Source of the DNA: Candidatus Limnocylindrales bacterium
GTDB taxonomy: Bacteria; Desulfobacterota; Binatia; UBA1149; CAITLU01
DNA length: 64,000 nucleotides
Assembly (NCBI GenBank): GCA_035571835.1
Contig: DATNBU010000017.1
Coordinates: forward strand, 106,687-170,686
Direction: 5' to 3'
In this document: positions 1 through 64,000 of the stretch, in pieces
How the letters are laid out: each line of letters begins with the position of its first letter
How positions within the stretch are numbered: position 1 is the stretch's first letter
Notes under the pieces: model-generated
What the model was told of the DNA's origin: nothing
The model's database searches: none
The model's input: the letters and a program-made list of their open reading frames with translations, nothing else
Position numbers and translations under genes: made by a program

Positions 1-1896
1 GCGGATCCGCTCGGCGGCTTTGCCGCGATCACCGAACGGCTCCGGTCGGAAGAGCCCCCGCTCGCCACGCGCGACGGCGTCTTTACGACGCCGGACGGAA
101 AGTACGCGGTGCTGTTTCTCGCCACGCGCAGCTCCGCGTTCGACTCGTTCGCGCAAAGGCCGCTGCTCGATGCGATCCGCCGGACGTTCGACGAGCAGCG
201 AGCGCTCCTCGGGCCCGACCTCGTGCTCGAACAGAGCGGCGCCAACCGCTTTTCGATCGACGCGGAGAACAAGATCCGCGGCGACGCATCGCTGATCTCG
301 ACGCTCTCCGGCATCGGCGTCGCCGCGCTGTCGCTGCTGTTCTTCCGTTCGCTGATCTCGCTCGCGATCGTGACGATACCGGGCGTCGCGGGCCTGCTCT
401 TCGCGCTCGCGGCCGGCCTGTTCTTCTTCGGCCGTCTCGACGGCATGACGATCGCGTTCGGCGCTTCGCTGATCGGCGTGACCATCGATTATCCGACGCA
501 CGTGCTGATCCTGTGGAGCCTGTCGAAGTCCGGCGAGACGCCGTGGCAGGTCACGCGCCGGCTTGCCGGATCCCTTTCGATGGCCGCGCTGACGACGATG
601 GCAAGTTTTGCCGGGCTTGCCTGGACGTCGTTCCGCGGCTTCCGCGAGCTCGGCTGGTTCGCGGTGCTCGGCGTCGCCGGTGCGCTCGTGGCATCGCTGC
701 TGCTGCTGCCGGATCTCTTGCCGCGCCGGCGCAGGATCCAGCCGGTTTCCGAAGGGCTCGCGAACGTCCTCGGTCCGTGGCTGGTCCGCCTTCGCGAGCG
801 GCGCATGGTGCTCGCGCTGGCGCCAATCGCGATCGTGATCGTCGCGGCATTCGCGCTGCCGAAGCTCGCATGGAACGACGATCTCTCGCGCATCTCGTCG
901 CCCGATCCGGTGCTCAAGGCAGAGGACGACCGCGTGCGCGAGCGCGTGTCGAACTTCGACCCGGGCCGCTTCGTGATTGCTGCCGGCAACGACGCTGCGG
1001 CGATGCTCGAGCGCAACGAACAGGTCCATGCGCGGCTCGAGAAGCTGGTTCGCGAAGGAAAGCTCGGGGGCATGCGCTCGCTGCACGCGCTGCTGTGGCC
1101 CGAGTCGCTGCAGCGGCGCAATCTCGAGGTGCTGCGCGCAAGTCCCGATCTTCCGCGCCGGCTAGACGCCGCGTTCGTGCACGAAGGGTTCCGGCCGCAG
1201 TCGTTCGCGCCGTTCGCCGAGATGCTCGCGAATCCGCCGCCGCCGCTCGACCTCGCCACGCTTCGCGCGTCGGCGCTCGGACCGCTGGTGAGCTCGCTCG
1301 TGCTCGACCTCGGCGACCGCGTCGCGGCCATCACGTATCTGCGCGGCGTGCGCGACGCCGACGCGGTGCGTGCCGCGCTCGGCGATCTTCCCGACGTGAC
1401 GTTCTTCGAGCAGCGCACGTTCCTCAACGACATCTTCGCGCACTTCCGAAACCAGACGCTGCGCCTCGTCGTCGTCGGCACCGTGCTCGTCTACGTGCTG
1501 CTGCTCGTGCGCTACCGCCACTGGCGGAGCGCCACCGCGGCGTTCCTTCCCGCGCTGCTCGTGCCGGTCGTGCTGCTGTCGGGCTTCGCGCTGGCCGGCG
1601 TCGAGACCAACCTGCTGCACGCGGTCAGCCTGCTGATGGTGATGGGCATGGGAGTCGACTACGGCATCTTCATCGTCGACACCGCGCGCGACGACGAGGC
1701 CGAGGTCGGCGCGACGCTGGTGTCGTGCCTTTTGTGCTGCCTGACGACGATCCTGTCGTTCGGCACGCTCGCGATCTCGAGCCAGCCGCCGCTGCGCGCG
1801 ATCGGCATCACGACCGGTGCCGGCGTTGCGCTGTCGCTGCTGTTCGCTCCGATCTCGCTGCTTCTGCTGAGCGTCAAATCGCGGTCGCAGCGGTAG
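1..1896 (+). CDS. MMPL/RND-superfamily predicted exporter (5' end outside window)
   Basis: Frame 1 is open from nt 1 into ORF 109..1896. Two hydrophobic halves have typical MMPL/SSD transmembrane patterning (e.g. GMTIAFGASLIGVTIDYPTHVLILW and MVMGMGVDYGIFIVD). Exporters of this type are standard in aryl-polyene/xanthomonadin clusters. Confidence 0.8.
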   Translation, partial: ADPLGGFAAITERLRSEEPPLATRDGVFTTPDGKYAVLFLATRSSAFDSFAQRPLLDAIRRTFDEQRALLGPDLVLEQSGANRFSIDAENKIRGDASLISTLSGIGVAALSLLFFRSLISLAIVTIPGVAGLLFALAAGLFFFGRLDGMTIAFGASLIGVTIDYPTHVLILWSLSKSGETPWQVTRRLAGSLSMAALTTMASFAGLAWTSFRGFRELGWFAVLGVAGALVASLLLLPDLLPRRRRIQPVSEGLANVLGPWLVRLRERRMVLALAPIAIVIVAAFALPKLAWNDDLSRISSPDPVLKAEDDRVRERVSNFDPGRFVIAAGNDAAAMLERNEQVHARLEKLVREGKLGGMRSLHALLWPESLQRRNLEVLRASPDLPRRLDAAFVHEGFRPQSFAPFAEMLANPPPPLDLATLRASALGPLVSSLVLDLGDRVAAITYLRGVRDADAVRAALGDLPDVTFFEQRTFLNDIFAHFRNQTLRLVVVGTVLVYVLLLVRYRHWRSATAAFLPALLVPVVLLSGFALAGVETNLLHAVSLLMVMGMGVDYGIFIVDTARDDEAEVGATLVSCLLCCLTTILSFGTLAISSQPPLRAIGITTGAGVALSLLFAPISLLLLSVKSRSQR

Positions 1897-2013
1897 CCAC
1901 TCGGTCTAAATCGACACTCAACTTCCCTTGAGGTAAAGTGTTGTGAAAACATGGCTGCTCTCCTGCGTTGCTGAAGACTCCGTACTGGACGAGTCGGCCG
2001 AGGGGCCGACGAG

Positions 2014-2823
2014 ATGGGCCAGTGGGTCAAGAAAGAATACAGCAACAAACGGATCAACGATGCCGCGGCACAACTTGCGCCTTGGTGGCTTCGTCCAGAC
2101 CGCTCCGCTGCAGACGCAATGGCAGAGGCATACGACGTCGTCGATAACTGGCGGGCTTCACACTCCTTTCCCCTCAACCACTTCCAAGATTCACTGAGGA
2201 AACGGTCACGAAAGGTCGATTCGAATGTCATCGTAGCGCGGCGGCTTAAACGCATGCCGTCCGTGTTAGCAAAGCTCGCTAGGTCTCCCTACCCGGTGAC
2301 AACTATGCAGGATCTAGGCGGCTGTCGCGCGATATTAGGCTCTATGCGTGAGGTTAACGCTGTCCTCGACACATTTATTGGTGAGCCGTCCCTATTTCCG
2401 CTGGAAGGGACTCCGCGTCATTACAATTACATACAGAAACCAAAAGCAGACGGTTATCGAGGTATTCACATCGTTGGCCGCTACAAAGCCAAGTCGCAGC
2501 AAACAAGCTTTTGGAGTGGGTATAGGATTGAGATTCAACTCAGGACCGTCCTGCAGCACGCGTGTTCGACAGCCGTTGAAACAGTCGCGACATTTACTGG
2601 GTTTCCACTCAAATTCGGCAAAGGACCGGATGACTGGAAGCGGTTTTTTGTGCTCGCCTCTTCTGCCTTCGCGATTCTCGAGCGCAGCCCCCTCTGCCCG
2701 GGAGCCCCTGAAGACTCCGAAGAAGATACAGCCTCGACCGCTCCCCTCCCCTTCGTCGTCGGGTCTTTCCCCGCTCGGAGCGCCGCCGAAGCGCCGGACG
2801 TTTACGGTGCCTGGCTCCCTTAA
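2014..2823 (+). CDS. RelA/SpoT-domain nucleotidyltransferase, stand-alone small-alarmone-synthetase-like (toxSAS-like), 269 aa
   Basis: Synthetase-fold motifs are present in canonical order: basic ATP-binding stretch RRLKRMPSVLAKLAR, DLGGCRAIL (the DxxGxR-type G-loop), NYIQKPKADGYRGIHIV, and the diagnostic EIQLRT. No HD hydrolase domain. A GAGGGG RBS-like purine run lies 8-13 nt upstream. The gene sits in the low-GC island. Confidence 0.75.
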   Translation: MGQWVKKEYSNKRINDAAAQLAPWWLRPDRSAADAMAEAYDVVDNWRASHSFPLNHFQDSLRKRSRKVDSNVIVARRLKRMPSVLAKLARSPYPVTTMQDLGGCRAILGSMREVNAVLDTFIGEPSLFPLEGTPRHYNYIQKPKADGYRGIHIVGRYKAKSQQTSFWSGYRIEIQLRTVLQHACSTAVETVATFTGFPLKFGKGPDDWKRFFVLASSAFAILERSPLCPGAPEDSEEDTASTAPLPFVVGSFPARSAAEAPDVYGAWLP

Positions 2824-3099
2824 AAGCTGAGTCATCATGACTCCCACAGTACATGTTCGTGAAGGATCAGATCGTCGCAAACCTTCTGACCCGGAGACTA
2901 CGGCGGCTTGATGACCGGCGGGCGGCCTGCCCCGGAGTCGGATCGTCGTATGGCAATGCGGCCCCCAGGTGCCTTGCCGACGCCCACAACTGGCCCGGCC
3001 AAGGGGCTTCGGGTTTCTCTTAAGTTGGCCACAGCAGTATGGATCTCAGTAGGTGGTTTTTATCGCACAGGGGACGTATTCCAGCTATGAATCCTGTAC

Positions 3100-3140
3100 A
3101 TTACTTGCCAGCAGTGGCCTTGGCATATATAGAGGCGCGT
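3100..3140 (+). promoter_or_regulatory. Putative sigma70-like promoter (TTGCCA-N15-TATATA) with overlapping TGCCA-N10-TGGCA inverted repeat
   Basis: Read directly in the AT-richer spacer between the RelA/SpoT-like gene and the small ORF. Spacer length is suboptimal (15 nt). Confidence 0.2.
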
Positions 3141-3176
3141 TGACTCTCGCCGACTCGGGCGCATAGGGAAACCGCA

Positions 3177-3362
3177 ATGACCTCCAAGACTGTAATCTAC
3201 TCAAGTCCGCGTCTAGCTGAAGCGGTTGGGAAGAAGAGCGCCACTGCGCAGCAGGGATCATTCGAGGTGCAGATTCGTCGGGTCAGGGATGTGCCAAGAT
3301 ACCTGCGGCGACTCCGGGAAATGAAGGACAGCGCGAAGCATAGCGTTCTGCTCTTCCGTTAG
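3177..3362 (+). CDS. Hypothetical small basic protein (61 aa), candidate cognate partner/antitoxin of the adjacent RelA/SpoT-like gene
   Basis: ORF with a GGGAAA RBS-like sequence 6 nt upstream of ATG, preceded by the candidate promoter. Arg/Lys-rich C-terminus (RRVRDVPRYLRRLREMK). No recognisable family. Confidence 0.3.
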   Translation: MTSKTVIYSSPRLAEAVGKKSATAQQGSFEVQIRRVRDVPRYLRRLREMKDSAKHSVLLFR

Positions 3363-3390
3363 CCCCTCACCCTCCGCGTCTCCTCCTCTC

Positions 3391-4986
3391 ATGCCGCAGC
3401 CATCGTCCGCTCCGCGGCTATCCCCTTCCCTCACTTGCCGCGTCCATTCGATGGCGCGTCCTTTTTCAAATTTCGACTACGTCGAATCCCACTATCAGCG
3501 GGAACCCGCCATTCGTCGCATATTCTCGCAAGCACGAATGCATCATGCCCAATCCTTCGCGGTCGAGGACATCGAAGCAGACGGACTGGTCGCTGACGAA
3601 AACGCGGAAATCCATTCGTTCCTGGCGTCCTACCAAATGACAGGCCTGCAGCGTCTCTCGTTCTGGACCGCTCCCAATGACGCTGTAGAGAATGGAAATA
3701 TCAACAGCGAAAATCTTGTCGGATACGCCGTCGTCAAAAAAGACAGAGTTCCGTCACGACAGAGTCTTGCAAATGGATCATGGCATGTTTTCGAGTCGGT
3801 AATTCGGAAATACCCGGATCGACACAATTACATACCAGCCAATCCCAAATTCCCCGTAGTTTTCGGAACCAGACAGTTCCAGCTGCAAGGGGCTCTCTAT
3901 TGCCAACAAAACGGTTTGAACAAATCTTGTGCTCAGGTCGCGATTCGAAGTTTACTAGCCACGATCTCACCTGAACTCGATATTTCGTATTCGCAGTTGA
4001 ACGCGATCGCTCGCAACTATCCGCCGCTGACGCCAAGCGAAGGGCTCAGCGTTCAACAGATTAGTGGAATATTTGATAAGCTAGGAATGAAATATACGGC
4101 AATCGAATACGGTGAAGACGAATCGAGTAGCGGTGGTAGTGACAGTCCAACTGATCGCGCGGCCTTCCCTTACCAGAAGTTTCTTTACGCGGGAGTCGAG
4201 GCTGGCGCCGGAGCGTTGCTTGGATTTCGGCGCGATGCGGCAGAGCCCGCCGAACGTTCTCATATCATCCCATTCTTCGGCCATACATTTAACAGCGATA
4301 CTTGGGTTGTGAATGCAGATTCTGGCTACTTCTCAATCGGCGAGGCAATACGATACATCCCCAGCGATGCTTGGGTGAACAGTTTCATCGGTCATGACGA
4401 TAACTACGGATCTAATTTCTGCGTTCCGCGTTTGTACGTAAAACCACAAAACGTAGGGTACGTGCTCGCACTGCATAAGGCAGGATTTGGAACTAGTGGT
4501 ATTGAGGCCGAAGCAATAGGGAGTGAGTACGTTTATGCGCTACTGGGCGTAGAGACGATTAAGGATTCAACAAATCCTTGGCTCAGAAGGCTAGTCGCTT
4601 TTGCGGACCAACAGCGCGTCGTAATACGTGCAGTACCACTTACTCGAGATGAATATGTGTCACATCTGAATGCTGCTCAGGACTGGGAATGGAATCGAGA
4701 GCACTCCTCTACGCGTGAAGTAATGAGAGCCCATCTACCGGAGCGACTTTGGATGATAGAGGTTTCTCTACCGGAACTCTTCCCAGCAAATCATCGAAAA
4801 CTGGGAAGCATACTATTGAATGGGGACGGAGAGTTCGGGGAAGATCTTGACCTCTCCGAGTTCGTCTTTGCCCAATTTCCTTCGATAATCGTCTTCGCTC
4901 GTGGCTTGAGCGCAGGTGGCACTCCGGAATTCACTTTCTCCGAGAGCAACCTCAAATCACATATCCCGGTTTATCCGGGCGAGTAA
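3391..4986 (+). CDS. Hypothetical protein, 531 aa, no recognisable family (possible papain/C39-like Cys-His core is speculative)
   Basis: Long uninterrupted ORF in the low-GC island with coding-like codon periodicity. Alternative in-frame starts at 3451 (MARPF) and further downstream. No convincing RBS at 3391, so the start is uncertain. Confidence 0.6.
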   Translation: MPQPSSAPRLSPSLTCRVHSMARPFSNFDYVESHYQREPAIRRIFSQARMHHAQSFAVEDIEADGLVADENAEIHSFLASYQMTGLQRLSFWTAPNDAVENGNINSENLVGYAVVKKDRVPSRQSLANGSWHVFESVIRKYPDRHNYIPANPKFPVVFGTRQFQLQGALYCQQNGLNKSCAQVAIRSLLATISPELDISYSQLNAIARNYPPLTPSEGLSVQQISGIFDKLGMKYTAIEYGEDESSSGGSDSPTDRAAFPYQKFLYAGVEAGAGALLGFRRDAAEPAERSHIIPFFGHTFNSDTWVVNADSGYFSIGEAIRYIPSDAWVNSFIGHDDNYGSNFCVPRLYVKPQNVGYVLALHKAGFGTSGIEAEAIGSEYVYALLGVETIKDSTNPWLRRLVAFADQQRVVIRAVPLTRDEYVSHLNAAQDWEWNREHSSTREVMRAHLPERLWMIEVSLPELFPANHRKLGSILLNGDGEFGEDLDLSEFVFAQFPSIIVFARGLSAGGTPEFTFSESNLKSHIPVYPGE

Positions 4987-5017
4987 TCGTTCCGACAGCT
5001 AGGCATCACAACACCGC

Positions 5018-5773
5018 TCATTCCGAATCGCCCTGACGGTCCGCGGGCGCCGCAGGCCGCGGCTGCGCGAACAGCTCGGCGAGCTCCTGCTCGCTGAATC
5101 GGTGCTCGACGTCGGTTTTCCCGAACCGCGTCACGGTGCGGTCGCCGTCCGGCTCGACGGCTTCCATGCGGTCGACGTGCGCGCCGTGGCCGGTCATGTC
5201 GAAGTACGAGATCATGCGCTCGAGCGGCATCGAGCGCGGCGACAGGTGCAGGTGCCACTCGCTTCCGCCGGCCTGCGCATCGCCCGCATCGTGCGGCGTT
5301 TCGCTGTATTCGGCGCGGTAGAGCTCCTTCAGACGCGCCTCGTCGCCGTTGAACAGCACGACGAAGCTGTCGACGATCTGGCGCGCGATCGGGCTCGACG
5401 ACAGATCCAGCGCCTTGCTGCCGGTCGCTTCCTCCATGCGCACCTTGTCGCCGTCGACGACGAGTCGCGACCGCGACGGGCTCACGACGACGCGCACGAA
5501 ACGATGCGGCGGAATGAAGTAAATCGTCCCCGAAGATTCGAGCGGCGCCGACAGCAGCGCAAGCTCCTTCGTTTCGGTGAACTCGGCGACGACGCCGGGC
5601 GACGCGCGCATCGCCGACAGCATCGACGACAGATCGTGGACGGCCGCGGGCTCGGTCGCCGCGGCCGGCTCGGCCAGAGCGAGCGCAGCTGGTTCAATGC
5701 CGGCAAGGAATGCCGAGCCGCTGAAACCGAGTGCCGCGATCACGCCGCGAGCCGCCGCCGATAGCGCCGCCAT
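5018..5773 (-). CDS. LolA-like outer-membrane lipoprotein carrier family protein (aryl-polyene cluster type)
   Basis: ORF 5018..5938 trimmed to internal Met (MAALSAAARGVIAALGFSG signal-like N-terminus). Size (~250 aa) and position next to thioesterase/exporter match LolA-like proteins of APE clusters. Confidence 0.65.
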   Translation of the reverse strand: MAALSAAARGVIAALGFSGSAFLAGIEPAALALAEPAAATEPAAVHDLSSMLSAMRASPGVVAEFTETKELALLSAPLESSGTIYFIPPHRFVRVVVSPSRSRLVVDGDKVRMEEATGSKALDLSSSPIARQIVDSFVVLFNGDEARLKELYRAEYSETPHDAGDAQAGGSEWHLHLSPRSMPLERMISYFDMTGHGAHVDRMEAVEPDGDRTVTRFGKTDVEHRFSEQELAELFAQPRPAAPADRQGDSE

Positions 5774-5813
5774 TCGCGAAACCCAGGCCAGCCGTCGAAG
5801 CTCGAGCTGTTGC

Positions 5814-6224
5814 TCAGCCACCGATGCGCTCGACAATGCCGGGCGGCGTCTCCAGCAGCAGCCGTCCTTCGAGATCGGTGGTCGCAAGGATCGTGTGGCC
5901 GCGCGCCGCGCGCCGCCCCGTCGCGATGTTGGTGACATCGTAGAGGATCCGGATGCGATGGCGGAGGTCGCCGAACCACGCGGAGACGCGCACGTTGTCG
6001 CCGTAGCGAAGCGCGGACGTGTAGCGGCAGTGGCTCTCGACGATCACGAACCGGTAGCGCGGCCCGATGATGTCTCCGGAGTCGAGGCCGACGCTGCGCA
6101 GCAGTCGCGTGCGCGCGATCTCGAGGTACTTGTAATAGTGTCCGTGCCAGACGATGCCGAGCCCGTCGATGTCGTGAAACGGAACCTCGAGCTCGATCGA
6201 CGTCTCGCGCAGCTTGTCGGTCAT
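5814..6224 (-). CDS. 4-hydroxybenzoyl-CoA thioesterase-family (4HBT/YbgC-like hotdog) acyl thioesterase
   Basis: Hotdog-thioesterase pattern in MTDKLRETSIELEVPFHDIDGLGIVWHGHYYKYLEIART. The listed ORF (TTG at 6323) is trimmed to the internal ATG. Confidence 0.75.
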   Translation of the reverse strand: MTDKLRETSIELEVPFHDIDGLGIVWHGHYYKYLEIARTRLLRSVGLDSGDIIGPRYRFVIVESHCRYTSALRYGDNVRVSAWFGDLRHRIRILYDVTNIATGRRAARGHTILATTDLEGRLLLETPPGIVERIGG

Positions 6225-6246
6225 TCCGGTGTCTTTGCCGGTGTGT

Positions 6247-7827
6247 TCACGCAGGTCCGGGCTCGGGCAGCTCGAGATCGATCGGCAGACCGTCGCTGCG
6301 CAGCAGCTCGAGCACGGCCGCAATGTCGCCGTCCTGCCGGCGATCCTGCTCGAGTGGCGGCACGCGGCGCCGAACCGCGTCGTGCAGCGTCGCTACGGCT
6401 TCAGGGACCGAGCCGCCGCTTCGCATGCGGAGGTCGACGGCCTGGCACGCGGCCAGCAGCGTAATCGTTGCGACCGTTTCGGCGAGCTCGACCACGCGAC
6501 GGGCTTCGCGCGATGCGAGCGTACCCATGCTGACCTTGTCCTGGTTGTGCGACTCGGTGCTGCGGCTGAAGACCGCAGCGGGAAGACTCGTCTTGGCCGC
6601 TTCGGCCGCGAGCGCCGACGCCGTGATCTGCATGGCCTTGAACCCGTGATGCGACACGCGCGGCGATGCGACCAGATTGGCCGGAAGACCGCCGCTGGTC
6701 TCCGGCAGGCACAGCAGCACGAGCTGGCGGTCGAGGAGGTCGGCCGCCGAAGCCATCGCGCCCTTGAGCGCATCGAGCGCGAAGACGACGTGCCCGCCGT
6801 AGAAATTTCCGCCGTGCAGCACGCGGCCGGATTCGGGATCGATGACCGGATTGTCGTTGACGCCGGCGATCTCGATGTCGAGCACTCGCCTCGCGAGCGC
6901 GCATGCATCGACGAGCACGCCGAGCACGTGCGGAGCGCAGCGCACCGAATAGCGGTCCTGCAGGCGAAGCGGCTCCGGGCTGGGGCCGCCGGCGAGGAAC
7001 GCGCGGATCCAGCTTCCGACTTCGACCGTACCGGCATGCGGCTTGAGGCCGAGAACCGCGTCGTCGAAGTGCTCGGCGTTGCCGAGCGTGGCCGCGCTCG
7101 TCATCGCGGTGATCGCCGCCGCGAGCTTCGCGAGCCGCTCGGCGCGCACCAGCACGAGGCTCGCGATGCCGGCCATCACGCTGGTGCCGTTCATCAGCGC
7201 GAGGCTTTCCTTGGGAGCCAGCACGAGCGGTGCAATTCCGGCCGCGGCGAGCGCATCGCGCGCGGGCACCGTCTGACCGCTGACGACGGCTTCGCCTTCG
7301 CCCGCCAGCAGCCCGGCGACATACGCGAGCGGAGTCAGGTCACCGCTCGCGCCGACCGAGCCTTCTTCGGGAATTCGCGGCAGCACGCCGCGCGCGACCA
7401 GAAGCGCCAGATGCTCGAGCACCACCGGGCGGACCGCCGAGTAGCCGCGGGCAAGCGACGCGAGACGCACCGCAATGACCGCCGAGGCTTCGGTGGGGTC
7501 GAGGATTCGTCCGGTTCCGCAGCCGTGAAAGCGGAACAGGTTGCGGGCGAGATCGGCCTGCAGGTGCTCGGGGACATCGTTTTCGACCGATGCGCCGACG
7601 CCGGTGGAAACCCCGTAGACGGGTTCCCCGGCCGACAGGCATCGCTCGAGCACGGTGCGCCCGGCTTCGAGGCGGGCAAGGAATGCGGGGTCGGCGCTGA
7701 TCGCCGGCTCGGCCAGACCGAACGCGATCGAGACGACCTCGTCGACGCCGACCAGGTCCGACCCGAAGACGACGCGTGCTGCAGCCGGCACACCCGCCGC
7801 GGCTGCCTCGCTGGTACGGGCCGTCAT
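6247..7827 (-). CDS. Aromatic amino acid ammonia-lyase (HAL/TAL/PAL family) with MIO-forming Ala-Ser-Gly triad
   Basis: GSVGASGDLTPLAYVAG contains the ASG MIO precursor. Also MNGTSVMAG and NDNPVID motifs. Start trimmed to MTARTSEAAAAG (527 aa), a typical HAL/TAL size. Confidence 0.85.
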   Translation of the reverse strand: MTARTSEAAAAGVPAAARVVFGSDLVGVDEVVSIAFGLAEPAISADPAFLARLEAGRTVLERCLSAGEPVYGVSTGVGASVENDVPEHLQADLARNLFRFHGCGTGRILDPTEASAVIAVRLASLARGYSAVRPVVLEHLALLVARGVLPRIPEEGSVGASGDLTPLAYVAGLLAGEGEAVVSGQTVPARDALAAAGIAPLVLAPKESLALMNGTSVMAGIASLVLVRAERLAKLAAAITAMTSAATLGNAEHFDDAVLGLKPHAGTVEVGSWIRAFLAGGPSPEPLRLQDRYSVRCAPHVLGVLVDACALARRVLDIEIAGVNDNPVIDPESGRVLHGGNFYGGHVVFALDALKGAMASAADLLDRQLVLLCLPETSGGLPANLVASPRVSHHGFKAMQITASALAAEAAKTSLPAAVFSRSTESHNQDKVSMGTLASREARRVVELAETVATITLLAACQAVDLRMRSGGSVPEAVATLHDAVRRRVPPLEQDRRQDGDIAAVLELLRSDGLPIDLELPEPGPA

Positions 7828-8059
7828 CGTGCGACGTATAGGGCGGATACCGGCCCGAATCGAGCCGTCCGGGCCCGTCCGGGATGCGGCGCCACGAACG
7901 GCCGACGGCGGGCCGCAACTGATCGATTCGCGCGGTGCTGCAGGCCACAAACGCGCCGCAGGCCGTCGCGATCGGCCTTCGTTTTCCGCAGGAGATGAGG
8001 TATCGAAGCGGGTGGCAACGTCGCCAGGCGTCGACTGGTTCGAGGTGGAAACGAAAAGC

Positions 8060-8965
8060 ATGCGGCATGTGACGCTCGAGCGGCCCATCCGAGCGCACGC
8101 TGACCAGCCGGCCGCACGCGCGACCGGCGAAAGCGGCCGGTCGCTGTCGGTGCGCGGACCCTCATCGGATCGAGATGCCGCGTCCGGAGCCCTGGCCGCA
8201 GGCCGTCGGTACTGGCGGCAGATCCGCCTCGCATGCTCGTTTGCCCAGTTCGGGGTGACTGCGCTCGCGGTTGCGTTCGTCGTCGCACCGGTCGTGCGCC
8301 TCTCGGCGGCCTCGAGCGAGCAGGCCGAGATGGCGGTGCAGCGCGCGATCCGGCGCGCCTATGCGTTCTCGGTCGCGCTCTGGAGGCTCGTCGGGATCTT
8401 CCGGCTGGACGCACGCGGCCTGGCCGGGCTCGCGGACTGCGGCCCGTGCATCGTCGTCGCGAACCATCCGACGCTGGTCGACGTGGTCCTGATCGGATCG
8501 GTCCTCGAGCAGATGGACTGCATCGTCAATGCGGGCTGGACCGCGAAGAGCCCGTTTCTGGCCCGCGCCATCGAGGTGGCCGGGTACGTGCGCAACGACG
8601 GCGGCGTTGCGGTCGTCGAGCAGTGTGCGCGGCGCCTGCGTTCGGGACGGCGGCTGCTGGTGTTCCCGGAAGGCACGCGGTCGCCGTGGGGAAGTTTTGG
8701 AAAGTTCCATCGCGGTGCGGCGCATATCGCGCTCGCCAGCGGCGCTCCGCTGGTTGCGGTGGCGATCCGCTGCCGCCCGCGGATGCTTGGAAGCGGCCGC
8801 AAGTGGAGCGACACCGACGGCCGCCGGCCCGCCTACGAGCTCGCGATTGCCGGCCGGCTCGATCCGGCCGACTACGCCGGCATGACGACGCCGCTTGCCG
8901 CACGAAAGATGACCGACGACCTGCTCAGGATTTTTCTCGAGGAGCCCAATCTTGCAGACGCGTGA
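8060..8965 (+). CDS. PlsC-family lysophospholipid/1-acylglycerol-3-phosphate acyltransferase
   Basis: NHPTLVDV (NHxxxxD) and FPEGTRS motifs. Start chosen at the first Met after divergence from the ammonia-lyase; earlier alternative starts cannot be excluded. Confidence 0.75.
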   Translation: MRHVTLERPIRAHADQPAARATGESGRSLSVRGPSSDRDAASGALAAGRRYWRQIRLACSFAQFGVTALAVAFVVAPVVRLSAASSEQAEMAVQRAIRRAYAFSVALWRLVGIFRLDARGLAGLADCGPCIVVANHPTLVDVVLIGSVLEQMDCIVNAGWTAKSPFLARAIEVAGYVRNDGGVAVVEQCARRLRSGRRLLVFPEGTRSPWGSFGKFHRGAAHIALASGAPLVAVAIRCRPRMLGSGRKWSDTDGRRPAYELAIAGRLDPADYAGMTTPLAARKMTDDLLRIFLEEPNLADA

Positions 8966-9221
8966 CGAACTGACCGCAGACATCAAGGCCATGATCGTCG
9001 AAGTGCTCGCGCTCGAGGACATCCGGCCGGAGGAGATCGAAACCGACGCTCCGCTGTTCGTCGAAGGCCTCGGGCTCGATTCGATCGATGCGCTCGAGCT
9101 CGCGATGGGCCTCGAGGAAAAGTACGGCGTAATCATCACCGACGACCCCGAACGCAACGAGAAGATCTTCGCGTCGGTCGGCGCGCTCGCCGATCTCGTC
9201 ACGGCCGAACGCACCCGCTGA
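8952..9221 (+). CDS. Acyl carrier protein
   Basis: 89 aa, GLDSIDALEL phosphopantetheine-attachment motif. TTG start with GGAG 5 nt upstream, overlapping the end of the acyltransferase gene. Confidence 0.8.
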   Translation: MQTRDELTADIKAMIVEVLALEDIRPEEIETDAPLFVEGLGLDSIDALELAMGLEEKYGVIITDDPERNEKIFASVGALADLVTAERTR

Positions 9222-9225
9222 GGCC

Positions 9226-9474
9226 ATGACGCGCGAGCAACTCGAAGACGAGCTTCGCTCGATCCTGGTCGCCGAGTTCGAGCTCGCTCCCGAGAAGATC
9301 ACGCGCGAGGCACGCCTGGTCGAAGATCTCGATCTCGACAGCATCGACGGCGTCACGATCGTGGTTCGTCTCGAGTCGCGCCTGCGCGTGGTGATCGCCG
9401 ACGAGGAAATCCAGAAGATGCAGGCCGTGGGCGACATCGTCGACGCGCTCGCCGCGCGGCTCGGCATGGCCTGA
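9226..9474 (+). CDS. Acyl carrier protein (second copy)
   Basis: 82 aa, DLDSIDGVTIV motif. GAGG RBS upstream of the ATG. Confidence 0.8.
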   Translation: MTREQLEDELRSILVAEFELAPEKITREARLVEDLDLDSIDGVTIVVRLESRLRVVIADEEIQKMQAVGDIVDALAARLGMA

Positions 9475-9484
9475 TGCCGGGACT

Positions 9485-11449
9485 TTGCCTTCGACGTTGC
9501 CGAAGTCGCCGATCGAGCCGACCGTTCCGGCGGGGCCGACGTTGCCGGGCATAGTGGCAAGCCGGCCGCTGGTCGGACTTCTGCGCGAGGCGCCGGACGC
9601 GAGTCGCATCGTCGCCTTCGGACAGACACCCGACCAGAGTGCGAGTCACGCGCGGCTGCTGGCGGACGTGTTCGCTCTTGCGTCGCATCTCGAAGGCGAT
9701 CGCGGGAAGCGCTGGCTCATCGAGTCCGAGGACGCCTACCGCATTGCGGTCTCGCTGCTGGCGGCGGCTGTCGCGGGCGCGCGCATCGCGCTGCCTCCCA
9801 ATCTTCAGCCGGGAACGCTTCGCGAGCTCCGCGCGGAGTCGGATCGCGTATTCGTCGATGACGCAGGGAAGCCTTCCGACGCCCGCACGCTCGATCCGCT
9901 CGCGCCTGGTCGCGCGGTCGCGAACGAAGCCCAAAGCACGAGTGCCACCTCAACGGCGGTAGAAACGGCAGCGCGCACCGGAATTGAGATCGACAGGCGC
10001 GTTGCGCTCGTCGAGTTGTTCACGTCCGGCACGAGCGGTCCCGGAAAGCGCATCACCAAGGCGCTGTGCCACCTGGAAGACGAAGTTGCCGAGATCGGCG
10101 AGCTGCTCGCAGTTGCCGGGCATCGTGGCGGCCGGACCGCGAGCGTGCTCGCGACCGTCTCGGCCCATCATCTGTACGGATTGCTGTTCCGCGTGCTGTG
10201 GCCGCTCGCCCGGCATTTTGCATTCTGCCGGCAGAGCGTCCTGCTTCCCGACGAGCTGCTGGCTCGCTGCGCGGAAACCGGCGGCGCGGTCGTCGTCTCG
10301 AGCCCTGCCCATCTTCGCCATCTCGCTGCGCTGCCGCGCGCGCGCGAGCATGCCTCCGCAATCCTCGAGATCATTTCTTCGGGCGGGCCGCTCGAGTCGC
10401 CCACGGCACTCGCGCTCGAAGACGCGTTCGGGCGCGCACCGGTCGAGATCTTCGGCTCGACCGAAACGGGCGGAGTTGCGCTCCGCCGGCAGCGCGCGTC
10501 GGATCCCGATCCTTGCTGGACGACGTTTCCGTCCGTAACCGCAGAGATCGACGACGCGAGCGGCGCGCTCGTCGTCACGTCTCCGTTCGTGACTGCGCCG
10601 GACAGTGCCGCCACCGAATCGCAAGCTGCCGATTCGCCCGAGCCGGGGACGATGCGCATGGGCGATCGCGCAGAGCGCGAAGGCGACGGCTTCCGGCTTG
10701 CCGGCCGCGCCGACCGCATTGCCAAAGTCGGCGAGAAGACGCTGTCGCTGCCGGAAATCGAAAGCTTCCTCGCCGCGCACGAGCTCGTCGAAAATGCCGT
10801 CGCTGCAACGTACCCCGCAAAAAGCGGCGCGCGTCTCGGCGCCGTCGTGGTTCTGTCGCGCGAAGGGCGCTTGCGGCTCGCGCGGGAAGGACGGCGCGCA
10901 GTGCAGCGCATCCTCGCGGCGCATCTGGCCGAGCGCTGGAATCGCGTGGCGCTGCCGCGCCGCTGGCGTTTCGTTGACGCACTGCCCGTCGACACGCGCG
11001 GGAAGCTTGCGCAGCGCACGGTCGAACAAGAGCTGGCCCGGCCGGTCGAGCCGCCGCGCGAGCCGCTTCTTCTCGATGAACAGAGCAGTGCCGGTCCGGG
11101 ACTCCTTGCGAGCACGCGAGGCGTCGGCCACCTTCCGGACACGAGAAGCGTGCTGGTGCGCGAGCTTGTCGTACCCCGCGATCTCGCCTACTTTGACGGC
11201 CACTACGACGAGTTCCCGCTCGTGCCGGGAGCCGTGCAAATCCACTGGGTCATGCTCGCACTCGGCCGCATCGCCGGCCGGCGCGTCACCGCCGAGCGGA
11301 TGGAAGCCGTCAAGTTCCGAAACGTTTTGCGTCCAGCCGAGCTGTTCACGATGCAACTGGCCATCGATGAAGCCTTCTCTCATGTGACCTTCACGCTCGG
11401 CCACGGATCGCGCGTGTTTTCGAGCGGACGCATCACGCTCGAGCGATAA
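9485..11449 (+). CDS. AMP-dependent synthetase/ligase fused to C-terminal FabA/FabZ-like hotdog dehydratase
   Basis: Adenylation motifs TSGTSGPGKR and GSTETGG. The C-terminal DGHYDEFPLVPGAVQIHWVM is FabZ-like. The real start may be the in-frame GTG at 9554. Confidence 0.8.
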   Translation: MPSTLPKSPIEPTVPAGPTLPGIVASRPLVGLLREAPDASRIVAFGQTPDQSASHARLLADVFALASHLEGDRGKRWLIESEDAYRIAVSLLAAAVAGARIALPPNLQPGTLRELRAESDRVFVDDAGKPSDARTLDPLAPGRAVANEAQSTSATSTAVETAARTGIEIDRRVALVELFTSGTSGPGKRITKALCHLEDEVAEIGELLAVAGHRGGRTASVLATVSAHHLYGLLFRVLWPLARHFAFCRQSVLLPDELLARCAETGGAVVVSSPAHLRHLAALPRAREHASAILEIISSGGPLESPTALALEDAFGRAPVEIFGSTETGGVALRRQRASDPDPCWTTFPSVTAEIDDASGALVVTSPFVTAPDSAATESQAADSPEPGTMRMGDRAEREGDGFRLAGRADRIAKVGEKTLSLPEIESFLAAHELVENAVAATYPAKSGARLGAVVVLSREGRLRLAREGRRAVQRILAAHLAERWNRVALPRRWRFVDALPVDTRGKLAQRTVEQELARPVEPPREPLLLDEQSSAGPGLLASTRGVGHLPDTRSVLVRELVVPRDLAYFDGHYDEFPLVPGAVQIHWVMLALGRIAGRRVTAERMEAVKFRNVLRPAELFTMQLAIDEAFSHVTFTLGHGSRVFSSGRITLER

Positions 11450-11452
11450 GCC

Positions 11453-12256
11453 ATGCGACCCGCAACGCCCGACAACGACCGCGCGCACGCGATGCGGCTC
11501 TGCCTGCTGATTCCCCACTACGAGCACGCCGGTGCGATCGGCGCGCTGCTCGATCGCCTCGCGCGCTACGACCTGCCGTGCATCGTGGTCGACGACGGCA
11601 GCGGCAAGGCTGCTCGCGACGTGCTTGCCGAGCTCGAACGGCGGCTGCCGTGGGTGACGATCGTCTGGAGAAGCGAGAACGGCGGACAGGGCGCGGCCAA
11701 GCGCACCGGATATCGTCACGCGCTCGCGGCGGGATACACGCATTCGCTCGAGCTCGACGCCGACGGGCAGCACGACACCGACGACGTTCCGCGCTTCGTC
11801 GCTGCGATGCGCGCCAATCCATCTGCTGCCGTGCTCGGCAAGCCCGTGTTCGGCACCGAAGCGCCGAAAGCGCGGCTGTGGGGCCGCCAGCTTTCCGTCG
11901 GCCTGGTGTGGCTGGCGTGCGGATCGCGGACGGTTCGCGATCCGCTCTGCGGATATCGCGGGCTGCCGCTGGCGGCCGCCGTAGCGATCATCGACTCGGT
12001 GCACACAGGCAATCGCATGAGCTTCGATCCGGAGATGTCGGTGCGTCTGTTCCGCGCCGGGCTTCCGATCGTCACGCTGCCGACGCGCGTGTCGTATCCG
12101 ACCGACGGCGTGTCGCACTTCGACATGCTGCGCGACAACCTGCGCCTTGCGGCAACCTACCTGCGGCTTCTCGTCGAGCTGCCGCTCGCCGCGCCCGCGA
12201 TCGTGCTCGCGCGCCGTCGCGCACAGCAGCAGGGCGGAGCGGCATCGTGCCCATGA
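11453..12256 (+). CDS. Family 2 glycosyltransferase
   Basis: LLIPHYEHAG N-terminus, VVDDGS and LDADGQH (DxD) motifs. An alternative start is MRLCLLIP at 11492. Confidence 0.8.
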   Translation: MRPATPDNDRAHAMRLCLLIPHYEHAGAIGALLDRLARYDLPCIVVDDGSGKAARDVLAELERRLPWVTIVWRSENGGQGAAKRTGYRHALAAGYTHSLELDADGQHDTDDVPRFVAAMRANPSAAVLGKPVFGTEAPKARLWGRQLSVGLVWLACGSRTVRDPLCGYRGLPLAAAVAIIDSVHTGNRMSFDPEMSVRLFRAGLPIVTLPTRVSYPTDGVSHFDMLRDNLRLAATYLRLLVELPLAAPAIVLARRRAQQQGGAASCP

Positions 12257-13314
12257 CCGACCACGGCACGCTCGTCGATGCATCGTCCGACGACGTCGGG
12301 ACATCGCCCGCAGCAGTGCTTCCGAAGACGTCGGGTGCATGGGGAAGCATCCCGGAGCGAGGCTCGATGCTCGCGCTGCGGTTCATCGTCACGGTCTACC
12401 GACTGCTGGGCCGGCGCGTGTGCCTGATCATGGTGTACGGCATCGCCGCGTATTTCGCGCTGCTCGCGCACGGTGCGCGCCGGGCATCGCGGGTTTATCT
12501 CGAGACGCTGTGGGCGACTCCCGAGGGCCGTCGCGCGCTGGGCAGGCCGCCCGGGTTCCGTCAGGTGCTGCACCACATCCACGAATTCTGCATCAACGTT
12601 TTTGACCGGCTCGTGGCGTGGTCCGGCAACCTCGACGAAATCGAATTCCGCCACCGCGGCAGCGAAGTGCTGTTCGACCTCGCCAGGAGCGGCCGGGGCG
12701 CATTCCTGATCGGCGCGCACCAGGGCAGCTTCGACATGATGCGGCTGCTCGCAAACAAGTACGAGATGACCGTCAACGTGCTGATGTTCACGAGGCATGC
12801 GACGCGCATCAACACGTTCTTCGAGCAGCTCGACCCGAACAGCCGCATCCGCGTGCTCGAGATCGAGCCGAACTCGCTCAAGACGGCGTTTCTCATCCGC
12901 GAATGCATCGCGCGCGGAGAATTCGTCGGGATACTGGCCGACCGCATCCATCCGGGAGCGAGGGACCGGCCGGTCGAGCTCACGTTCCTCGGACGCCCGA
13001 CGCAGTTCTCGCTTTCGCCGTTCGTGCTCGCGGCGACGTTCGGATGTCCGGTCGTGCACACGCAGTGCATCCGTCTCGACGAGCGCACCTACGAATCGTC
13101 GGCGACGGTGCTGACCGAACGGATCGATCCGGCGCTGCCGCGACGCAAGCGCGCGGATGCTCTGCTGCGTGCCTACGCTGCCGAGATCGAGAAGACCTGC
13201 TGGCGCGTGCCGTACCAGTGGTTCAACTTCTTCGACTATTGGGCCGAAGCGGCCGAGCCGCAGAAGCCGGCGCCGCGTGAAGCCGGACGTGGCGAAGGCG
13301 CCCATGGCGGCTGA
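12253..13314 (+). CDS. LpxL/HtrB-like (lipid A biosynthesis-type) acyltransferase
   Basis: ATGA overlap with the GT2 stop. Length (353 aa) and conserved HxxxxD-like GAHQGSFD region are typical of LPLAT/LpxL-like acyltransferases found in aryl-polyene clusters. Confidence 0.65.
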   Translation: MTDHGTLVDASSDDVGTSPAAVLPKTSGAWGSIPERGSMLALRFIVTVYRLLGRRVCLIMVYGIAAYFALLAHGARRASRVYLETLWATPEGRRALGRPPGFRQVLHHIHEFCINVFDRLVAWSGNLDEIEFRHRGSEVLFDLARSGRGAFLIGAHQGSFDMMRLLANKYEMTVNVLMFTRHATRINTFFEQLDPNSRIRVLEIEPNSLKTAFLIRECIARGEFVGILADRIHPGARDRPVELTFLGRPTQFSLSPFVLAATFGCPVVHTQCIRLDERTYESSATVLTERIDPALPRRKRADALLRAYAAEIEKTCWRVPYQWFNFFDYWAEAAEPQKPAPREAGRGEGAHGG

Positions 13315-13852
13315 CACCGAGTTTCCGCCGGTGCGCGAGCTGCTCCCGCATCGCGGCAGCGCGGTGCTGCTCGCGCGCGTGCTCGGGCACGATGCGAAGC
13401 GAACCGTGTGCGCGGTCGATCCCGACGCCGGGGCGAGCTTTCGCGACGCCGACGGCTCGATCCCGGCCTACGTCGGCCTCGAATTCATGGCCCAGACGAT
13501 CGCCGCCCACGGCGGACTTCTCGAGCGCGACAAAACCCGCGACAGGAAATCGGGGACAGACACCGATTTCGCGAAATCGGTGTCTGTCCCCGATTTGGCG
13601 CAGCCGGCGCCTGACGCCCGGCCGGGCTTCTTCGTCGGGACGCGCCGGATCTCGTTTCACGTGGACCGCTTCGCGCAGGGGCAGCCGCTGGCCGTAACGG
13701 CCGTTCATCTGCGCTCGTCGGCAGGCCTTCACGCGTTCGATTGTTCGATCGACGACGGCGCCGGCGGTGCGCCCATGGTTTCAGGTGTCCTCACGGTCTA
13801 TCTGTTGGAGAGCTTCGAGGCCCTCGCCGAGGACTTTTCCGACAATGACTGA
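13304..13852 (+). CDS. FabA-like hotdog dehydratase (aryl-polyene type) carrying an in-frame palindromic-element insertion
   Basis: [14 protein letters not shown] and [16 protein letters not shown] are hotdog-dehydratase signatures. 17 codons ([17 protein letters not shown]) are encoded by the 50-bp palindrome at 13547..13596. Confidence 0.7.
13547..13596. repeat. 50-bp perfect palindromic element, copy 1 (inside dehydratase CDS, in frame)
   Basis: Same 50-mer as copy 2. Translated as [17 protein letters not shown] in the dehydratase frame (cross-checked against ORF 13408..13614). Confidence 0.9.
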
Positions 13853-14588
13853 ACCCACAACGGCAAGACGCGTGCTCGTCACCGGTGCCAGCGGCGGCAT
13901 CGGCCGTGCGATTGCCGTCGCGCTCGCCGGAGCCGGCTACGACGTCGTCGTGCATTACCATGCCAACGCCGAAGCGGCCCGCCGCACCGCAGACGAAGTG
14001 GCGGCCGTTCGCGGCGCCAGCCCCGTGCTCGTGCAGTTCGACGTCGCCGACCGCGAAGCGACAGCGGCTGCGCTCACCGATGAGATCCGCCAGCGCGGCG
14101 TGTTCTGGGGCATCGTGCTCAACGCCGGCATTCACGCCGACGCGCCCCTGCCGGCGATGAAAGGCGACGCGTGGGACCGGGTGCTGCGCACCAATCTCGA
14201 CGGCTTCTACAACGTCGCGCAGCCGCTGCTGATGCCGATGGTGCGACGCCATGACGGCGGCCGCGTCGTCGCGATCTCGTCGATTGCCGCGCTGGCCGGC
14301 AACCGCGGCCAGGCCAATTACGCCGCGTCCAAAGCCGGCATCATCGCGGCGTCGAAGTCTCTCGCGCAGGAAGTGGCCAAGCGGGGAATCACCGTCAACT
14401 GCGTTGCACCCGGCCTCATCGAAACCGACATGATCGCCGGCGCTCCAGTCGAGGAAATCGTAAAGAGAATCCCCATGCGCCGCCTCGGTCGGCCTGACGA
14501 AATCGCCGCCGCCGTTGCATTTCTGTTCTCGGACGGTGCAGCTTACATCACCGGACAGGTGATCTCCGTGAACGGAGGAATGCTGTGA
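13845..14588 (+). CDS. 3-oxoacyl-ACP reductase (FabG-like SDR)
   Basis: [11 protein letters not shown] Rossmann motif, NAG, and the YAASKAG catalytic Y-x3-K. Trimmed to [12 protein letters not shown]. Confidence 0.85.
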
Positions 14589-16147
14589 AGTGGGACGTGG
14601 CAATTCTCGGTGGCGGCTTCGCCGGCCAGCTCCTGGCGCGCCAGCTGACGCGCCAGACGCCCGGCCTTCGCATCGCCGTCTTCGAGAAGTCGACCGGCAC
14701 GTCGTTCAAGGTCGGTGAGGCCACCGTCGAGATCGCCGCCAACTATCTTGTGCGGCGCCAGGGCCTGCTGCGCTACCTGTACGACCGCCACTATCCGAAG
14801 AACGGCCTGCGCTACTTCTTCGACAATCCGCAGAAGTCGGCCCCGCTTCAGAGCATGAGCGAGATCGGGCCGATCAATTTTCCGTTTCATGCCGCGTTCC
14901 AGATCGATAGGGCACGCATCGAATCGGACCTGCGCGAGATGAACGCGGAGGCCGGCGTCGAGGTGCGGACCGGAGTGCGCGCGCTGCCGACCGATGTGCG
15001 CGACGACGGCGGGCTGCACACGATCACCGTCGAATCGGCGAGCGGAAGCGAGGTGCACGAGGCGCGCTGGGTCGTCGATGCCGCCGGGCGCGCGGACCTT
15101 CTGGCACGCGCCAAGGGTCTTCGCGTGCGCGAGAACGAGCATCGCCTCGGCGCGGTGTGGGGCCGCTTCGAGAACGTCGTCGACATCGACAGTCTCGGTC
15201 CCGACAGCTTCCACGAGCGAGTCCGCCATGCGACGCGCGGACTGTCGACGGTGCACTTCTGGTATCCCGGCTACTGGATCTGGTTCATTCCGCTGCGCGA
15301 CGGCATCACCAGCGTCGGCGTCGTGGGGCATCCGGTCACCGAGGTTCCCGGCATCCGCACGATCGAAGGCTTCCGCAAATTCCTCGACACGCACGGCGCG
15401 GTGCGGATGCTGCTTGCCGGCTCGCGGCCGGTCGACGTCGGCAGCTATTCGAACATGGCTTACAACACGAGCCAGTTCTTCAGCACCGGCCGCTGGGGAC
15501 TGGTCGGCGAGGCCGCCACTTCGGCCGACGCGCTGTACAGCCCCGGCAGCGACTTCATCGCCATCGAGAACGACATGCTCGCCGACCTGATCGCGCGCGA
15601 TGCCGGCGGCGAGCCGGCCGCCGAGCTCGCCGAGCGCACGCGCCTCTACAACGAGTTCATGCAGTTCCGCCAGGAAGCCACGCTCAACCTGTATCGCGGC
15701 CAGTACTCGACGTTCGGTAGCTTCGAGCTGACGCGCATGAAGTGGGATCTCGACATCGGCTCGTATTTCAACCTGTGGGTTACCGCGTACATGCAGGACC
15801 AGCATCTCGACCGCACGTGGCTCCGCAGCCAGCTGCGCATGCGGCCGCTGGTGCTGCAGGCGCTGGTCACGTTCGGAGACCTGTTTCGCGAGATCGCGCA
15901 GGTGCTGCGCGAGGAAGGCCGCTTCTACTCGAAAAACCTCGGCCAGTTCTCGTACGGGCTCGAGCGGATCGATTTCGTGCCCGAAGTCGGGCTGCCGCGC
16001 TCGCGCCGCCGCGTGCTCGAGAAGCAGACCGAGATTTTCAACTCGGTGCGCCGCAGCGCCGCCGAGCTGCTCGGACGTCCGGGCGATCCGGACGTGATCC
16101 CGTCGCTTCCGCTTTCCGCGTTCGTCGGGAACCAGCCGATTCTTTGA
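14585..16147 (+). CDS. Flavin-dependent halogenase
   Basis: GGGFAG FAD-binding motif and the halogenase-specific WxWxIP motif (GYWIWFIPL). GTG start overlaps the FabG stop (GTGA). Confidence 0.8.
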
Positions 16148-16158
16148 TCGAACCCGCG

Positions 16159-17058
16159 ATGCCGCTGCGGTCCGAACGACGCCCAGGAACGCAATCCGAC
16201 AGGCTCGAGCTCGACGACGCGCAGCGGGCCGTGCTCGACCGGCACGCTTCGGCAATCGCCGACCGGCATCATCCCGACGTTGCGCTGACCGCGTCGCACG
16301 TGTTCCGTCCTCCGAGCGACATGACCGCCGCGCAGGGACTCGGGCTGCTCGCGGCAATGGCGCTGGTGCTGCTGAGCGGGTTCGCAACCGGGCATCTCAT
16401 CGAAGCGTTCGGCGTGCGCGCCGCGGCCGTGCTGCTGTTTGCGCTCGCGACCGGCGCGTCCGTCGGCCTCGGCGGGATCTCGCTCGGCGGCGGGCGCCCA
16501 CTTTCGGTCGTCGAACGATTCGCGATCCTCGGCACTCTCACGCTTGCGATCGCCACCGGCGCAGCTGCTGCGATCGCGATGGTACCGGCAGTCGTCCATC
16601 TGCTCGTCGCGCGCGTGTTCGCGGCGAGTCTTCTCGACGACGAAACGCTGATCGAGAAGGCGGCGCGCATCGCGCACCCGCTCGCGCCGCCTTTCATCGC
16701 ACCGTACTGCCGCAAGCTCACAGCCGTCTGGGCCGGACTGTTCGCCGCGAGCGCGGTGATCACCGCAGTTCTCGCGATACGGGGGCTGCTCGACGCGCAT
16801 CGCGCGTGGACCGGCTGGATCTTCTGGACAGTGCTCGCGATCTTCTCGCTCGTGGAGTTCCTCTGGCGCAAGGCGTGGTTTCGCTACTACGGCCCGGGAC
16901 CGTTCGACCGATTCCTGTCGCGCGTGTTTCCGCCAGGCAATACGCCGCGCGGGCGGCGCTCGGCGGCGTACGTCGCAAGCATGCGCTCCGAGCTCGCCCG
17001 GCTTGCCGAAGCCAAGCGCACCGCGACGCGTAACGCGCGTCCACTCAACGAGCGCTGA
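16159..17058 (+). CDS. Integral membrane protein of unknown function (cluster-associated)
   Basis: Several hydrophobic helices after a ~50-aa soluble N-terminus. Immediately follows the halogenase in the same orientation. Confidence 0.5.
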   Translation: MPLRSERRPGTQSDRLELDDAQRAVLDRHASAIADRHHPDVALTASHVFRPPSDMTAAQGLGLLAAMALVLLSGFATGHLIEAFGVRAAAVLLFALATGASVGLGGISLGGGRPLSVVERFAILGTLTLAIATGAAAAIAMVPAVVHLLVARVFAASLLDDETLIEKAARIAHPLAPPFIAPYCRKLTAVWAGLFAASAVITAVLAIRGLLDAHRAWTGWIFWTVLAIFSLVEFLWRKAWFRYYGPGPFDRFLSRVFPPGNTPRGRRSAAYVASMRSELARLAEAKRTATRNARPLNER

Positions 17059-17409
17059 CACCGAAAAGACTCGATCGATACTGCCCGCTCCGATCCGCAG
17101 GCCGCAACCGCGTGGGAAGCGCATGCAGCGTGTCGCACGCATGCACGCCGGCATCTTGCACGTGCGCGGTAGGCGTGACGCAGCATGCGGGTCAGAAAAA
17201 CCCGCATGGTGGACTCTTGTGGCCCACCGATCGCCGAACCTTCCCCTGTTGGCATCGCCGAGGTCTGTGCGCCGTGAATTTCCGGTGTCAGCGTTTCATC
17301 TGACTTTCATGCTTCGTGCGGTTCCCGCCCGGGTACCGCCCTTGAGTGGAGACAATCCGGTCACGAAGCGGTGGAACGAAGAAGTCGAGGTACGAGCGAG
17401 GAGGATGCG

Positions 17410-17676
17410 ATGAACTGGAACTCGAGCCAACGAAACCCGAACGAGTACAAGGGCGCAACCCGGCAGAGACTTCTTGCGATCCTCGCAGCGCAGGGTGTGC
17501 TGACCGAAGCTTTGCTGGCGAGGGCGCACGACAGCCCGGACGAGGATGTTCTCGAAATCGAGATCACCGAGTTCGAAGGATGTCTCGGTGGTGACACCGA
17601 CGACGAGGCGGACGAGCTCGATGACGACGAGCTCGACGACGAAGAAGAGGAAGAAGAGGAGGACGAGGAAGAATAA
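17410..17676 (+). CDS. Hypothetical hyper-acidic small protein (88 aa) with poly-Asp/Glu C-terminal tail
   Basis: AGGAGGA RBS 6 nt upstream of ATG (MNWNSSQRNPNEYKG). The C-terminus is DDEADELDDDELDDEEEEEEEDEEE. Confidence 0.5.
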   Translation: MNWNSSQRNPNEYKGATRQRLLAILAAQGVLTEALLARAHDSPDEDVLEIEITEFEGCLGGDTDDEADELDDDELDDEEEEEEEDEEE

Positions 17677-17731
17677 CCAACCGGAGCCGTTGCGATGCCG
17701 CCCGGCATCGGCGGGTCCCAAGGAGTAAACC

Positions 17732-17908
17732 ATGCTGCATTACGCGATCGTATTCTTCGTGGTCGCCCTGATTGCGGCCGTACTGGGATTCAACGGCGTC
17801 GCCGGCCTCTCGGCCAACATCGGGTGGCTGTTCGCGGTTCTGGCGCTCGTCTTTCTTGCCGTGGCCCTGCTTGGCGGGCGCGGCAGCTCCAATCTCCCCG
17901 CTCCGTAG
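17732..17908 (+). CDS. DUF1328/UPF0391-family small membrane protein (58 aa)
   Basis: Absent from the ORF track (shorter than 60 aa). AAGGAG RBS; sequence MLHYAIVFFVVALIAAVLGFNGVAGLSANIGWLFAVLALVFLAVALLGG matches the UPF0391 pattern. Confidence 0.6.
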   Translation: MLHYAIVFFVVALIAAVLGFNGVAGLSANIGWLFAVLALVFLAVALLGGRGSSNLPAP

Positions 17909-18090
17909 AAGGATGGCCAACAGGCTGCCGCAACTGCCGGGCTCGCGGATCGCGAGCATCCGGCAGGAGCGGGAGAAGCGGACACGCAGGGTCGTGTCTG
18001 CGCGGCGGGCGGGATGACCGTCCGCCGGGATCGACCGTGATGCGGCGGCTCTGCGAAAGCGGGGGCGTCGACTCACAAGGAGAACGTGAC

Positions 18091-19272
18091 ATGAGAAAGC
18101 TCAATTTTGACGGAAGGCTGAAAATGGCCGCTGCGGCTGCCCTGGTTGCGATCATGGTGGGGGCCGGCGCCGCCCACGCGGCCTCTCCGAACGACGCGTG
18201 GATCACCAGCAAGGCGAAGCTCGCGCTCATGACGACAGAAGGCGTCAGCTCGAACGCGATCAACGTCGACACCGTGGGACGCAAGGTGACGTTGCACGGA
18301 ACGGTAGCCACGAACGAAGAAAAGCAGAAGGCCGAGGAAGCGGTCCGTTCGATCGAAGGCGTGACCAGCGTCCGCAACCTTCTTCAGGTGACGTCGCAGA
18401 AGCAGAGCGCGTCTGTCGCGCGCGCGGACGACCAGATCACCACGGATGTGCGTGCCGCGCTTGCCCGCCAGAAAGCGCTCGATGACAGCACGATCACGGT
18501 TGCGTCCGTGAACAAGGGCGTCGTCCTGCTTTCGGGCAAGGCCGACGACATGACCGACAAGCTCACGGCCGTGCGTACGGCGCGCAGCGTGCCGGGCGTG
18601 CGCCGCGTGTCGAGCGAGATCGAAGGCCCCGACACGATCGCGGACACACGCGACCCGCGTGACGAAACGTACGCCGAGCCCGGGCACAAAAGCGTGACCG
18701 ACAGCGCACGCGATACGGCAAAGTCCGCGGGCGAGACGGTCAGCGACACCGCGAAATCAGCGGGTCATGCCGTCAAGAACGCGGCGAAGTCGACCGGTGA
18801 GGTCGTCTCCGACACGACGAAGTCGGCCACCGGCGTAGCCAGCGACATGTACACGACGTCGATGGTCAAGATGCGGCTGCTTGCCGACCGCGAAACGCCG
18901 GCGCTCGACATCAACGTCGACACCGACGACGGCGTCGTGACGCTGTTCGGCATCGTTCCGAGCGCCAATGCGAAGGCGCAGGCCGCGGCCGAGGCAAAGA
19001 AAGTCGCCGGCGTGAAGAACGTCCGCAACGAGCTTCAGGTCGTCGCCGAAGCGAAGCAGGAAAACGTCAAGGCCAGCGACCAGGAAGTCGCTTCGGACGT
19101 GAAGCAGAAGCTGCGCGAGAATGACCTCGACAACGTCAGCGTGGATGTGAAGAACTGCATCGTGCGCCTGACCGGCAAGGTGCCGTCGCGGCAGGAACGC
19201 ATCGAAGCCATGCAGGTTGCGCGTGCGGCACGCGGCGTGTGTGCGGTCGAGAACGACCTGCGCTTCCAGTAA
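18091..19272 (+). CDS. Periplasmic BON-domain protein (OsmY-like), three BON domains plus internal TAKSAG repeats
   Basis: AAGGAG RBS and an N-terminal signal peptide. Repeated VGRKVTLHGTV / KGVVLLSGK / DGVVTLFGIV / NCIVRLTGKV BON cores. Confidence 0.8.
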   Translation: MRKLNFDGRLKMAAAAALVAIMVGAGAAHAASPNDAWITSKAKLALMTTEGVSSNAINVDTVGRKVTLHGTVATNEEKQKAEEAVRSIEGVTSVRNLLQVTSQKQSASVARADDQITTDVRAALARQKALDDSTITVASVNKGVVLLSGKADDMTDKLTAVRTARSVPGVRRVSSEIEGPDTIADTRDPRDETYAEPGHKSVTDSARDTAKSAGETVSDTAKSAGHAVKNAAKSTGEVVSDTTKSATGVASDMYTTSMVKMRLLADRETPALDINVDTDDGVVTLFGIVPSANAKAQAAAEAKKVAGVKNVRNELQVVAEAKQENVKASDQEVASDVKQKLRENDLDNVSVDVKNCIVRLTGKVPSRQERIEAMQVARAARGVCAVENDLRFQ

Positions 19273-19284
19273 GCCGGCGGAGCC

Positions 19285-19300
19285 CCGCGCGCTCGCGCGG
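19285..19300. terminator. Short GC hairpin (CCGCGCG-CT-CGCGCGG) between convergent OsmY-like and CLF genes
   Basis: Read directly. No U-tract, so only a weak terminator candidate. Confidence 0.2.
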
Positions 19301-19308
19301 TGATGGAA

Positions 19309-20097
19309 TCAGCGGGACGCGGACGCGGTGTCCGCGTCCCGCTGCCACCACCATTCCCTTCCATTTCCTTTCAGCACGAGCCCCGCTTCTTCCGACAGCA
19401 TCCAGCGAACGAATTCGGCTGCATCCGACCAGCCGCGCCGCAGCGCCTCGTCCGCTGCGACCGCCGTTCCCGGCTTCGCGGGTTGTTCGTCGCCGCGCAC
19501 GCCGAACCGCACGGCCGTGCCTTCGCCGGATGACGCGAGCACCAGGGCCACCGAGTAGACGGCCGGAGGATCGTCGATCAACGAAGCAAACGCTTCGGCC
19601 AGCGTCACGTCGCCCATCACCAGCAGCACCGGCCGCTCGGGCTCGCGGTGAAGATGCGTCGCGGCTTCGAGGAACCCGCACGCGAAGCTTTCCGCCCGCG
19701 CGGACAGCGCGCTCGACGCATGCCGGTTTCCGACTGCGATCGAGAACAGACCCGACTGCGCGTTGTGTACGGTGTGGGTGAAGCGCGACGGCGACATCTT
19801 CTCGTCGTACGCAATGTTGCGAAGCAGCGGGACCGACTCGTTGATGCTGCCGTAACGCGAGGCAAAGACCGTGCGCACGCTCGACGCGGCAATTCCGCTC
19901 GTCGCGCCGTACGCCGCAGTCAGCATCGCGCGCGACAGCGTCGTGCAGCGGCGGCGGATCATCGCGGGCACGGCGCGCGCATCCGGAGCACCGTCGTCGC
20001 GCAGCGGCGCCGGCGACGCAGCCCACTCTTGCCACGCTTCGCGGCTTTCGAGCCCCGGCGCCCACGCCGACCAGTCCCGGACAACGGCGCGAATCAA
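19309..20097 (-). CDS. Ketosynthase chain-length-factor-like protein (KS N-terminal-domain protein without active-site Cys)
   Basis: TTG start in TTGA overlap with the KS stop. N-terminal WSAWAPGL motif typical of aryl-polyene CLFs. Central HTVHNAQSG but no TACSSG-type active site. Confidence 0.6.
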   Translation of the reverse strand: MIRAVVRDWSAWAPGLESREAWQEWAASPAPLRDDGAPDARAVPAMIRRRCTTLSRAMLTAAYGATSGIAASSVRTVFASRYGSINESVPLLRNIAYDEKMSPSRFTHTVHNAQSGLFSIAVGNRHASSALSARAESFACGFLEAATHLHREPERPVLLVMGDVTLAEAFASLIDDPPAVYSVALVLASSGEGTAVRFGVRGDEQPAKPGTAVAADEALRRGWSDAAEFVRWMLSEEAGLVLKGNGREWWWQRDADTASASR

Positions 20098-21311
20098 CTT
20101 CCGACCTCCGGACCGTGCGAGAACACCAGCGTGCAGTTGTTGCCGCCGAAACCGAACGAGTTGCTCATGACGTGGCACGTCTCGCCCGTGACCGCGCGGC
20201 GACCATCGCCGGCGAAATCGAGGCGCGGAAGCGCGGGGTCGGCGACGCCGTCCCAGCGGTGCGGCGGCAACACGAGCTCGCGGGCCGCGCGATGAAGGAG
20301 GATCTCCGCGCAGAACGCCGCTTCGGTTGCGCCGGCCGCGCCGAGCGTGTGGCCGGTCAGCGGCTTGGTCGAGCTGGCCGGCACGCGATCCTCGAACAGC
20401 GTCCAGATTGCGCGGCATTCCATCGCATCGTTGGCCGGAGTGCCGGTGCCGTGGATGTTGAGATACGAGATGTCGCCGGGCGCGAGGCCCGCATCGGCAA
20501 GCGCACCGCGCATCGCGGCGAGAGCGCCGGCGCCGTCGGGATCCGGCGCCGACATATGGTGCGCTTCGCTCGACTCGCCGACTCCCGTCAGCTGTACGCC
20601 GCCGCTCTCGCGCGTGACCAGGAAGAACGCGGCAGCCTCGCCGAGCGTGATTCCGCAGCGGTTGACGCTGCACGGATTGGTCAGCTCCTCGCAGATCAGC
20701 CCGAGCGAGCTGAAGCCGCTCGAAGTGAGGCCGCAGATGGTGTCGGCCGCGCCGCACACGACGGCGTCGGCAACGTCCATCTCGAGCAGCGACCTCGCCG
20801 ACGCGAGCGCACGCGCACCGGACGAGCAGGCCGTCGACAGCGTGAACGCCGGACCGGTCGTGCCGAGCCACGACGCGACAAACTCGGCGATACCGCCGAA
20901 CTCGAGCTGCGCGGCGCGAAACCGGCGCGGCAGCGAGCCGGTGCGCTCGCGATGGCGGATGGCTTCTTCGGCATCTCCCACACCGGACGTGCTCGTGCCG
21001 GCGACGACGGCGATGCGCCCGCGCCCGAAACTGCGGATCGCATCCTCGATCGGCGCGCGGATCTGCGAGAGCACTGCGGCAACCAGGCGGTTGTTGCGAC
21101 AGTCGTACTCGGCCATCGAAGGATCGAGCACCGGAAAGTCCGCGTCGATCATTCCGACGAGGATCTCACGGTCGGGAGCGAGGCCGCGGCGGCGGACGAA
21201 GCGGCTGGTATCGCCGCCCGCAAGGCGCGGCCAGATCTCGGCGATACCGGCGCCGAGGTTGTTCGCCATCGCGATCGCAGACAGGCGGCATGCGCGAGGC
21301 CGGCCGGTCAT
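20094..21311 (-). CDS. Beta-ketoacyl-ACP synthase (KS)
   Basis: Active-site TACSSG, HGTGT and GHTLGAAG motifs. Confidence 0.85.
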   Translation of the reverse strand: MTGRPRACRLSAIAMANNLGAGIAEIWPRLAGGDTSRFVRRRGLAPDREILVGMIDADFPVLDPSMAEYDCRNNRLVAAVLSQIRAPIEDAIRSFGRGRIAVVAGTSTSGVGDAEEAIRHRERTGSLPRRFRAAQLEFGGIAEFVASWLGTTGPAFTLSTACSSGARALASARSLLEMDVADAVVCGAADTICGLTSSGFSSLGLICEELTNPCSVNRCGITLGEAAAFFLVTRESGGVQLTGVGESSEAHHMSAPDPDGAGALAAMRGALADAGLAPGDISYLNIHGTGTPANDAMECRAIWTLFEDRVPASSTKPLTGHTLGAAGATEAAFCAEILLHRAARELVLPPHRWDGVADPALPRLDFAGDGRRAVTGETCHVMSNSFGFGGNNCTLVFSHGPEVGS

Positions 21312-22321
21312 TTCCGGTTTTTCTCTGCGGCGCGATCCGGTCCCGCCGATGGTGCGTTGCCCGTCCCAGGCTCAGGAAATGTTTCCGGCGTGTCGGTTGG
21401 TGAAGACGGCGGCGGCGCGGGATCGTTCCTGTGTACGGCCGCCTCGTGCGCCGCAAGATTGGCTTCGGCGCCGACCGGTACCATTTCTTTCGACGACAGC
21501 CAGACCCAGCCGATCGCGATGCCGCCCATGAATGCGCTGTCGCTGCCGACGAGAGGGCTGTTTTCGAACGCCGCGCCGGCAAGATTCGTATAGCGCGCGA
21601 AGATGCCGACGTAGAACGGTCCGAAATAACGGCTCACGCCGGTGGAGATACGAAACCCCGCGTATCCGCCGTTCGGGTTGTACGCGCGGCGGCTCGGCGT
21701 CTCGAACTGCGGCGCCACGCCGTAGATGTATTCGTTGTATTCGTTGTTGCTGAATTCCAGGCCCGCGTTGGCCTCCACGCGGTAGACGTCCGGCTCGAAC
21801 CGGTACTGCAGCTTCGGGCTCGCAACCAGCCCTTCGTACGCGAAGTTGTCGAGATCGACGGCGAGCGCCGTGCGCAGCGGAACGTCGACGTCGAGCACGT
21901 GACGGCCGTTCTCGCTCATCGCAACGCGGAATTTCACGGTCGGCCCGATCTGCGCGATCCAGTCGAGATCGTGCATCCCGTGACGGCGGTCGTTGTCGTC
22001 GCTGTCGACCGAAACCTGGCCGCCGGCCGACAGGTCGAGCCGCACGAGGTCGGTTCCGAAGATCCGCGTCTGCATCGATTCGCGGTCCAGGCGCAGCCGC
22101 GAGCCGCGATAGATCACCCACGGAAACGGGATCGGATGGAAGCGGTACTCGTCCGAGCCGACGTAATCGGGCTGCGTGTAGAAGACGCTGCCGACTCCGA
22201 GCTCCCACTTCGGGCGGGTCTCGGCCGACGCGCGGTCGCAGGCAATCGCGCCGACCATCACGGAAACGGTAACGATCGACCACGAACGCAGCGACAGAGC
22301 CCGACGGGAAGGGAATTTCAC
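21308..22321 (-). CDS. MipA/OmpV-family outer membrane protein
   Basis: Signal peptide and beta-barrel-like alternating pattern with repeated aromatic-ended strands. ATGA overlap with the KS start implies co-translation with KS/CLF. Confidence 0.65.
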   Translation of the reverse strand: MKFPSRRALSLRSWSIVTVSVMVGAIACDRASAETRPKWELGVGSVFYTQPDYVGSDEYRFHPIPFPWVIYRGSRLRLDRESMQTRIFGTDLVRLDLSAGGQVSVDSDDNDRRHGMHDLDWIAQIGPTVKFRVAMSENGRHVLDVDVPLRTALAVDLDNFAYEGLVASPKLQYRFEPDVYRVEANAGLEFSNNEYNEYIYGVAPQFETPSRRAYNPNGGYAGFRISTGVSRYFGPFYVGIFARYTNLAGAAFENSPLVGSDSAFMGGIAIGWVWLSSKEMVPVGAEANLAAHEAAVHRNDPAPPPSSPTDTPETFPEPGTGNAPSAGPDRAAEKNRK

Positions 22322-22384
22322 CGGCGCAAACTAAGGGCCCTCCGCCGGGCGATCAAATCGCGACGGCAGCCGGTAGCGCCCGCG

Positions 22385-25285
22385 TCAGCACCTGCAGGCC
22401 AGGTTCACCCCGGCATCGACCGCACGCTTGAGCGTGATCAGCGCGTCGGTTGCCGAGAGCGTGCCGTTGCCGTTGGCGTCGCAGATGCAGAACTTGCCGC
22501 CGCTGCACTGCGAACCGCCGACTGCCGCCTTGAGAATCGTCAGCGCGTCGGAAGCCTTGACGATGCCGTCCCCGCTGACGTCGCCGCAGATGCTGCCCGG
22601 CGGCAGCGACGTGGTCGTGGTGGTGGTGGTCGTCGTCGTGCAGTCGGGAATCGGGGTGTGGGAGCAATGCTGCGGTCCCTCCGTGCACGCATCGGTCGTG
22701 CACGGATCGTGATCGTCGCAGTCGCTGGTCGCGCTGCCCGTGCAGGCTCCGGCACTGCTGCACGTCGACGCCTGCGTGCACGGATTGCCGTCATTGCACG
22801 CGCTGCCGGTCGGATCGTGCGCCGTGCACGTCTTTGCCTGTTCGTTGCACGACTCGGAACAGTTCGCATCGTTGTCGGGGCCCGGGCACGGGCTTCCGGC
22901 GTGCTGGCTGCAGGCCCCGCCGAGGCACGTGTCGAGGCCGTTGCAGAAGATCCCGTCGTCGCACGGGATTCCGTCCGGATCCGGATTGGTGCAGCCGGGC
23001 AGGCCGTTGTCGCTGCACGATTCGGAGCAGTTGGCGTCGCCGTCGTTGCCGGGGCACGCAAGACCGATGTGCACGCTGCACTCGCCGAGGTGGCACTTGT
23101 CGACGCCGTCGCATGTCAGCCCGTCGCTGCAGTCGCTGCCTTCGGGATCGGCGCCGGTGCACGCATCGGCCACGTCGTCACAGGTTTCGGAGCAGTCGAT
23201 GTCGCCGTCCGGGCCGTCGCACGGATTGCCGGAATGCGAGCTGCAGGCGCCGCCGAGGCAGGTATCGGTGCCGTTGCAGAACAGCCCGTCGTTGCACGCC
23301 GAGCCGTTCGGATCGTTCGAAGAGCACGAATCGCCCGCTTCGTTGCACGACTCGGCGCAGTTGCCGTCGCCATCCGGGCCGGCGCACGGATCGCCGGCAT
23401 GCTGGCTGCAGCTCCCGTTCGAGCAGGTGTCGGCGCCGTTGCAGAACACGGCATCGTTGCACGCGGATCCGTTGGGATCGTTGGCAGTGCAGGCTTTTGC
23501 CTGCTCGTTGCAGACTTCGGAGCAGTCCGAGTCGCCGTCGGGCCCGTCGCACGGATTGCCCGGATGAACGCTGCACGAGCCGTTCGAGCATGCGTCGGCG
23601 CCGTTGCAGAAGAGCCCGTCGTTGCACGGCGCGCTATCGGGATCGGCCGCGGTGCAGGTCTTGAGCTCCTCGCTGCACGACTCGGCGCAGTTGGCATCGT
23701 TGTCGGGCCCTGCGCACGGGCTGCCGGCATGATGGCTGCAGGTTCCGTTCGAACAGGTGTCGGCCCCGTTGCAGAAAATTCCGTCGTCGCAGGCCGATCC
23801 GTTCGGATCGGGATTGGTGCATCCCGGCGATCCGCTGTCGCTGCACGATTCCGAGCAGTCGGCGTCTCCGTCGCTGCCGGGACACTCGACACCGACGTGT
23901 ACGCCGCATTCGCCGAGATGGCATTTGTCGGTGCCGTTGCATGCAAGTCCGTCGTCGCAGTCGGTGCCTTCGGGGTCCGCGCCGGTGCACGCATCGGCGA
24001 CGTCGTCGCATGTCTCCGAACAATCGTTGTCGCCGTCCGGTCCGTCGCACGGGTTGCCGGCGTGCGAGCTGCACGCGCCGGCCACACAGGTGTCCGGGCC
24101 GTTGCAGAACTGTCCGTCGTTGCACGGCGCGCCGGCCGGATCGTCGGCGGTGCACGAGTCGTTCGCCTCGTTGCACGACTCCGCGCAATTGGCATCACCA
24201 TCCGGGCCCGCGCACGGATTGCCGGCGTGCTGGCTGCAGCTTCCGTTCGAGCAGCTGTCGGGGCCGTTGCAGAATTCCGTGTCGTTGCAGGCGGACCCGT
24301 TCGGATCGCTGGCGGTGCACGCTTTTGCTTGCTCGCTGCAGCTTTCCGAGCAATCGCCATCTCCGTCCGGTCCCCCGCACGGATTGCCCGAGTGAATGCT
24401 GCACGATCCGTTCGAGCAGGTATCGGTGCCGTTGCAGAAGATCCCGTCGTTGCACGGGCTGCCGTTCGGGTCCGGCCCCGTGCACCCGCCGGCAGCGTCG
24501 CTGCACGACTCGGCGCAGTTCGAATCGCCGTCGGCGCCGGGGCACTGGACGCCGGAATGCTGCGTGCAGAATCCCGTCGCGCTGCAGCTGTCGGCGCCAT
24601 TGCAGAACAGGCCGTCGTTGCACGGCGATCCCTGGGCTTCGCGCTCGCAGCCGGCCGAGCAGCAATCGCCGCCGGCGGTGTTGCCGTCGTCGCACTGCTC
24701 GCCGATCTCGACCACGTGATTTCCGCAGTCGGTCTGGAAGAAGCCGACGTGCAGGAAATAGCGGTTGAGCTTCTTGCCGCCGTACGTCGATACGCGGATG
24801 TCGTACTGGCCGGCCGGCAGCCGGTGCTCCAGCCGCGAGCACAGCGAAATCCCCGAGTCGTCGTCGAACGCGATACACGGCAGATCGTCTCCGTACGACG
24901 TGCAGGTTCCGCCGGCGCCGGCCTGGCGCAGGGTGATGATCGTATCGCCCGGGCAGCCGCCGAATCCGTTGGTGGTCTCCGCGAGCAGCACGCGCGTGCC
25001 CGTGATCTCGAACGTGTAGGTGTCGAACGATCCGGCCGGAAAACCGCCTTCGAAGTCTCCGCCGCCGCTAACGTCGACCGGGATGAACAGCGTCGTGGTC
25101 GTGGTTCCCGGCAGCGCAGTCGTGGTCGTCGTCGAAGCGAAGATCTGCGCGTGCGCCTGTCCCGGCGCCAGAGTGGTCGCGAGGATGGTTGCCGGGATGC
25201 TCGCGCACATCGCCGCGAGCGTCAGATCCGCCATCACCAGGCGGCGCAGCATCGGTGCCGGGCCGCGCGATCTCGGGAATGTCAT
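22385..25285 (-). CDS. Secreted cysteine-rich repeat protein (Myxococcus-type Cys-rich repeat, ~12 tandem 55-aa units) with C-terminal dockerin-like domain
   Basis: Start trimmed to MTFPRS (GAGGAAA RBS), followed by a signal peptide. CGNHVVEIGEQCDDGNTAGGDCCSAGCE matches the Myxococcus cysteine-rich repeat consensus. The C-terminal GDVSGDGIVKASDALTILKAAV and CDANGNGTLSATDALITLKRAV are dockerin calcium-binding repeats. Confidence 0.75.
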   Translation of the reverse strand: MTFPRSRGPAPMLRRLVMADLTLAAMCASIPATILATTLAPGQAHAQIFASTTTTTALPGTTTTTLFIPVDVSGGGDFEGGFPAGSFDTYTFEITGTRVLLAETTNGFGGCPGDTIITLRQAGAGGTCTSYGDDLPCIAFDDDSGISLCSRLEHRLPAGQYDIRVSTYGGKKLNRYFLHVGFFQTDCGNHVVEIGEQCDDGNTAGGDCCSAGCEREAQGSPCNDGLFCNGADSCSATGFCTQHSGVQCPGADGDSNCAESCSDAAGGCTGPDPNGSPCNDGIFCNGTDTCSNGSCSIHSGNPCGGPDGDGDCSESCSEQAKACTASDPNGSACNDTEFCNGPDSCSNGSCSQHAGNPCAGPDGDANCAESCNEANDSCTADDPAGAPCNDGQFCNGPDTCVAGACSSHAGNPCDGPDGDNDCSETCDDVADACTGADPEGTDCDDGLACNGTDKCHLGECGVHVGVECPGSDGDADCSESCSDSGSPGCTNPDPNGSACDDGIFCNGADTCSNGTCSHHAGSPCAGPDNDANCAESCSEELKTCTAADPDSAPCNDGLFCNGADACSNGSCSVHPGNPCDGPDGDSDCSEVCNEQAKACTANDPNGSACNDAVFCNGADTCSNGSCSQHAGDPCAGPDGDGNCAESCNEAGDSCSSNDPNGSACNDGLFCNGTDTCLGGACSSHSGNPCDGPDGDIDCSETCDDVADACTGADPEGSDCSDGLTCDGVDKCHLGECSVHIGLACPGNDGDANCSESCSDNGLPGCTNPDPDGIPCDDGIFCNGLDTCLGGACSQHAGSPCPGPDNDANCSESCNEQAKTCTAHDPTGSACNDGNPCTQASTCSSAGACTGSATSDCDDHDPCTTDACTEGPQHCSHTPIPDCTTTTTTTTTTSLPPGSICGDVSGDGIVKASDALTILKAAVGGSQCSGGKFCICDANGNGTLSATDALITLKRAVDAGVNLACRC
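22560..24540 (-). repeat. Coding tandem repeat array (~165-bp unit x ~12, with a higher-order ~5-unit duplication)
   Basis: Units 4-6 and 9-11 are nearly identical at protein level (e.g. CSETCDDVADACTGADPEG appears twice). The array generates many spurious long ORFs in other frames, including a 1325-aa antisense ORF. Confidence 0.7.
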
Positions 25286-25298
25286 CGCTTTCCTCTGG

Positions 25299-26144
25299 TC
25301 ACGGAAGAATTCTCGACGCGGCGAGCGCAGGGATCGCTGCCGGCGCGGCGTTCGTGGCCGCCGTCCCTCCACGCAGCCGCTCGCGGAAGAAACCGATCAC
25401 GCGCGTGACGGCTTCGCGGGTCGGCTCACCGTCCCTGTCGATCAGATGCTCGGTCAGCACGCTGTGCGCCTGCTTCTGCAGCGCATCCGGATTCGCGCAG
25501 GAATCCTCGAGCTCGATCCCCTCGAATGCGCTGCCGATCTCGCGGCGCAGGGTTTCGAACTTGGATGCCGGCGACATCGGATCACCCTTGAACCGGAGCG
25601 CGAGGACCTTCTCGCCGTCGAGACACCGCTGCTTCAGGCAGGTGAGCTCTTCGGGCGAGACATGAAGCGCCTTGCCGTGGGCGCGGCTGACACAGAACGG
25701 CATCGACGGCTGCGACAGCACGGGCGCCTTCAGGCACGGCTCCATCATCATCGCGAGCGCGAAGTTGCCCGAAAAGCACATGCCGAGCGCGCCGACCGGT
25801 CCGCCGCCGGTCTCCGCCGAAGCGTGGCGCGCAAGCGCGCGCAGCCAGACCGTGATCGGGCTCGAGCGGTTGGACGCAAGCACCGCGAACTCGCGGCTGA
25901 CGCAGACGCGCGCAATCGATGCGAGGCCGTAGGCGAGCGTCGGCTCGCGGCCGGCCTCGCCGACCAGAAGCGGCATGTACACGCGGAATCCGGCCTCGAC
26001 GATCCAGTCGGCAAAGCGCACGACTTTCGGAGTGACGCCCGGAATCTCGTGCATGACGATGACCGCCGGGCCGTCGCCGCGAACATAGACAGGTTTCGTC
26101 GTTCCCTCGTGCGAGAAGTCGGAGCGGCGGTAGTCGGCGAGCAT
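25299..26144 (-). CDS. Dienelactone hydrolase-family alpha/beta hydrolase
   Basis: DLH-like length and GMCFSGNFA nucleophile elbow. Only 13 nt upstream of the Cys-rich protein start, so probably co-transcribed. Confidence 0.7.
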   Translation of the reverse strand: MLADYRRSDFSHEGTTKPVYVRGDGPAVIVMHEIPGVTPKVVRFADWIVEAGFRVYMPLLVGEAGREPTLAYGLASIARVCVSREFAVLASNRSSPITVWLRALARHASAETGGGPVGALGMCFSGNFALAMMMEPCLKAPVLSQPSMPFCVSRAHGKALHVSPEELTCLKQRCLDGEKVLALRFKGDPMSPASKFETLRREIGSAFEGIELEDSCANPDALQKQAHSVLTEHLIDRDGEPTREAVTRVIGFFRERLRGGTAATNAAPAAIPALAASRILP

Positions 26145-26251
26145 GACGGCGGAATCTGAGCCATTTCCGCATGCGGGGCAAGGAAGGGAGGCGGGAAAGC
26201 ATTTGACGGTACGCAGCGCAGGCTCTACCCCGGCCGGCAGGTCGACGAATC

Positions 26252-28621
26252 ATGGATCTGGTCCATCGCACGCTGGAAGTCCTCGACTGGCCGTTCGTCA
26301 CCGAAGCGATGGCAAGCCACGCACGCACTCCGGCCGGCCGCGAGCGCGCATTGCGGGTCGATCTGGCCCGGGATGTCCCGACGGTGGAAGAGTCGTTCGA
26401 TGCAATCGACGAAGTCTTCGCGCTCGTCGACCGGCGCGCCGGCATGCCGCCGGTCGGCGGCATCGAGCCGATCGACGGGCAGCTCGAGCGGGCCGCGCGG
26501 GGCGAGGTTCTCGCGACCGACGAGATCGCGTTCGTCGCATCCACGCTCGGTGCGCTCGCGTCGCTCGAGGATTTTGTTCGCCGCCACAGCGCGGATGCTC
26601 CGGCGCTTGCGAGGCTCGGCGCGGCAATTTCCCCCGACCGGCGGCTGTGCCGGACGTTCGCGGCCGCCATCGACGAGCACGGCATGCTGTCGCAGCAGGC
26701 CTGGCCGGTGCTCGGCGAGCTGCGGCGCCGCATCGCTTCGCTCGAGCGCAGCATCCGCACCACGCTCGAAGCGCTGCTCGATTCGCCCGAGTATGCCGAC
26801 GTGCTGCAGGATCGCTTCGTCACCGTTCGCGGCGATCGCTTCGTGGTTCCGGTCAAGTCGCACGCGAGAAACCTCGGGCTCGGAATCGTCCACGATGCGT
26901 CGCGCAGCGAACGCACCGTGTTCGTCGAGCCGGCATCGATCGTTCCGATCGGAAACGAACGCCGCATGGCCGAGTCGGCGCTCGCCGAGGAAGAACGACG
27001 CATCCTTGCGGAGCTGTCGGCCGAGCTCGGCGGGCACGCGGCAGCGCTGCGGGCTGCTCTCGACGGTGCCGCTGCACTCGATCTCGCGTGCGCGCGCACC
27101 GACTTTGCTGCGCGCATCGACGGCCACCGTCCGCGCGTAGGCACCGACGGCATCGTGGCCCTCGAGCGCGCGCGGCATCCGGTGCTTGCGCTCGGCCGCG
27201 CGAGCGTGGTCGCCAACGATCTGCGGCTCGACAGCGCGCGCCCGGTGCTGGTGCTGACCGGCCCCAACGCCGGCGGAAAGACAGTCGCGATGAAGACGAT
27301 CGGCCTGTGCGCGCTGCTGGTGCGCGCCGGCTGTTTCATTCCGGCCGCCGGCGGATCGCGCGTCGACATTTTCGACCCGGTGCTCGCCGACATCGGCGAC
27401 ATGCAGACCGTGCACGAAGGGCTCTCGAGCTTCTCGGCGCATCTCGCCACGCTCGCGCGCATGCTCGAGACCGCCGGCCGCGGAACGCTGCTGCTGCTCG
27501 ACGAGATCGCGGCAGGTACCGATCCTGCGCAGGGCGGCGCGCTGGCGCGCGCGATCCTCGAGCGGTTTGCGGATGCGGGAGCGCGCATCGTCGTGACCAC
27601 GCACTACACGCAGGTCAAGCGCATGGGCGCCGACGATCCGCGCGTCGAGGTTTCGGCGCTCGAATACGCCGACGGTAAGCCGACCTACCGCGTGGTGCCG
27701 GGCTCGGTCGGCGAGAGCCATGCGCTCGCCGCCGCCGGCCGCGCCGGCATCGACAGCGTTCTCATCGAGCGCGCGCGCGAGCTGATGGACGCCGGCGAGC
27801 GTGCCCTCGCCGATGCGCTCGCCGCGCTCGAGGCCGAGAAGACCCGTGCCGCCGAGGCGGCCACGCGCGCCGAGGCTCTGGCGCAGTCGCTGGCGTTGCG
27901 CGAACACGCCGTGGCTGCGCGCGAAGAGGAGATTCGTGGCCGCGCCAAAGAAGTCGAGCGGCGCGCGGCCTCGAAGCTCGTCGACACCCTGCGCGCGGCC
28001 GAAGACGACGTCCGGCGAGCGGTGCGCGAGCTTCGCGAGAACACCAGCCGCGAGCGCGCGGATGCCGCACGCGCAGCAATCGAGACGGCACGATCCGCGA
28101 TCGCCGAAGCCCGCCGTGACAACGCCGCGCCGCCGCGCCAGCCGAAACCCGGAGACAAGGTGCGCGTAACCGGCGTCGGGCTGGTGGGCGAAGTCGTCGA
28201 GGCGCGCGATGGAGAGCTCGAGATCCGCGCCGGCGCGATGACGGTGCGCGCGAAAGTCTCCGAGGTCGAAGTCCTGGCCGCGCCGCGAGCTGTCGGCGCA
28301 TCGCCGGCGCAGGTGCACAGCGAGCCGAAGCCGCGGCGCGCTTCCGGCGACTGGCTCGACGCGGCGCTGCGCATGCCGGCCAACACGCTCGATCTGCGCG
28401 GCGTGCGCGTGGAGGAAGGCCTCGCGCGCCTCGAGGAGTTCCTCGACGAATCGATGCTCGCCAGCCGCGAAGTCGTGTTCGTGCTGCACGGCCACGGCAG
28501 CGGCGCGATGAAGAGCGCCGTGCGGCGCGCGCTGTCGCAGTCGCCGTACGTGAGCGCCACGGCGCCGGCGCCGGAAGACCAGGGCGGCGACGCGCTGACG
28601 GTGTCGCGGCTGCGCGGGTAG
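26252..28621 (+). CDS. mutS2: Endonuclease MutS2 (MutS domain plus C-terminal Smr)
   Basis: Walker A GPNAGGKT, Walker B LLLLDE, long coiled-coil middle region, C-terminal Smr (LDLRGVRVEEG ... VLHGHGSGAMK). Confidence 0.85.
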   Translation: MDLVHRTLEVLDWPFVTEAMASHARTPAGRERALRVDLARDVPTVEESFDAIDEVFALVDRRAGMPPVGGIEPIDGQLERAARGEVLATDEIAFVASTLGALASLEDFVRRHSADAPALARLGAAISPDRRLCRTFAAAIDEHGMLSQQAWPVLGELRRRIASLERSIRTTLEALLDSPEYADVLQDRFVTVRGDRFVVPVKSHARNLGLGIVHDASRSERTVFVEPASIVPIGNERRMAESALAEEERRILAELSAELGGHAAALRAALDGAAALDLACARTDFAARIDGHRPRVGTDGIVALERARHPVLALGRASVVANDLRLDSARPVLVLTGPNAGGKTVAMKTIGLCALLVRAGCFIPAAGGSRVDIFDPVLADIGDMQTVHEGLSSFSAHLATLARMLETAGRGTLLLLDEIAAGTDPAQGGALARAILERFADAGARIVVTTHYTQVKRMGADDPRVEVSALEYADGKPTYRVVPGSVGESHALAAAGRAGIDSVLIERARELMDAGERALADALAALEAEKTRAAEAATRAEALAQSLALREHAVAAREEEIRGRAKEVERRAASKLVDTLRAAEDDVRRAVRELRENTSRERADAARAAIETARSAIAEARRDNAAPPRQPKPGDKVRVTGVGLVGEVVEARDGELEIRAGAMTVRAKVSEVEVLAAPRAVGASPAQVHSEPKPRRASGDWLDAALRMPANTLDLRGVRVEEGLARLEEFLDESMLASREVVFVLHGHGSGAMKSAVRRALSQSPYVSATAPAPEDQGGDALTVSRLRG

Positions 28622-28701
28622 CTTCTTCCGCCGCGCGGCGCGCGAACGCTCGTTCGGCCACTGCTGAATTCGCGGCTGCCGAATTCTCGCTCGTCTCGCG
28701 G

Positions 28702-30945
28702 CTACTTCATCGCATCGAACAGATCGACGTAGCTGTCGGTCCACAGCGCATGCTGCGCGGTGCCCGCAAGCCGCGAGCGTTCGCTCCAGCCGAATTCACG
28801 AACCAGCCGCTCGTGCAGCGCAGCATCGCCGGTCATCGCGTACCAGATGCTCGGGAAGCGTCCGGTCGTCCGCGAGACCTCCGGATCGACCACGCCGCGC
28901 GCCACCGCGAGCTCGAGGCCGAGCTCGCTGCCGATTCGCGTCAGGATCGGGTCGAGATCGAAAAGCCGGTTGCTGATGTGAAAGAACAGCACTCCGCCGG
29001 GCTTCAGCTTGTCGATGTAGAGCGCGACCGCTTCGCGCGTGATGAGGTGAAGCGGCACGAAGTCGCTGCTGAACGTGTCCATGACGAGGACGTCGTAGCG
29101 GGCCGGCGGCGTCTTCTCGAGCGACAGCCGCGCGTCGCCGAGCACGACGCGGCTCGGCTCTCCGGCGGAATCGCCGCGGCCGAGAAACGAGAAATACGTG
29201 CGCGCGATGTGCTCGACCTCCGGATCGATCTCGTAGTAGTCCCACGACTGTCCCGGTTGCCGGTAGGCGGCGAGCGCGCCGATGCCGAGACCGACGATGC
29301 CGGCCGCCGGTGCGCCGCCCGACTTTTCGAGATAGCGGCCGATCGGCGAGTCGCGGTGATAGTACGCGAGCGGCTCGCTGCGCCGCCCGGGATCGAGGCT
29401 CTCGACGCCGTGGACGGTGTTGCCGTGGAACAGCCGCCGGAGTCCGCCGCGGTCTTCGACGTGGTAGATCCCGTAGAACGTGCGCGAGCCGTAGACGTCG
29501 GCGGCATCGCCAGCGAAGATCGCCGTACCGAACGCCGCCAGCGCCAGCGCCGCCGTGCCTGTCGCAGCGGCAATTCGAAGCGGACGGCCGCGAAGCCACG
29601 CCGTCCACCGCGGCGCATCGTGGACGACGAACGCCGCAACGATCAGCGCCGCGGCGAACGCGAAGTCGATCGAATGCGACGCGAGCCAGCCGAACGCGAC
29701 CGGCGCGACGAGGCCCACCAGCACGCTGCCGAGCCATCCGCCGAGCGAAATCGAAAGATAGAACGTGCCGAGGAATCGCGGATCCGCGGGCCGGCCGCGG
29801 ATCAGCCGGTCGTGGCACATCATGCATGCGACGAACAGGATTGCGTTCTGGAGCGCGATGGTCGCGATCTCCGGCCGGATCTGGCGGGCGATTGCCACGA
29901 ACGACGCGATCGCGATCGCAGTGCCGCCGAACGTCCACGCGCGAACGGCTCTTTCGGACGGCGGAGTCGGCGCGAAGCAGATGATCAGTGTGACCAGATA
30001 GAGCGTCAGCGGCAGGATCCAGATCAGCGGCACCGGTGCGTCGGTGGAGACGACGCTCGTCACCACCATCAGCAGCGCATTGGCTCCGCCGGAAAGCAGC
30101 AGCCATTCGGCACGCGCGGACGCACCGATTGGCGGAAGCCGTTCGTCGAGCGGCGACGCTCGCACCAGCTCCGGAGCAGGCGAATCGCGGGCGACGCGGC
30201 GGCTCGCCGCAGCCAGCGACCAGACACACCAGACGTTGAGCAGCGCATACAGTCCGTAGCCTGCGTACCAGAGCAGGAGCTGCGCAGGCAGGTCGAGGCG
30301 GCGTTCGATCACGAACGGGTACGTCATCAGTGCGGCGAGCGCACCGGCGTTGGAAAGGCCGTACAGGAAGTATGGGCTCGACCGGCGCGGATGATCGGTG
30401 GTCGCGAGCCACGCCTGGCAGATGACGCTCGTCGTCGACAGCGCGATGAACGGCACGCCGGCCGAGAGCATCAGTGCCGACAGGATGCGTGCAACCGGCG
30501 GCAGATCCGGCTGCCACAGGCGGAACGGAAAGAATGCGATCGGCACGAGCACGAACGCGACGTGCGCCCAGCGATAGCCGCCGCGCGCGATGCGCCCGGA
30601 CGCGGCTGCCGCATAAAGATACCCGGCAAAAAGCGCGCCCTGATAAAACATCAGGCACGTCGTCCATACCGATGCGCTGCTGCCGAACGCGGGCAGAAGC
30701 AGCCTCGCCATCACGAGCTCGACCTGGAACAGCAGGAACGAACCGACGAGCACCAGCAAGCCGAACGGCGCAGCCGAAAAAGCGGGCGCCGGCGCGGCCG
30801 CGGCCTCCCTCGCAGGCGGTGCCGCCGCGCTGCCGGCATTCGGCGCAGAGGAACGGACAGAAGAGTTGGAACGTTGATCGGGCATCCGTGATCGAAGTCG
30901 TCGCAGGCAATGCGCTCGACGCGGAGCGATCGTAACCGTCGTCAC
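28702..30945 (-). CDS. Membrane-embedded spermidine-synthase-like protein (polytopic N-domain fused to aminopropyltransferase-like C-domain)
   Basis: About 450 aa of transmembrane helices followed by a methyltransferase-fold spermidine-synthase-like region (VLVMDTFS ... GGVLFFHIS). Confidence 0.65.
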   Translation of the reverse strand: MTTVTIAPRRAHCLRRLRSRMPDQRSNSSVRSSAPNAGSAAAPPAREAAAAPAPAFSAAPFGLLVLVGSFLLFQVELVMARLLLPAFGSSASVWTTCLMFYQGALFAGYLYAAAASGRIARGGYRWAHVAFVLVPIAFFPFRLWQPDLPPVARILSALMLSAGVPFIALSTTSVICQAWLATTDHPRRSSPYFLYGLSNAGALAALMTYPFVIERRLDLPAQLLLWYAGYGLYALLNVWCVWSLAAASRRVARDSPAPELVRASPLDERLPPIGASARAEWLLLSGGANALLMVVTSVVSTDAPVPLIWILPLTLYLVTLIICFAPTPPSERAVRAWTFGGTAIAIASFVAIARQIRPEIATIALQNAILFVACMMCHDRLIRGRPADPRFLGTFYLSISLGGWLGSVLVGLVAPVAFGWLASHSIDFAFAAALIVAAFVVHDAPRWTAWLRGRPLRIAAATGTAALALAAFGTAIFAGDAADVYGSRTFYGIYHVEDRGGLRRLFHGNTVHGVESLDPGRRSEPLAYYHRDSPIGRYLEKSGGAPAAGIVGLGIGALAAYRQPGQSWDYYEIDPEVEHIARTYFSFLGRGDSAGEPSRVVLGDARLSLEKTPPARYDVLVMDTFSSDFVPLHLITREAVALYIDKLKPGGVLFFHISNRLFDLDPILTRIGSELGLELAVARGVVDPEVSRTTGRFPSIWYAMTGDAALHERLVREFGWSERSRLAGTAQHALWTDSYVDLFDAMK

Positions 30946-31011
30946 GCCCCGATGCGATTTGACGGCTCACGTTGACCGCGATGGTCCGGTCGTTGTACAG
31001 GCTCTCTCCTC

Positions 31012-31443
31012 ATGGACTGGTGGATCTGGATCATGATCGGCTTTGCGTTTCTCGCGGCCGAAACCGTCACACCGGGCGGATTCTTCGCGTTCTTCTTCGG
31101 AGTCTCGGCGATCCTCGTCGGAATTCTCGACGCGATCGGCATCAGTGGCCCGGCGTGGGGCCAGTGGCTGCTGTTCTCGCTGCTGAGCGTCGCGATGGTC
31201 CTGTTCGTCCGGCCGACGATCGCGAGCCGCTTCGCCGGAAGCGCCGGCGGCAACACGCCGCTGCCCGAGCTGGTCGGAAACGTCGCCGTGCTGCTCGAGG
31301 ACCTCGAGCCCGGCGCGGTCGCCAAGGCCGAGCTTCGCGGCACGTCGTGGAGCGTGCGCAGCCGCCACGGCGAACGCATCGCGCGCGGCACGCGCACGAC
31401 CGTCGAGCGCGTCGAAGGCCTGACGCTCTGGATCGTTCCCTAG
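31012..31443 (+). CDS. NfeD-family membrane protein (short form)
   Basis: Hydrophobic N-terminus plus C-terminal OB-fold-like soluble domain. Immediately upstream of the SPFH gene, the classic NfeD-stomatin pairing. Confidence 0.7.
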   Translation: MDWWIWIMIGFAFLAAETVTPGGFFAFFFGVSAILVGILDAIGISGPAWGQWLLFSLLSVAMVLFVRPTIASRFAGSAGGNTPLPELVGNVAVLLEDLEPGAVAKAELRGTSWSVRSRHGERIARGTRTTVERVEGLTLWIVP

Positions 31444-31502
31444 ATGCGCGTTCCGTTGCGCTGACCTGACCGGATCCGCCGCAGCTACAGGAGATCAGAC
31501 CG

Positions 31503-32432
31503 ATGCCGGAAACCCTTCTCGTCTTCGTCACGCTTGCAGCCCTGGTGCTGTTCCTCGTCGCAAAAACCGCGGTCGTCGTTCCGCAGCAGAACGCGTACGT
31601 CGTCGAGCGGCTCGGCAAGTTCAGCGACACGCTCGGAGCGGGCTTTCACATTCTCGTGCCGTTCGTCGACGTGATCCGCTACCAGCATTCGCTCAAGGAA
31701 ACGGCGGTCGACATCCCCGAGCAGATCTGCATCACGCGCGACAACGTGCAGGTCCATGTCGACGGCGTGATCTACCTGCAGGTCCTCAACGCCGAGCGCG
31801 CGTCCTACGGCGTCAACGATTACCTCTTCGCCATTTCGCAGCTCGCGCAGACGACGCTGCGCAGTGAGATGGGCAAGATCGAGCTCGACCGCACGTTCGA
31901 GGAACGCAGCCACATCAACGTGCAGGTCGTCAACGAGCTCGACAAGGCGTCCGAGCCGTGGGGAATCAAGGTCCTGCGCTACGAGATCAAGAACATCACG
32001 CCGCCGGCCGACATCCTGGCCGCGATGGAAAAGCAGATGCGCGCCGAGCGCGAGAAGCGCGCCGTGATCCTGACGTCCGAAGGCGAGCGCGACGCCGCGA
32101 TCAACGTGGCCGAAGGCGAAAAGCAGCAGATCATCAAGTCGTCCGAAGCCCACAAGCAGCAGCAGATCAACGAAGCTGAAGGACAGGCTGCGGCCATACT
32201 TTCCGTAGCTGCGGCAACCGCCGACGGAATTCGCCGCGTCGCCGAAGCGATCAACGTCGCAGGCGGCCCCGCCGCCGTGCAGCTACGCATCGCAGAGAGC
32301 TACATCGAGCGCTTCGGCCAGCTCGCCAAAGCCACCAACACGGTCATCCTTCCCGCGAATGTCGCCGATGTGGCATCGATGATCGCAACCGCGATGAATG
32401 TGATTCCGAAAACAGCCGATCGGCAGCTGTGA
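31503..32432 (+). CDS. SPFH/band-7 (stomatin-like) protein
   Basis: N-terminal transmembrane segment, VVERLGKF and IYLQV motifs of the SPFH domain, C-terminal coiled-coil. Confidence 0.85.
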   Translation: MPETLLVFVTLAALVLFLVAKTAVVVPQQNAYVVERLGKFSDTLGAGFHILVPFVDVIRYQHSLKETAVDIPEQICITRDNVQVHVDGVIYLQVLNAERASYGVNDYLFAISQLAQTTLRSEMGKIELDRTFEERSHINVQVVNELDKASEPWGIKVLRYEIKNITPPADILAAMEKQMRAEREKRAVILTSEGERDAAINVAEGEKQQIIKSSEAHKQQQINEAEGQAAAILSVAAATADGIRRVAEAINVAGGPAAVQLRIAESYIERFGQLAKATNTVILPANVADVASMIATAMNVIPKTADRQL

Positions 32433-32869
32433 GAAAAACTCGCTGATTAGTTTTTTCACACTCTAAGACCACGTCACACCGATGCGCGCACGATGCGCAG
32501 TGCAGACGAAATGTGTCTTCCCCCACGCGTGAATCGTTGCATACGTGCATCGATGATCACGCAATCGAAGTAGGCGACCACTCAGCCGAGAAGTATTTCC
32601 ACAACGCACCACGCATCCGTAGCGAGTTGTGTTTACAGGTTTGCGACTGCGTTCTACGTTCAGCGCGTCACGGCTGGCCGCCGTGATGTGCCGGGGGTGC
32701 GGGGGCATCGACGACACAACGGGATGTCGGGGCGGACATTCCACTTAGCACGACCTGAAACACGAGCATGGCCTTCGCGCCGCGCTCGAGCGGACCCGCA
32801 AGGGCCCGATGGCATCGCTTTGCGCGCAAAAGGTCAGTGTCGCGGGCGATCCTTTGACGGGGTGGAAAA

Positions 32870-33937
32870 ATGCAACTCGACAGCCCGACTTCGTCCAGCC
32901 GCGAACGCGGCGCAATCGCCATTTTCCTCGCACTGACGCTGGTCCTGATCCTCGGGGTCGCGGCTTTCGTCATCGACATCGGAGGCGGGCTCGTCACCCG
33001 CGCGCAGCTCCAGAACGTGAGCGACGCGGGCTCGCTGGCGGCAGGTCGCGAGCTGGTGCGGATCTACCAGGCGCTGCCGGCGACGACGAACAACAAGACG
33101 TACATGCTCACGCCGGGCGACCAGGCCCGCATCTTCGGCAAGGCGTACGAGTTTGCGGGCGCGAACAAGGCCGGGGGTGTGGCGATCTCGGTTCTCGAGC
33201 CGGACCTCATTTACGGCACGTACGATCATGCGACCGGCGAGGTCACCCCGACGACGACCGGTGTGCGCGCGATCAAGCTGCTCTCTCGCCGCGACGATAC
33301 GGCAAACGGCGTCGTCGAAACGACGCTCGGCGGAGTCCTCGGCGTTCAGACGCTGTCGGTGCGGGCATCGGCCGCCGTCGGAATCAGTGCGCTCGGCACG
33401 ATGGCAGAAGGGGACGCAGATGTGCCGGTCGGCATCTCGTCGCACTGGTTCGACTCGAACGCGTGCAGCCCGACGTCGACGATCAAGTTCTTCCCGACCG
33501 GTACCGCCGACGGGTGCGCAGGCTGGCATACGTTCATCGAATCTCCGGCGAGTGCAGCGCGGCTCGGAAGAATCCTCGATGCGCTTCGCACGGACACCTA
33601 CGAGTCGCCCGAGACGACCGCAGGCCAGACGTCGTACAATTTTACCGGCGGCACGGTCTCATCGCGGTTCAGCGACATGAAGGCGCTCTACGACGCGAAA
33701 AAGGACGGTAACGGCGACTGGTCGGTGCTGGTGCCGGTCTACCAGGACTCGACCTGCAACAACCCGAACGGCGCGCTGCCGATCATCGGTTTCGCTCGTG
33801 CGCGCATCTACCAGGTCACGACGGCGCCAAGCCCGACCATCCTGGCCAACGTCGAGTGTGGCGTCGTCAGCGACGGCGCGGGGAACGGGCCGAATGATTA
33901 TGGGACGCTCTACGCCAGCCCCGGCATGATCCAGTAG
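32870..33937 (+). CDS. TadG/TadE-like (Flp-pilus-assembly-type) secreted protein, solitary
   Basis: RERGAIAIFLALTLVLILGVAAFVIDIGGGLVTRAQLQNVSDAGSLAAGREL is a TadE/TadG N-terminal pseudopilin-like domain. No other tad genes are nearby. Confidence 0.6.
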   Translation: MQLDSPTSSSRERGAIAIFLALTLVLILGVAAFVIDIGGGLVTRAQLQNVSDAGSLAAGRELVRIYQALPATTNNKTYMLTPGDQARIFGKAYEFAGANKAGGVAISVLEPDLIYGTYDHATGEVTPTTTGVRAIKLLSRRDDTANGVVETTLGGVLGVQTLSVRASAAVGISALGTMAEGDADVPVGISSHWFDSNACSPTSTIKFFPTGTADGCAGWHTFIESPASAARLGRILDALRTDTYESPETTAGQTSYNFTGGTVSSRFSDMKALYDAKKDGNGDWSVLVPVYQDSTCNNPNGALPIIGFARARIYQVTTAPSPTILANVECGVVSDGAGNGPNDYGTLYASPGMIQ

Positions 33938-34126
33938 CGCGGACGCGGATAAGGGCCGATCTACTTCGTTCGAACGCGGGCCGGTCGCTGCGACGTGGCT
34001 CCGCCACGCCTCGCTTCCTTTCCCCGCGTTCTGCCTCGTATCTCGACCCTTCTCCGCGCCCGCGGGTTGGTGGTGGGTCGTGTTTTGCGTCGCGGTTTTT
34101 TTGCGTCGGGAGTTGGGGGCTGAGGT

Positions 34127-35128
34127 TCAGGTTTGCGGGTGCTTGTCATCGCTCGGGGGTTCGTGGGCGATGAAGGAGGGGACGGCGACCTTTTCTACGG
34201 CTTGGTCGTCGTGGCCGGGGATTACGATCAGGTGGGGCTCGAGCATCGCGAATTTTCGGATGCGCCAGATCTGTTCCCACCACAGGGTCATGTTGGCGGC
34301 GGAGATCGGCATCGCGGGCCATTTCCAGCTCTGGGCGGTCCAGGCGGCGTCGCCGGTCAGGAGGAACGGGGCGTCGGCGGTCTTGATGATGAGGCCGGTG
34401 CTACCCGGCGTGTGACCCGACAGGTCTACGGCAAGCAGTGAGCCGTCGCCGAGAAGGTCGTGCGCGGCGAAAAGAGTCGCGAGCGGCTTCTCGTTCTGGA
34501 AATCGATGGTCTGCCACTGGCCGATCTTCATCAGTGGGTCGACGTCGACGAAGTCCATCTTCGAAAGGCCGGTCAGCACCCAGTTCTTCTCGTTGGCCGA
34601 GACGATGACGGTGGCGTTCGGGAAATCGGGGATCGCGCCGGTGTGGTCGAAGTGCAGGTGCGACAGCACGACCTTCGTAACGCCGAGCGGATCGAGTCCG
34701 GCGGCGCGCATCTGCTCGGCAAGGCCCGCGCCGGCGGGAACGTCGAGCATGCCGAGCTTTGCGCCGAGCCATCCGACGTAGTGCTCCGGCTCGGTGCGCG
34801 CGCGCTGGGCGATTCCGGTATCGAACACGACGAGGCCGGCGGTCGGGTGCTCGATCACGAACGCCCACGCACCCATGTCGATCATCGACGTCCAGCTGCC
34901 GCCGGCGAATGCCGCGCCCTGAGGCGTACGGACAGCGCCGGTACGGAACGCATGGATCCGGATGCCCGAGAGGCCGTGGTATGGCTGCGGCCATCCCTCG
35001 AGCGTCGACTTGATCGGAGGAATCGGCAGCGGCTGCTGGCAAGCCGACAGGGAGACGAGGCAGAAGCAGAGCAGGGCGGCGGCGAGTCCGACGCGACGAC
35101 CGCCGAGCGGCTTCAAGACCAGTAACAT
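34127..35128 (-). CDS. MBL-fold metallo-hydrolase lipoprotein (N-acyl-homoserine-lactonase-like)
   Basis: Lipobox LSAC after a signal peptide, and the HLHFDH (HxHxDH) metal-binding motif. Trimmed from ORF 34127..35719 to MLLVLKPLGG. Confidence 0.75.
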   Translation of the reverse strand: MLLVLKPLGGRRVGLAAALLCFCLVSLSACQQPLPIPPIKSTLEGWPQPYHGLSGIRIHAFRTGAVRTPQGAAFAGGSWTSMIDMGAWAFVIEHPTAGLVVFDTGIAQRARTEPEHYVGWLGAKLGMLDVPAGAGLAEQMRAAGLDPLGVTKVVLSHLHFDHTGAIPDFPNATVIVSANEKNWVLTGLSKMDFVDVDPLMKIGQWQTIDFQNEKPLATLFAAHDLLGDGSLLAVDLSGHTPGSTGLIIKTADAPFLLTGDAAWTAQSWKWPAMPISAANMTLWWEQIWRIRKFAMLEPHLIVIPGHDDQAVEKVAVPSFIAHEPPSDDKHPQT

Positions 35129-35478
35129 CCGTGCGAGTCGCGGGCGATTTCCGAAAGACACTCGTCGATCGAACCGGCGAACGGCTCCGCGCACGGCCCG
35201 CAGTACGCGGTCCAGCGACCGCTGCCGTTCTTCCAGAACAGCTGGTACGCATCGCCGCCGATCGCGCGAAGCTGTGCAAAGCGATTCTCGACGGCGTCGG
35301 CTGCGCACGTTGCGCGCTGCTGCATGGCGAGCGTGAACACGCCGTCGGCGCTCGCGTAGACGTGCAGCGCCTGTCGACAACCGATGCGCGTTGCCAGGTG
35401 ACGCCTGGCAAGAGCCGGTATGAATTCGAAGACGGTGGCGAGTCTCGCTTGAAGCGGCGAGGCCGAGGTCAGCGGCAT
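35113..35478 (-). CDS. Hypothetical small protein (121 aa) with C-terminal CGPC motif
   Basis: GC3-rich codon usage consistent with the host. WTAYCGPCAEPF resembles a thioredoxin-type CxxC but sits near the C-terminus. No family assignable. Confidence 0.3.
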   Translation of the reverse strand: MPLTSASPLQARLATVFEFIPALARRHLATRIGCRQALHVYASADGVFTLAMQQRATCAADAVENRFAQLRAIGGDAYQLFWKNGSGRWTAYCGPCAEPFAGSIDECLSEIARDSHGCYWS

Positions 35479-35582
35479 GGCGGCGGACCCTAGCCAAGGT
35501 GAAATCGAGGGGCAAACCGACTGTGCACCAGTTTCGCAACGCGGATCGCTGACGGTTATAAGTCAGCAGTGCGACTGACACG

Positions 35583-37544
35583 TTGTTCGCACCGCTGGTG
35601 ACCCGTGGATGTGAAGCCGATGCGAGAGTTCCTCTGAAAGGATACGGCAAATTTCTTGCCGGAGCGGCCATTGCTGGCCTGCTCGTCCTGTCTGCCGTTC
35701 TCGCTGTGCCCGCCGTCACCGGCCGAACCCCGTTCTATACGCGAGGAGAGCCCCGCGAGGCGCTGGTCGTGCAGACCATCGTTCGCGACGGCCAGCTCGT
35801 GCTTCCGATGCGCAACGGCAACGAGCTGCCGTCCAAGCCTCCGCTGTTTCACTGGCTCGGCGCGCTCGCCAGCTTCCTGCACGGACGCGTCAGCGAAGGA
35901 ACGATCCGCTTTCCGAGCCTCGTCGCCGCACTGCTCGCCGCGCTGGCCACCGCGCTCGCGGCATGGTCGTGGTGGGGCGCCGATACCGCGCTGATGACGG
36001 CCGTGGTGCTCGGCACGAGCTACCAGTGGCTCGCGTCGTCGGTCACTGCACGCGTCGACATGGTGCTGGCCGCTGCCGTCACACTGGCGCTGCTGTCGTT
36101 CGCGCGGGCGATCGAGACCGGCCGCAGCATCCCGGTCACGGTATTCGTGCTGCTGGTCGTCGCGACGCTCACCAAAGGGCCGATCGGACTCGTCCTGCCG
36201 TGCACGATCGCGGGCGTGACGCTGGCACTGCGCGGCGAGCTCGCGTTCCTCGGAATGCGCGAGGCGAGGCTGCTGCTGCTTGCGATCGCAGCGTCGTCGG
36301 CGTGGTACGTGGCGGCGTTCTTCGTCGGCGGCGATGCGTTTTTCGCCAAGCAGATCCTCAAGGAGAACGTGTTTCGTGTGCTCGATCCGGATTCGGTCGA
36401 AGCCGGACACGTGGCTCCGTTCTGGTTCTACGTACCGCTGATGGCCGCGGGCCTCGCGCCGTGGAGCCTGTTCATCCCGGGGCTCGTCGCTTTCGCGGTA
36501 ACCAGACCGACGGGAGCGGACACAATGACGGACGGTGCGGGCGCTGCGGTGAGGGTCGTGGCGAGCTCGGCCGCGCCCACGACTACAGCGGCAGCAACTC
36601 AGGCGGCGACGACTGTGGCGGCTGCGCCGACGCCGTCGCTGCTCCGGCGCCTCGATCCGCACGTCGTCTTCGCGGTCGTGTGGGGCGCAGTCACGTTCGG
36701 AATCTTCTCGCTCGCCGGCTCCAAGCGTGCGGTCTACCTGCTGCCGGCCTACCCCGCCTACGCAATGCTGATCGCAAGGGCGTGGACGAGCGTCATGCGC
36801 AGCCGTACGGCGCCCGTTGCGGCCGCCCTCTTCGTGGCCGGCGCCGTGCTGTCGGCGGCCCTGCTTGTCGCGGTTGCGATCGTCGTCGTCGCGGGCGCCG
36901 CGGGTGTGCCGATCGACGGACGGCTCGCCCAGTTCGTCAGCAACGCCGACGTCAACAACGTGACGCCCGTGCTCGAAGCCACGCGCGAGCATCGCGCGAT
37001 CATCATTCCGCTCGGGCTCGTGATGCTGTCGGCCGCATGGGTCACGGTCCGCTCCGCGCAGGGCCAGCGCTGGGCACGCGTCGCAGCCGCAACCGCATTG
37101 GCGATGATCGTGCTCCAGGCAACGCTTTCGACGACGCTGCTTCCGGCTCTTGCGTCCAAACGCAGCGCACGAAGCTTCATCAATCATGTGCAGGAGCTCG
37201 TTCCTGTCGAAGTGCCGCTGTCTTTTTACCGGGCCTTCGATTATGGGGCCGTGTTCTACCGGGGAGCGCCGATTCCCGTCCGGCAGGCGCTCACCGACGT
37301 TCCCGAAATCGACGGAGCATGGCTCCTGACCTGGCCCGCCTTCCTTTCGGACCTTTCCGAAGAAGTGCGGAAACTCGACACCGGCGGCGAAGCAGCCGGA
37401 GCGTACGAGGTCGAGGAGGCAATCGCCTCCAAGGACGTCGACCCTTCGGATCGAACTTCGCTCGTACTGGTGCGCATCAAGAGGCGGATCCCAGAGGATC
37501 AAACAGGGGATCGAACGGATGAGCGCTCCGGCGACCGAAACTGA
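35583..37544 (+). CDS. ArnT/PMT-like (GT39/GT83) polyprenyl-phosphate-dependent glycosyltransferase
   Basis: GEPREALVVQTIVRDGQLVLPMRNGNELPSKPPLFHW matches the ArnT/PMT N-terminal loop. More than 10 transmembrane helices. Confidence 0.7.
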   Translation: MFAPLVTRGCEADARVPLKGYGKFLAGAAIAGLLVLSAVLAVPAVTGRTPFYTRGEPREALVVQTIVRDGQLVLPMRNGNELPSKPPLFHWLGALASFLHGRVSEGTIRFPSLVAALLAALATALAAWSWWGADTALMTAVVLGTSYQWLASSVTARVDMVLAAAVTLALLSFARAIETGRSIPVTVFVLLVVATLTKGPIGLVLPCTIAGVTLALRGELAFLGMREARLLLLAIAASSAWYVAAFFVGGDAFFAKQILKENVFRVLDPDSVEAGHVAPFWFYVPLMAAGLAPWSLFIPGLVAFAVTRPTGADTMTDGAGAAVRVVASSAAPTTTAAATQAATTVAAAPTPSLLRRLDPHVVFAVVWGAVTFGIFSLAGSKRAVYLLPAYPAYAMLIARAWTSVMRSRTAPVAAALFVAGAVLSAALLVAVAIVVVAGAAGVPIDGRLAQFVSNADVNNVTPVLEATREHRAIIIPLGLVMLSAAWVTVRSAQGQRWARVAAATALAMIVLQATLSTTLLPALASKRSARSFINHVQELVPVEVPLSFYRAFDYGAVFYRGAPIPVRQALTDVPEIDGAWLLTWPAFLSDLSEEVRKLDTGGEAAGAYEVEEAIASKDVDPSDRTSLVLVRIKRRIPEDQTGDRTDERSGDRN

Positions 37545-38874
37545 GACTCCGGATCACGCCGAGCTTCGGGCGCTGCTCGAAGCCGGCGATGAAGCCGCTG
37601 CTCGCGCCGCGATCGCCGACCTGCATCCTGCCGACCTTGCCGACGTTCTCGATGCGCTCGACCAGCCCGAGCGCCAGCTCCAGCTTTTCCGGCTGCTCGA
37701 GCCCGAGACCGCCTCCGAAGTCGTCCGCGAGATCAGCGAGCATTCCAAGGCCTCGCTGGTCGAGCTGCTGTCGGACGCGCGCCTGTCGGCCGTCCTCGAA
37801 CGGCTCGACACCGACGATGCCGCCGACCTGCTCGGCCATCTCGACGAGGACCGCAAGGACCGGCTGCTGCGGCGCACGAGCCCCGAGGCCCGCCGCAACG
37901 TCGCCGGGCTGCTGACCTACGCCGAAGACACCGCCGGCGGCATCATGAAGACCGAGGTCGCGACCGCGACCACGCTCTCGACCGTGCGCGAGGTCATCGA
38001 GTCGATCCGCCGCCACGCCGACGACTACCACGACATCCAGGAAATCTACGTCACCGACGAGCAGCGCCGCCTGAAAGGCGTCGTCCCGCTGCGCGAGCTG
38101 CTGCTGTTCGACGACGAGACGCCGCTCGAGCGCTTCATGCAGACCGAAACGGTCCCTGTCGACGTCGACATGGACCAGGAAGAAGTCGCGCGCGTGTTCG
38201 GCAAGTACGACCTCCTGTCGGTGCCGGTGCTCGACTCGCTCGGTCGCGTCGTCGGCCGCATCACCGTCGACGACATCGTCGACGTCATCGCGGAAGAGGC
38301 CACCGAGGACATCCTGAAGCTCGCCGGCGTCGGCGACGAAAGCTTCGTCGGCGCCAGCCCGTTCGATGCGGTCCGCTCGCGGTTGCCGTGGCTCGTATTC
38401 AACTTCGCGACCGCCGGTCTCTCGGCGCTGATCATCGCGCAGTTCGAGGAGACCATTCGCCAGGTCGCGGTCGCCGCAGCGCTGATGACGGTGATCTCGG
38501 CGATGGCCGGCAACGCCGGCACGCAGACGATGACCGTGCTCGTGCGCGCCATCGCGCTCGGCGAGGCGCGCGGTCCGCAGGCCCGCCGGCTGCTGGCCCG
38601 CGAGGCGCTGACGTCGCTGATCAACGGTGCGCTGCTCGGCCTTTCCGGCGCGCTGATCGTCTACCTGTGGCGAGGCGACGCGCGCGTCGCGGCCGTCATG
38701 GGGTTCGCGCTGCTCATCAACCTGCAGGTATCGGCGGCGGTCGGAACCATGGTTCCGCTGGTGCTGCGCAGCTTCTCGCTCGATCCGGCGGTCGCGTCGT
38801 CGGTCCTGGTGACGGCCGCGACGGACTGGGCAGGCTTTTTCGTGTTCCTCGCGCTGCTGAGCGTAATGCTGTGA
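37519..38874 (+). CDS. mgtE: Magnesium transporter MgtE
   Basis: N-domain, tandem CBS domains, and C-terminal transmembrane domain with the MAGNAGTQ signature. Confidence 0.85.
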   Translation: MSAPATETETPDHAELRALLEAGDEAAARAAIADLHPADLADVLDALDQPERQLQLFRLLEPETASEVVREISEHSKASLVELLSDARLSAVLERLDTDDAADLLGHLDEDRKDRLLRRTSPEARRNVAGLLTYAEDTAGGIMKTEVATATTLSTVREVIESIRRHADDYHDIQEIYVTDEQRRLKGVVPLRELLLFDDETPLERFMQTETVPVDVDMDQEEVARVFGKYDLLSVPVLDSLGRVVGRITVDDIVDVIAEEATEDILKLAGVGDESFVGASPFDAVRSRLPWLVFNFATAGLSALIIAQFEETIRQVAVAAALMTVISAMAGNAGTQTMTVLVRAIALGEARGPQARRLLAREALTSLINGALLGLSGALIVYLWRGDARVAAVMGFALLINLQVSAAVGTMVPLVLRSFSLDPAVASSVLVTAATDWAGFFVFLALLSVML

Positions 38875-40286
38875 CGACCGGAGTTTCCGAACCTGCGGGA
38901 AGCGCGTGGGCGACCGCCACGACCTCCGGCAGGCCGCTGCGTGTCGCGGTCGTCGGCGCAGGTCCGGCCGGGTTCTATACCGTCGAAGCGCTGCTCAAGC
39001 GCAAGGACGTCGATGTCGACGTGGATCTGTTCGAGCGCCTGCCCGCGCCGTACGGGCTGCTGCGTTACGGCGTCGCGCCCGATCATCCGAAGATCAAGTC
39101 GGTCTCGGTCGCATACGACAGGCTCTGCGAGGATCCGCGCGTGCGCTTTTTCGGCAACGTCCATGTCGGCCGGGGTCTTGCCGTGAGCGACCTTCTCGCG
39201 TGCTACGACCAGGTGGTGTTCGCGACCGGCTGCGAGACCGACCGCCGCATCGGTGTGCCGGGCGAAGAGCTCGCCGGCAGCCTTTCGGCGACCGCGTTCG
39301 TCGCCTGGTACAACGGACATCCGGAATACCGCTCGCTTCCGGTCGATCTGTCGACCGAACGCGTCGTCGTCGTCGGCATCGGCGATGTCGCGATGGACCT
39401 CGCGCGCATCCTGCTGCGCAACCCGGACGATCTCGCGAACACCGACATCGCCGATTACGCGCTGGCCGCGCTGCGCACGAGCCGCGTGCGCGAGGTCGTG
39501 ATCCTCGCGCGGCGCGGGCCTCGCCAGGCCGCATTTGCCGCCAAGGAGCTCGAGGACATCGCCGAGCTGCCGGGCGTCGGCGTCAGCGTCGATCGCGACC
39601 AGGTCACGCACGACCTCGAGACCGTCGATCCGCACCACGGAACCGAGCGCCACAAGCTCGAGGTGCTGGCCGCGATCGCGGACGCCGGTGACGGCGGCGC
39701 TCGACGCCGGCTCGAGATCCGCTTCCTTGCATCACCCGCGGCGATCCTTGGCGAGGGAGGCCGTACTGCCGCGATTCGCATCCAGCACAACGAGCTGATC
39801 CGCAGTGCCTCGAGCGACGTCGTCGCGCGCGGCACCGGCCGCTACGAGACGATTCCGTGCGGGCTCGTGCTGCGCTCGGTCGGCTATCGCGGGCTTCCGC
39901 TCGCCGGCCTGCCGTTCGACGAAGAGCGCGGCATCATCGCCAACGCGGGCGGGCGCGTGCTCGACGGCGGCGTAATCGTGCCGGGCCTGTACGTCTCCGG
40001 TTGGATCAAGCGCGGTGCGACCGGCGTCGTCGGTACCAACAAAGGCGATGCGGCGGCCACGGTCGCGAACATGCTGGAAGACGCGGCGACGACGCCCGCC
40101 CGCGATGCGGCATCCGTTTCGCGCGGCGCGATCGATCGCGTGCTCGGCGAACGCGGCATTCGCGTCGTCACCTGGGACGGCTGGAAACGCATCGACAGGG
40201 TCGAGCGCGAGCGCGGTGCGGCCACCGGCAAAGTCCGCGAAAAGCTGACCGACATCGAAGCCTGCCTCGAAGCCGCCGGCGTCTGA
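38871..40286 (+). CDS. FprA/adrenodoxin-reductase-like NADPH:ferredoxin reductase
   Basis: GTG start in GTGA overlap with the mgtE stop. VAVVGAGPAGFY FAD-binding and VVVGIGDVAMD NADP-binding Rossmann motifs. Confidence 0.75.
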   Translation: MTTGVSEPAGSAWATATTSGRPLRVAVVGAGPAGFYTVEALLKRKDVDVDVDLFERLPAPYGLLRYGVAPDHPKIKSVSVAYDRLCEDPRVRFFGNVHVGRGLAVSDLLACYDQVVFATGCETDRRIGVPGEELAGSLSATAFVAWYNGHPEYRSLPVDLSTERVVVVGIGDVAMDLARILLRNPDDLANTDIADYALAALRTSRVREVVILARRGPRQAAFAAKELEDIAELPGVGVSVDRDQVTHDLETVDPHHGTERHKLEVLAAIADAGDGGARRRLEIRFLASPAAILGEGGRTAAIRIQHNELIRSASSDVVARGTGRYETIPCGLVLRSVGYRGLPLAGLPFDEERGIIANAGGRVLDGGVIVPGLYVSGWIKRGATGVVGTNKGDAAATVANMLEDAATTPARDAASVSRGAIDRVLGERGIRVVTWDGWKRIDRVERERGAATGKVREKLTDIEACLEAAGV

Positions 40287-40292
40287 GCTGGA

Positions 40293-40342
40293 AAATCGGG
40301 GACAGACACCGATTTCGCGAAATCGGTGTCTGTCCCCGATTT
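40293..40342. repeat. 50-bp perfect palindromic element, copy 2 (intergenic, between convergent genes)
   Basis: AAATCGGGGACAGACACCGATTTCGCGAAATCGGTGTCTGTCCCCGATTT, identical to copy 1. Each 23-bp arm is itself an imperfect palindrome. Coordinates derived from the ORF 39857 frame. Confidence 0.9.
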
Positions 40343-40354
40343 CGGCTAGCGGCG

Positions 40355-41194
40355 TCAGATCTCTTCGAAAAGCGTGCGGTACGAAATCAGCTCGACGTTG
40401 CTCGTCGCGAGCGCGTCGCGTACGCGGCGGCTGGTGACGATCGCCGCCTCGGCGACGCCGTCGAACTGCGGCAGCAGCGAGCCGGGCCGCGCGACCAGCT
40501 CGGTGACGCCGGACGGCAGCGACGACAGCCGCTTTGCCACATCGCCTTCGGTGGCCGGACGGATCGGGCTCAGCACGTCGACACGATCGGGGCCGACGAA
40601 CGACCGCGCGCGAAAACCGCCGTAACGGATCATCGTGCCGATCAGGTCGCGCTCGACGCGCGCTTCGAAGCTCTGCGGTCCCGAGCGCTTCTCGTAATCG
40701 ACGAGATGCGTGCACGGCCGCCGCAGCGCGTGGATCGGATAGTCCTCGGCCAGCTCCTTCAGCAGCGAAAGCACCGTCGGATGCAGATGCAGGTTGTGGT
40801 GGCCGGTGACGAAGCTGAGGTACAGGCTCGTCGACAGAAACTTCTCGACCTGCGCGCGGATTTCGGCCTTGAGCTGATCGCGAAGGCCGCCGCTGCGGCG
40901 GTAATGCCACGCGGCTTCGAGCGGCCGGTCGACGAATCGCCCGGTGCTGTCGACGAGGTCGCGGATGTGACGGCGCGGCAGCGTGGAGTGCCCGTCGCAC
41001 AGGACCAGCTGCAGGCCGACCGACAGGCCAGGCCGGATGCGTGCCGCCACCGCCGCCGAATGCGAACCGGTCGCAGAGACCCGCAGGCTTGCGCTCGTCA
41101 CCACGCCGCTTTCGTACCCGGCAACGACAGCGTCGTTGATCTCGGGCCAGAGACCGAAGTCATCGGCAGTAATGATGAGGCGGGGTTTCTTCAT
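40355..41194 (-). CDS. YdjC/ChbG-family carbohydrate deacetylase (HpnK-like)
   Basis: MKKPRLIITADDFGL N-terminus is the YdjC signature. Confidence 0.75.
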   Translation of the reverse strand: MKKPRLIITADDFGLWPEINDAVVAGYESGVVTSASLRVSATGSHSAAVAARIRPGLSVGLQLVLCDGHSTLPRRHIRDLVDSTGRFVDRPLEAAWHYRRSGGLRDQLKAEIRAQVEKFLSTSLYLSFVTGHHNLHLHPTVLSLLKELAEDYPIHALRRPCTHLVDYEKRSGPQSFEARVERDLIGTMIRYGGFRARSFVGPDRVDVLSPIRPATEGDVAKRLSSLPSGVTELVARPGSLLPQFDGVAEAAIVTSRRVRDALATSNVELISYRTLFEEI

Positions 41195-41278
41195 GCGGGG
41201 ACGGAACGGCGGCTCGAAGGGCCGCGCCGGAGGCCGTCGCGGGCGGTTGGCACCGGTTCGAGCCGGTGCAGGTGGATA

Positions 41279-43075
41279 TCAGCCGACCATTTCGCGGGCA
41301 AGCAGGCGCTTCTGGTAGAAACTCTGCAATTCCGATCGGTTGAGCAGACCCGCCACGGTGCGTGCATGTTTGTCTTCGACGACGACGATTTCCTCGACGC
41401 CGTGCAGGACGACCATCTGCAGCGCATCGTAGAGGCTGTCGCCGAGACGCAGCACCGGACCGTCGCGACGCACCAGCTCGCGCACGCTTCGGTCGGCCCA
41501 CGAATGGCTCTCGAGCAGCACCGCACGCAGGTCGACCATGCCGACGGTGCCGACGAGGCCGTCGTCGTCGTCGACGACCGGAAACACCGCATGCCGTGAC
41601 TCGCTGACCGTGCGCACGAGCTCGGCAACCGAAGCATTCTCACGAACCGGCGTGATGTCGCGCGCGACCAGGCTGTGGACGAAAAACTGCCGGAGCACGC
41701 GCGTGCGGCCATCCGAATGCAGATGCAGCCCGCGGCGCGCGAGGTCGTACTCGTCGATGCTGGTGGGGACCAGCTGGCGTGCGACCGTGGTGGCCGTGAT
41801 CGCGGTGATCATGATCGGCACCACGACGCTGTAGTCGCGCGTCAGCTCGAAGAGCAGGAAGATCGCCGTCATCGGCGCATGCGTCGCGGCAGCGAGAAGC
41901 GTTCCCATCCCGACCAGGCCGAATGCGCCCGGATGCGCGATCGAACCGGGCAGCACGTGGTTGACGACGACGGCGAAACCGGCGCCGAACGCAGCGCCGA
42001 TGAACATCGCCGGAGCGAACACTCCACCCGACCCGCCGAAGCCGAGCGTAACGCCGGTCATCACCAGCTTCACGAGCGCCAGCGACAGCAGCAGGCGCGC
42101 GCCCATTTCGCCGAGAAAGAACTGGTTGATCACGTCGTAGCCGCTGCCGCCGATCTGCGGGAACAGGACGAGCGCGGATCCGACGATCACCGCACCGGCG
42201 ACGGGCCGCAGCGCGACCGGAATCGCCGACGTGCCGACCCAGTCCTTGATCGCGTAGAACCCGCGCAGGAACGCGACGGCGACCGGACCGCTGGCGATGC
42301 CGAGCAGCAGGTAGAAGACCAGCTCGTGGTTGATCGGAAACTCGAAGTGCGGCGCGGCAAGGACCTGGTGGTAGCCGGTCAGATACTGCGACGTGATCGT
42401 CGCAACGCATGCTGCGACCACCAGCAGCGTCAGCGACTGCAGCTGCGACTGGCCGAGCAGCACGATCTCTTCGGCAAACATCACGCCGGCGATCGGCGCA
42501 CCGAACGTCGATGCGATCGCCGCGGCCGTTCCCGATGCGATCAGCACGCGCAGCCGCTCGGGCGACGGCCGCAGCAGCCGGCTTACCGTCGATCCGATCG
42601 CGCCTCCGATCTGCGCAACCGGACCTTCCACCCCGGCGCTCATTCCGGAGCCGAGCGTGATCGCACCGGTGATGGTTTTCAGCGTGATCCAGCGCCTTCG
42701 GATGTATCCGCCGCGCACGTTGACGATCTCGAGGAAGCGCGGCAGCCCGTATCCGTGGATCTCGCCCGGAAACCATCGGTCGAGCAGCACCAGCAGCGCC
42801 ATGCCCGACATCGGCACCAGCGGAATCAGCCACCAGTTGGCGCCGAGCGCCGCCGTCCCGTCGGCGAACACGTCGGTGGTGACGCTTCGCGCGGGAATAC
42901 CGAGCGCACCGCCGAGCGATCCCCAGAAAACGAAGTGCGCACCTTCGATGGCCGCATGAAAAATGAAGTTGGCGAATGCGGCGGCAATGCCGATCACGAT
43001 CGCCGCCGCCAGAAGCCAGCCGTCGCTTTCGTGAATGTAGCCGGGGAGCTCGCTTCGATCAGCCGGTTCCGTCAC
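41279..43075 (-). CDS. ClC-family chloride channel / H+-Cl- antiporter with C-terminal CBS pair
   Basis: GSGMSAGVEGP and GGVFAPAMFIGA selectivity motifs. Two C-terminal CBS domains. Confidence 0.85.
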   Translation of the reverse strand: MTEPADRSELPGYIHESDGWLLAAAIVIGIAAAFANFIFHAAIEGAHFVFWGSLGGALGIPARSVTTDVFADGTAALGANWWLIPLVPMSGMALLVLLDRWFPGEIHGYGLPRFLEIVNVRGGYIRRRWITLKTITGAITLGSGMSAGVEGPVAQIGGAIGSTVSRLLRPSPERLRVLIASGTAAAIASTFGAPIAGVMFAEEIVLLGQSQLQSLTLLVVAACVATITSQYLTGYHQVLAAPHFEFPINHELVFYLLLGIASGPVAVAFLRGFYAIKDWVGTSAIPVALRPVAGAVIVGSALVLFPQIGGSGYDVINQFFLGEMGARLLLSLALVKLVMTGVTLGFGGSGGVFAPAMFIGAAFGAGFAVVVNHVLPGSIAHPGAFGLVGMGTLLAAATHAPMTAIFLLFELTRDYSVVVPIMITAITATTVARQLVPTSIDEYDLARRGLHLHSDGRTRVLRQFFVHSLVARDITPVRENASVAELVRTVSESRHAVFPVVDDDDGLVGTVGMVDLRAVLLESHSWADRSVRELVRRDGPVLRLGDSLYDALQMVVLHGVEEIVVVEDKHARTVAGLLNRSELQSFYQKRLLAREMVG

Positions 43076-43142
43076 CGCGCAGCGTCCGCGGTCGAGTAGC
43101 GACGCCTGTTCTCACGACGCGCCTGGTTCGGACGGAGGCGCG

Positions 43143-45053
43143 TCACCGCGACACGCCTTTGGCTTTGGCGATGCGATGCACGGTGGCGCCCTGCTGCCTG
43201 CGCTGGCTGCCGAGCTCGTCGAGACGAACGGCAAGACGCTCGCGACCGGCGAGCAGGCTGGCTTCGTCGCCTTCCTCGAGCGGAATCAGGAACTCGCCAC
43301 CGGTCGGATCGGCTTCCTGCAACCAGACGGCGAGAATCGTGCTCGCGTCGGCGATCGGAAGCTCGTCGCGCGGCGGAATCTGCCCGGCCCACACTCCGCG
43401 CACCGATGCGGCGACCTGGTCGATGCCGGCGCGGCTCGAAACCGTCCATGTGCCGATGCAGCGTCCCGCGACCACGGCCGCGACGAATACGCCGGGCAAC
43501 GGACCTGGCGCGCCGGGTGCAACCGCGAGATAGTGAAGCGCGTTGACGAGCCAGTGCGAGCGCTGGGCGAGCCGCTCGAGCCGGCGCGCCGCGGCCTGGA
43601 AGCGGCCGTAGTCGCTCGCACCCGAGACCACTCCCGCAGCGGCCATGAGCTCGCGCGGACCGAAGCGGCTGCGCAGGCAGCGATCGAGCGCGTCGATCTG
43701 CGCGGCATAGTCGTCGGCCGACACGCTGGCGTTGCACGGGCTCGTGCAGCGTCCGGCCGGACCGAGCTCGCACGGCTGACACGCAGGGTCCGGACGCATC
43801 AGGCCGGGGCACGTGCGCAGACGGAACGCGGCCGCAACCAGCTCGGCGGCATCGTCCGCGAACGCGCGGCCGCGAAGCGGGCCGACGTAAAGTGCACCGT
43901 CGGCGGATACGCGTCCGGCGACGAAAACGCGCGGGAACGGAGAGCGCACCGTGACCTTGACGAACGAGCTTCGCGGAAGATGGCGATCGCCGCGATTGTA
44001 CGCCGGCTCGAGACGATGGACTTCGGCGGCCTCGACGAGCGCCGCTTCGAGCGGCGAGCCGCACGCCGTGAACGAAACTTCCCAGGTCTTGGCGACCATC
44101 GCGAGCTGGCGATCGCTCATGTGATCGATGTCGAGGAAATACTGCAGCACGCGCTCGCGCAGATTGGCGGCGCGGCCGACGAACAGCGGATCTTCGTCGC
44201 GCCCGATCAGGCGGTAGACGCCGGGCCCTTCGGGCAGATCTTCGAGATCCGCCTGGCGTACGCGGATTTCGAGCCGCCGCGGCGCGACCGGATCCTCCTG
44301 GGCCTCGATCAGATGATGCACGGTGGTCGCGCCGCGTTCCTGAAGGATCGGAACGAAGCGCGCGAGCAGGTCGACGGTTCGCTCGGCGTCGGCCATCGCG
44401 CGATGGCGCGTGCCGGACGTGAATCCGAAATGCTCGCTCAACGCCTCGAGCGACGTGCGGCGCTGCTCCGGCATCAGCCGCTGCGCGAGCTTGACGGTGC
44501 ACAGCGCAGGCAGCCCGAGCGGACGGCCCAGCCATTTGCGGCACGCGTAGTCGAGAAGCCGCGCGTCGAACGCAGCGTTGTGCGCGACCAATACCGCGCC
44601 TTCGGCGAATTCGGCGAACTTTCCGATCACGTCGCGAAGCGGCGGTGCGTTCGCCACCATCGCATCGGAGATGCCGGTCAACTTCGTGACGAAGCCGGGA
44701 ATCGGCCGGCCGGGATGAACCAGCGTCTCGAAGCGGCCGACTTCGTGAAGGCCTTCGAGGCGGATCGCGCCGATCTCGGTGACGCCGCCGTCGTCGGGAC
44801 GATGCCCGGTGGTCTCGAGATCGACGACCACGAACGGCGCGCTTGCGAGCGGCGCATCGAGCACGTGCTCCTCGACAAGCTGCCAGATGCCGTCGTCTTC
44901 GCGGAAGCGCGGATCGTCGGCGAGAAGCGATGCCAGGAACCTGCGGCCGAACGGCGTGTCGCGACCGCGACCGACGAAGACGATGTCGAGCATCTCCGCC
45001 GCCGTCGACATTCCGCCGTGCGAGCTCAGGAGTCGGTGCAGGGTGGCTCTCAT
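43143..45053 (-). CDS. DnaQ-like 3'-5' exonuclease fused to GIY-YIG (Cho/UvrC-N-like) nuclease domain
   Basis: VVDLETTG ... HNAAFD ... HRAMADA exo motifs I-III, followed by GPGVYRLIGRDEDPLFVGRAANLRERV (GIY-YIG). The real start may be the internal Met near 45011. Confidence 0.75.
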   Translation of the reverse strand: MRATLHRLLSSHGGMSTAAEMLDIVFVGRGRDTPFGRRFLASLLADDPRFREDDGIWQLVEEHVLDAPLASAPFVVVDLETTGHRPDDGGVTEIGAIRLEGLHEVGRFETLVHPGRPIPGFVTKLTGISDAMVANAPPLRDVIGKFAEFAEGAVLVAHNAAFDARLLDYACRKWLGRPLGLPALCTVKLAQRLMPEQRRTSLEALSEHFGFTSGTRHRAMADAERTVDLLARFVPILQERGATTVHHLIEAQEDPVAPRRLEIRVRQADLEDLPEGPGVYRLIGRDEDPLFVGRAANLRERVLQYFLDIDHMSDRQLAMVAKTWEVSFTACGSPLEAALVEAAEVHRLEPAYNRGDRHLPRSSFVKVTVRSPFPRVFVAGRVSADGALYVGPLRGRAFADDAAELVAAAFRLRTCPGLMRPDPACQPCELGPAGRCTSPCNASVSADDYAAQIDALDRCLRSRFGPRELMAAAGVVSGASDYGRFQAAARRLERLAQRSHWLVNALHYLAVAPGAPGPLPGVFVAAVVAGRCIGTWTVSSRAGIDQVAASVRGVWAGQIPPRDELPIADASTILAVWLQEADPTGGEFLIPLEEGDEASLLAGRERLAVRLDELGSQRRQQGATVHRIAKAKGVSR

Positions 45054-45071
45054 GATTCGGGACCCCGCCGC

Positions 45072-45968
45072 TCAGAATTCGACGAGGAAGCTCTCGAGCT
45101 CTTCCGCGGCGACGTCCATCATCTGGATCTTCGCGCGATCATAATCGCCGACCGGATAGTAGACGTAGCCCGTTACCGATGCGCCGGGTGTCAGCTTCGC
45201 GGGCTTGAGCTCCTTGTCGACGATGATTTTCTTTGCGGATTCGACGTTGCCGACGTCGGTCTGCGAACCGCTCGAGCCGGCCTTGGCCGCAAGCTTTGCC
45301 GCCGCGTCGGCCGGGGACAGGCGCGTCGCCACGTCGCCCGCCTTGGTTCGAAGCGTCAGGCCGTCGAGCGCGAACGTGTAACTGCGCTTGCTGCCGTTGC
45401 GAATCGTCACACGGATCGGAAGGATGCCGGCTGCGGCAAGATCCGCATCGAAGTCGAGCACCGTCTCGAAGCCGTGCTGCGGCTGCACTTCGACCAGCAC
45501 GTCGCCGCTCGGAACCGGTGCGCCTTCGGTCGCCGCCTGCGCGAGATTGAGCGCCGGAGTTTCGCGGCCGGTGACCGAGCCGCGATCGATCTTGAGCCCG
45601 CTGCGTCCGGTCACGGAAAGGAAGATTCCGCGCTCGAAGATCTTGTCGCCCATCGATGTCTGCGACGGGTCGATCGTGACGCCCTGGTCGGTGCACGAGA
45701 TCGTCACTTCCCCGCGGCGGTCGCGCCCGACGGCGGAAAGATGACCGGGCGTACCCGGGTGCGCCTGATTGAACGACGTGACCTTCATCTGCATGTCGCC
45801 GACCGCGTCGTAGACGTAGCGGTTGGCTTCGTCGCAATTGATCTCGGCGCTGTGGACGACGTACGACTGCGAAACCGGCGTGCATCCGGCGACGACCGCA
45901 CCAAGCAGGAACGACGCGATGCGTCCTGAGAATTGGCTCGCGCGACGATGATGGGAAGAATCGGCGAC
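45072..45968 (-). CDS. Lipoprotein of unknown function
   Basis: Lipobox LLGAVVAGC. No ATG upstream of the signal peptide, so a GTG start (VADSS) is assumed and start confidence is low. Confidence 0.45.
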   Translation of the reverse strand, partial: VADSSHHRRASQFSGRIASFLLGAVVAGCTPVSQSYVVHSAEINCDEANRYVYDAVGDMQMKVTSFNQAHPGTPGHLSAVGRDRRGEVTISCTDQGVTIDPSQTSMGDKIFERGIFLSVTGRSGLKIDRGSVTGRETPALNLAQAATEGAPVPSGDVLVEVQPQHGFETVLDFDADLAAAGILPIRVTIRNGSKRSYTFALDGLTLRTKAGDVATRLSPADAAAKLAAKAGSSGSQTDVGNVESAKKIIVDKELKPAKLTPGASVTGYVYYPVGDYDRAKIQMMDVAAEELESFLVEF

Positions 45969-45991
45969 GCGACGCTCAGGGAGACGGACGA

Positions 45992-46702
45992 TCACGCCGG
46001 CATTGTAGGCCCGCCGCGCTGCCGGTGGAACATGAGCGCGGCATTCTCGAGAACTGCTGCCGCATTGAGCAAGGCGACGCCCAGCATCGCCGACTCGAGC
46101 AGCCTCGGCCCGAGGTCGACGTCGGGCAGCATCTCGAGTGCGCCGAGGATCGCCAGGCCGTAGTTGGCAACGCCCGCTGCGTGGCCGCGCGGCGATCCCT
46201 CGGGCTTGCGCGCGGCACGCAGGTCCATGCAGAGCCTCGCGAAGTAAATGCCGAACGACGCCAGCAGCGCGTAAACCGGCACGCGGTTTACGCCGTCCCA
46301 GTGTCGCAGCAGATTTCCCCAGACCGGCGGCGACCACAGCTCGGCGCCCGCGTAGAACAGGAACATGCACAGCAGAAAGCCGAAGTCGCAGAGATTGTCG
46401 ACGAGGCGTCCCGCGTAGTTTTCCCATCGATCGGCGTGCTTCGCCGCGGCTCCTTCGTCGACGCCGAGCGCGGGAGCCCGGCCACGATCGATGGCGCGGG
46501 CAACGCGGCCATCGACGAAGTCGCTGACGCACGCGACCGCCACGATCAGAAGCGGCACCGTGGAGCTCGTCGAGACGGCTCCGGACAAAACATAAAGACC
46601 GAGAACGGGGCGCAGGAGGCTGATCGCAGACGGCAGGAGAGCAGGCAAGGCCGCAGTCCGTTTCTTCAGGATGGCGCGGAACGCATGCGCGCGTCCCAGC
46701 AT
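45992..46702 (-). CDS. CDP-alcohol phosphatidyltransferase-family membrane protein
   Basis: DFVDGRVAR and downstream D-x3-D fit the CDP-OH transferase motif. Trimmed to MLGRAHAF. Confidence 0.65.
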   Translation of the reverse strand: MLGRAHAFRAILKKRTAALPALLPSAISLLRPVLGLYVLSGAVSTSSTVPLLIVAVACVSDFVDGRVARAIDRGRAPALGVDEGAAAKHADRWENYAGRLVDNLCDFGFLLCMFLFYAGAELWSPPVWGNLLRHWDGVNRVPVYALLASFGIYFARLCMDLRAARKPEGSPRGHAAGVANYGLAILGALEMLPDVDLGPRLLESAMLGVALLNAAAVLENAALMFHRQRGGPTMPA

Positions 46703-47991
46703 GCGAAGTGCCCGGAGGCGACCCGATCGACTCGTCCCGCATCGACGAGCGAGGCCACGTAGACGTTGCTCTGCGCGCGCGACGCGATCGGCGCACCGCC
46801 CTCGACTCCCATGTGGCCGGCGAACACGAGACGCGTGCCGTCGGCCGAGATCGGAGGGTGCGACACCGCGAACTGATCGAAGAACCACGAGAAGTAGACG
46901 AGCTCGCGGCTCGGATAGAAGTTGCTTCCGAGTCGCCGCTTTTCGCATCCGTGGGTTTCGATCACCGTCCAGCACATGCCCGCTTCGTGATCGAAGGCCA
47001 TCGTGACGAGCCGCTTTGAGCACGGCGTCCAGAAGAAGCTGACGATTTCCGTGTCGTCGACGATGCGCGCGTCACCGGTTTCGACGTCGACCAGCGTGAT
47101 GCCGGAATAGACGTGCGGCGAGTCTCCGAGTGCCTGCGACAGCGCCAGCGTGCGGCCGTCCGGCGACCACAGCATCGCCGTCTGACCGTGAACCTGGAGC
47201 ATCACGTCGATGCTGCCGTCGTCCAGACGGTAGAGCGCAAGGTACTCGCCGGCGGGATCGCTGGCATCCACGTAGGCAAGGCGGCTGCCGTCGGGCGACC
47301 AGGTCGGCGTGCGGAATTCGCCCGGAGTCAGCTCGACGAGTTTTCGGATCGGCACGCCCGCGCCCTGGCGGTTCGACGCGCCCGCACCCTGATTGATCGG
47401 TGCATCACCGCCGACCTGAAAGACCGACAGGCGCGCGTCTTCATAAATGCTGGAGCTGCCGCCGGTGTGCACAGCGAGATAGCTGGCACGCGGAGACCAC
47501 GACCAGAAAAGCGGCGCGCCGCGATCGACGAGCGTCGTCCGCCCCGGGCGGTCGACGCTGGCGACTTCGAGGTGAAGCTCGTCCTTGCCCTGCAGCAGGA
47601 TCGCGATCGAGCGCGAGTCGGGTGACCAGCTCTCGCAGACCGGCGCGGCTGCTTCGGTCATGCGCCAAAGCTCGCTCATGCGGATGCCGTCGTTGGCGAC
47701 CGTGTACAGGCTGGCTTCGGGCACGCTGCCCGAGCGGACGCCGAAACAGGCGATCTGCGAGCCGTCGGGCGAGTACGCAGGCCAGACGTAATGAAGCCGG
47801 TCCGAGCTCGACAGCTCGTTCCAGCCCCAGGTCAGCTTGCGGGTCGGGCTCCCGAAGTTCGATTGATAGACGTCGCCGTCGTCTCCGACATAAAGCAGAC
47901 GACAGGCTTGCTCCGCTTCCAGCACCACCACCTCCGCATCCACAGCCTCCAGCCAGAGCGCAGCGGCCGTCCCGGGACGAGGACGGGCCAT
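46666..47991 (-). CDS. TolB-like beta-propeller (PD40/WD40-like repeat) protein
   Basis: Five or more WSPDG-type PD40 repeats (YSPDGSQIA, WSPDSRSIA, WSPDGSRLAY, WSPDGRTLAL). Confidence 0.65.
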   Translation of the reverse strand: MARPRPGTAAALWLEAVDAEVVVLEAEQACRLLYVGDDGDVYQSNFGSPTRKLTWGWNELSSSDRLHYVWPAYSPDGSQIACFGVRSGSVPEASLYTVANDGIRMSELWRMTEAAAPVCESWSPDSRSIAILLQGKDELHLEVASVDRPGRTTLVDRGAPLFWSWSPRASYLAVHTGGSSSIYEDARLSVFQVGGDAPINQGAGASNRQGAGVPIRKLVELTPGEFRTPTWSPDGSRLAYVDASDPAGEYLALYRLDDGSIDVMLQVHGQTAMLWSPDGRTLALSQALGDSPHVYSGITLVDVETGDARIVDDTEIVSFFWTPCSKRLVTMAFDHEAGMCWTVIETHGCEKRRLGSNFYPSRELVYFSWFFDQFAVSHPPISADGTRLVFAGHMGVEGGAPIASRAQSNVYVASLVDAGRVDRVASGHFACWDARMRSAPS

Positions 47992-48055
47992 TGCGCCGGA
48001 GCGAAGCCACAACTTGTCTCGGCAAAAGTGGAAGTAGCGCTTTCGATTACCGCGC

Positions 48056-48841
48056 TCAGGTCCCCAGAGGACCAGCTCCACCGTGCTCGACGTCGATTCG
48101 AGTCTTACTCGAACTGCCGGCTCGCATCAACACAACCAGTGCGCCGACTCCGCCGTCGCAGGCTCTCGCGCTGGCGAATGCGAGCACCCGCCGCGAGCTC
48201 GGTCCGCGCGCGAGCCACGCCGGCACGCGTTCGCGCAGCACGCCCTGTCCGTTTGGCGAGTTTTTCCCTTTGCCGGTGACGATCAGCACGCAGCGATGAC
48301 CCTTTTTCTGCTGTTCGGCGAGGAATTCGTCGACCGCGCGGCGAGCGTCCTCGAACGGCATCCCGTGCAGATCGAGGTGTGCAGAGATCGCGAATTCGCC
48401 TTTCTCGAGACGACCGAGCGTCTCGAGGCTGACGCTCGCCGCTCGCGCCCGCACGTGATGGTCTTCGTAGGTGACGTCGAAGCCCTCGCCGCGAGCCATC
48501 GCGGCTACCTCTTCCTGGCGGCGCGCCTCGATGTGGGAGAGATCGGGGGGACGGCGGATCCGTACCCGCGTCGAAAGCTGGGCCATGCGCGACGCACCGG
48601 CGCGCGAGGTCGCCAGCAATTCTTCGTCGGACATCGCGGGCCCAGCCGCCGATGGCGCGGCTGCCACGCGAGGCGTTGCAGCCGCAACAGCCTTTGGTTG
48701 CACTATCGGAGGCCGGGGTGCGGAAACCGGACGGGGCGCCGGCGCTGCAACGAAGGACTTCGCGAAGTCGCGAAACGGCGAGTGGAACGGCGCTTGAACC
48801 GCAGGCGCCGGCCCGCTCTTGTCGCGTTTGCCCGAACCCAC
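48056..48841 (-). CDS. Smr-domain protein (stand-alone), Pro/Ala-rich N-terminus
   Basis: LDLHGMPFEDARRAVDEFLAEQQKKGHRCVLIVTGKG is an Smr domain. Confidence 0.65.
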   Translation of the reverse strand: MGSGKRDKSGPAPAVQAPFHSPFRDFAKSFVAAPAPRPVSAPRPPIVQPKAVAAATPRVAAAPSAAGPAMSDEELLATSRAGASRMAQLSTRVRIRRPPDLSHIEARRQEEVAAMARGEGFDVTYEDHHVRARAASVSLETLGRLEKGEFAISAHLDLHGMPFEDARRAVDEFLAEQQKKGHRCVLIVTGKGKNSPNGQGVLRERVPAWLARGPSSRRVLAFASARACDGGVGALVVLMRAGSSSKTRIDVEHGGAGPLGT

Positions 48842-48994
48842 AATGTCCTCCCGGCGTTTGCGCGCAGATGCGCGAAAACCAGTGGTCAGGATACGGGTCG
48901 TAGACTCTTACCGCCAGCCGGCATTCAACAGTTGCCCGCCGAGCCATATCGCGCCGCGTTGGATGCAGGAGACGAGGACGTTAGGATCGGCCCC

Positions 48995-49933
48995 ATGCAA
49001 GCGAAGCGTCCTGCAACATTCTCGCTGTTTCTCCCACAGGCCGGATTCCCGCATTCGATGCTGCGCGAGCGCGCGCTGCTGCTCGAACAGCTCGGCTACG
49101 ACGGGCTGTGGCTGGTCGATCACTTCTGGGCGCGCGGCCTTCCCGATCTCGAGTTCGTCGAAGGCTGGACGACGCTCGCGGCACTGGCCGAAGCCACGTC
49201 CAGGCTGCGTCTCGGGCTTATGGTGACGTGCAACTCGTACCGAAACCCCGCGCTGCTCGCGAAGATGGTCTCCACCGTCGATCGCATCAGCGGCGGACGC
49301 GTCGAGCTCGGAATCGGCGCCGGCTGGATGGACGAGGAATACCGCGCGTACGGCTACGATTTCCCGTCCATGGGCACGAGGCTCGAGCAGCTCGAGGAAG
49401 GCCTCGAGATCGTGACGCGCATGTTCTCGGAGCGCCGCACGACGTTCGAGGGCCGGCACTATCGCGTCGTCGACGCGCCGAACTCGCCGAAGCCGGTGCA
49501 GCAGAAAGTCCCGATCACGATCGGCGGCGCCGGCGAAAAGAAGCTTCTGCGGCTCGTCGCGCGCTACGCTTCGCGCTGGAACTGCCCGATGAGCAACGCA
49601 CACGAAATCGAGCGGCTTTGCGGCGTGCTTGCCGCCCATTGCAGCGACGTCGGCCGCGACGCCGGCGAGATCGTCGTCAGCGAGCAGATGATGGTCGTCA
49701 TCGGCCCCACCGAGGCCGAGTTCGAGTCGAAGTTCGAAACCGCCAAGGTGATGCTCGGCGGCTTCGCCGACGTCGGCGCGGTCGCAGTGGCCGGAACGCC
49801 GGACCGCGTGATTGCCGGGCTGCGCGCGAAGATGGACCGCGGCGTCACCGACTTTGCAGTGATGTTCGGAGATCTCGGACTCGACGACACGCTCGAGCTG
49901 TTTGCGCGCGAGGTCATGCCCGCGCTGCGCTGA
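48995..49933 (+). CDS. LLM-class (luciferase-like) flavin/F420-dependent oxidoreductase
   Basis: TIM-barrel LLM pattern (FSLFLPQ ... GYDGLWLVDHF ... RVELGIGAGW). Confidence 0.8.
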   Translation: MQAKRPATFSLFLPQAGFPHSMLRERALLLEQLGYDGLWLVDHFWARGLPDLEFVEGWTTLAALAEATSRLRLGLMVTCNSYRNPALLAKMVSTVDRISGGRVELGIGAGWMDEEYRAYGYDFPSMGTRLEQLEEGLEIVTRMFSERRTTFEGRHYRVVDAPNSPKPVQQKVPITIGGAGEKKLLRLVARYASRWNCPMSNAHEIERLCGVLAAHCSDVGRDAGEIVVSEQMMVVIGPTEAEFESKFETAKVMLGGFADVGAVAVAGTPDRVIAGLRAKMDRGVTDFAVMFGDLGLDDTLELFAREVMPALR

Positions 49934-49942
49934 TTTGCAGGC

Positions 49943-50857
49943 TCAGCTCGCCGCGCGCGTCGTGGCGACCAGGCGCTTGCTGTCGGCCTGCAGGTACTCG
50001 ATGAAGCGCTCGACAGCCGGGCTGAAGTGCTTGCCGGTGCGGTAGATGATCCCGATCGGACGCGTGATGCCGCGGTCGTTGAGCTCGATGCGCACGAGCG
50101 AGCCCGACTGGATCTCGTGCGCGCAGGCCTTGTCCGGAAGGATCGCGATGCCGGCGCCGACCTCGACAAGGCGCTTGACCATCTCGATGTTGTCGAGCTC
50201 GGCCACGTACTGCACCGCGACCTGCTTTTCGTTGAACAGGCGGTCGAGCGCGAGACGTGTCGGGATGCCTTTTTCGAAACCGACCATCTTCTCACCGTCG
50301 AGATCGGTCACGGCGATGCGCGGCTTGTCGGCGAGCGCATGACGCGGCGAGCAGACGACCACGAGGCGATCGGTGCGGAAATCGAGCACCGTGATCTGTG
50401 CGCGCGCGGTCGGGTACGCGACGATGCCGAGGTCGACGTTGCCGCGCAGCACCTGCTCGTACACGTGACTTGCGCGGTCGTATTCGAGGTAGACGTTGAC
50501 GTGCGGGAAATCGGCGAAGTAGTGCTTGAGCGGCTCGGAAAGCTCGTAGAGACCGATGCTGTGCACCGTCCCGACCCGTATGCTTCCGGTCACGACGTTG
50601 CTCAGCCCCTGCAGCTGCGCCTCCATCTCGTTGAAGCTGTGAAGGATCTCGCGACACGAGCGATGCAGGATCTCACCTGCGGCGGTCGGCCGGACGCTGC
50701 CGCGCTTGCGCTCGAGCAATCGCTTGCCGTAGCGCTCCTCGAGGCCGCGGATCTGCTGGCTGACGGCGGACTGCGTGATGAAGTTCTGCGATGCGGCCAG
50801 CGAGAAGCTCTGGTTTTCGACGACGTCGCAGAAGATCTTGAGCGTTTCGATGTGCAT
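49943..50857 (-). CDS. LysR-family transcriptional regulator
   Basis: N-terminal helix-turn-helix (FSLAASQNFITQSAVSQQIRGLEE) plus LysR substrate-binding domain. Divergent from ddl. Confidence 0.85.
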   Translation of the reverse strand: MHIETLKIFCDVVENQSFSLAASQNFITQSAVSQQIRGLEERYGKRLLERKRGSVRPTAAGEILHRSCREILHSFNEMEAQLQGLSNVVTGSIRVGTVHSIGLYELSEPLKHYFADFPHVNVYLEYDRASHVYEQVLRGNVDLGIVAYPTARAQITVLDFRTDRLVVVCSPRHALADKPRIAVTDLDGEKMVGFEKGIPTRLALDRLFNEKQVAVQYVAELDNIEMVKRLVEVGAGIAILPDKACAHEIQSGSLVRIELNDRGITRPIGIIYRTGKHFSPAVERFIEYLQADSKRLVATTRAAS

Positions 50858-51110
50858 GGCGCGGCTCCGGCCGTATTACCGGCCTTAACGTTCCGGCAAA
50901 AATATTTCGCGAATTCTTATAGCGAGGCGATTTCCGACAGCCAAGCGATGCGGGCTAACCCTGTCGATAAGCCCGGCTTCATGGCGGCCCTCTGCACGGC
51001 ATCGCCGGCGCCATTTGGCCATGTCCGCCGCGATGCTAGACAGGCGCGCCGGAATGCAGCGGCGGGCGGTGCGGTAGAGGGGCCTGCATGGAAGCGGAGC
51101 GGGAGTGGAG

Positions 51111-52190
51111 ATGAAAGGAACCAGCAAACTACACGTGCTGCTGCTTGCCGGCGGCCGATCGGCGGAACATCCGATCTCGCTCCGCTCCGGTGCCACGGTG
51201 CTCGACGGCCTCGTGAAGGCCGGGCATCGCGTGACGCCGGTGGGGATCACGCGCGAAGGCCTCTGGGTCCACGGCAACCTCGCCGCGCAGCTCGAGAAAG
51301 CCCGCACCGGCATCATCGATCTCGACCCGGCCGGCATGACGCCGGTCGCGCTCGTCTGGACCGGGTCGGCGACCCGGCTGATCGCGCCGGGCGGCGAGAA
51401 TCTCGGGAGCGCGGGCGATCCGATCGATGTCGTGTTCCCGATCCTTCACGGGCCGAACGGTGAGGACGGAACGCTGCAGGGCCTGCTCGAGCTTGCGCGC
51501 GTGCCGTACGTCGGCGCCGGGCCGACCGCGAGCGCGATCGCCATGGACAAGCTCGCGATGAAGATGCTCTGCGATGCCGCGGCCATCCCGCAGGTCGAGT
51601 TCTTCTCCGCAGGCAGCGATGACGACTCCGCGATCGATGCGCGCGTGTGCTCGTCGTTCGGGTACCCGTGCTACGTCAAGCCGGCCAATCTCGGCTCGTC
51701 GGTCGGCGTCACGCGCGTGCGCGAGGCATCCGGGCTTGCGCCGGCTCTCGCCGAAGCCCGCCGCCACGACAGTCGCGTGATCGTCGAGCGCGGCTGCGAC
51801 GCGCGCGAGATCGAGATCGGAATCCTCGGCAGCAAACCCGGCGAGCTGTCGCCGGTCGGAGAGATCCTGCCGGCCGACGGGATCTACGACTTTGACAGCA
51901 AGTACGTCGACGCGAGCGCAGGCCTTCGCGCGCCGACCGAGATTCCGGCGGCGGCGCTCGAGGATCTGCACCGCATCGCGCACCAGGCGTGGGAAATGAT
52001 CGGCGGGCGCGGCATGGCGAGAATCGACTTCTTCCTGGAGAAATCGACCGGCCGCGTGCTGCTGAACGAGATCAACACGATCCCGGGCTTCACGGCAATC
52101 AGCATGTATCCTCGCTTGTGGAACGCGGCCGGGCTGACGCTCGACGAGCTCGTCGACCGGCTGCTCGAGCTCGCGCTCGAACGCAGATGA
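51111..52190 (+). CDS. ddl: D-alanine--D-alanine ligase
   Basis: ATP-grasp Ddl motifs (LHGPNGEDGTLQGLLE, YVKPANLGSSVG, FFLE ... LNEINTIPGFT). GGAG RBS before the ATG. Confidence 0.9.
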   Translation: MKGTSKLHVLLLAGGRSAEHPISLRSGATVLDGLVKAGHRVTPVGITREGLWVHGNLAAQLEKARTGIIDLDPAGMTPVALVWTGSATRLIAPGGENLGSAGDPIDVVFPILHGPNGEDGTLQGLLELARVPYVGAGPTASAIAMDKLAMKMLCDAAAIPQVEFFSAGSDDDSAIDARVCSSFGYPCYVKPANLGSSVGVTRVREASGLAPALAEARRHDSRVIVERGCDAREIEIGILGSKPGELSPVGEILPADGIYDFDSKYVDASAGLRAPTEIPAAALEDLHRIAHQAWEMIGGRGMARIDFFLEKSTGRVLLNEINTIPGFTAISMYPRLWNAAGLTLDELVDRLLELALERR

Positions 52191-52831
52191 AGAACCGCGT
52201 CGCGCTTGGCGGTCTGCTGGCCCTCTCCGTTGCAGCGGGAGCATGGCTGTTCATGCCGGCGCCGCAGACGGAATCGGTTCGCTCGTGCGACCAGGGCGGA
52301 GCATGCACGGCTCCGGAAGTCGCAGCGCCGGACGAAAGCGCGACAGGAGATTCACAGCAGACAAGCGCACCTGACCAGCCGGTCGCGGTGGATCGGACCG
52401 CTCAGGCGCCAGCGGCGGCACCAGCCGCACCAACAGCTGCCGCGCCACCCGCGGACGGCATCGCGCTGCGCAAGCAGGCCGACGAGCTTCGTGCGGCCGG
52501 CCGGATCCCCGAAGCGATCGTGGCTCTGAAAGCGGCAACCAGGGCGGACCCGAGCGCGCGCAACCACGGCGACCTCGGCGAGATGCTGGCGAGCGTGCTG
52601 GCAATGGACGAGGCGCTCATCCACCTGCGCAAGGCTGCAGATCTGGATCCGGGCAACGCCGACCGCTGGATCACGCTCGCCAACGCGTACTACCGGAAAA
52701 TGGACCCCGGCAAGGCGTGGGCTGCCGAGAAGCGGGCCAAACAGGCCGATCCCGGCCTGGAGCTCGGTTTCGATGCCGGTGGAAGGCGGGTCCGAAAACC
52801 CGCCGGGGCGGGTGACTCACCCGCGCAATAG
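52187..52831 (+). CDS. Secreted TPR-repeat protein
   Basis: ATGA overlap with the ddl stop. Signal peptide, Ala/Pro-rich linker, then TPR-like helices. Confidence 0.6.
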   Translation: MKNRVALGGLLALSVAAGAWLFMPAPQTESVRSCDQGGACTAPEVAAPDESATGDSQQTSAPDQPVAVDRTAQAPAAAPAAPTAAAPPADGIALRKQADELRAAGRIPEAIVALKAATRADPSARNHGDLGEMLASVLAMDEALIHLRKAADLDPGNADRWITLANAYYRKMDPGKAWAAEKRAKQADPGLELGFDAGGRRVRKPAGAGDSPAQ

Positions 52832-52996
52832 CAGTAGAACGTGTCGCGCTCGGCGGTGACGACCAACGCCGTCCCAGAAACAGAATTGACCGAACTTTCG
52901 TCACCATGGTAGGCAGCCGATGGCCTTTGCGATCGGCACCGAGCCTCCCATGGCAAGTCCGAACATGCTGATCCGAAGCGGGAGGGTGCTTCATCC

Positions 52997-54667
52997 ATGA
53001 ACAATCCAAGGTTTTTCCAATCGATTCTTGCGACCGCGGCATTCGCGCTCGTCCTTGCGGCGCAGCCGGCGTTCGCCGACTGCATCGACGGCCAAGTCTG
53101 TCGCGCCTCCACGGGAGTATGCGACGTCACAGAATACTGTGGCAACGGCGGGATCTGTGGGCCCGACACGGTCGCTCCGTTCGGTCTGGGGTGCCGAGCG
53201 GCCTCGGGCGAAGAATACGACGTCGCAGAGTTCTGTGACGGCGTGCACCCGACGTGCCCGGGCAACGAAGTCCGCGCGCAGGGCAAGAACGGCGGTTATT
53301 TCCGCATGACCTTCCCCGACAACTGGGACGGTGATCTCGTCATCATCAACCACGGCTTCGATCTGAACCCGCTGCACATCCGCCCGCACCACACCTGCGG
53401 CGATGCGTCAGCGTCCCCGTGCTACGATGACGTCGACTGCACCGCAGGCAGCGACGCCCAGCAGTTCTGCAACGACATCTCGTACACCGGCCTTGACGAT
53501 CTCCTGCTCCCGCAGGGCAAGGCAGTCGCAGCCGGCACCTACAGCAGCACCGGCTGGGCGGTCTTCGATTCGGCCAAGGACATCAAGGACATGATGTCGT
53601 TCGCCAAGAAGAACGCAGTCGACATTACCGGCACCGAGCTGAAGCGCGTCATCATCACCGGCTTCTCGCTCGGCGGCGCGGTCACCGGCGATGCGATCCT
53701 GAAGCTGAAGATCCAGGGCGCGGTTCCGCTCTGCGCCGCAGTCGGCGGCGGACTTCCGACCTGGGACGTGGCCATGGACGTCCGGCTGGTCTACGACTTC
53801 CTTTGTGACAACGCGCCGACACTCCCTCCGATTCCGGTATCGCCCAAGTTCAACGAAGCTCCGGATTACGGTCTCACTACGACGAACGACTCGGACGCCG
53901 ATGCCCAGAACATGGCGCTCAAGGTCAATGGCTGTTTCGGCTGGCTGGCTCCTTCACCCGACTCCGGCGAAGCAGCCGGACAGGCGCAGCGCCTGTCCGA
54001 CTTCATCGAGCTGACGCAGTTCACCGGATACCCGACTCCGGCAGACGCGATCAACATCCCGAGCGCAATGGGTTTTGCGACCCTCGGGCTCGGAGATTTC
54101 GTCCGCGACCCGAACCGCCTCGACTCGAAGAAGATCGGCTTCAACACCGATCCCGACCTCGATTACTCGGCGCTCGGCGGCTCGCCGCTGGCGGGTCCGT
54201 TCGACGACGGCGTCAAACGCCTGACCAAGGGCGCGGGACGAAAGACACTGAACAAGTACAGCAACCCGAACTTCCTCAAGGGCAAGGGCAAGAAGGTGAA
54301 TTTCCCGATCCTGATGATGGCCGGCGCCAACGACTGGCTTGTCATCCCGGAGTTCGAGCGCGTCTTCACGACGGCCCTTGCCGACGGCAGCAAGCCGGTC
54401 ACGCAGACGTGGATCGATACGTTCGGCCACTGCGTGTTCACCGAGCAGGAAGTTACGGCGACGTTCAACGCGTTCTTTGCGTGGCTCGGACCGTACGGAA
54501 GCTCCCTCAACGCGCAGCCGACGAAGGAAGAGATCCACACCGCGTGTCTCGCGCTGCCCGGCGCGACCGCGTCGGACTGCAACTTCAACGATACGTTCAC
54601 ACCGAACGCGCTGATGAACCGCATCCCGGCACGCGAGGACTGGCCGGAGGCAGCCGCCCACCTCTGA
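52997..54667 (+). CDS. Secreted alpha/beta-hydrolase-like protein (putative esterase/lipase) with Cys-rich N-terminal module
   Basis: GGGAGGGTG RBS. Signal peptide, 12 Cys in the first 130 aa, then GFSLGGAV (GxSxG). Confidence 0.6.
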   Translation: MNNPRFFQSILATAAFALVLAAQPAFADCIDGQVCRASTGVCDVTEYCGNGGICGPDTVAPFGLGCRAASGEEYDVAEFCDGVHPTCPGNEVRAQGKNGGYFRMTFPDNWDGDLVIINHGFDLNPLHIRPHHTCGDASASPCYDDVDCTAGSDAQQFCNDISYTGLDDLLLPQGKAVAAGTYSSTGWAVFDSAKDIKDMMSFAKKNAVDITGTELKRVIITGFSLGGAVTGDAILKLKIQGAVPLCAAVGGGLPTWDVAMDVRLVYDFLCDNAPTLPPIPVSPKFNEAPDYGLTTTNDSDADAQNMALKVNGCFGWLAPSPDSGEAAGQAQRLSDFIELTQFTGYPTPADAINIPSAMGFATLGLGDFVRDPNRLDSKKIGFNTDPDLDYSALGGSPLAGPFDDGVKRLTKGAGRKTLNKYSNPNFLKGKGKKVNFPILMMAGANDWLVIPEFERVFTTALADGSKPVTQTWIDTFGHCVFTEQEVTATFNAFFAWLGPYGSSLNAQPTKEEIHTACLALPGATASDCNFNDTFTPNALMNRIPAREDWPEAAAHL

Positions 54668-54712
54668 CCCTGTCATGATCCTTTAGTCGTCCCGGTTCTC
54701 CGGGATCAATCC

Positions 54713-54750
54713 AACGCCCCCGGCAGTCATGCCGGGGGCGTTGTCGTTTT
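54713..54750 (+). terminator. Rho-independent terminator for the hydrolase gene (hairpin overlaps last codons of convergent CoA-ligase gene)
   Basis: AACGCCCCCGGCA-GTCA-TGCCGGGGGCGTT followed by GTCGTTTT. Confidence 0.5.
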
Positions 54751-56307
54751 GAGCGTGCGCCGCAGCACCTTGCCGGCTGCGTTCTTCGGAAGCTCGGCGA
54801 CGAAATCGAACGAGCGCGGCTTCTTGTAGCCCGCCGTGCGCTCGGCTACGTGCGCGGCCAGCTCGCCTGCATCGACGCTCGCACCGGCCCGCAGCACGAC
54901 GACCGCGTGCACGCGCTCGCCCCACTCCGGATCGCTGCGGCCGACGACCGCTGCTTCGAGCACTGCGGGATGCTCGGACAGGGCATCCTCGACCTCGCGC
55001 GGATAGATGTTGAAGCCGCCGCTGACGATCATGTCGTGCAGCCGGTCGACGATCGTGACGAAGCCTTCCTCGTCGCGGACAGCAACGTCGCCGGTGTGCA
55101 TCCAGCCTTCGGCATCGAGGCCCTTGGCGTCGCCGCGGCTTCCGCCCCAGTAGCCGAGCATCGTGTTGCGGCCGCGCAGGAGGATCTCTCCTGCTTCGCC
55201 GGATGCCGCGTCGCCGCCATCGCCGCGCAGGATGCGCAGCTCGCCGACCGCGGTCGGCCGGCCGCAGCTCGACAGCCGTCGTCTTCGCGCTTCGGCGGTT
55301 CCTGCGACCACGTGGTCTTCGCGCCGCAGCGCCGCAACCGGCCAGTTCGATTCGGTCAATCCGTAGATCTGGACGAAGACGGGGCCGAGAAGCTCGAGCC
55401 CGCGCTCGAGACGATCGGCCGGCATTGACGCACCGCCGTAAACGATCGTGCGCAGGGTCACCGGTCGCTCATTGGCCGGGCATTCGGCGACGGCTTCGAT
55501 GAAGCGCACGAGCATCGTCGGCACCAGGAACGCGGCGGTGACGCGCTCGCGTCGCACCAGCTCGACGAATCCGCGCGCGTCGAAGTGGTCGGCGAGCAGC
55601 GCTTGCGCGCCGCAGACGGCGTGCGGCAGCCACATCGCGCCGGCGGCGTGCGTCATCGGCGCGACCTGCGCGAGCACATCGCTTTCGGCGAGCGGGCCGA
55701 TCACGTCGGTGACGACCTCGACCGAAGCGTCGTAGCAGCGGCGCGGCAGCACGGCGCCTTTCGGATGCCCGGCGGTGCCAGACGTGTATCGGATGCGAAC
55801 CGGATCTTCGGGACCCGGCCCGCTGCGAGGCACCCTGGGCTTGCCGGAGCGAAGAAATTCGTCCCAGCCGCCCGACGCGCCGACTTCGATGACCATCGCC
55901 CGTTCGGGAAGCGCGCGGCGGTCGATGCGATCGCGGTAGCGCTCGGAAACGACGACCGCCGACGGCGCGCAGTCCAACAGAATGGCCGCGTGCTCGGCTG
56001 GCGACGAGCGCACGTTGAGCGCAACCCAGACGATCCCCGTCAGCAGGCATGCCCATTCGCTGGCAACGATCTCGACCGAATTGTCGAGCAGGACCGCGAT
56101 GCGATCGCCGCGGCGGATGCCATGGGCCGCCAGAGCGTCCGCGAAGCAGAGCGTCTGCCGGTAGAGCTCGCCGTACGACGTCGGTGCGCCGCGCATGTAG
56201 CGGTGCGCGCTCTGATCCCATGCGAGCGCCGAGAGCGCCGGACGCTCGCTGTGGCGCTCGGCAAGCTCGTGAAGAAGCTGTACGACCGACGACAACGGTA
56301 ACGTCAC
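54727..56307 (-). CDS. Long-chain fatty-acid--CoA ligase (AMP-dependent synthetase)
   Basis: YTSGTAGHPKG, YGLTE and GWMHTGD motifs. GTG start in GTGA overlap with the coaE stop. The listed ORF extends upstream but overlaps coaE. Confidence 0.8.
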   Translation of the reverse strand: MTLPLSSVVQLLHELAERHSERPALSALAWDQSAHRYMRGAPTSYGELYRQTLCFADALAAHGIRRGDRIAVLLDNSVEIVASEWACLLTGIVWVALNVRSSPAEHAAILLDCAPSAVVVSERYRDRIDRRALPERAMVIEVGASGGWDEFLRSGKPRVPRSGPGPEDPVRIRYTSGTAGHPKGAVLPRRCYDASVEVVTDVIGPLAESDVLAQVAPMTHAAGAMWLPHAVCGAQALLADHFDARGFVELVRRERVTAAFLVPTMLVRFIEAVAECPANERPVTLRTIVYGGASMPADRLERGLELLGPVFVQIYGLTESNWPVAALRREDHVVAGTAEARRRRLSSCGRPTAVGELRILRGDGGDAASGEAGEILLRGRNTMLGYWGGSRGDAKGLDAEGWMHTGDVAVRDEEGFVTIVDRLHDMIVSGGFNIYPREVEDALSEHPAVLEAAVVGRSDPEWGERVHAVVVLRAGASVDAGELAAHVAERTAGYKKPRSFDFVAELPKNAAGKVLRRTLKTTTPPA

Positions 56308-56933
56308 TGCGCCCCGGCGCGCGCCGATTCGATTTCGAGCTGGAGATCGGCCCACGCCGCCTGGACTTCGCCTTCGAGGTCGAGCAGATCCCCGTTGTTC
56401 TCGATTACGCGGGTCGCGCCGCGACGGCGCTTTTCGTTGTCGGCCTGCGCGGCCATGCGGCGGGCGATTTCCCCGGGTTCCATGCCGCGAAGCTGAACCA
56501 GGCGCTGGATGACGACGTCCGGATCGGCGATCACGGTCCAGAGGCGGCCGGCGCCGCCGCTCCAGCCGGTTTCGGTCATCAGCGCCGCTTCGATCACGAC
56601 CACCGAGTCCGGATCCTCGTCGACAATCTGGGCAATCCGCGACGCGACTTCGGCGCGCACCAGCGGATGGACGATGCGGTTGAGATCGGCGAGCGCTTCC
56701 GGATCGCGAAACACCATGGCCCCGAGGCGTGCGCGGTCGATCGCCCCGTCCTCGCCGACGACGTCGTCGCCGAAGCGCTCGACGATGCTGTCGAAGCCGG
56801 CCGTTCCCGGCGCATAGACCTCGTGCGCGACACGGTCGGCATCGATCACATGCGCGCCGCGTTCCGCGAGAAGCTCGGCCACGGTGGACTTGCCCGAACC
56901 GATCCCACCGGTGAGCCCGACGATGATTGCCAT
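56304..56933 (-). CDS. coaE: Dephospho-CoA kinase
   Basis: IVGLTGGIGSGKST P-loop. Typical length (209 aa). Confidence 0.9.
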   Translation of the reverse strand: MAIIVGLTGGIGSGKSTVAELLAERGAHVIDADRVAHEVYAPGTAGFDSIVERFGDDVVGEDGAIDRARLGAMVFRDPEALADLNRIVHPLVRAEVASRIAQIVDEDPDSVVVIEAALMTETGWSGGAGRLWTVIADPDVVIQRLVQLRGMEPGEIARRMAAQADNEKRRRGATRVIENNGDLLDLEGEVQAAWADLQLEIESARAGAQ

Positions 56934-57080
56934 CGGAAGATAGTAGCAGTCCGCAGCGAAAGGCCCACCGCCAGAGCGCGAGGCGCGCGGAGTGCTTCAC
57001 TCGAGCGGCAGGAGCGCGCAGCGCTCCGTTAGAGATGGAACCTCGCGACCGGCATCCTTCGCGCCTCTGCTGGAGCTTCG

Positions 57081-58532
57081 TTGAAATCCCGAGACCGCGA
57101 CCTCGTCGGCGCCGGCGCGATTTTCGTTGCCGCGATGGCCTATTTCGCGTCGTTCGCGCCATGGACGCGCCCCGTGCTGCTGGACGCCGCGACGTGGGAC
57201 TACATGGCGCTGGAGACAGCGCGCGGGCTGGTTCCGTACCGCGACGTCTTTCTCCACAAGACTCCGGGTGCAGCGCTTCTCGGCGCCGTGGCAGCACGGA
57301 TCGGCATGGCTACGGCGATCGAGCCGGTGCTCGCGGTGCACGCGCTGTCGCTCGTTTTCGGTGCGCTGGCGGCGGTGCTGCTGTTCGCGCTGTGCCGCAC
57401 CCGCCTGCCTCTGGGCGTCTCACTCGCCGCAGCGGTCGGCCTCTTCGCTTACGACGAATGGGTGGTCTCGGCGCTCGAAGGCTGCAGCCCGAAGGTTGCA
57501 ACCGTGATGTTCGGGCTTGCCTCGATGCTCGCCGCCGAGCGCGGCGCGGCATTCTCCTCGTCGGTGCTCGGCGGATGTTCGGTGCTGTGCTGGCAACCAG
57601 GGCTCGCGTTCCTGCTCGGGTCGTGGGCAGCAATCCTGCGCCGCGGTGAACGCCGCCCGCTCGGGCTGCTGGCGATCGCCGCAGCATCGCTGATCCCGTC
57701 GATCGCACTGCTGTCGTGGTTCGCCGCCCACGGAGCGCTGCGCGATTTCTTCGACCAGGCCGTGCTGTTCAACCTGCAATACATCGATACGAAGGCGCGC
57801 ACGCCGCTCGGGACGCTGCGTGCGCTGACGCGCACCATCGGCGAATGGAACGACATCGAGACGCTGCTCGCGCCGGCCGCCATTGCCGGGCTCGTTCTCG
57901 GCCGCCGGCTGGCGCCCGGCGGATCGCACGTGCGGCTTCCGGTATCTCTCGTCGTCTACGGTCTCATCTACGGCGGCATGACGTTCGTCAGCTACCAGTC
58001 GTGGCCGGATGCGATTCTGCTGGGCCCGATCGTCGCGGCATTGCTTGCGACCGGGCTCTGGTCGCTTCTTCGCCTACGCCTGTCGGATTTCGCGGCAGCG
58101 GCGGCGGTCGTCGCGGTGCTGGCGCTGGCCGCGATCCCGGGTGCACGCCCGAGGTTTCATCCACCGGTCGATTTTTCCGAGCAGCGCGAGCGCTTCGCGC
58201 AGCTGGCAGCCGGGCTGTCTCCGTCGGACCGGGTAATCTCCGTCAGCGTGCCGGAGTTCCTGATTCACACGGGGTTGCGCAACGGCTGGAAGTGGCCGTA
58301 CCTGTGGTTCGGCGTCGACAGCTTCGCGGCCGACCACACCGACGGCGGATTCGACGGAATCCTCGGTGATCTCGATCGCAGCCCTCCGGCGCTGATGCTC
58401 GTCGGACGGCTGTGGGCGGGACCCGAGCGCGCGCGTTTCGAGCAATGGGCCGCCGGTCGCTACGAGATCCGCAGCGTGCGGATCTTCCCGCACGTCAAAC
58501 GGCCGCTTCGGATGTACCGGCTCAAAGGCTGA
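57081..58532 (+). CDS. Polytopic membrane protein, possible GT87/DUF2029-like glycosyltransferase
   Basis: 10 or more predicted transmembrane helices with conserved acidic/aromatic loop residues. The family assignment is tentative. Confidence 0.45.
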   Translation: MKSRDRDLVGAGAIFVAAMAYFASFAPWTRPVLLDAATWDYMALETARGLVPYRDVFLHKTPGAALLGAVAARIGMATAIEPVLAVHALSLVFGALAAVLLFALCRTRLPLGVSLAAAVGLFAYDEWVVSALEGCSPKVATVMFGLASMLAAERGAAFSSSVLGGCSVLCWQPGLAFLLGSWAAILRRGERRPLGLLAIAAASLIPSIALLSWFAAHGALRDFFDQAVLFNLQYIDTKARTPLGTLRALTRTIGEWNDIETLLAPAAIAGLVLGRRLAPGGSHVRLPVSLVVYGLIYGGMTFVSYQSWPDAILLGPIVAALLATGLWSLLRLRLSDFAAAAAVVAVLALAAIPGARPRFHPPVDFSEQRERFAQLAAGLSPSDRVISVSVPEFLIHTGLRNGWKWPYLWFGVDSFAADHTDGGFDGILGDLDRSPPALMLVGRLWAGPERARFEQWAAGRYEIRSVRIFPHVKRPLRMYRLKG

Positions 58533-58570
58533 GGGGCGTCGGCGCGCGGGCCCTGGCACCGCTCAGTCTT

Positions 58571-59353
58571 TCAGAAGTTGTCCTTGAGCCGCCGCGTGGC
58601 GGCGAAGATCGACTCGGCGTCGGTGCCGGCGCCGGACTCGCGCGCGCGCACGGACGCCGCGAGCTCCGGGCTCGACCAGCGCAGAAAGGGATTGGTCTGC
58701 TTCTCGAGCGCGATCGTCGTCGGAACCGTCGGCTTGCCGGCGCGCAGCAGATCGGCAACTTCTTCGCGGCGCCGCGCGAGCGCTCGGTTCGACGGCTCGA
58801 GCATTGCCGCAAACTCGAGGTTCCTCGCCGTGTACTCGTGACCGCAGTACACGCGCGTGTCGTCGGGCAGGCCGGCGAGCTTCGTCAGCGACGACATCAT
58901 CTGGCGGGCGTCGCCTTCGAACAGCCGCCCGCATCCGCCGGCGAACAGCGTGTCGCCGGTGAACACGACGCGCTCCGCCGGGAAATGGTACGCAAGATGC
59001 CCGCGCGTGTGGGCCGGAATGAAGATCGCACGTGCAGCGAGCGAACCGACGGCGAGCTCTTCCCCGTCGGCCAGGCCGCGCGTGATGCCGGGAATGCGTG
59101 CGCGGTCTTCGGCGAAGCCGTAGACCTCGACGCTGCCGGCCGGCAGCCTGGCGAGCAGGTCGTCGTTACCGCCGACATGATCGAAATGATGGTGCGTCGA
59201 GAGAATCGCGACGATCGTGACGCCTTCGCGGTCGGCCGCGGAAATGACCGGGCCTGCTTCGGCGACGTCGACGACGCCGCAGACGCGCGCAGACTCGTCG
59301 ATGACGAGGTACGCGTAGTTGTCGGCAAGCTGCGCGACCGGGACGACGCGCAC
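58571..59353 (-). CDS. gloB: Hydroxyacylglutathione hydrolase (glyoxalase II)
   Basis: THHHFDHVGG metal-binding motif; overall GloB collinearity. Confidence 0.85.
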   Translation of the reverse strand: MRVVPVAQLADNYAYLVIDESARVCGVVDVAEAGPVISAADREGVTIVAILSTHHHFDHVGGNDDLLARLPAGSVEVYGFAEDRARIPGITRGLADGEELAVGSLAARAIFIPAHTRGHLAYHFPAERVVFTGDTLFAGGCGRLFEGDARQMMSSLTKLAGLPDDTRVYCGHEYTARNLEFAAMLEPSNRALARRREEVADLLRAGKPTVPTTIALEKQTNPFLRWSSPELAASVRARESGAGTDAESIFAATRRLKDNF

Positions 59354-59357
59354 CGGG

Positions 59358-60113
59358 CTATTCCTGTCCAGCCGGCTTCGCCGGTTGTCCAGCCGGCTTC
59401 GTCGCTTCTCCGGCTGGCGTCGCGGGCTGACCGGCTGGCGCGGGTTGCGATGCTGCGGGAGCCGGCTTCGTTGCCGCCGCGGCTGCGCCCTTTGCCGGTT
59501 TTTCCGCCTGCAGCTCGCCCTCGAGCATCTCGCTCGTCACGCTGTCCTGTCCGCCGCCGCCGGTCGGTGCGGCCTCGTCGTCATCATCCGGCATCCGCGC
59601 GGGCGGGTAGTAACTGATGGATGCTTCCTTGGTGCGAATGACTTCGCCGGTTTCGGGATCGATGTCCTCGGTCGTCTGCTTGTAGCGCTTGATGCTGTCG
59701 TCGTTGACGTTGTGTTCGCGCGCGACCAGCTTTTCGTCGCGATAGCTCTCGGCGTATTCCTGCCAGAACAGGCCGTCGCGCATGACGCCGCGGTGAACGG
59801 CCAGCAGCTTGCCGTTGCCCCAGACGCGGTATTCGAGCTGATTGCCGTCGAGCTTGACGCCGAAGATCATCCCGCGGCTCGGCGGCTGCTCGACCTCGCC
59901 GTTGAACTTCGCGATGCGGAAATGCCCGTACGGATCGCGCTTCAGCGAAGGTCCGCCGATGTAGTATTTGAAGCCGGGCAGGATCGGGATTTTTGCGACG
60001 GTGGCCGTGCTTCCGGTCGCGCCGGTGCCGGGAGCCGACGTTTCCTCTTTGGAACATCCGAGCAGCGCGGCGGCGAGAACGGCCGGCAGTAGAATCGCAA
60101 ATCGCTTCTTCAT
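59358..60113 (-). CDS. Lipoprotein with Pro/Ala/Gly/Gln-rich repetitive C-terminal tail
   Basis: Lipobox LLGCS. The tail KPAGQPAKPAGQE is encoded by short tandem DNA repeats (CCAGCCGGCTTCG units near 59360-59460). Confidence 0.55.
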   Translation of the reverse strand: MKKRFAILLPAVLAAALLGCSKEETSAPGTGATGSTATVAKIPILPGFKYYIGGPSLKRDPYGHFRIAKFNGEVEQPPSRGMIFGVKLDGNQLEYRVWGNGKLLAVHRGVMRDGLFWQEYAESYRDEKLVAREHNVNDDSIKRYKQTTEDIDPETGEVIRTKEASISYYPPARMPDDDDEAAPTGGGGQDSVTSEMLEGELQAEKPAKGAAAAATKPAPAASQPAPAGQPATPAGEATKPAGQPAKPAGQE

Positions 60114-60182
60114 GCTTTTTTCCTTCCTGGGATTCGAGGCTCGACCGTCGAGCGGGCGGATGCCGGAAGCGTCAAACGTGTT

Positions 60183-60848
60183 TCACGCCGGGCGAACCTT
60201 CGGCTCCAGGCTCGGAAGTCCTTCGAGAATTTTCTGGGCTCCGGTGGTCGGCTTGACGACACGCGACGGCACGCGGCGTGCCCCCGAAGGCTTGACGCCC
60301 TCGCCGGTGTCCGCATCGCCGGCAGGAACGAGGCCCACTTCCGCGGCAAGCCGTTCCTCGAGCTCATCGATGCGCTTGCGCAGCCGTTCGACGTCTTCGA
60401 GCACGCGTGCTCGCTGCTGCTGAGTACCCTCGATGGAGCCGGCGCTTTCGGCGAGCGCGTCGAGGCGTTGCTGCGTACGCGCCTGCAGGTCGGCGAGCGT
60501 TGCCGTCGTTGCGCCGAGCGCCTCGACAGCCATGACCAGCTCCTCGAGTCTTGCGGCCGAAGCCGCCTGCTCGCGACGGACGCGAGCATCGCTGGTCAGC
60601 AGCGCCCGCACGTCGCGTGCGAGGGCGTCGACCGCGGCGGCGTCCGCTATGCCGAGCGCAGCGGCCAGCGGCCGGACTGCCTCGGACGACAGGCTTCCGA
60701 GCGTGTCGAGCACCCGGCCGATCGCATCCGAGTCGAGACCGAAGCGATCGAGCACGAGCCCTGCCTCGCGTTCGAACATCGCGATCGCGTCGAGCAGGCT
60801 GCGAAGGTTTTTATCGAAAGATGAACGACCCGAATCGTGCTGGCTCAT
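60183..60848 (-). CDS. Hypothetical coiled-coil protein
   Basis: Heptad-rich, Ala/Leu/Arg/Glu-biased 221-aa ORF. No family recognised. Confidence 0.45.
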   Translation of the reverse strand: MSQHDSGRSSFDKNLRSLLDAIAMFEREAGLVLDRFGLDSDAIGRVLDTLGSLSSEAVRPLAAALGIADAAAVDALARDVRALLTSDARVRREQAASAARLEELVMAVEALGATTATLADLQARTQQRLDALAESAGSIEGTQQQRARVLEDVERLRKRIDELEERLAAEVGLVPAGDADTGEGVKPSGARRVPSRVVKPTTGAQKILEGLPSLEPKVRPA

Positions 60849-60965
60849 GCTGCCCTGTCCCCGCTTCGCCGCCGTCGCGACGGAAATCGGAAGGCGGCAC
60901 TATCGGCCTTGCGACGCTTCGCCGCAAGCTTCATCTGCGGCGCGAACGCGCCGCAGCGCGATGCG

Positions 60966-61703
60966 CTATCGGATCGCGAAAGTCGCGGTCACGTCGGCCC
61001 CTATTTCGAGACTGCCGGGAGCGACCTCGGTCTGCACCGCAGCCGATTCCATCGCCATCGCCTGTCTTGCGAACACAGGCACCGGAGTGACGCTCATCGC
61101 ACTCGAGGCCTCGATCACGTCTCCCAAGCCGACATCGAGGCTCTGTGCAATCGTTGCGGCTTCCGCGCGGGCCCTGCGACCGGCTTCGAGCAGCGCCTGG
61201 TTTCGCGCCGACTGCTCATCGGCGAGAAAAAATCCGATCGAGTCGATCTGGTTCGCTCCGGATGCAATCGCCGCGTCGATCAGCGCGCCGACGCCGGCGA
61301 GATCCGCGCTGACGATCGCGAAGCGGTTGATCGCGGTATAGCCGGCCAGCTTCGGTGCGCGGACAACCGTGCCGTCGTTCTGTCCGTAGTCGTAGACCGG
61401 CGTCAGATCGTAGCCGGCGGTCGAGACTTCTCCCGGCGGCTGCACGGCTGCGCGCAGCTTCGCGAGCACTTCCTTGCTGACGCGGGCATTGGTTTCGGAG
61501 GCCTCACGGGCGGTGCCGGCCCGTGTCGTTACCGAAACGGCGACGCGCGCGCGATCCGGCTGGGTCTTGACCGAGCCGTGCCCGCTGGCGTGGATCGTCC
61601 GCTGCTGCGGCGAGGTCTCGGCGCTGGCGGAAAGCGCGCCCGCGAAAATGATTGCGGTGATCAGCACACGCGCAGCGCGCAGCGGCGAATAGAGCGAGTT
61701 CAT
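60966..61703 (-). CDS. SIMPL-domain (DUF541/YggE-like) periplasmic protein
   Basis: Signal peptide, conserved N-terminal strand (IHASGHGSVK) and C-terminal strand (EIGADVTATFAI) of the SIMPL family. Confidence 0.75.
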   Translation of the reverse strand: MNSLYSPLRAARVLITAIIFAGALSASAETSPQQRTIHASGHGSVKTQPDRARVAVSVTTRAGTAREASETNARVSKEVLAKLRAAVQPPGEVSTAGYDLTPVYDYGQNDGTVVRAPKLAGYTAINRFAIVSADLAGVGALIDAAIASGANQIDSIGFFLADEQSARNQALLEAGRRARAEAATIAQSLDVGLGDVIEASSAMSVTPVPVFARQAMAMESAAVQTEVAPGSLEIGADVTATFAIR

Positions 61704-62398
61704 TCGGATTCCTCCGTTTTGCGTGCTGCCGGTCCGGGCTCGCCCCGTTCAGCGGACGCTGCGCTCGACCGGTCATCCGCAACGAGCCGAGAGGCGGCTG
61801 TCGCAGCAATCCGCCGCGAAGCGGCCATGACGTAAATCTCCGACGAGCCCTTGCGTGTCGACGGTGGCCGCCATGCGGTCACGCGTGAAAATGATTCGCG
61901 CAGCTTTCTGGTCATCGCGACTTCGACGTCCGAGAAAAGTTTGACGAGCAGACGCCCGTGCGGCGTGAGCACGCGGTGCGCGAACGCAATGGCGACTTCG
62001 ACGAGCGCTTCTTCACGAGCCTGGTCGGTGGCGCGGATGCCCGTGAGCTTCGGCGAAAGATCCGACAGCACGACATCGATGGGGCCGCCGGCGGCCGCAA
62101 TCACGCTGGCCTGGATCTCGGGATCGCACGCGTCACCGACGATCGTCGTGACGTTGGCGCGGGCAAGCGGCTCGGTGCGAACCAGGTCGACACCGACGAC
62201 CGTTCCCGTCGGGCCGACGCGCTGCGCGGCAACCTGCAGCCACGCGCCCGGCCAGCAGCCGAGATCGACGACACGATTTCCCGGTGCGAGCAGGCGGAAA
62301 CGCTGATCGAGATCCTCGAGCTTGATGCCGGCGCGCGAACGAAGCCCGGCCTTCTTCGCTGTCCGGTACGTCGCGTCCTTGCGTTCGTATGCGCTCAT
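61700..62398 (-). CDS. rlmE: 23S rRNA (uridine-2'-O)-methyltransferase RlmE/FtsJ
   Basis: VVDLGCWPGAWLQ SAM-binding motif and VVLSDLSP with catalytic K. Trimmed to MSAYERKD. Confidence 0.85.
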   Translation of the reverse strand: MSAYERKDATYRTAKKAGLRSRAGIKLEDLDQRFRLLAPGNRVVDLGCWPGAWLQVAAQRVGPTGTVVGVDLVRTEPLARANVTTIVGDACDPEIQASVIAAAGGPIDVVLSDLSPKLTGIRATDQAREEALVEVAIAFAHRVLTPHGRLLVKLFSDVEVAMTRKLRESFSRVTAWRPPSTRKGSSEIYVMAASRRIAATAASRLVADDRSSAASAERGEPGPAARKTEESE

Positions 62399-62462
62399 CG
62401 GCGTTTCGCGCGCCGGGCGGTTGCCCGACCCGAAGTGCTGGGGCACCATCCCAGTTTCCCCG

Positions 62463-64000
62463 ATGACTCTCAACGCAAGTCAGCTCGAAGCGGTCCAGCA
62501 TCACGAAGGACCGCTTCTCGTCCTCGCCGGCGCGGGCAGCGGCAAGACACGCGTGCTGGTGCATCGCATCGCACGTCTTCTCGAAAGCGGTCTTGCGTAC
62601 CCGAACGAGATACTCGCCGTCACGTTCACCAACAAGGCGGCGCGCGAGCTCGTCGAGCGCTGTCGCGCGATGGTCGGACGCGCGGCCGACGAGCTGTGGG
62701 TCGGCACGTTTCACGGCATCGGCGCGCGGCTTCTTCGCCGCCATGGCGGGCTGCTCGGATATCCGTCGTCGTTCTCGATTCTCGACACCGACGACCAGGT
62801 CCGGCTTTTGAAGGACGTGATCATCTCTTCCGGTTTCGCCGAGGACCGCGTGCGGCCGGAGTATCTCCGCAGCTTCATCGATGCGGCCAAGAACGACGCA
62901 CGCAACCCGTCGGATGCAATGGCGGCGGCCGAAACGGCGGCGGAAGTCGATGCGGCAAGCCTGTACGCGAGCTACCAGCAGAGGCTCGCGACGATGGGCG
63001 CCGTCGACTTCGGCGATCTCATCACCGGCATCCTGCGCCTGTTCCAGTCCCATCCGGAAGTTCTCGAGCGCTACCAGAGGTCGATCCGCTTCCTGCACAT
63101 CGACGAGTACCAGGACACCAACCGCGCCCAGTACCTGATGGTCGGCATGCTTGCCGCGCATCACCGCAACCTGTGCGTGGTCGGGGACGACGACCAGTCG
63201 ATCTATGCATGGCGCGGCGCCGACCCGCGAAACATCCTCGAGTTCGAGCGCGATTTTCCCGGCGCGAAGGTCATCCGGCTCGAGCAGAACTACCGGTCGA
63301 CCCGCAACATCATCGACGCCGCGGCCGCGGTGATCGCAAAGAACGAGAGCCGTCATTCGAAGACGATGTGGACCGACGCCGAGCCGGGCGCGAAGATCAC
63401 CGTCTACCACGCCAGCGACGAACGCGACGAAGCGCGCTACGTTGCGGCCGACCTGATGTCGCTCGGTGCGGCGCGCGGCCGCGCGGCGGTATTCTACCGC
63501 ACCAACGCGCAGTCGCGCGCGATCGAGGAAGAGCTCGTGCGCGCGCGCATGCCGTACGTGATCGTCGGCGGCACGCGTTTCTATGAACGCCGGGAGGTGC
63601 GCGACCTGATCGCGTACCTGCGTTTCGCGAACAACCCGGCCGACGACCTGAGCCTCGAACGCATCATCAACGTCCCGGCCCGCGGCATTGGCCGGACCAC
63701 CTGGGAACGCCTTCTCGATTGTGCCGCGCGCGCACCGCGCGACCCGCGGGAGCCGACCAGGGGAACGTCGGTATGGCAAGCGATTGCCGACGACAGCTTC
63801 GCGGTGACCCTGGGCGGCGCGGCCCGCTCGCGCCTGGTGCAGTTCCGCACGGCGGCGCACGGCTGGCTGGAAGGCGTCTTCGATGGTGTTGCGCCGCTTC
63901 TGCTGCGGATTCTCGACGATACCGGCTACCTCGCGTACCTCGAAGGCCGGCCCGACGACGATCCGACCGGACGCATCGAAAACGTCAAGGAGCTCGTCAG
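62463..64000 (+). CDS. UvrD/PcrA/Rep-family DNA helicase (3' end outside window)
   Basis: Not in the ORF track because no stop occurs before the window end. MTLNASQLEAVQHHEGPLLVLAGAGSGKTRVL (motif I), VDEYQDTN (motif II) and YRS region read in frame. The frame was cross-checked against the rlmE minus ORF. Confidence 0.85.
   Translation, partial: MTLNASQLEAVQHHEGPLLVLAGAGSGKTRVLVHRIARLLESGLAYPNEILAVTFTNKAARELVERCRAMVGRAADELWVGTFHGIGARLLRRHGGLLGYPSSFSILDTDDQVRLLKDVIISSGFAEDRVRPEYLRSFIDAAKNDARNPSDAMAAAETAAEVDAASLYASYQQRLATMGAVDFGDLITGILRLFQSHPEVLERYQRSIRFLHIDEYQDTNRAQYLMVGMLAAHHRNLCVVGDDDQSIYAWRGADPRNILEFERDFPGAKVIRLEQNYRSTRNIIDAAAAVIAKNESRHSKTMWTDAEPGAKITVYHASDERDEARYVAADLMSLGAARGRAAVFYRTNAQSRAIEEELVRARMPYVIVGGTRFYERREVRDLIAYLRFANNPADDLSLERIINVPARGIGRTTWERLLDCAARAPRDPREPTRGTSVWQAIADDSFAVTLGGAARSRLVQFRTAAHGWLEGVFDGVAPLLLRILDDTGYLAYLEGRPDDDPTGRIENVKELV

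Follow-up and report, generated by a model that had tools for sequence, protein, structure and literature searches.

The stretch of DNA analysed here, referred to as the window, comprises 64,000 nt of contig DATNBU010000017.1 (positions 106,687 to 170,686), and its positions 1-22321 hold a cluster of genes related to those of aryl-polyene (APE) lipid pathways. The source organism is an uncultured MAG, with the habitat given as soil or sediment. The left edge of the window cuts the cluster, which extends upstream of position 1, and a gene for a DUF3261 (ApeN-like) protein lies just upstream, outside the window. Two unrelated insertions fall within the span of the cluster and are not members of it: positions 1897-5017 form a low-GC island, and 17410-19272 hold stress genes. 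Every gene listed in the initial annotation was recovered with Pfam and NCBIfam models and by direct comparison with the ape cluster of E. coli CFT073, and an ApeG-like gene absent from that list was added. The cluster members are:

1..1896, + strand, ApeM-like MMPL/RND exporter, truncated at its 5' end by the window edge (787 aa when complete on the source contig)
5018..5773, - strand, ApeL-like LolA-family periplasmic carrier
5814..6224, - strand, ApeK-like 4HBT (YbgC-type) thioesterase
6247..7827, - strand, MIO-dependent aromatic amino-acid ammonia-lyase, putative source of a (hydroxy)cinnamate starter
8012..8965, + strand, ApeD-like PlsC-family lysophospholipid acyltransferase, with 8012 and 8255 as alternative starts
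8952..9221, + strand, ACP 1, ApeE-like, presumed starter carrier
9226..9474, + strand, ACP 2, ApeF-like, presumed malonyl carrier
9497..11449, + strand, fusion of an ApeH-like enzyme for aryl-acid adenylation and ACP loading with an ApeI-like dehydratase domain
11453..12256, + strand, GT2 glycosyltransferase, counterpart of the ApeJ N-terminal half
12367..13314, + strand, LpxL-like acyltransferase, counterpart of the ApeJ C-terminal half
13304..13852, + strand, ApeP-like hot-dog dehydratase
13845..14588, + strand, ApeQ-like 3-ketoacyl-ACP reductase (FabG-type KR)
14585..16147, + strand, flavin-dependent halogenase
16159..17058, + strand, ApeG-like integral membrane protein, without a Pfam family
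19309..20097, - strand, ApeC-like chain-length factor (CLF)
20094..21311, - strand, ApeO-like elongating ketosynthase (KS), Cys-His-His present
21308..22258, - strand, MipA-family outer-membrane protein, co-transcribed with KS and CLF

Judged by its sequence, the cluster is ape-type (E. coli/Xenorhabdus/Ralstonia-like). What the sequence shows directly is that each part has its homologue, that the catalytic motifs are present and that synteny is conserved, and 14 of the 18 Ape proteins of E. coli CFT073 (C, D, E, F, G, H, I, J, K, L, M, O, P and Q) are matched one-to-one. The exporter matches Pfam MMPL and HpnN-like NCBIfam models and is 25% identical to E. coli ApeM over 560 aa (E 1.7e-25), the LolA-like carrier matches PF19574 (LolA_3) and ApeL (E 1e-6) and scores under the cut-off of the NCBIfam flexirubin LolA2 model, and the thioesterase (PF13279, E 4.5e-14) is 34% identical to ApeK over its full length (E 6.5e-29). 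The PlsC-family acyltransferase (PF01553, E 7.3e-18) contains the motifs NHPTLVD and FPEGTRS and is 38% identical to ApeD (E 1.7e-32). ACP 1, with the DSID serine present, reaches 93 bits against NF006617 (cut-off 70) and is 43% identical to ApeE, and ACP 2 reaches 66.5 bits against NF003757 (cut-off 65) and is 42% identical to ApeF. The fusion protein consists of AMP-binding, AMP-binding_C and ApeI-like domains (Pfam), its residues 57-503 matching ApeH (E 2.5e-37) and residues 556-650 ApeI (E 6.9e-9); its best NCBIfam match is the 4-coumarate-CoA ligase model TIGR02372, under the cut-off of that model. The glycosyltransferase (PF00535) is 39% identical to ApeJ residues 8-243 (E 1.3e-61), and the LpxL-like protein (PF03279) is 30% identical to ApeJ residues 259-549 (E 1.4e-35). 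The dehydratase matches the ApeP-like family PF22817 at 27.7 bits (cut-off 27) and ApeP at E 6e-11, and the reductase matches FabG models and is 53% identical to ApeQ (E 6.6e-90). A Pfam scan of the membrane protein at 16159-17058 returned no match; its family aligns with E. coli ApeG by hhalign at 98.5% probability (E 1.5e-15), and in 32 of 40 related loci the gene comes after that of the halogenase. The MipA protein (PF06629, E 1.2e-33) adjoins KS in the four closest relatives as well.

For the ketosynthase pair, the initial annotation had named a grouping of KS and CLF with FabF as a result that would speak against its reading. The CLF matches PF13723 (E 2e-48) and ApeC (E 3e-20), with the ApeC chains 6QSP_B and 7F28_A as its best PDB matches, and the KS scores 462 bits against NF006618 (cut-off 407) and is 42% identical to ApeO versus 29% to ApeR. 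Both PDB entries are crystal structures of ApeO-ApeC, the pairs coming from X. doucetiae and A. baumannii (PMC8358021), and these are far closer to the pair examined here (302 bits for 6QSP_A and 259 bits for 7F28_B with the KS) than any FabF (at most 142 bits), so the reading is not refuted on this count. The ApeR ketosynthase has no counterpart in the cluster, which speaks against the ape-type reading; this absence carries less weight because the A. baumannii ApeO-ApeC pair by itself makes the full polyene in vitro (PMC8358021).

The same architecture is found in about 40 MAG loci of Binatia and Myxococcota. The local order D-E-F-H-I-J and the export set G, L, M and N are shared with the ape clusters of E. 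coli CFT073 and Xenorhabdus doucetiae (ApeA-R, APE lipids), whereas the cluster described here is without ApeR, the ApeB methyltransferase and ApeA, has ApeH and ApeI fused and ApeJ split in two, places the KS-CLF genes in a separate convergent operon, has an extra MIO lyase, flavin halogenase and MipA, and presumably uses a cinnamic-type acid rather than 4-hydroxybenzoate as its starter. The ape cluster on the Ralstonia solanacearum megaplasmid (CP009763.1, 391-410 kb) also has a lyase of this clade embedded in it (51% identity, shared R[FY]HGCG motif), an ApeH::ApeI-type fusion, a KS and a KR that are 49% and 52% identical to those found here, and an FAD enzyme with a WxWxIP motif, although the latter belongs to a different family (419 aa, 24% identity). 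Unlike the present cluster, that of Ralstonia retains ApeR and one more KS as well as a methyltransferase, its ApeJ is fused, and its annotation lists no MipA; we found no published chemistry for it in the literature.

Comparison with flexirubin and xanthomonadin, both of which the initial annotation had included in its label, leaves the aryl-polyene part of that label standing and removes the other two in their proper sense. Neither XanB2, DarA/DarB nor a methyltransferase appears in the window or the 10 kb that precede it; without the dialkylresorcinol genes (DarA/DarB) the cluster is not a flexirubin cluster sensu stricto, and without the XanB2 chorismatase it is not a xanthomonadin cluster sensu stricto. 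Flexirubin of Chitinophaga pinensis and Flavobacterium johnsoniae is nevertheless similar in that an aromatic amino-acid lyase provides the aryl starter, an AMP ligase activates it and a type II system builds the polyene, and chlorinated flexirubin derivatives are known (PMC3992019). The present ligase resembles ApeH and is not a free-standing 4CL, the genes for the anchor are of the ape type, and scores against the curated flexirubin models fall far below the cut-offs for the lyase (291 bits, cut-off 700), LolA (43, cut-off 125) and KR (263, cut-off 340). Xanthomonadin and arcuflavin clusters (Xanthomonas, Lysobacter, Azoarcus) have in common with ours a single KS-CLF pair, a halogenase, a MipA-type outer-membrane protein (the gene arcC listed for Azoarcus arcuflavin, PMC3949708), a glycosyltransferase, acyltransferases, a LolA-like protein and an exporter (PMC3691225, PMC3949708), and differ in having the XanB2 chorismatase, which makes 3-hydroxybenzoate, where the present cluster has the lyase.

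The lyase (PF00221, E 8.5e-150) contains the MIO triad Ala-Ser-Gly in GASGD, in agreement with its original identification as an MIO ammonia-lyase, and wherever the positions concerned were read in orthologues, the triad, the catalytic Tyr71 and NQD do not vary. A histidine lyase is rejected on account of Gln, not Glu, in NQD and the lack of hut neighbours. The substrate switch Phe100-His101, kept in 22 of 31 orthologues, aligns with His89-Leu90 of RsTAL, such that the His comes one position later than His89, an arrangement shared with the tyrosine aminomutase SgTAM and with HAL. According to the Watts rule, as quoted in PMC3992019, Phe at the His89 position is PAL-like; with Phe there and His next to it, the substrate may be either Tyr or Phe and the starter either coumarate or cinnamate, the two options that the initial annotation had named. 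The lyase lies inside the cluster in 27 of the 40 related loci, and in four LolA adjoins the acyltransferase with no lyase in between, so the enzyme is not obligatory in the family.

The WxWxIP flavin halogenase proposed at the outset is likewise borne out. The protein (PF04820) has GGGFAG at 9 (GxGxxG), Lys72 and WIWFIP at 231, all invariant across 25 homologues; its best PDB matches are all halogenases (CmlS, chain 3E1T and PltA), and among solved structures CmlS, CndH and PltA are its nearest relatives. A point against the pathway is that the cluster contains neither a flavin reductase gene nor a PPTase gene.

The original reading of an APE-type, type II-PKS-like, lipid-anchored pigment cluster is thus upheld wherever sequence can test it (Ape homology, KS/CLF, motifs), and we consider it likely that the region encodes an ape-type APE lipid pathway in which the lyase gives a cinnamic-type starter and the halogenase adds Cl or Br. 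The pigment, its halogen content and its lipid anchor are predictions from the genes, and the following scheme infers which substrate the lyase uses, when and where halogenation takes place and with which halide, how long the chain is and what anchors it. The MIO lyase would deaminate an aromatic amino acid to a cinnamic-type acid, more likely Tyr to 4-coumarate and possibly Phe to cinnamate; priming of an aryl polyene by a tyrosine lyase is established for flexirubin (PMC3992019). The ApeH-like domain would adenylate this acid and load it onto the ApeE-like ACP, and the ApeO/ApeC-like KS-CLF heterodimer would elongate it with malonyl units carried on the second ACP, the ApeQ-like reductase and the ApeI-domain/ApeP dehydratase pair producing one trans double bond per round as the conjugated polyene grows. 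Cl or Br would be added by the flavin halogenase, probably on a carrier-bound substrate. The thioesterase, the PlsC-like and LpxL-like acyltransferases and GT2 would then join the chromophore to a glyco(phospho)lipid, and ApeG, ApeM, ApeL, the DUF3261 protein and MipA would deliver the product to the outer membrane. What the individual Ape proteins do and how APE lipids are built is described in PMC8253772, PMC8358021 and bioRxiv 10.1101/2020.12.19.423268.

Two other explanations concern the lyase reaction. A Phe-specific lyase, yielding an unsubstituted phenyl head and leaving the halogenase to modify either the polyene chain or a ring that an enzyme encoded elsewhere has hydroxylated, is possible but doubtful; it draws on Phe100, a residue found at this position in many PALs, and on the conservation of the F-H pair. 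Flavin halogenases require an activated ring, which tells against this explanation, as do the alignment of His101 with His93 of SgTAM, a tyrosine-specific enzyme with a Ser-His switch, and the Tyr-His switch of the Ralstonia orthologue. Known APE head groups, moreover, are hydroxy- or methoxy-phenyl (PMC3691225, PMC3992019, bioRxiv 10.1101/2020.12.19.423268). That the lyase is a 2,3-aminomutase giving a beta-amino acid, and the product something other than a classical aryl polyene, appears highly improbable: SgTAM is indeed its best solved relative (265-267 bits versus 221-224 for RsTAL), but the curated tyrosine 2,3-aminomutase model gives 325 bits, far under the cut-off of 501, no NRPS or beta-amino-acid-handling gene lies nearby, and all remaining genes are standard Ape components.

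It is also unlikely that the cluster is hydroxybenzoate-primed, of the APE/xanthomonadin type known from E. coli, Xanthomonas and Azoarcus, with the lyase a passenger or part of another pathway. Such an origin would fit the remaining machinery, which is the same as in 4-HBA-primed ape clusters, the loci without a lyase in the usual place, and the listing of both MipA and a halogenase in the 3-HBA-primed Azoarcus cluster (PMC3949708), but it has to be reconciled with a XanB2-type chorismatase missing from both the window and the 10 kb before it, with the retention of the lyase in the cluster across two phylum-level MAG groups and Ralstonia, with the features that separate this enzyme from histidine lyases, and with a ligase whose best curated match, though sub-threshold, is a 4-coumarate-CoA ligase.

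Returning to the ape-type pathway with a cinnamic-type starter, the cluster is an ordinary representative of the aryl-polyene (yellow membrane pigment) clusters, a bacterial family that is very widespread, with a lyase and a halogenase in addition. As such it is a reasonable natural-product lead and no surprise.

The cluster at 1-22321 is, on sequence comparison, an ape-type aryl polyene (APE) cluster: its proteins match one-to-one those of the ape cluster of E. coli CFT073 in pairwise comparison. At the high G+C content of the window (~67%), spurious frames make up most of the raw ORF lists; genes were called by codon-usage score and checked against the gene calls of the source contig (ENA ERZ27256655, k141_2541243), with which the coordinates agree. 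All components listed in the initial annotation were recovered in the window by searches with Pfam and NCBIfam models.

Genes of the cluster and of the two segments interspersed with it, in order of window position; identities are to the E. coli CFT073 proteins
1-1896, MMPL exporter, ApeM counterpart (25% identity)
2014-2823, + strand, RelA/SpoT-domain protein of 269 aa, PADLOC candidate defence model PDC-S33 (E 1.8e-73)
3391-4986, + strand, protein of 531 aa in the island 1897-5017
5018-5773, LolA-like protein, ApeL counterpart (24% identity)
5814-6224, 4HBT thioesterase, ApeK counterpart (34% identity)
6247-7827, MIO lyase, PF00221 (500 bits)
8012/8255-8965, PlsC-like acyltransferase, PF01553, ApeD counterpart (38% identity)
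8952-9221, acyl carrier protein ACP1, ApeE counterpart (43% identity)
9226-9474, acyl carrier protein ACP2, ApeF counterpart (42% identity)
9497-11449, AMP-ligase and dehydratase fusion, ApeH (N-terminal part, 30% identity) and ApeI (C-terminal part, 33% identity)
11453-12256, GT2, N-half of ApeJ (39% identity)
12367-13314, LpxL-like acyltransferase, C-half of ApeJ (30% identity)
13304-13852, hot-dog dehydratase, ApeP counterpart (26% identity)
13845-14588, FabG-type ketoreductase (KR), ApeQ counterpart (53% identity)
14585-16147, flavin halogenase, assigned from motifs and PDB matches
directly after the halogenase, ApeG-like membrane protein of 299 aa, family profile compared with ApeG (hhalign)
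within 17410-19272, acidic protein of 88 aa with a poly-Asp/Glu tail
within 17410-19272, DUF1328 membrane protein
within 17410-19272, OsmY-like protein with four BON domains
19309-20097, chain-length factor (CLF), ApeC counterpart (27% identity), PF13723 (E 2e-48)
20094-21311, ketosynthase (KS), ApeO counterpart (42% identity; only 29% to ApeR)
21308-22258, MipA, outer-membrane protein, taken as the right end of the cluster

The KS and CLF do not group with FabF, the outcome that the initial annotation had named as speaking against its reading; both are closest to the ApeO-ApeC pair. The best matches of the KS among solved structures are 6QSP_A (302 bits) and 7F28_B (259 bits), compared to 142 bits for the best FabF in the PDB. 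The KS passes model NF006618 (462 bits, cut-off 407), whereas the FabF model TIGR03150 yields 170 bits (cut-off 494), and its motifs TACSSG, HGTGT and GHTLG are intact. For the CLF, whose gene adjoins the KS gene with a 4 nt overlap, 6QSP_B (E 2.8e-20) and 7F28_A are the only significant PDB matches. The former structure is the ApeO-ApeC complex of X. doucetiae and the latter is cited in the paper reporting the A. baumannii ApeO-ApeC structure (PMC8358021).

ACP1 and ACP2 are reciprocal best matches of ApeE and ApeF, respectively, score above the cut-offs of the NCBIfam models, and both contain the DSID serine. The predicted ApeH-type ligase has 30% identity to ApeH over 454 aa (E 2.5e-37) and contains the motifs TSGTSGPGK and GRADR..K, and the ApeI-like C-terminal domain, at 25.4 bits just under the Pfam cut-off, matches ApeI with E 6.9e-9; such a fusion of ApeH with a dehydratase has a precedent in A. 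baumannii (PMC8358021). The ApeP-like dehydratase scores 27.7 bits (cut-off 27), the KR has the Tyr/Lys pair, the PlsC-like enzyme carries NHPTLVD and FPEGTRS, and the LpxL-like enzyme carries HQGSFD of the HX4D type. The 299-aa membrane protein has no Pfam match; the profile of its family matches ApeG (hhalign probability 98.5%, E 1.5e-15). In this way, the lipid-attachment and export set consisting of ApeD, J (as two genes), K, G, L and M is matched in the window, and a DUF3261 gene (ApeN family) is located just upstream of it on the source contig. No counterparts of ApeR, ApeB or ApeA were found, and a second KS (ApeR) is missing from the window and from the 10 kb preceding it. Because ApeR is dispensable both in vitro and for pigment (PMC8253772, PMC8358021), we take it as accessory.

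The initial annotation had labelled the cluster aryl-polyene/flexirubin-xanthomonadin-type, and this label needs narrowing: a lyase and a halogenase are present along with ape-type machinery, but dialkylresorcinol genes and XanB2 are missing. In flexirubin clusters the dialkylresorcinol genes DarA/DarB are linked to the polyene genes, whereas Pfam searches found no KS-III or DarA-like gene in the window or its flanks. The lyase belongs to the same family as FlxA of the flexirubin pathway without being its equivalog, and the lyase, LolA and KR all score far below the curated flexirubin models; on these scores and for lack of dialkylresorcinol genes we reject assignment as a flexirubin cluster. 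Features shared with the xanthomonadin/arcuflavin type are the halogenase, MipA and a single KS-CLF pair (PMC3691225, PMC3949708); for the halogenase, the likeness to Fig. 5 of PMC3691225 is limited to the presence of the gene and its position beside the KS-CLF pair. We reject a strictly defined xanthomonadin cluster as well, because a XanB2-type chorismatase is encoded neither in the window nor within 10 kb upstream of it. The assignment as an ape-type cluster is retained; its unusual features are the lyase, the halogenase and the ApeH-dehydratase fusion.

The lyase contains GASGD at residues 158-162 and the catalytic Tyr71, and among orthologues from related loci there is no variation in the MIO triad, the catalytic Tyr or NQD at the sites read. 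It reaches none of the curated functional models, with scores (and cut-offs) of 404 (524) for HAL, 390 (1000) for BagA-type TAL, 325 (501) for tyrosine aminomutase, 291 (700) for FlxA (NF053541) and 288 (519) for PAL. In an alignment with the tyrosine ammonia-lyase RsTAL (PDB 2O6Y), which is ungapped from the catalytic Tyr, Phe100-His101 of the lyase corresponds to His89-Leu90 of RsTAL, and the tyrosine-specific aminomutase SgTAM has Ser92-His93 at this switch position. TALs have His at the first position of the switch and PALs have Phe or His, while HALs carry Glu where TAL and PAL carry Gln (PMC3992019). The lyase has Gln in NQD and thus is not a HAL; a role in histidine utilisation is further contradicted by the lack of hut genes nearby and by the retention of the gene within the cluster. 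The switch pair is F-H in 22 of 31 orthologues from related loci and M-L, L-H, M-H or Y-H in the rest. Judged from these residues, the Phe-His switch is ambiguous and would fit either Tyr or Phe as the substrate. We lean slightly towards tyrosine, partly because flavin halogenases require an activated ring and because His101 matches the SgTAM histidine. The same preference follows from the described APE head groups, all of which are hydroxy- or methoxy-phenyl (PMC3691225, PMC3992019, bioRxiv 10.1101/2020.12.19.423268).

The halogenase contains GGGFAG at position 9 (GxGxxG), Lys72, and WIWFIP at position 231 (WxWxIP). Lys72, the catalytic Lys, and WxWxIP align with their counterparts in CmlS. 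Together with ~130 further positions they show no variation across 25 homologues (56-100% identity), in which GxGxxG is likewise unchanged; this conservation indicates that the enzyme is a member of a conserved, functional clade. Its significant PDB matches are all flavin-dependent halogenases, the top ones being CmlS, chain 3E1T (which we take to be CndH of Chondromyces) and PltA. The substrates of the CmlS/CndH/PltA group are phenols and pyrroles that are either small or tethered to a carrier. The best plasmid-borne relative, from Janthinobacterium (32% identity), is found beside a type I PKS with no APE cluster and is uninformative due to this neighbour.

The halogenase alignment, run against GTDB species representatives, yielded 79 related loci, all from MAGs and labelled mostly as Myxococcota, Deltaproteobacteria or Binatia; no relative came from a search of genome contigs in which the AMP-ligase protein was the sole query. 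In 40 of the 79 loci the halogenase is accompanied by genes for the ligase, GT2, LpxL-like enzyme, dehydratase and KR, arranged as in the window, and 32 of these 40 contain the ApeG-like gene. The lyase is present in 27 of the syntenic loci, and most of those lacking it end at that point. However, in four loci of Myxococcota type (L014, L018, L024 and L052) LolA is directly beside the acyltransferase with no lyase in between (in L024, LolA and the thioesterase gene adjoin the PlsC-like acyltransferase), so a lyase is common in these loci though not always present. Two other loci, L047 and L054, have the lyase on the opposite side of the cluster. The position of the lyase varies within the family, and perhaps so does its presence.

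Among cultured bacteria, the case is the Ralstonia solanacearum megaplasmid in the plasmid collection, where a 51%-identical lyase sharing the R[FY]HGCG motif, with Tyr-His as its switch pair, is located inside a complete ape cluster. The Ralstonia cluster differs from that in the window in having ApeR and a methyltransferase. At its end is a FAD enzyme of 419 aa (25267-26526 of L088, the megaplasmid locus of strain OE1-1) with a WYWMIP motif, which falls in a family distinct from, and shorter than, that of the window halogenase (24% identity) and, judging from the motif, is probably also a halogenase. Searches of open-access papers yielded only antiSMASH-level mentions with respect to the product of the Ralstonia ape cluster or of any Binatia/Myxococcota APE cluster, and likewise for a characterised APE with both lyase and halogenase. 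Each unusual feature has a precedent, namely a lyase-derived starter in flexirubin and (at the genomic level) in Ralstonia, halogenation in xanthomonadins and flexirubins, and the ApeH-dehydratase fusion in A. baumannii, and the cluster therefore belongs to a known kind.

The closest species-representative loci, labelled Candidatus Binatia or uncultured Myxococcales, encode halogenases with 73-83% identity to that of the window. Identical proteins (P0001, P0121) are labelled 'MAG TPA: Candidatus Limnocylindrales bacterium' at NCBI, and this label (Chloroflexota) conflicts with the Binatia/Myxococcales labels of the related loci L005-L008 and L061. In view of these closest loci, and because LolA-, MipA- and OsmY-type envelope proteins are encoded, we doubt the Limnocylindrales label, which is probably a binning or taxonomy-mapping artefact. 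A diderm host from around Binatia/Myxococcota is likelier than one from Chloroflexota.

The left boundary at position 1 is an artefact of the window, since the exporter gene starts 467 nt before it on the source contig. Further upstream (1-7519 of L003, the source contig region) the DUF3261 gene is followed by a second GT2/LpxL-like/PlsC-like trio, with B12-binding radical-SAM, NUDIX and amine-oxidase/desaturase-like genes also present. This trio has only 26-30% identity to the in-cluster copies and matches only in-cluster paralogues in the relatives; the upstream genes may form another lipid-tailoring module that belongs to the cluster, or else a lipid locus unconnected with it. Two segments inside the cluster, 1897-5017 and 17410-19272, are foreign to it. 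The former has a G+C content of 55-60% (67% in the window) and is flanked by the exporter and LolA-like genes, which converge on it. Both of its genes are absent from all 79 related loci, and the 531-aa protein has no Pfam, NCBIfam or PADLOC match. No tRNA, RNA gene (Rfam) or convincing boundary repeats were found in 1-26000 or the island. The latter segment, between the ApeG-like gene and the CLF, contains three small stress-type genes and is missing from relatives; ~115-170 nt separate the ApeG-like and CLF genes in the two closest of the loci that retain an intact junction. Other relatives have different inserts of 1-5 kb there, so the junction resembles an insertion hot spot between convergent operons.

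It is reasonable to place the right boundary at MipA. The genes past it, encoding a 966-aa dockerin-like protein, dienelactone hydrolase and MutS2, are syntenic in the closest relatives only, and the rest of the window contains housekeeping genes. The 966-aa protein (22385-25285, - strand) has a weak C-terminal dockerin-like match alone; it adjoins MipA in the closest relatives (57-59% identity) and not in Myxococcota loci.

By analogy with characterised systems (PMC8253772, PMC8358021, bioRxiv 10.1101/2020.12.19.423268), the lyase would make a cinnamic-type acid, which the ApeH-like domain would adenylate and load on ACP1 without a CoA intermediate. ApeO/ApeC would then extend the chain with malonyl-ACP2, with reduction by ApeQ and dehydration by the pair of ApeI domain and ApeP in each round, and the halogenase would decorate the chromophore. 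ApeK, ApeD and both ApeJ halves would move the chromophore onto a glyco(phospho)lipid, to be delivered to the outer membrane by ApeG, M, L, N and perhaps MipA. A coumarate-primed polyene is the same kind of molecule as one primed with 4-HBA, with one extension fewer, and consequently the expected product is a halogenated analogue of known APE lipids rather than a new scaffold. We give an even chance to the broader proposition that the R[F/Y]HGCG lyase clade, which may reside within ape clusters from Binatia, Myxococcota and Ralstonia, constitutes an unrecognised starter route for ape-type (non-flexirubin) APE lipids. Under this proposition, the cinnamic-type acid would arise in situ and pass directly to the ACP through the ApeH::ApeI fusion, without ApeR. 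The product in the MAG lineages, whose phyla are not known to have yielded any described APE chemistry, would be a halogenated APE lipid formed via an uncharacterised clade of 520-aa halogenases.

APE clusters are considered the most widely distributed of the biosynthetic gene cluster families in bacteria, and few of their products are chemically defined. Taken together, the window locus, ~40 relatives among uncultured Binatia/Myxococcota, and the cluster of Ralstonia mark the dedicated MIO lyase as a recurrent add-on to ape-type clusters outside flexirubin producers. Leads for enzymology include a clade of lyases whose Phe/Tyr-His substrate switch is unusual and a distinct halogenase clade that probably acts on carrier-bound aryl polyenes, and Ralstonia solanacearum provides a culturable entry point to the starter route. 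APE biosynthesis as currently understood is left unchanged by this cluster, which is mainly a lead for the enzymology of the lyase and halogenase and for APE chemistry in uncultured phyla.

Follow-up and report, generated by a model that had tools for sequence, protein, structure and literature searches.

A low-GC islet in a Candidatus Limnocylindrales pigment cluster with a truncated CapRel-type gene and a predicted cysteine peptidase gene paired with a conserved small gene

The DNA analysed here (the window) was a stretch of 64,000 nucleotides from Candidatus Limnocylindrales bacterium. A low-GC insert of about 3.1 kb (1897..5017) lies in it between the convergent exporter and LolA-like genes of a pigment cluster, and the edges of this islet are the exporter stop codon (1894-1896) and the LolA-like stop codon (5018-5020). 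A sequence-only reading had described three ORFs in the insert, a RelA/SpoT-like nucleotidyltransferase (NTase), a 61-aa basic ORF and a 531-aa orphan, and all three were confirmed as described. The features of the region are as follows.

109..1896, + strand: host MMPL/RND-like exporter, 3' part (787 aa in full), with weak ACR_tran, SecD_SecF_C and MMPL matches
2014..2730, + strand: toxSYNTH (RelA_SpoT) part of a CapRel / PDC-S33-type gene, from PF04607, PDC-S33, 7ztb and tblastn
2731..2823, + strand: GC-rich (0.70), non-homologous read-through tail (aa 240-269, then stop), from tblastn
2824..3176, no strand: spacer with no detectable homology or RNA family by blastn, tblastx and Rfam
3177..3362, + strand: 61-aa basic protein (pI 11.3), conserved upstream partner of the large gene
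3391..4986, + strand: 531-aa three-domain protein (N-terminal alpha/beta, papain/C39-like core, C-terminal alpha/beta)
3868-4485, + strand: predicted papain/C39-like cysteine peptidase core, about aa 160-365, from the AF2 model and fold matches
3928..3930, + strand: Cys180 codon (QQNGLNKSCAQ), predicted nucleophile; invariant C160 in 511-aa numbering
4282..4284, + strand: His298 codon (GHTFN), candidate general base; invariant H278 on strand 270-280 (511-aa numbering)
4393..4404, + strand: His335-Asp336-Asp337-Asn338 (GHDDN), alternative or additional catalytic candidates; invariant H315, D316, D317 and N318 (511-aa numbering)
5018..5938, - strand: host LolA-like gene (PF19574 LolA_3, E 1.4e-8); called by gene callers as 251 aa, 5018-5773

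The drop in GC that had been proposed for the insert was borne out, as both sliding-window GC and GC3 fall relative to the flanks. In 300-nt windows the GC content of 1801-5100 was 0.49-0.64 compared with 0.67-0.72 in the flanks, and this region was the sole stretch in the 64 kb with 1-kb windows below 0.60 (mean 0.667, sd 0.034). GC3 was 0.57 for the ORF at 2014-2823, 0.645 for 3177-3362 and 0.50 for 3391-4986, while the host exporter, LolA-like and lyase genes had values of 0.89, 0.82 and 0.81, respectively.

The 61-aa ORF was found to be a real gene, as had been proposed, but its partner is the large gene and not the NTase. In 70 of the 73 eligible loci the large gene was directly preceded by a homologous ORF of about 60 aa. 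The spacing between the two genes ranged from -1 to 36 bp in the 29 loci measured and was 28 bp in the window. When 38 small-protein sequences were aligned, the alignment was essentially gap-free; the N-terminal helix was conserved, in many cases with F-G after it, as was the motif S-x-L-x-F-x at the extreme C-terminus. The F-G was not invariant and the window copy is without it. All 29 database homologues of the 61-aa protein were hypothetical proteins; the ORF itself is unannotated in the public records of this genome, and its exact sequence was missing from the protein collection searched. The small gene of the pair is usually uncalled in annotations. Clustering of 533 neighbour ORFs gave no third conserved gene, the most frequent candidate occurring beside the pair in at most 4 of 80 loci. 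Judged by this conservation of gene order, the true unit is the small protein plus the large protein, encoded as a two-gene operon. The promoter of its own that had been attributed to the 61-aa ORF was not recovered: a consensus scan of 1700-5300 returned one site, at 1911-1939 (shuffled sequences gave 1.9 on average), and nothing upstream of 3177.

The 531-aa protein had been regarded as an orphan without any recognisable domain. The second part of this description held at the sequence level, since no match was found in Pfam for any of 25 family members (E<=1), in NCBIfam, or in a PDB profile search (E<=10), and neither the small nor the large protein matched PADLOC-DB 2.0 at E<=0.1. With phmmer and profile searches taken together, both proteins were without a match in Pfam, NCBIfam, PADLOC, PHROGs and PDB. 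The protein is not an orphan, as it belongs to a family of about 600-1400 clusters at 50% identity and has a predicted papain/C39-like core. In the AF2 model of the large protein (pLDDT 85), the predicted nucleophile lies at the N-terminus of a helix starting at residue 160, and the HDDN motif lies at the end of strand 309-316 (both in 511-aa numbering). Q172, Q173 and N177 upstream of Cys180 were also invariant. Fold matches of the core included the C39 leader peptidases PCAT1 and ComA and UFM1/ubiquitin-specific peptidases, and further matches were to the papain-like toxin/immunity structure 9l5u, CdiA-CT (8ssk) and staphopain-staphostatin. From the model and the invariant residues, the core is predicted to be a papain/C39-like cysteine peptidase using Cys180 with His298 and/or His335-Asp-Asp-Asn. 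The 61-aa protein modelled alone gave two helices with an AF2 pLDDT of 64, a model too poor for a fold search.

The large-protein family is patchy across phyla, with cross-phylum relatives at 40-50% identity, and comes almost wholly from uncultured bacteria. The pair was present in the PVC superphylum, Desulfobacterota, Chloroflexota, Planctomycetota and some Gammaproteobacteria. In one locus (L083) it lies in an island with Bil, TIR and integrase genes, in another (L092) in an integrase island with RHS, OLD-like, MqsA and nSTAND3 genes, and a third pair locus adjoins a phage-like element; many pair loci are solitary islets amid housekeeping genes. The commonest neighbour families among 267 were AAA_21 (6), type I S subunits (4), phage integrase (3) and HTH (3). 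The neighbours were mostly ordinary housekeeping genes, and the association with defence genes was modest as judged from raw counts. No relative of the large protein was found in the 2.9 million viral contigs of IMG/VR. Literature searches on PDC-S33 and on C39/papain-like protease defence or toxin-antitoxin (TA) pairs turned up no account of the module.

The pair is horizontally mobile, and with the small gene first, tight spacing, no other conserved neighbour and occurrence in many phyla it has a layout like that of type II TA operons. Judged from this layout and its contexts, the pair is most likely a self-contained toxin-antitoxin-like or defence cassette. The peptidase would be the effector, cleaving a cellular or invader protein, and the small basic protein, poorly folded alone, would be its cognate partner, binding the peptidase and holding it inactive until a trigger removes the partner and frees the peptidase. 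The more specific proposal, that the pair constitutes an undescribed and widespread TA or anti-phage family in which a cytoplasmic cysteine peptidase is held by its small partner, is put forward only tentatively. Other roles are equally conceivable for the small protein, namely those of a substrate, of a processed peptide or of a DNA-binding regulator.

A rather less likely proposal is a dedicated protease with no role in conflict, in which the peptidase would process the 61-aa protein, much as leader peptides are cut by C39 peptidases and small modifiers by UfSP/ZUFSP-type enzymes, to yield a mature peptide or modifier that serves the physiology of the cell. C39 leader peptidases and UFM1/ubiquitin-specific peptidases among the top fold matches, the conserved N-terminal helix, frequent F-G and C-terminal motif of the small protein, and the many loci standing alone amid housekeeping genes would all suit such a processing enzyme. 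However, the neighbours include no transporter, E1/E2 or modification enzyme, no third gene is conserved, the F-G is variable and missing from the window copy, and a beta-grasp modifier would be longer and less helical than the small protein. A selfish or conflict cassette better explains why the pair is spread patchily by horizontal transfer and turns up in defence and mobile islands.

Comparison with known systems places the TA-like or defence cassette near several of them. Like type II TA operons and small defence cassettes, the pair has its small gene first at -1 to 36 bp, a patchy, horizontally transferred distribution and varied neighbourhoods including defence and mobile islands, and in the window it lies beside a defence-gene remnant. 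Unlike type II TA systems, its small protein has no recognisable antitoxin DNA-binding fold and its putative toxin is unusually large, with three domains, and the pair matches no known TA or defence profile. A papain-fold peptidase beside a small dedicated partner is found in staphopain-staphostatin, in CdiA-CT/CdiI (8ssk) and in Cpe1, an interbacterial papain-like toxin with an immunity protein (PMC12136450), and structures of these systems are among the fold matches. In these systems the inhibitor gene follows the protease gene and the protease is secreted or delivered. The window pair differs in its gene order, with the small gene leading, and in a large protein that looks cytoplasmic, and its small protein is a putative inhibitor. 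Among clan CA peptidases more broadly, the closest known are the C39 leader peptidases (PCAT1, ComA), the staphopains and the UfSP/ZUFSP deubiquitinase-like enzymes. The window protein differs from clan CA peptidases in having no sequence relation to any Pfam or PDB family, in carrying its core between two large family-specific domains and in being without an ABC transporter, signal peptide or ubiquitin-like machinery.

The first ORF of the islet had been read as a hydrolase-less, stand-alone RelA/SpoT enzyme of the toxSAS/CapRel kind. In CapRel, toxin and antitoxin are fused: the N-terminal toxSAS domain pyrophosphorylates tRNA, and the C-terminal pseudo-ZFD autoinhibits the toxin and senses phage (PMC9712102). 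The 269-aa ORF (2014..2823) passed the PF04607 threshold (E 1.8e-11, 44.7 bits against a cut-off of 27, residues 77-186), which settled the check proposed for it. It matched PADLOC PDC-S33 with an E value of 1.8e-73 at profile positions 3-227 of 349 only, and phrog_4773 at positions 28-227 of 353. The best PDB match was CapRelSJ46 (7ztb, E 1.1e-27), and R77, R105 and Y148 of the ORF correspond to R79, R116 and Y155 of CapRelSJ46 (ATP-coordinating Arg and G-loop Tyr). The hydrolase-less enzyme of toxSAS/CapRel kind therefore stood, but the stand-alone architecture did not. The near relatives were all fused proteins of 349-400 aa, the closest about 50% identical, and with all close relatives being fusions of about 350 aa, the window copy has lost part of this architecture and does not represent another one. 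When five relatives of about 350 aa were searched against 1801-5100 by tblastn in all six frames, they matched via their residues 1-239 only. A frameshifted or relocated C-terminal domain was considered and rejected, as this search returned no match to it in any frame, and the tail (aa 240-269) showed no likeness in any frame to the C-terminal domain of any relative. A YxxY motif occurs in the last 70 aa of 112/112 full-length relatives but nowhere in the window ORF. The likeness to CapRel (CapRelSJ46, 7ZTB; PADLOC candidate PDC-S33) is thus the toxSYNTH homology of 2014-2730, and the difference is the missing C-terminal pseudo-ZFD, anchors and YxxY, which are the regulatory part of CapRel.

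On this homology the gene at 2014..2823 is of CapRel type but cut short at its 3' end, with the antitoxin/sensor domain missing. The antitoxin/sensor domain and the YxxY plug would have been deleted, leaving the frame to run into unrelated sequence. [quoted passage not shown] Within the retained part, the ORF departs 13 times from a residue shared by at least 95% of relatives. As the catalytic residues are intact and both the promoter-like site at 1911-1939 and a Shine-Dalgarno-like GAGGGG lie upstream of the ORF, that the ORF is a non-functional remnant, silent or inactive, is something we infer.

The intact catalytic residues could also point to a functional bicistronic toxSAS in which the 269-aa ORF is neutralised by a separate antitoxin gene within 2824-3362. 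The fused form of CapRel prevails except in Actinobacteria (PMC9712102), whose CapRel would be the model for such an arrangement, and small ORFs are present downstream in the window. We consider this arrangement very unlikely, as every one of the closest relatives (about 50% identical) is a fusion, the homology stops abruptly in mid-protein together with a jump in GC, no downstream frame is like the antitoxin domain or has a YxxY, and the sole conserved small ORF downstream is the partner in the peptidase pair.

The claim that the three genes form one toxin/defence system was not upheld, and a three-component system of RelA/SpoT enzyme, 61-aa ORF and large protein is highly improbable. In its favour, the three genes follow one another in the same direction within a single foreign islet, and an NTase with an intact catalytic core and no antitoxin domain in cis would need a neutraliser in trans. 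Against this, a RelA/SpoT homologue was found in 0/80 loci encoding the large protein, the pair was absent from 4 loci of intact CapRel-like relatives, the close NTase relatives are all fusions of about 350 aa of which the window copy is a truncation, and a 353-bp spacer free of homology parts the NTase from the pair. When the spacer region (2730-3176) was searched by blastn and tblastx against the window and 98 loci, only chance-level matches were obtained.

A comparison with related genomes had been suggested, and a related metagenome contig, L085, was found without the insert. In L085 the thioesterase, the exporter C-terminus and the LolA-like gene were 92%, 92.6% and 68% identical to those of the window, and no sequence separates the convergent exporter and LolA-like genes, whose ends overlap by about 23 bp. 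A full-length gene call of the exporter was available on a further contig (L099). Because its composition is foreign and its site is empty in a relative, the segment is regarded as a horizontally acquired insert, in agreement with the proposed acquisition into a convergent gap. Direct or inverted repeats and target-site duplications flanking the islet were sought and only short chance-level matches were found. An 11-nt repeat pair (1804/5002) was rejected as a junction repeat, as the copy at 1804 lies inside the conserved exporter gene, off the junction. No tRNA gene was found in the 64-kb window, no integrase among the islet ORFs, no tandem repeats in the islet and no Rfam match at E<=1. The islet combines deviant composition and an empty site in a relative with the absence of an integrase, a tRNA target and flanking direct repeats. 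There is next to no likelihood that the junctions or the RelA/SpoT break were made by metagenome assembly: the source is a MAG and the RelA/SpoT homology ends exactly at a GC jump from 0.54 to 0.70, but an ENA (MEGAHIT) contig of 317 kb and a Logan contig were 100% identical over 7 kb that take in the two junctions as well as the break, which speaks against a chimera peculiar to one assembler, and the same 269-aa ORF was present on a JGI contig of 416 kb, although the three may come from the same sample and their independence is incomplete.

The explanation that we favour, with reasonable though far from full confidence in it as a whole, is a horizontally acquired islet holding two independent items, a decayed CapRel-type gene and an independent peptidase pair of TA-like or defence character. 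The remnant next to the pair would then reflect the clustering of cassettes at one insertion spot and not a functional trio. With the RelA/SpoT trio unreal, effort on a false lead is spared, and a sizeable family of protein pairs that no annotation resource recognises is exposed. If the pair is a true TA or defence module, it would represent a new type of conflict effector, a papain/C39-like peptidase with two accessory domains, and a concrete target for finding the substrate of the peptidase. The truncated CapRel copy would provide a small natural example of defence-gene decay and raises the question of how a cell copes with a toxin domain that has lost the antitoxin fused to it. GC content is also uneven inside the islet, where 2731-2823 and 3363-3450 both stand at about 0.68-0.70.

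In 300-nt windows, the GC content of region 1801-5100, which includes the islet (1897-5017), was 0.49-0.64 compared with 0.67-0.72 in the flanks. When the whole 64 kb was scanned in 1-kb windows (mean 0.667, sd 0.034), all values below 0.60 fell in the islet region, the lowest being 0.497 at position 3751. The contrast was sharper at third codon positions, where the GC content was 0.89, 0.82 and 0.81 for the flanking exporter, LolA-like and aromatic-lyase genes and 0.57, 0.645 and 0.50 for the ORFs at 2014-2823, 3177-3362 and 3391-4986, respectively. The GC anomaly claimed in the sequence-only reading is thus real, and the three ORFs it listed were the same. The flanking genes belong to an aryl-polyene-type pigment cluster that contains acyltransferases, a glycosyltransferase, DUF3261, an MMPL-like exporter, LolA_3, a 4HBT thioesterase and an aromatic amino-acid lyase. 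The features are as follows.

1894-1896, stop codon of the MMPL-like exporter gene
2014-2823, RelA/SpoT ORF (269 aa)
3177-3362, small ORF (61 aa)
3391-4986, large ORF (531 aa)
5018-5020, stop codon of the convergent LolA-like gene
5814-6323, 4HBT thioesterase, aryl-polyene/xanthomonadin-type cluster
6247-8088, aromatic amino-acid lyase, same cluster (window 1-12000)
8952-9221, ACP, same cluster, also with acyltransferase

A LolA-like/MMPL-type export pair was unexpected under the bin label Candidatus Limnocylindrales, and the binning or taxonomy of the source bin may need checking.

Using the LolA-like protein as a metagenome query, six loci were retrieved. L085 is the nearest: its identity to the window is 92% for the thioesterase, 92.6% for the exporter C-terminus and 68% for the LolA-like gene. 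Its convergent exporter and LolA-like genes overlap by about 23 bp with no sequence between them (exporter stop at 2118-2120, complement of cta; LolA-like stop at 2138-2140, tga), while 3.1 kb separates the two genes in the window. This empty site confirmed that the islet is an insertion between convergent genes, as had been proposed. The extreme C-termini of both window proteins differ from their L085 counterparts, indicating that the ends of both genes were rewritten by the insertion. Scans of the islet and window gave no tRNA genes, integrase, above-chance flanking repeats, tandem repeats or Rfam matches. The 7 kb with the islet was 100% identical in a 317-kb ENA contig and a Logan contig, and the 269-aa ORF was also present on a 416-kb JGI contig; such agreement makes a chimera peculiar to one assembler less likely, but the ENA, Logan and JGI data may derive from one sample. 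Two GC-rich patches (about 0.68-0.70) occur within the islet, at 2731-2823 and 3363-3450. Since the first starts exactly at the end of the RelA/SpoT gene homology, a mosaic or rearranged islet is suggested. In two more distant loci (L089 1730-3329 and L090 1632-3153), the exporter's place after the LolA-like gene is taken by a DUF3261-like lipoprotein gene and a glycosyltransferase; the order of genes in this part of the pigment cluster varies.

A genome scan with the large protein gave 80 loci from Verrucomicrobiota, Lentisphaerota, Kiritimatiellia, Planctomycetota, Desulfobacterota, Chloroflexota, Hydrogenedentota, Omnitrophota, Fibrobacterota, Sedimenticola and others. No RelA/SpoT homologue was found in any of the 80, while a ~60-aa ORF resembling that at 3177-3362 lay directly upstream of the large gene in nearly all. 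A profile built from 38 of these small ORFs, whose alignment was essentially gap-free, was positive in 70 of 73 eligible loci, the three negatives including the most divergent members. In 29 loci the large gene starts -1 to 36 bp after the stop of the small one; the gap in the window is 28 bp. When 533 neighbouring ORFs were clustered, no gene beyond the small one was common to more than four of the 80 loci. The small and the large gene alone make up the conserved unit; the three-gene system and the pairing of the 61-aa ORF with the nucleotidyltransferase, both suggested from sequence, are therefore rejected.

The ORF at 2014-2823 had been described as a hydrolase-less, stand-alone nucleotidyltransferase. 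Its RelA/SpoT membership was borne out (PF04607, E 1.8e-11), but the stand-alone architecture was not, because its near database relatives are all 349-400 aa long. The match to PADLOC PDC-S33 (E 1.8e-73) was limited to profile positions 3-227 of 349, and that to phrog_4773 to positions 28-227 of 353. When five relatives were searched against all frames of 1801-5100 by tblastn, alignment was confined to their residues 1-239, and their C-terminal ~110 residues were absent from every frame. All 112 full-length relatives carry YxxY in their last 70 residues; the 269-aa ORF has none, and its final 30 codons are unrelated GC-rich read-through. The closest solved structure was CapRelSJ46 (7ztb, E 1.1e-27), whose R79, R116 and Y155 have conserved equivalents in R77, R105 and Y148. 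In CapRel, R79 and R116 coordinate ATP and Y155 is the G-loop tyrosine; the C-terminal pseudo-ZFD doubles as phage sensor and antitoxin, with the YXXY motif as the plug of the active site; the N-terminal domain by itself is toxic and blocks translation (PMC9712102). Taken together, the architecture of the relatives and the CapRel mechanism indicate that the window copy is, as judged from its sequence, a CapRel toxin domain shorn of its regulator. It descends from CapRel and its toxin domain would act like that of CapRel, yet without the pseudo-ZFD and YxxY, both defining features, it should not be classed as a functional CapRel.

This ORF is probably a decaying remnant. It carries 13 substitutions at columns that 95% or more of the relatives conserve, as would fit relaxed constraint. 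Against this stand its intact catalytic residues and a promoter-like site upstream of it, at 1911-1939. By CapRel logic the truncated enzyme should be constitutively toxic if made. No homology was detected for the 353-bp spacer (2824-3176) that follows. The apparent trio is a CapRel fragment, probably dead, juxtaposed with an intact two-gene cassette.

The large protein had been taken for an orphan without a domain. At the sequence level this held, with no link to curated families or solved structures, but it is no orphan: hundreds of full-length homologues (~520 aa, 40-50% identity) were found, all annotated as hypothetical and none with a Pfam domain. An exhaustive profile search gave 1426 clusters at 50% identity, 586 of them at E<=1e-30, nearly all of the same length. 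The AF2 model from 25 sequences was confident (pLDDT 85.4, pTM 0.83) and has a papain-like fold. It was matched by Foldseek to the C39 domains of PCAT1 and ComA, to staphopains including the staphostatin complex, to a 'papain-like cysteine protease toxin/immunity pair' (9l5u) and to CdiA-CT toxins. In the model, the invariant motif QQNxLNKxC places Cys180 at a helix start, and the invariant GHTFN (His298) and GHDDN (His335-Asp-Asp-Asn) lie on strands, consistent with a papain/C39-like peptidase. The predicted core (residues ~160-365) is flanked by N-terminal and C-terminal alpha/beta domains, both rich in invariant residues and without assignable relatives. By predicted fold and residues the protein may be likened to clan CA peptidases, though it belongs to no curated family.

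Median pI was 10.1 for the small proteins, which are basic (11.3 for the window copy), and 6.2 for the large proteins, which are mildly acidic. Modelled alone, the small protein gave a pLDDT of 64 with two helices (11-21 and 38-52), a poor model that is consistent with folding on a partner.

Neighbourhoods annotated with Pfam differed from locus to locus. In an Opitutaceae MAG (L083 4339-14348), the pair lies between a BilABCD-like operon, which is a ubiquitin-like defence operon, and a TIR_2/AAA_23/MC5/CTD9 cluster, with an rve-type integrase close by; this region is a dense conflict island. In a Thiodiazotropha symbiont MAG (L092 3708-17596), it lies in an island delimited by a phage-type integrase; the island also encodes RHS-repeat toxins, an OLD-like ATPase, an MqsA-like antitoxin and an nSTAND3 NTPase. 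At one further locus the pair borders a phage-like element, and at three others, as in the window, it forms a solitary two-gene islet amid housekeeping genes. Of 267 nearest neighbours, most were unrelated housekeeping genes; the commonest families were AAA_21 (6), type I restriction S subunits (4), phage integrase (3) and HTH regulators (3). No relative of the large protein was found among IMG/VR viral contigs.

The pair has the traits typical of toxin-antitoxin modules and small defence cassettes: its operon is self-contained and opens with the small gene, it is spread horizontally and patchily through varied neighbourhoods including conflict islands, and in the window it stands beside another defence-gene remnant. 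Papain-fold toxins with small dedicated inhibitors include staphopain-staphostatin and CdiA-CT/CdiI. Cpe1 is likewise a papain-fold toxin with an immunity protein (PMC12136450). We tentatively propose that the peptidase would act as effector and the small basic protein as its cognate inhibitor or partner, a reading that may well prove wrong. The main alternative, a protease and its substrate in a processing pair, is suggested by the fold matches to C39 and UfSP-type enzymes and by the conservation at both ends of the small protein, and seems rather unlikely. The pair was not described in PADLOC, Pfam, NCBIfam, PHROGs or the searchable literature, so the cassette appears undescribed, absence from those sources being no proof of novelty. 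It is a good candidate for experiment; sequence and model evidence do not demonstrate a new mechanism.

The 61-aa gene is uncalled in all public records of the source genome, one caller giving a 49-aa opposite-strand ORF instead. The large-gene start is called three ways in public records (449, 511 and 531 aa), and the N-termini of homologues ('PRL', 15 residues, then 'PFSNF') favour 3391 as the start, which makes the protein 531 aa long.

Follow-up and report, generated by a model that had tools for sequence, protein, structure and literature searches.

A CapRel-type toxin domain stranded without its antitoxin half on a small foreign island: probably a 3'-truncated relic of a fused anti-phage gene

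Is the 269-aa RelA/SpoT-like protein encoded at 2014-2823 of the window, the 64,000-nucleotide stretch of DNA analysed here, a housekeeping alarmone synthetase, a stand-alone toxin, or what has been left of a larger gene? The earlier note on this DNA had offered the first two possibilities and favoured a toxSAS toxin on account of the foreign island. The evidence set out below points to the third, namely that the gene is probably what remains, after loss of the 3' end, of an anti-phage gene for a fused toxSAS toxin-antitoxin of CapRel type.

The toxSYNTH domain and its family

The reading frame and its motifs are as follows.
2014-2823, plus strand: toxSAS-like ORF of 269 aa (ATG start, TAA stop), CapRel-like and truncated at its 3' end
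2014-2727, plus strand: toxSYNTH (nucleotide pyrophosphokinase) domain, aa 1-238, homologous to residues ~1-245 of CapRel-SJ46
2236-2253, plus strand: ARRLKR basic ATP site, aa 75-80, conserved in 110-112 of 112 family members
2305-2328, plus strand: MQDLGGCR, aa 98-105, with the family-invariant D100 and R105
2449-2469, plus strand: G-loop DGYRGIH, aa 146-152
2530-2547, plus strand: EIQLRT, catalytic Glu motif of RSH synthetases, aa 173-178

On sequence grounds the 269-aa ORF is a member of the RSH synthetase superfamily, since Pfam PF04607 (RelA_SpoT) matches aa 77-186 above its gathering score (44.7 bits against a cut-off of 27, E 1.8e-11) and the catalytic and ATP motifs are present. The full RSH motif set (RxKR, DxGGxR, GY(R/S)GIH and EIQ(L/I)RT) can be read in the protein, including the signatures that the earlier note had listed, and its further observation that neither an HD hydrolase domain nor the C-terminal regulatory region of long RSH proteins is present was borne out by profile searches. 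Since the N-terminus lines up with the starts of more than 100 homologs, ATG 2014 is likely to be the true start, and it is preceded, at a distance of 8 nt, by the Shine-Dalgarno-like element GAGGGG.

All of the tested catalytic and ATP-site residues are kept (A75, R77, D100, R105, Y148, H152, E173, Q175 and R177). The closest characterised relative is CapRel-SJ46, a RelA/SpoT family protein of Salmonella phage SJ46 and a fused toxSAS defence protein, which pyrophosphorylates tRNA once it senses phage capsid (PMC9712102, PMC11578894). A75 and R77 of ARRLKR align with its A77 and R79, which are involved in adenine/ATP-donor coordination and in the docking surface for the C-terminal pseudo-zinc-finger domain, or pZFD (PMC9712102). 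R105 of MQDLGGCR aligns with R116, and Y148 of the G-loop with Y155, whose substitution in CapRel-SJ46 (Y155A) abolishes defence (PMC9712102); the residues required in CapRel-SJ46 (Y155, R79 and R116) are therefore all matched. E173, Q175 and R177 of EIQLRT, which are invariant or near-invariant in the family, are also retained. In the AF2 model, aa 1-240 are confidently predicted as a well-folded toxSYNTH domain, and the N-terminal family HMM matches this domain with an E-value of 3.7e-97.

Among known structures it is CapRel that the protein resembles. A phmmer search of the PDB returned CapRel-SJ46 (7ZTB/9ERV) at E 1.1e-27 and RelQ/RelP at 8.8e-5, while Foldseek with the AF2 model placed 7ZTB first (E 1.2e-16, 33% identity, TM 0.69) and RelQ/RelP at ~1e-9 (1.3e-9) with ~20% identity. 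Relative to CapRel, RelQ and RelP are thus worse matches by ~20 orders of magnitude in sequence and by ~7 in fold. The NCBIfam equivalog for RelQ, NF053588 (GTP diphosphokinase YjbM), scored 25.3 bits against a cut-off of 320. The only phage-database matches of the window gene were the SJ46 RelA/SpoT gene itself and one coliphage homolog, and a full-length homolog of the window gene aligns with CapRel-SJ46 from end to end (35-347 against 34-366, E 1e-37).

Two profiles gave still stronger matches, PADLOC PDC-S33 (E 1.8e-73, matched at profile positions 3-227 of 349) and PHROG phrog_4773 (E 3.7e-56, matched at profile positions 28-227, with a profile length of 353). Judged by the match between their lengths and those of the full-length homologs, both profiles appear to be models of one and the same family, the fused CapRel-like proteins; a literature search found no papers on PDC-S33. 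Placement of the window gene in the CapRel subfamily of toxSAS is supported by these comparisons, in which CapRel was set against RelQ and RelP, and the gene is most likely a further member of the known CapRel family and not a new kind of system.

The truncated 3' end and the island around it

More than 100 homologs of the window gene encode proteins of 350-390 aa with a C-terminal pseudo-zinc-finger antitoxin/sensor and a YXXY switch. Among the matches listed, 112 of the 119 other homologs fall between 340 and 400 aa, and the homologs listed cover only ~88% of the window protein. None is more than 53% identical to it, and the short homologs resemble frameshifts or contig ends. Homology to the family stops at about aa 238 (238-245), which in the alignment to the SJ46 sequence corresponds to residue ~245 of CapRel-SJ46, a break that comes before the pZFD, at 270-339, and before the YXXY motif, at 352-355. 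What follows is a tail of different origin.
2728-2823, plus strand: unrelated 31-aa tail, aa 239-269, replacing the anchor helices, the pZFD and the YXXY switch

At the breakpoint the GC content rises abruptly, to 0.688 in the tail, and the AF2 pLDDT falls below 50 for aa 241-269, so that the tail is predicted to be disordered. No homolog aligns beyond aa ~238-245. The description of a short stand-alone enzyme in the earlier note therefore holds for the length of 269 aa, but the shortness reflects a 3' end lost relative to the gene's own family and not membership of an SAS-type family. Similarly, its preference for a toxSAS agrees with the CapRel subfamily found by sequence and fold, but this family does not consist of orphans, its members being of ~350-390 aa with a C-terminal antitoxin/sensor. 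The gene is accordingly less well described as a stand-alone toxSAS toxin than as what is left of a defence gene in which toxin and antitoxin were fused.

The missing domain was sought in the surrounding DNA. A tblastn search with 10 full-length homologs over 1501-5500 gave no match to it, and a 128-position HMM run at maximum sensitivity found nothing in the six frames of 2601-3400 or in the 64-kb window. A frameshifted pseudogene with the C-terminal domain in another frame was rejected on these empty tblastn and HMM results. No YXXY motif occurs in the ORF past the toxSYNTH domain or in any island ORF of plausible size, and the family consensus AYPNYYADT was not found in the window gene. MAFFT did set EAPDVYGAW of the tail under AYPNYYA of the family, as might be expected of an in-frame internal deletion that kept the YXXY motif, and this candidate was also rejected. 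In that alignment the residues are scattered across long gaps and the HMM scores are negative; Y352 of SJ46 has no counterpart in the window protein and Y355 aligns to V.

The gene and its neighbours lie on a small island between two host genes.
1-1896, plus strand: host flank, MMPL/RND-like exporter gene (787 aa), 3' part only, the 5' end being outside the window
1873-5052, no strand: foreign low-GC island of ~3.18 kb, between the convergent MMPL-like and LolA-like genes
1911-1939, plus strand: sigma-70-like promoter match, TCGACA-17-TAAAGT, 75 nt upstream of the ATG
2824-3176, no strand: spacer of ~350 nt with no recognisable gene, a mixture of GC-rich and AT-rich patches
3177-3362, plus strand: 61-aa ORF, conserved small partner of the 531-aa gene, no Pfam match and not part of an RSH system
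3391-4986, plus strand: 531-aa ORF, uncharacterised papain-fold Cys/His protein, alternative start at 3451
5018-5773, minus strand: host flank, LolA-like lipoprotein-carrier gene

The convergent host genes belong to an aryl-polyene-type lipid cluster. The island has a GC content of 0.539 compared with 0.67-0.69 in the flanks, and a GC3 of 0.57 compared with 0.85-0.89 in host genes. A relative (L083) is syntenic at the DNA level with window positions 1-1872 and 5053-5661 at 78-79% identity, and there the island interval is reduced to 28 nt, with the two host genes 3 nt apart. Since this syntenic relative has an empty site, the island is an insertion, and the earlier note's reading of a foreign low-GC island is upheld by composition and by synteny. 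The relative came from the homolog search and its contigs; a search of JGI metagenomes with the LolA-like protein found no empty site. No credible tRNA, Rfam RNA, integrase or flanking repeat was found at the island. The sigma-70-like match is the one such site found in the island where 1.6 would be expected by chance, and is not evidence of function.

In unfused CapRels the antitoxin is a homolog of the CapRel C-terminus or a Panacea/DUF4065 protein (PMC11782079). For the former type, a split pZFD/ATcapRel-like antitoxin, the C-terminal HMM was negative over the island and the 64-kb window, and no Pfam domain of a Panacea/DUF4065 or SAH hydrolase antitoxin was found in the neighbouring ORFs. 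The small ORFs of the spacer (≤60 aa) have no Pfam match, no conservation and no YXXY motif, and the spacer itself matches neither Rfam nor any of 80 loci of the papain-fold module next to it. For a type III antitoxin RNA, repeat, tRNA and Rfam scans of the island gave nothing credible. A non-homologous antitoxin is possible.

Decay, activity and the rival readings

By homology to CapRel-SJ46, the toxSYNTH domain at the N-terminus of the intact ancestor would have pyrophosphorylated tRNA at its 3' CCA end, with ATP as the donor, bringing translation to a stop. The C-terminal pseudo-zinc-finger domain would have inhibited this activity in cis, with the YXXY motif plugging the ATP site, and the block would have been lifted once the same domain bound a protein of the phage, for instance its major capsid protein. 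We propose that the gene came horizontally on, or into, the 3.18-kb islet that also bears the two-gene papain-fold module, and that a rearrangement at about nt 2728 took out the anchor helices, the pZFD sensor/antitoxin and the YXXY motif and left the 31-aa disordered tail. The surviving copy would then be a non-functional relic, probably silent or attenuated, in that it may be unexpressed, poorly expressed or weakened by substitutions, with phage sensing gone.

We infer this present inactivity from the lethality of uninhibited CapRel toxin domains on expression. The 1-272 fragment of CapRel-SJ46 is toxic on its own, residues 273-373 supplied in trans provide rescue, and single YXXY or interface substitutions are enough to turn the full-length protein toxic (PMC9712102). 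The window protein is ~25 residues shorter than the toxic 1-272 fragment, and its activity is not directly readable from that experiment. Since the sensor domain is missing, function as a phage sensor-effector is not expected despite the PDC-S33 match.

The substitutions in the remaining domain are consistent with decay. Of 98 columns with conservation of 90% or more, the window copy mismatches 20, a clear excess given a family median of 2 and a maximum of 10, and it is 50% identical to a family whose members are 64% identical among themselves. In a relative-rate test with SJ46 as outgroup, 14.8 lineage-specific changes were counted against 9.3, a difference individually significant in only 7% of comparisons; this rate test is only suggestive of relaxed selection or decay, and the odd substitutions may be no more than the signature of a lineage that has diverged. 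D138N was considered as an inactivating change and dropped, as it is also present in the full-length homolog P0002. Sporadic frameshifts occur in other family members (P0118 and P0049). Against a relic, the frame has stayed open for 269 codons, its start fits the family N-terminus, the catalytic residues are intact, the toxSYNTH domain is well folded in the AF2 model, and Shine-Dalgarno-like and promoter-like elements lie upstream; no feature of the sequence is proof of inactivity.

The same intact ORF, catalytic residues, confident fold and upstream elements resembling an RBS and a promoter would suit a CapRel-type toxin that stands alone, is still active in pyrophosphorylating tRNA CCA ends, arose by fission of a fused TA gene and is held in check by cryptic control. 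Such control could be a spacer antitoxin or small RNA, a neutraliser or SAH/SpoT-like hydrolase elsewhere in the genome, or tight repression. There is precedent in the repeated fusion and fission of CapRel/PhRel TA pairs and in the existence of hydrolase-type toxSAS antitoxins (PMC9712102, PMC11782079). We nevertheless consider an active toxin unlikely, as no known antitoxin type is present in the island or the 64-kb window, the spacer offers only ORFs of ≤60 aa that lack family, conservation and YXXY, with no Rfam RNA, and no closer relative shares the short architecture, the homologs being at most 53% identical.

It is improbable that a catalytically intact toxSYNTH domain without antitoxin is expressed and tolerated here, either through a non-homologous neutraliser or as an attenuated or repurposed tRNA/nucleotide pyrophosphokinase of low activity. 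The neutraliser may in that case be a spacer peptide or RNA, the 61-aa/531-aa papain-fold module or a chromosomal hydrolase. If such tolerance were real it would represent a new mode of controlling or domesticating toxSAS toxins, and expression of an active fragment would mean that a normally lethal uninhibited toxin is tolerated, which would point to a novel neutralisation route.

The truncation might also be an artefact, a metagenome misassembly or collapse over the hypervariable C-terminal region of what is really a full-length fused CapRel gene. The window does come from metagenome assemblies, CapRel varies most in its pZFD region (PMC9712102), and the GC content shifts abruptly at the breakpoint. 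However, the identical ORF was found in two further assemblies, ENA ERZ27256655 and Logan SRR6185369, with 100% DNA identity to the window. The ENA contig (317 kb, MEGAHIT-style k141) and the Logan contig (11 kb) come from different pipelines and have the same junction and neighbours, and an NCBI MAG carries the identical neighbouring gene (P0121). Furthermore, a simple collapse would not put 450 nt of unrelated sequence ahead of a two-gene module that is intact and conserved in its own right, and we regard an artefact as very improbable. The three assemblies represent one strain, their DNA being 100% identical, and thus offer neither polymorphism for dN/dS nor population or comparative evidence on selection.

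It is scarcely credible that the toxSYNTH fragment works with the 61-aa and 531-aa (papain-fold) proteins as one composite system of three genes, for example as a toxin under the control of proteolysis or of a non-homologous partner. The three genes are co-oriented on one small foreign island, and neither the papain-fold protein nor its small partner has been characterised, but the distribution of the module argues against such a link. At least 32 other loci have a homolog of the 61-aa protein immediately upstream of the 531-family gene, whereas an RSH gene lies within 10 kb in none of 80 other 531-family loci, and the 531-aa neighbour was accordingly rejected as a conserved RSH partner. The >100 toxSAS homologs are self-contained fused proteins, and the RSH part of the island (GC 0.54) differs from the module (0.51), with 350 nt of unrelated patchy sequence between them. 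The 61-aa and 531-aa pair is an unrelated, separate mobile module that shares the island with the RSH gene; a viral fold search with the 531-aa model gave no significant match.

A housekeeping SAS (RelQ/RelP/RelV-like) making (p)ppGpp for the host stringent response, the other option in the earlier note, would account for the RSH synthetase fold, the SAS-like length and the lack of a hydrolase domain, but it is effectively refuted as a reading of the 269-aa ORF by the RelQ equivalog score (25 bits against 320), by RelQ/RelP structures that match far worse than CapRel in sequence and fold, by true homologs that are 350-390-aa CapRel-type proteins, and by a location on foreign DNA that is missing from the syntenic relative and has a GC3 well below that of the host.

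If the gene is the truncated relic that we favour, the gain is mainly one of annotation, as an ORF that a pipeline would label "GTP pyrophosphokinase" becomes the toxin half of an anti-phage toxin-antitoxin of CapRel type. Stranded without sensor or antitoxin on a 3-kb foreign islet, it would be an example of a defence gene decaying in place, and of how domain-level annotation can mask the loss of a regulatory half. The 61-aa and 531-aa module is arguably the more novel object on the island, being a widespread, uncharacterised and self-contained two-gene unit.

Comparison with known systems

With RelQ (YjbM/SAS1), RelP (YwaC/SAS2) and RelV the window gene shares the core RSH fold, the G-loop and EIQxRT. 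It differs from the genes for these enzymes in its foreign composition and in having no counterpart in the syntenic relative, and identity to them is only ~17-21%, with E 1e-4 by sequence. The best profile matches are PDC-S33 and phrog_4773, and the last third of both profiles is missing from the window gene.

The split toxSAS pairs include Mycobacterium CapRel-ATcapRel, PhRel-ATphRel of Phrann (gp29/gp30) and Coprobacillus FaRel2-ATfaRel2 (PMC11782079; PMC9712102). As in split CapRel, PhRel and FaRel2, the toxin gene in the window consists of toxSYNTH only, in the range of ~200-270 aa, and its predicted target is tRNA. The split toxins, however, always adjoin an antitoxin gene (a pZFD with YXXY, or Panacea/DUF4065), and none is detectable near the window ORF. 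The nearest relatives of the window gene also differ from the split pairs in being fused proteins.

The likeness to CapRel-SJ46 lies in the toxSYNTH domain, which is 32-36% identical over aa 3-220 and has the same secondary-structure order (TM 0.69). Equivalents of A77, R79, R116 and Y155 are kept in the window gene together with EIQLRT, and both genes are found on mobile or foreign DNA. Unlike CapRel-SJ46, the window gene has no counterpart to the anchor helices, to the pZFD at 270-339 or to the YXXY motif at 352-355, and is unusually divergent at family-conserved positions; since the C-terminal half is missing, it has neither the autoinhibition nor the phage sensor. Its closer relatives, at ~50% identity, have the complete CapRel architecture, including AYPNYY as the YXXY motif.

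The open reading frame and its missing C-terminus

On balance it is probable that the open reading frame at 2014-2823 is what is left of a fused CapRel-type toxin-antitoxin defence gene after loss of its 3' end, in a small horizontally acquired islet. The frame and its motifs are as follows:

2014-2823, + strand: open reading frame, ATG start, TAA stop, 269 aa
aa 75-80 of the frame: ARRLKR
aa 98-105: MQDLGGCR
aa 146-152: DGYRGIH
aa 173-178: EIQLRT

These coordinates and four motifs, together with a Pfam RelA_SpoT match of 44.7 bits (gathering score 27), confirm the frame with ordered RSH synthetase motifs described in the earlier note. As also claimed there, neither an HD hydrolase nor a long-RSH regulatory region was found in the frame by Pfam and NCBIfam profile searches. 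The description "stand-alone" holds only in part: the protein has no other domain now, but this would be a secondary loss, the members of its family having a fused architecture of 340-400 aa.

As judged by sequence comparison, the gene is truncated relative to its own family. Its matches to the PADLOC candidate defence family PDC-S33 (E 1.8e-73) and to phrog_4773 (E 3.7e-56) both end at about position 227 of profiles approximately 350 positions long. A search with the frame returned 2066 homologs; among the best 120 of these 2066, 112 are 340-400 aa long, query coverage is only about 88% and identity is at most 53%, one identical fragment aside. Similarity to the homologs ends after about aa 238. 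A full-length homolog (P0002) aligns with residues 34 to 366 of CapRel-SJ46, including the C-terminal AYPNYY motif. Aligned with the actual SJ46 protein, the window frame breaks off at about its residue 245, ahead of the pseudo-zinc-finger domain (pZFD, 270-339) and Y352/Y355. Run over all frames of 1501-5500 with ten full-length homologs, tblastn recovered nothing of the family's last ~110 residues, and a family HMM of the C-terminal 128 positions gave negative scores in the six frames of 2601-3400 with all filters off, and nothing credible across the 64-kb window. The 31-aa tail of the frame is predicted to be disordered in the AlphaFold2 model, and GC rises there to 0.69; a MAFFT alignment of this tail to the YXXY region was rejected on the negative scores of the C-terminal HMM.

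Since several other CapRel-like family members (P0118, P0049 and P0063) go out of frame or stop soon past the toxSYNTH domain, loss of the C-terminal half may be a recurrent decay route of such genes, some cases possibly being assembly or contig-end artefacts.

The retained toxSYNTH domain and the lost antitoxin

At the sequence level, the toxSYNTH domain retains all residues of known importance: A75, R77, R105 and Y148 correspond to A77, R79, R116 and Y155 of SJ46, and D100, H152, E173, Q175 and R177 are likewise preserved. Even so, the window copy is an outlier: of 98 columns with at least 90% conservation it departs from the consensus at 20, where the family has a median of 2 and a maximum of 10, and it is 50% identical to members that share 64% identity among themselves. 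With SJ46 as outgroup, a relative-rate test gave 14.8 lineage-specific changes for the window copy versus 9.3, the former being larger in 93% of comparisons. Since few of these comparisons are individually significant, accelerated or relaxed evolution is suggested, not shown. D138N was dismissed as a suspicious change, being present also in a full-length homolog.

In CapRel, the N-terminal toxSYNTH domain pyrophosphorylates tRNAs and so blocks translation, while the C-terminal pZFD is antitoxin and phage sensor in one; its YXXY motif closes off the ATP site by lodging between R79 and R116, and the block is lifted once the pZFD binds a phage capsid protein (Zhang et al. 2022, PMC9712102; Kurata et al. 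2024, PMC11782079). By itself, CapRel-SJ46(1-272) is toxic, an effect that 273-373 relieves in trans, and a single substitution in the YXXY motif or the docking surface renders the full protein toxic (PMC9712102; PMC11782079). The window remnant would thus keep a sequence-intact toxSYNTH domain with both autoinhibitor and phage sensor gone. Given the toxicity of such a fragment in the characterised CapRel-SJ46 system, we infer that the window fragment is silent or attenuated.

The main alternative, that the gene encodes an active toxin held by an unrecognised neutraliser, appears unlikely. [quoted passage not shown] No antitoxin was detectable near the frame: the open reading frames of the 350-nt spacer that follows it are all of 60 aa or less and without family, none of plausible size bears a YXXY motif, and the spacer holds no Rfam RNA and has no similarity to the other loci compared.

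The island and its host locus

The island (1873-5052) is an insertion between two convergent host genes, those of the MMPL exporter and the LolA-like protein. In L083, a syntenic relative with the same gene order and a 74% identical LolA-like protein, these two genes converge 3 nt apart. DNA synteny covers window positions 1-1872 and 5053-5661, and the intervening 3.18 kb corresponds to 28 nt in L083, which makes this a true insertion. The low-GC setting claimed in the earlier note was borne out (GC 0.54, versus 0.67-0.69 outside). No integrase, tRNA or flanking repeats were found marking the island. Over their last 8-15 residues, the two flanking proteins depart from their L083 counterparts.

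Just past the breakpoint GC is patchy (0.69 at 2701-2800, 0.50 at 2801-2900, 0.74 at 2901-3000 and 0.48 at 3001-3100), and 2701-3100 contains no recognisable gene, RNA or repeat. L083 has only 3 nt between the two flanking genes, and 28 nt between the alignable DNA blocks, so that the GC-rich patches do not derive from a host spacer; the rearrangement behind the truncation may have left them as scars.

The host locus, at window 1 to ~13000 (L001 1-20810), belongs to an aryl-polyene/flexirubin-like cluster for lipid biosynthesis, the products of which include an aromatic ammonia-lyase, a 4HBT thioesterase, the LolA-like protein, the MMPL exporter, DUF3261, two ACPs, an ApeI-like/AMP-ligase, acyl- and glycosyltransferases and a B12-radical SAM enzyme. 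The source MAGs (of P0121, P0262, P0263 and P0290) carry inconsistent taxonomic labels: the identical 531-aa neighbour protein was deposited as "Candidatus Limnocylindrales bacterium", while for the closest LolA-like relatives the label is either "Candidatus Binatia bacterium" or Limnocylindrales.

That the junction at the breakpoint is an assembly artefact is improbable, since two further assemblies, on a 317-kb ENA contig and an 11-kb Logan contig, carry the identical gene with the identical neighbours; both are 100% identical to the window at the DNA level and so give no independent evolutionary sample. A composite three-gene system, joining the toxSYNTH fragment to the 61-aa (3177-3362) and 531-aa papain-fold (3391-4986) proteins of the island, is contradicted by the lack of co-occurrence, the 531-aa family having no RSH gene within 10 kb in 80 other loci.

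Relationship to CapRel and to housekeeping synthetases

All lines of evidence favour the CapRel subfamily of toxic small alarmone synthetases over the housekeeping enzymes. Across all PDB sequences the best match was 7ZTB/9ERV (E 1.1e-27), with RelQ/RelP at E 1e-4 to 1e-2; by PDB titles and literature, 7ZTB is the tRNA pyrophosphokinase CapRel of Salmonella phage SJ46. With the AlphaFold2 model (pLDDT 83; residues 1-240 confident), Foldseek also ranked 7ZTB first (E 1.2e-16, 33% identity, TM 0.69), RelQ/RelP following about seven orders of magnitude behind. Among 50,697 phage records, tblastn matched only the SJ46 RelA/SpoT gene and one coliphage homolog. A housekeeping synthetase is effectively refuted: the frame reaches 25 bits with the NCBIfam RelQ equivalog, whose cut-off is 320, and GC3 is 0.57 in the gene versus 0.85-0.89 in flanking host genes. 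The earlier preference for a toxSAS on foreign DNA therefore stands.

The window gene would be a degraded addition to the already known CapRel-type family: it shares the toxSYNTH domain with CapRel-SJ46, whereas the pseudo-zinc-finger domain and YXXY motif of SJ46 are missing from it.
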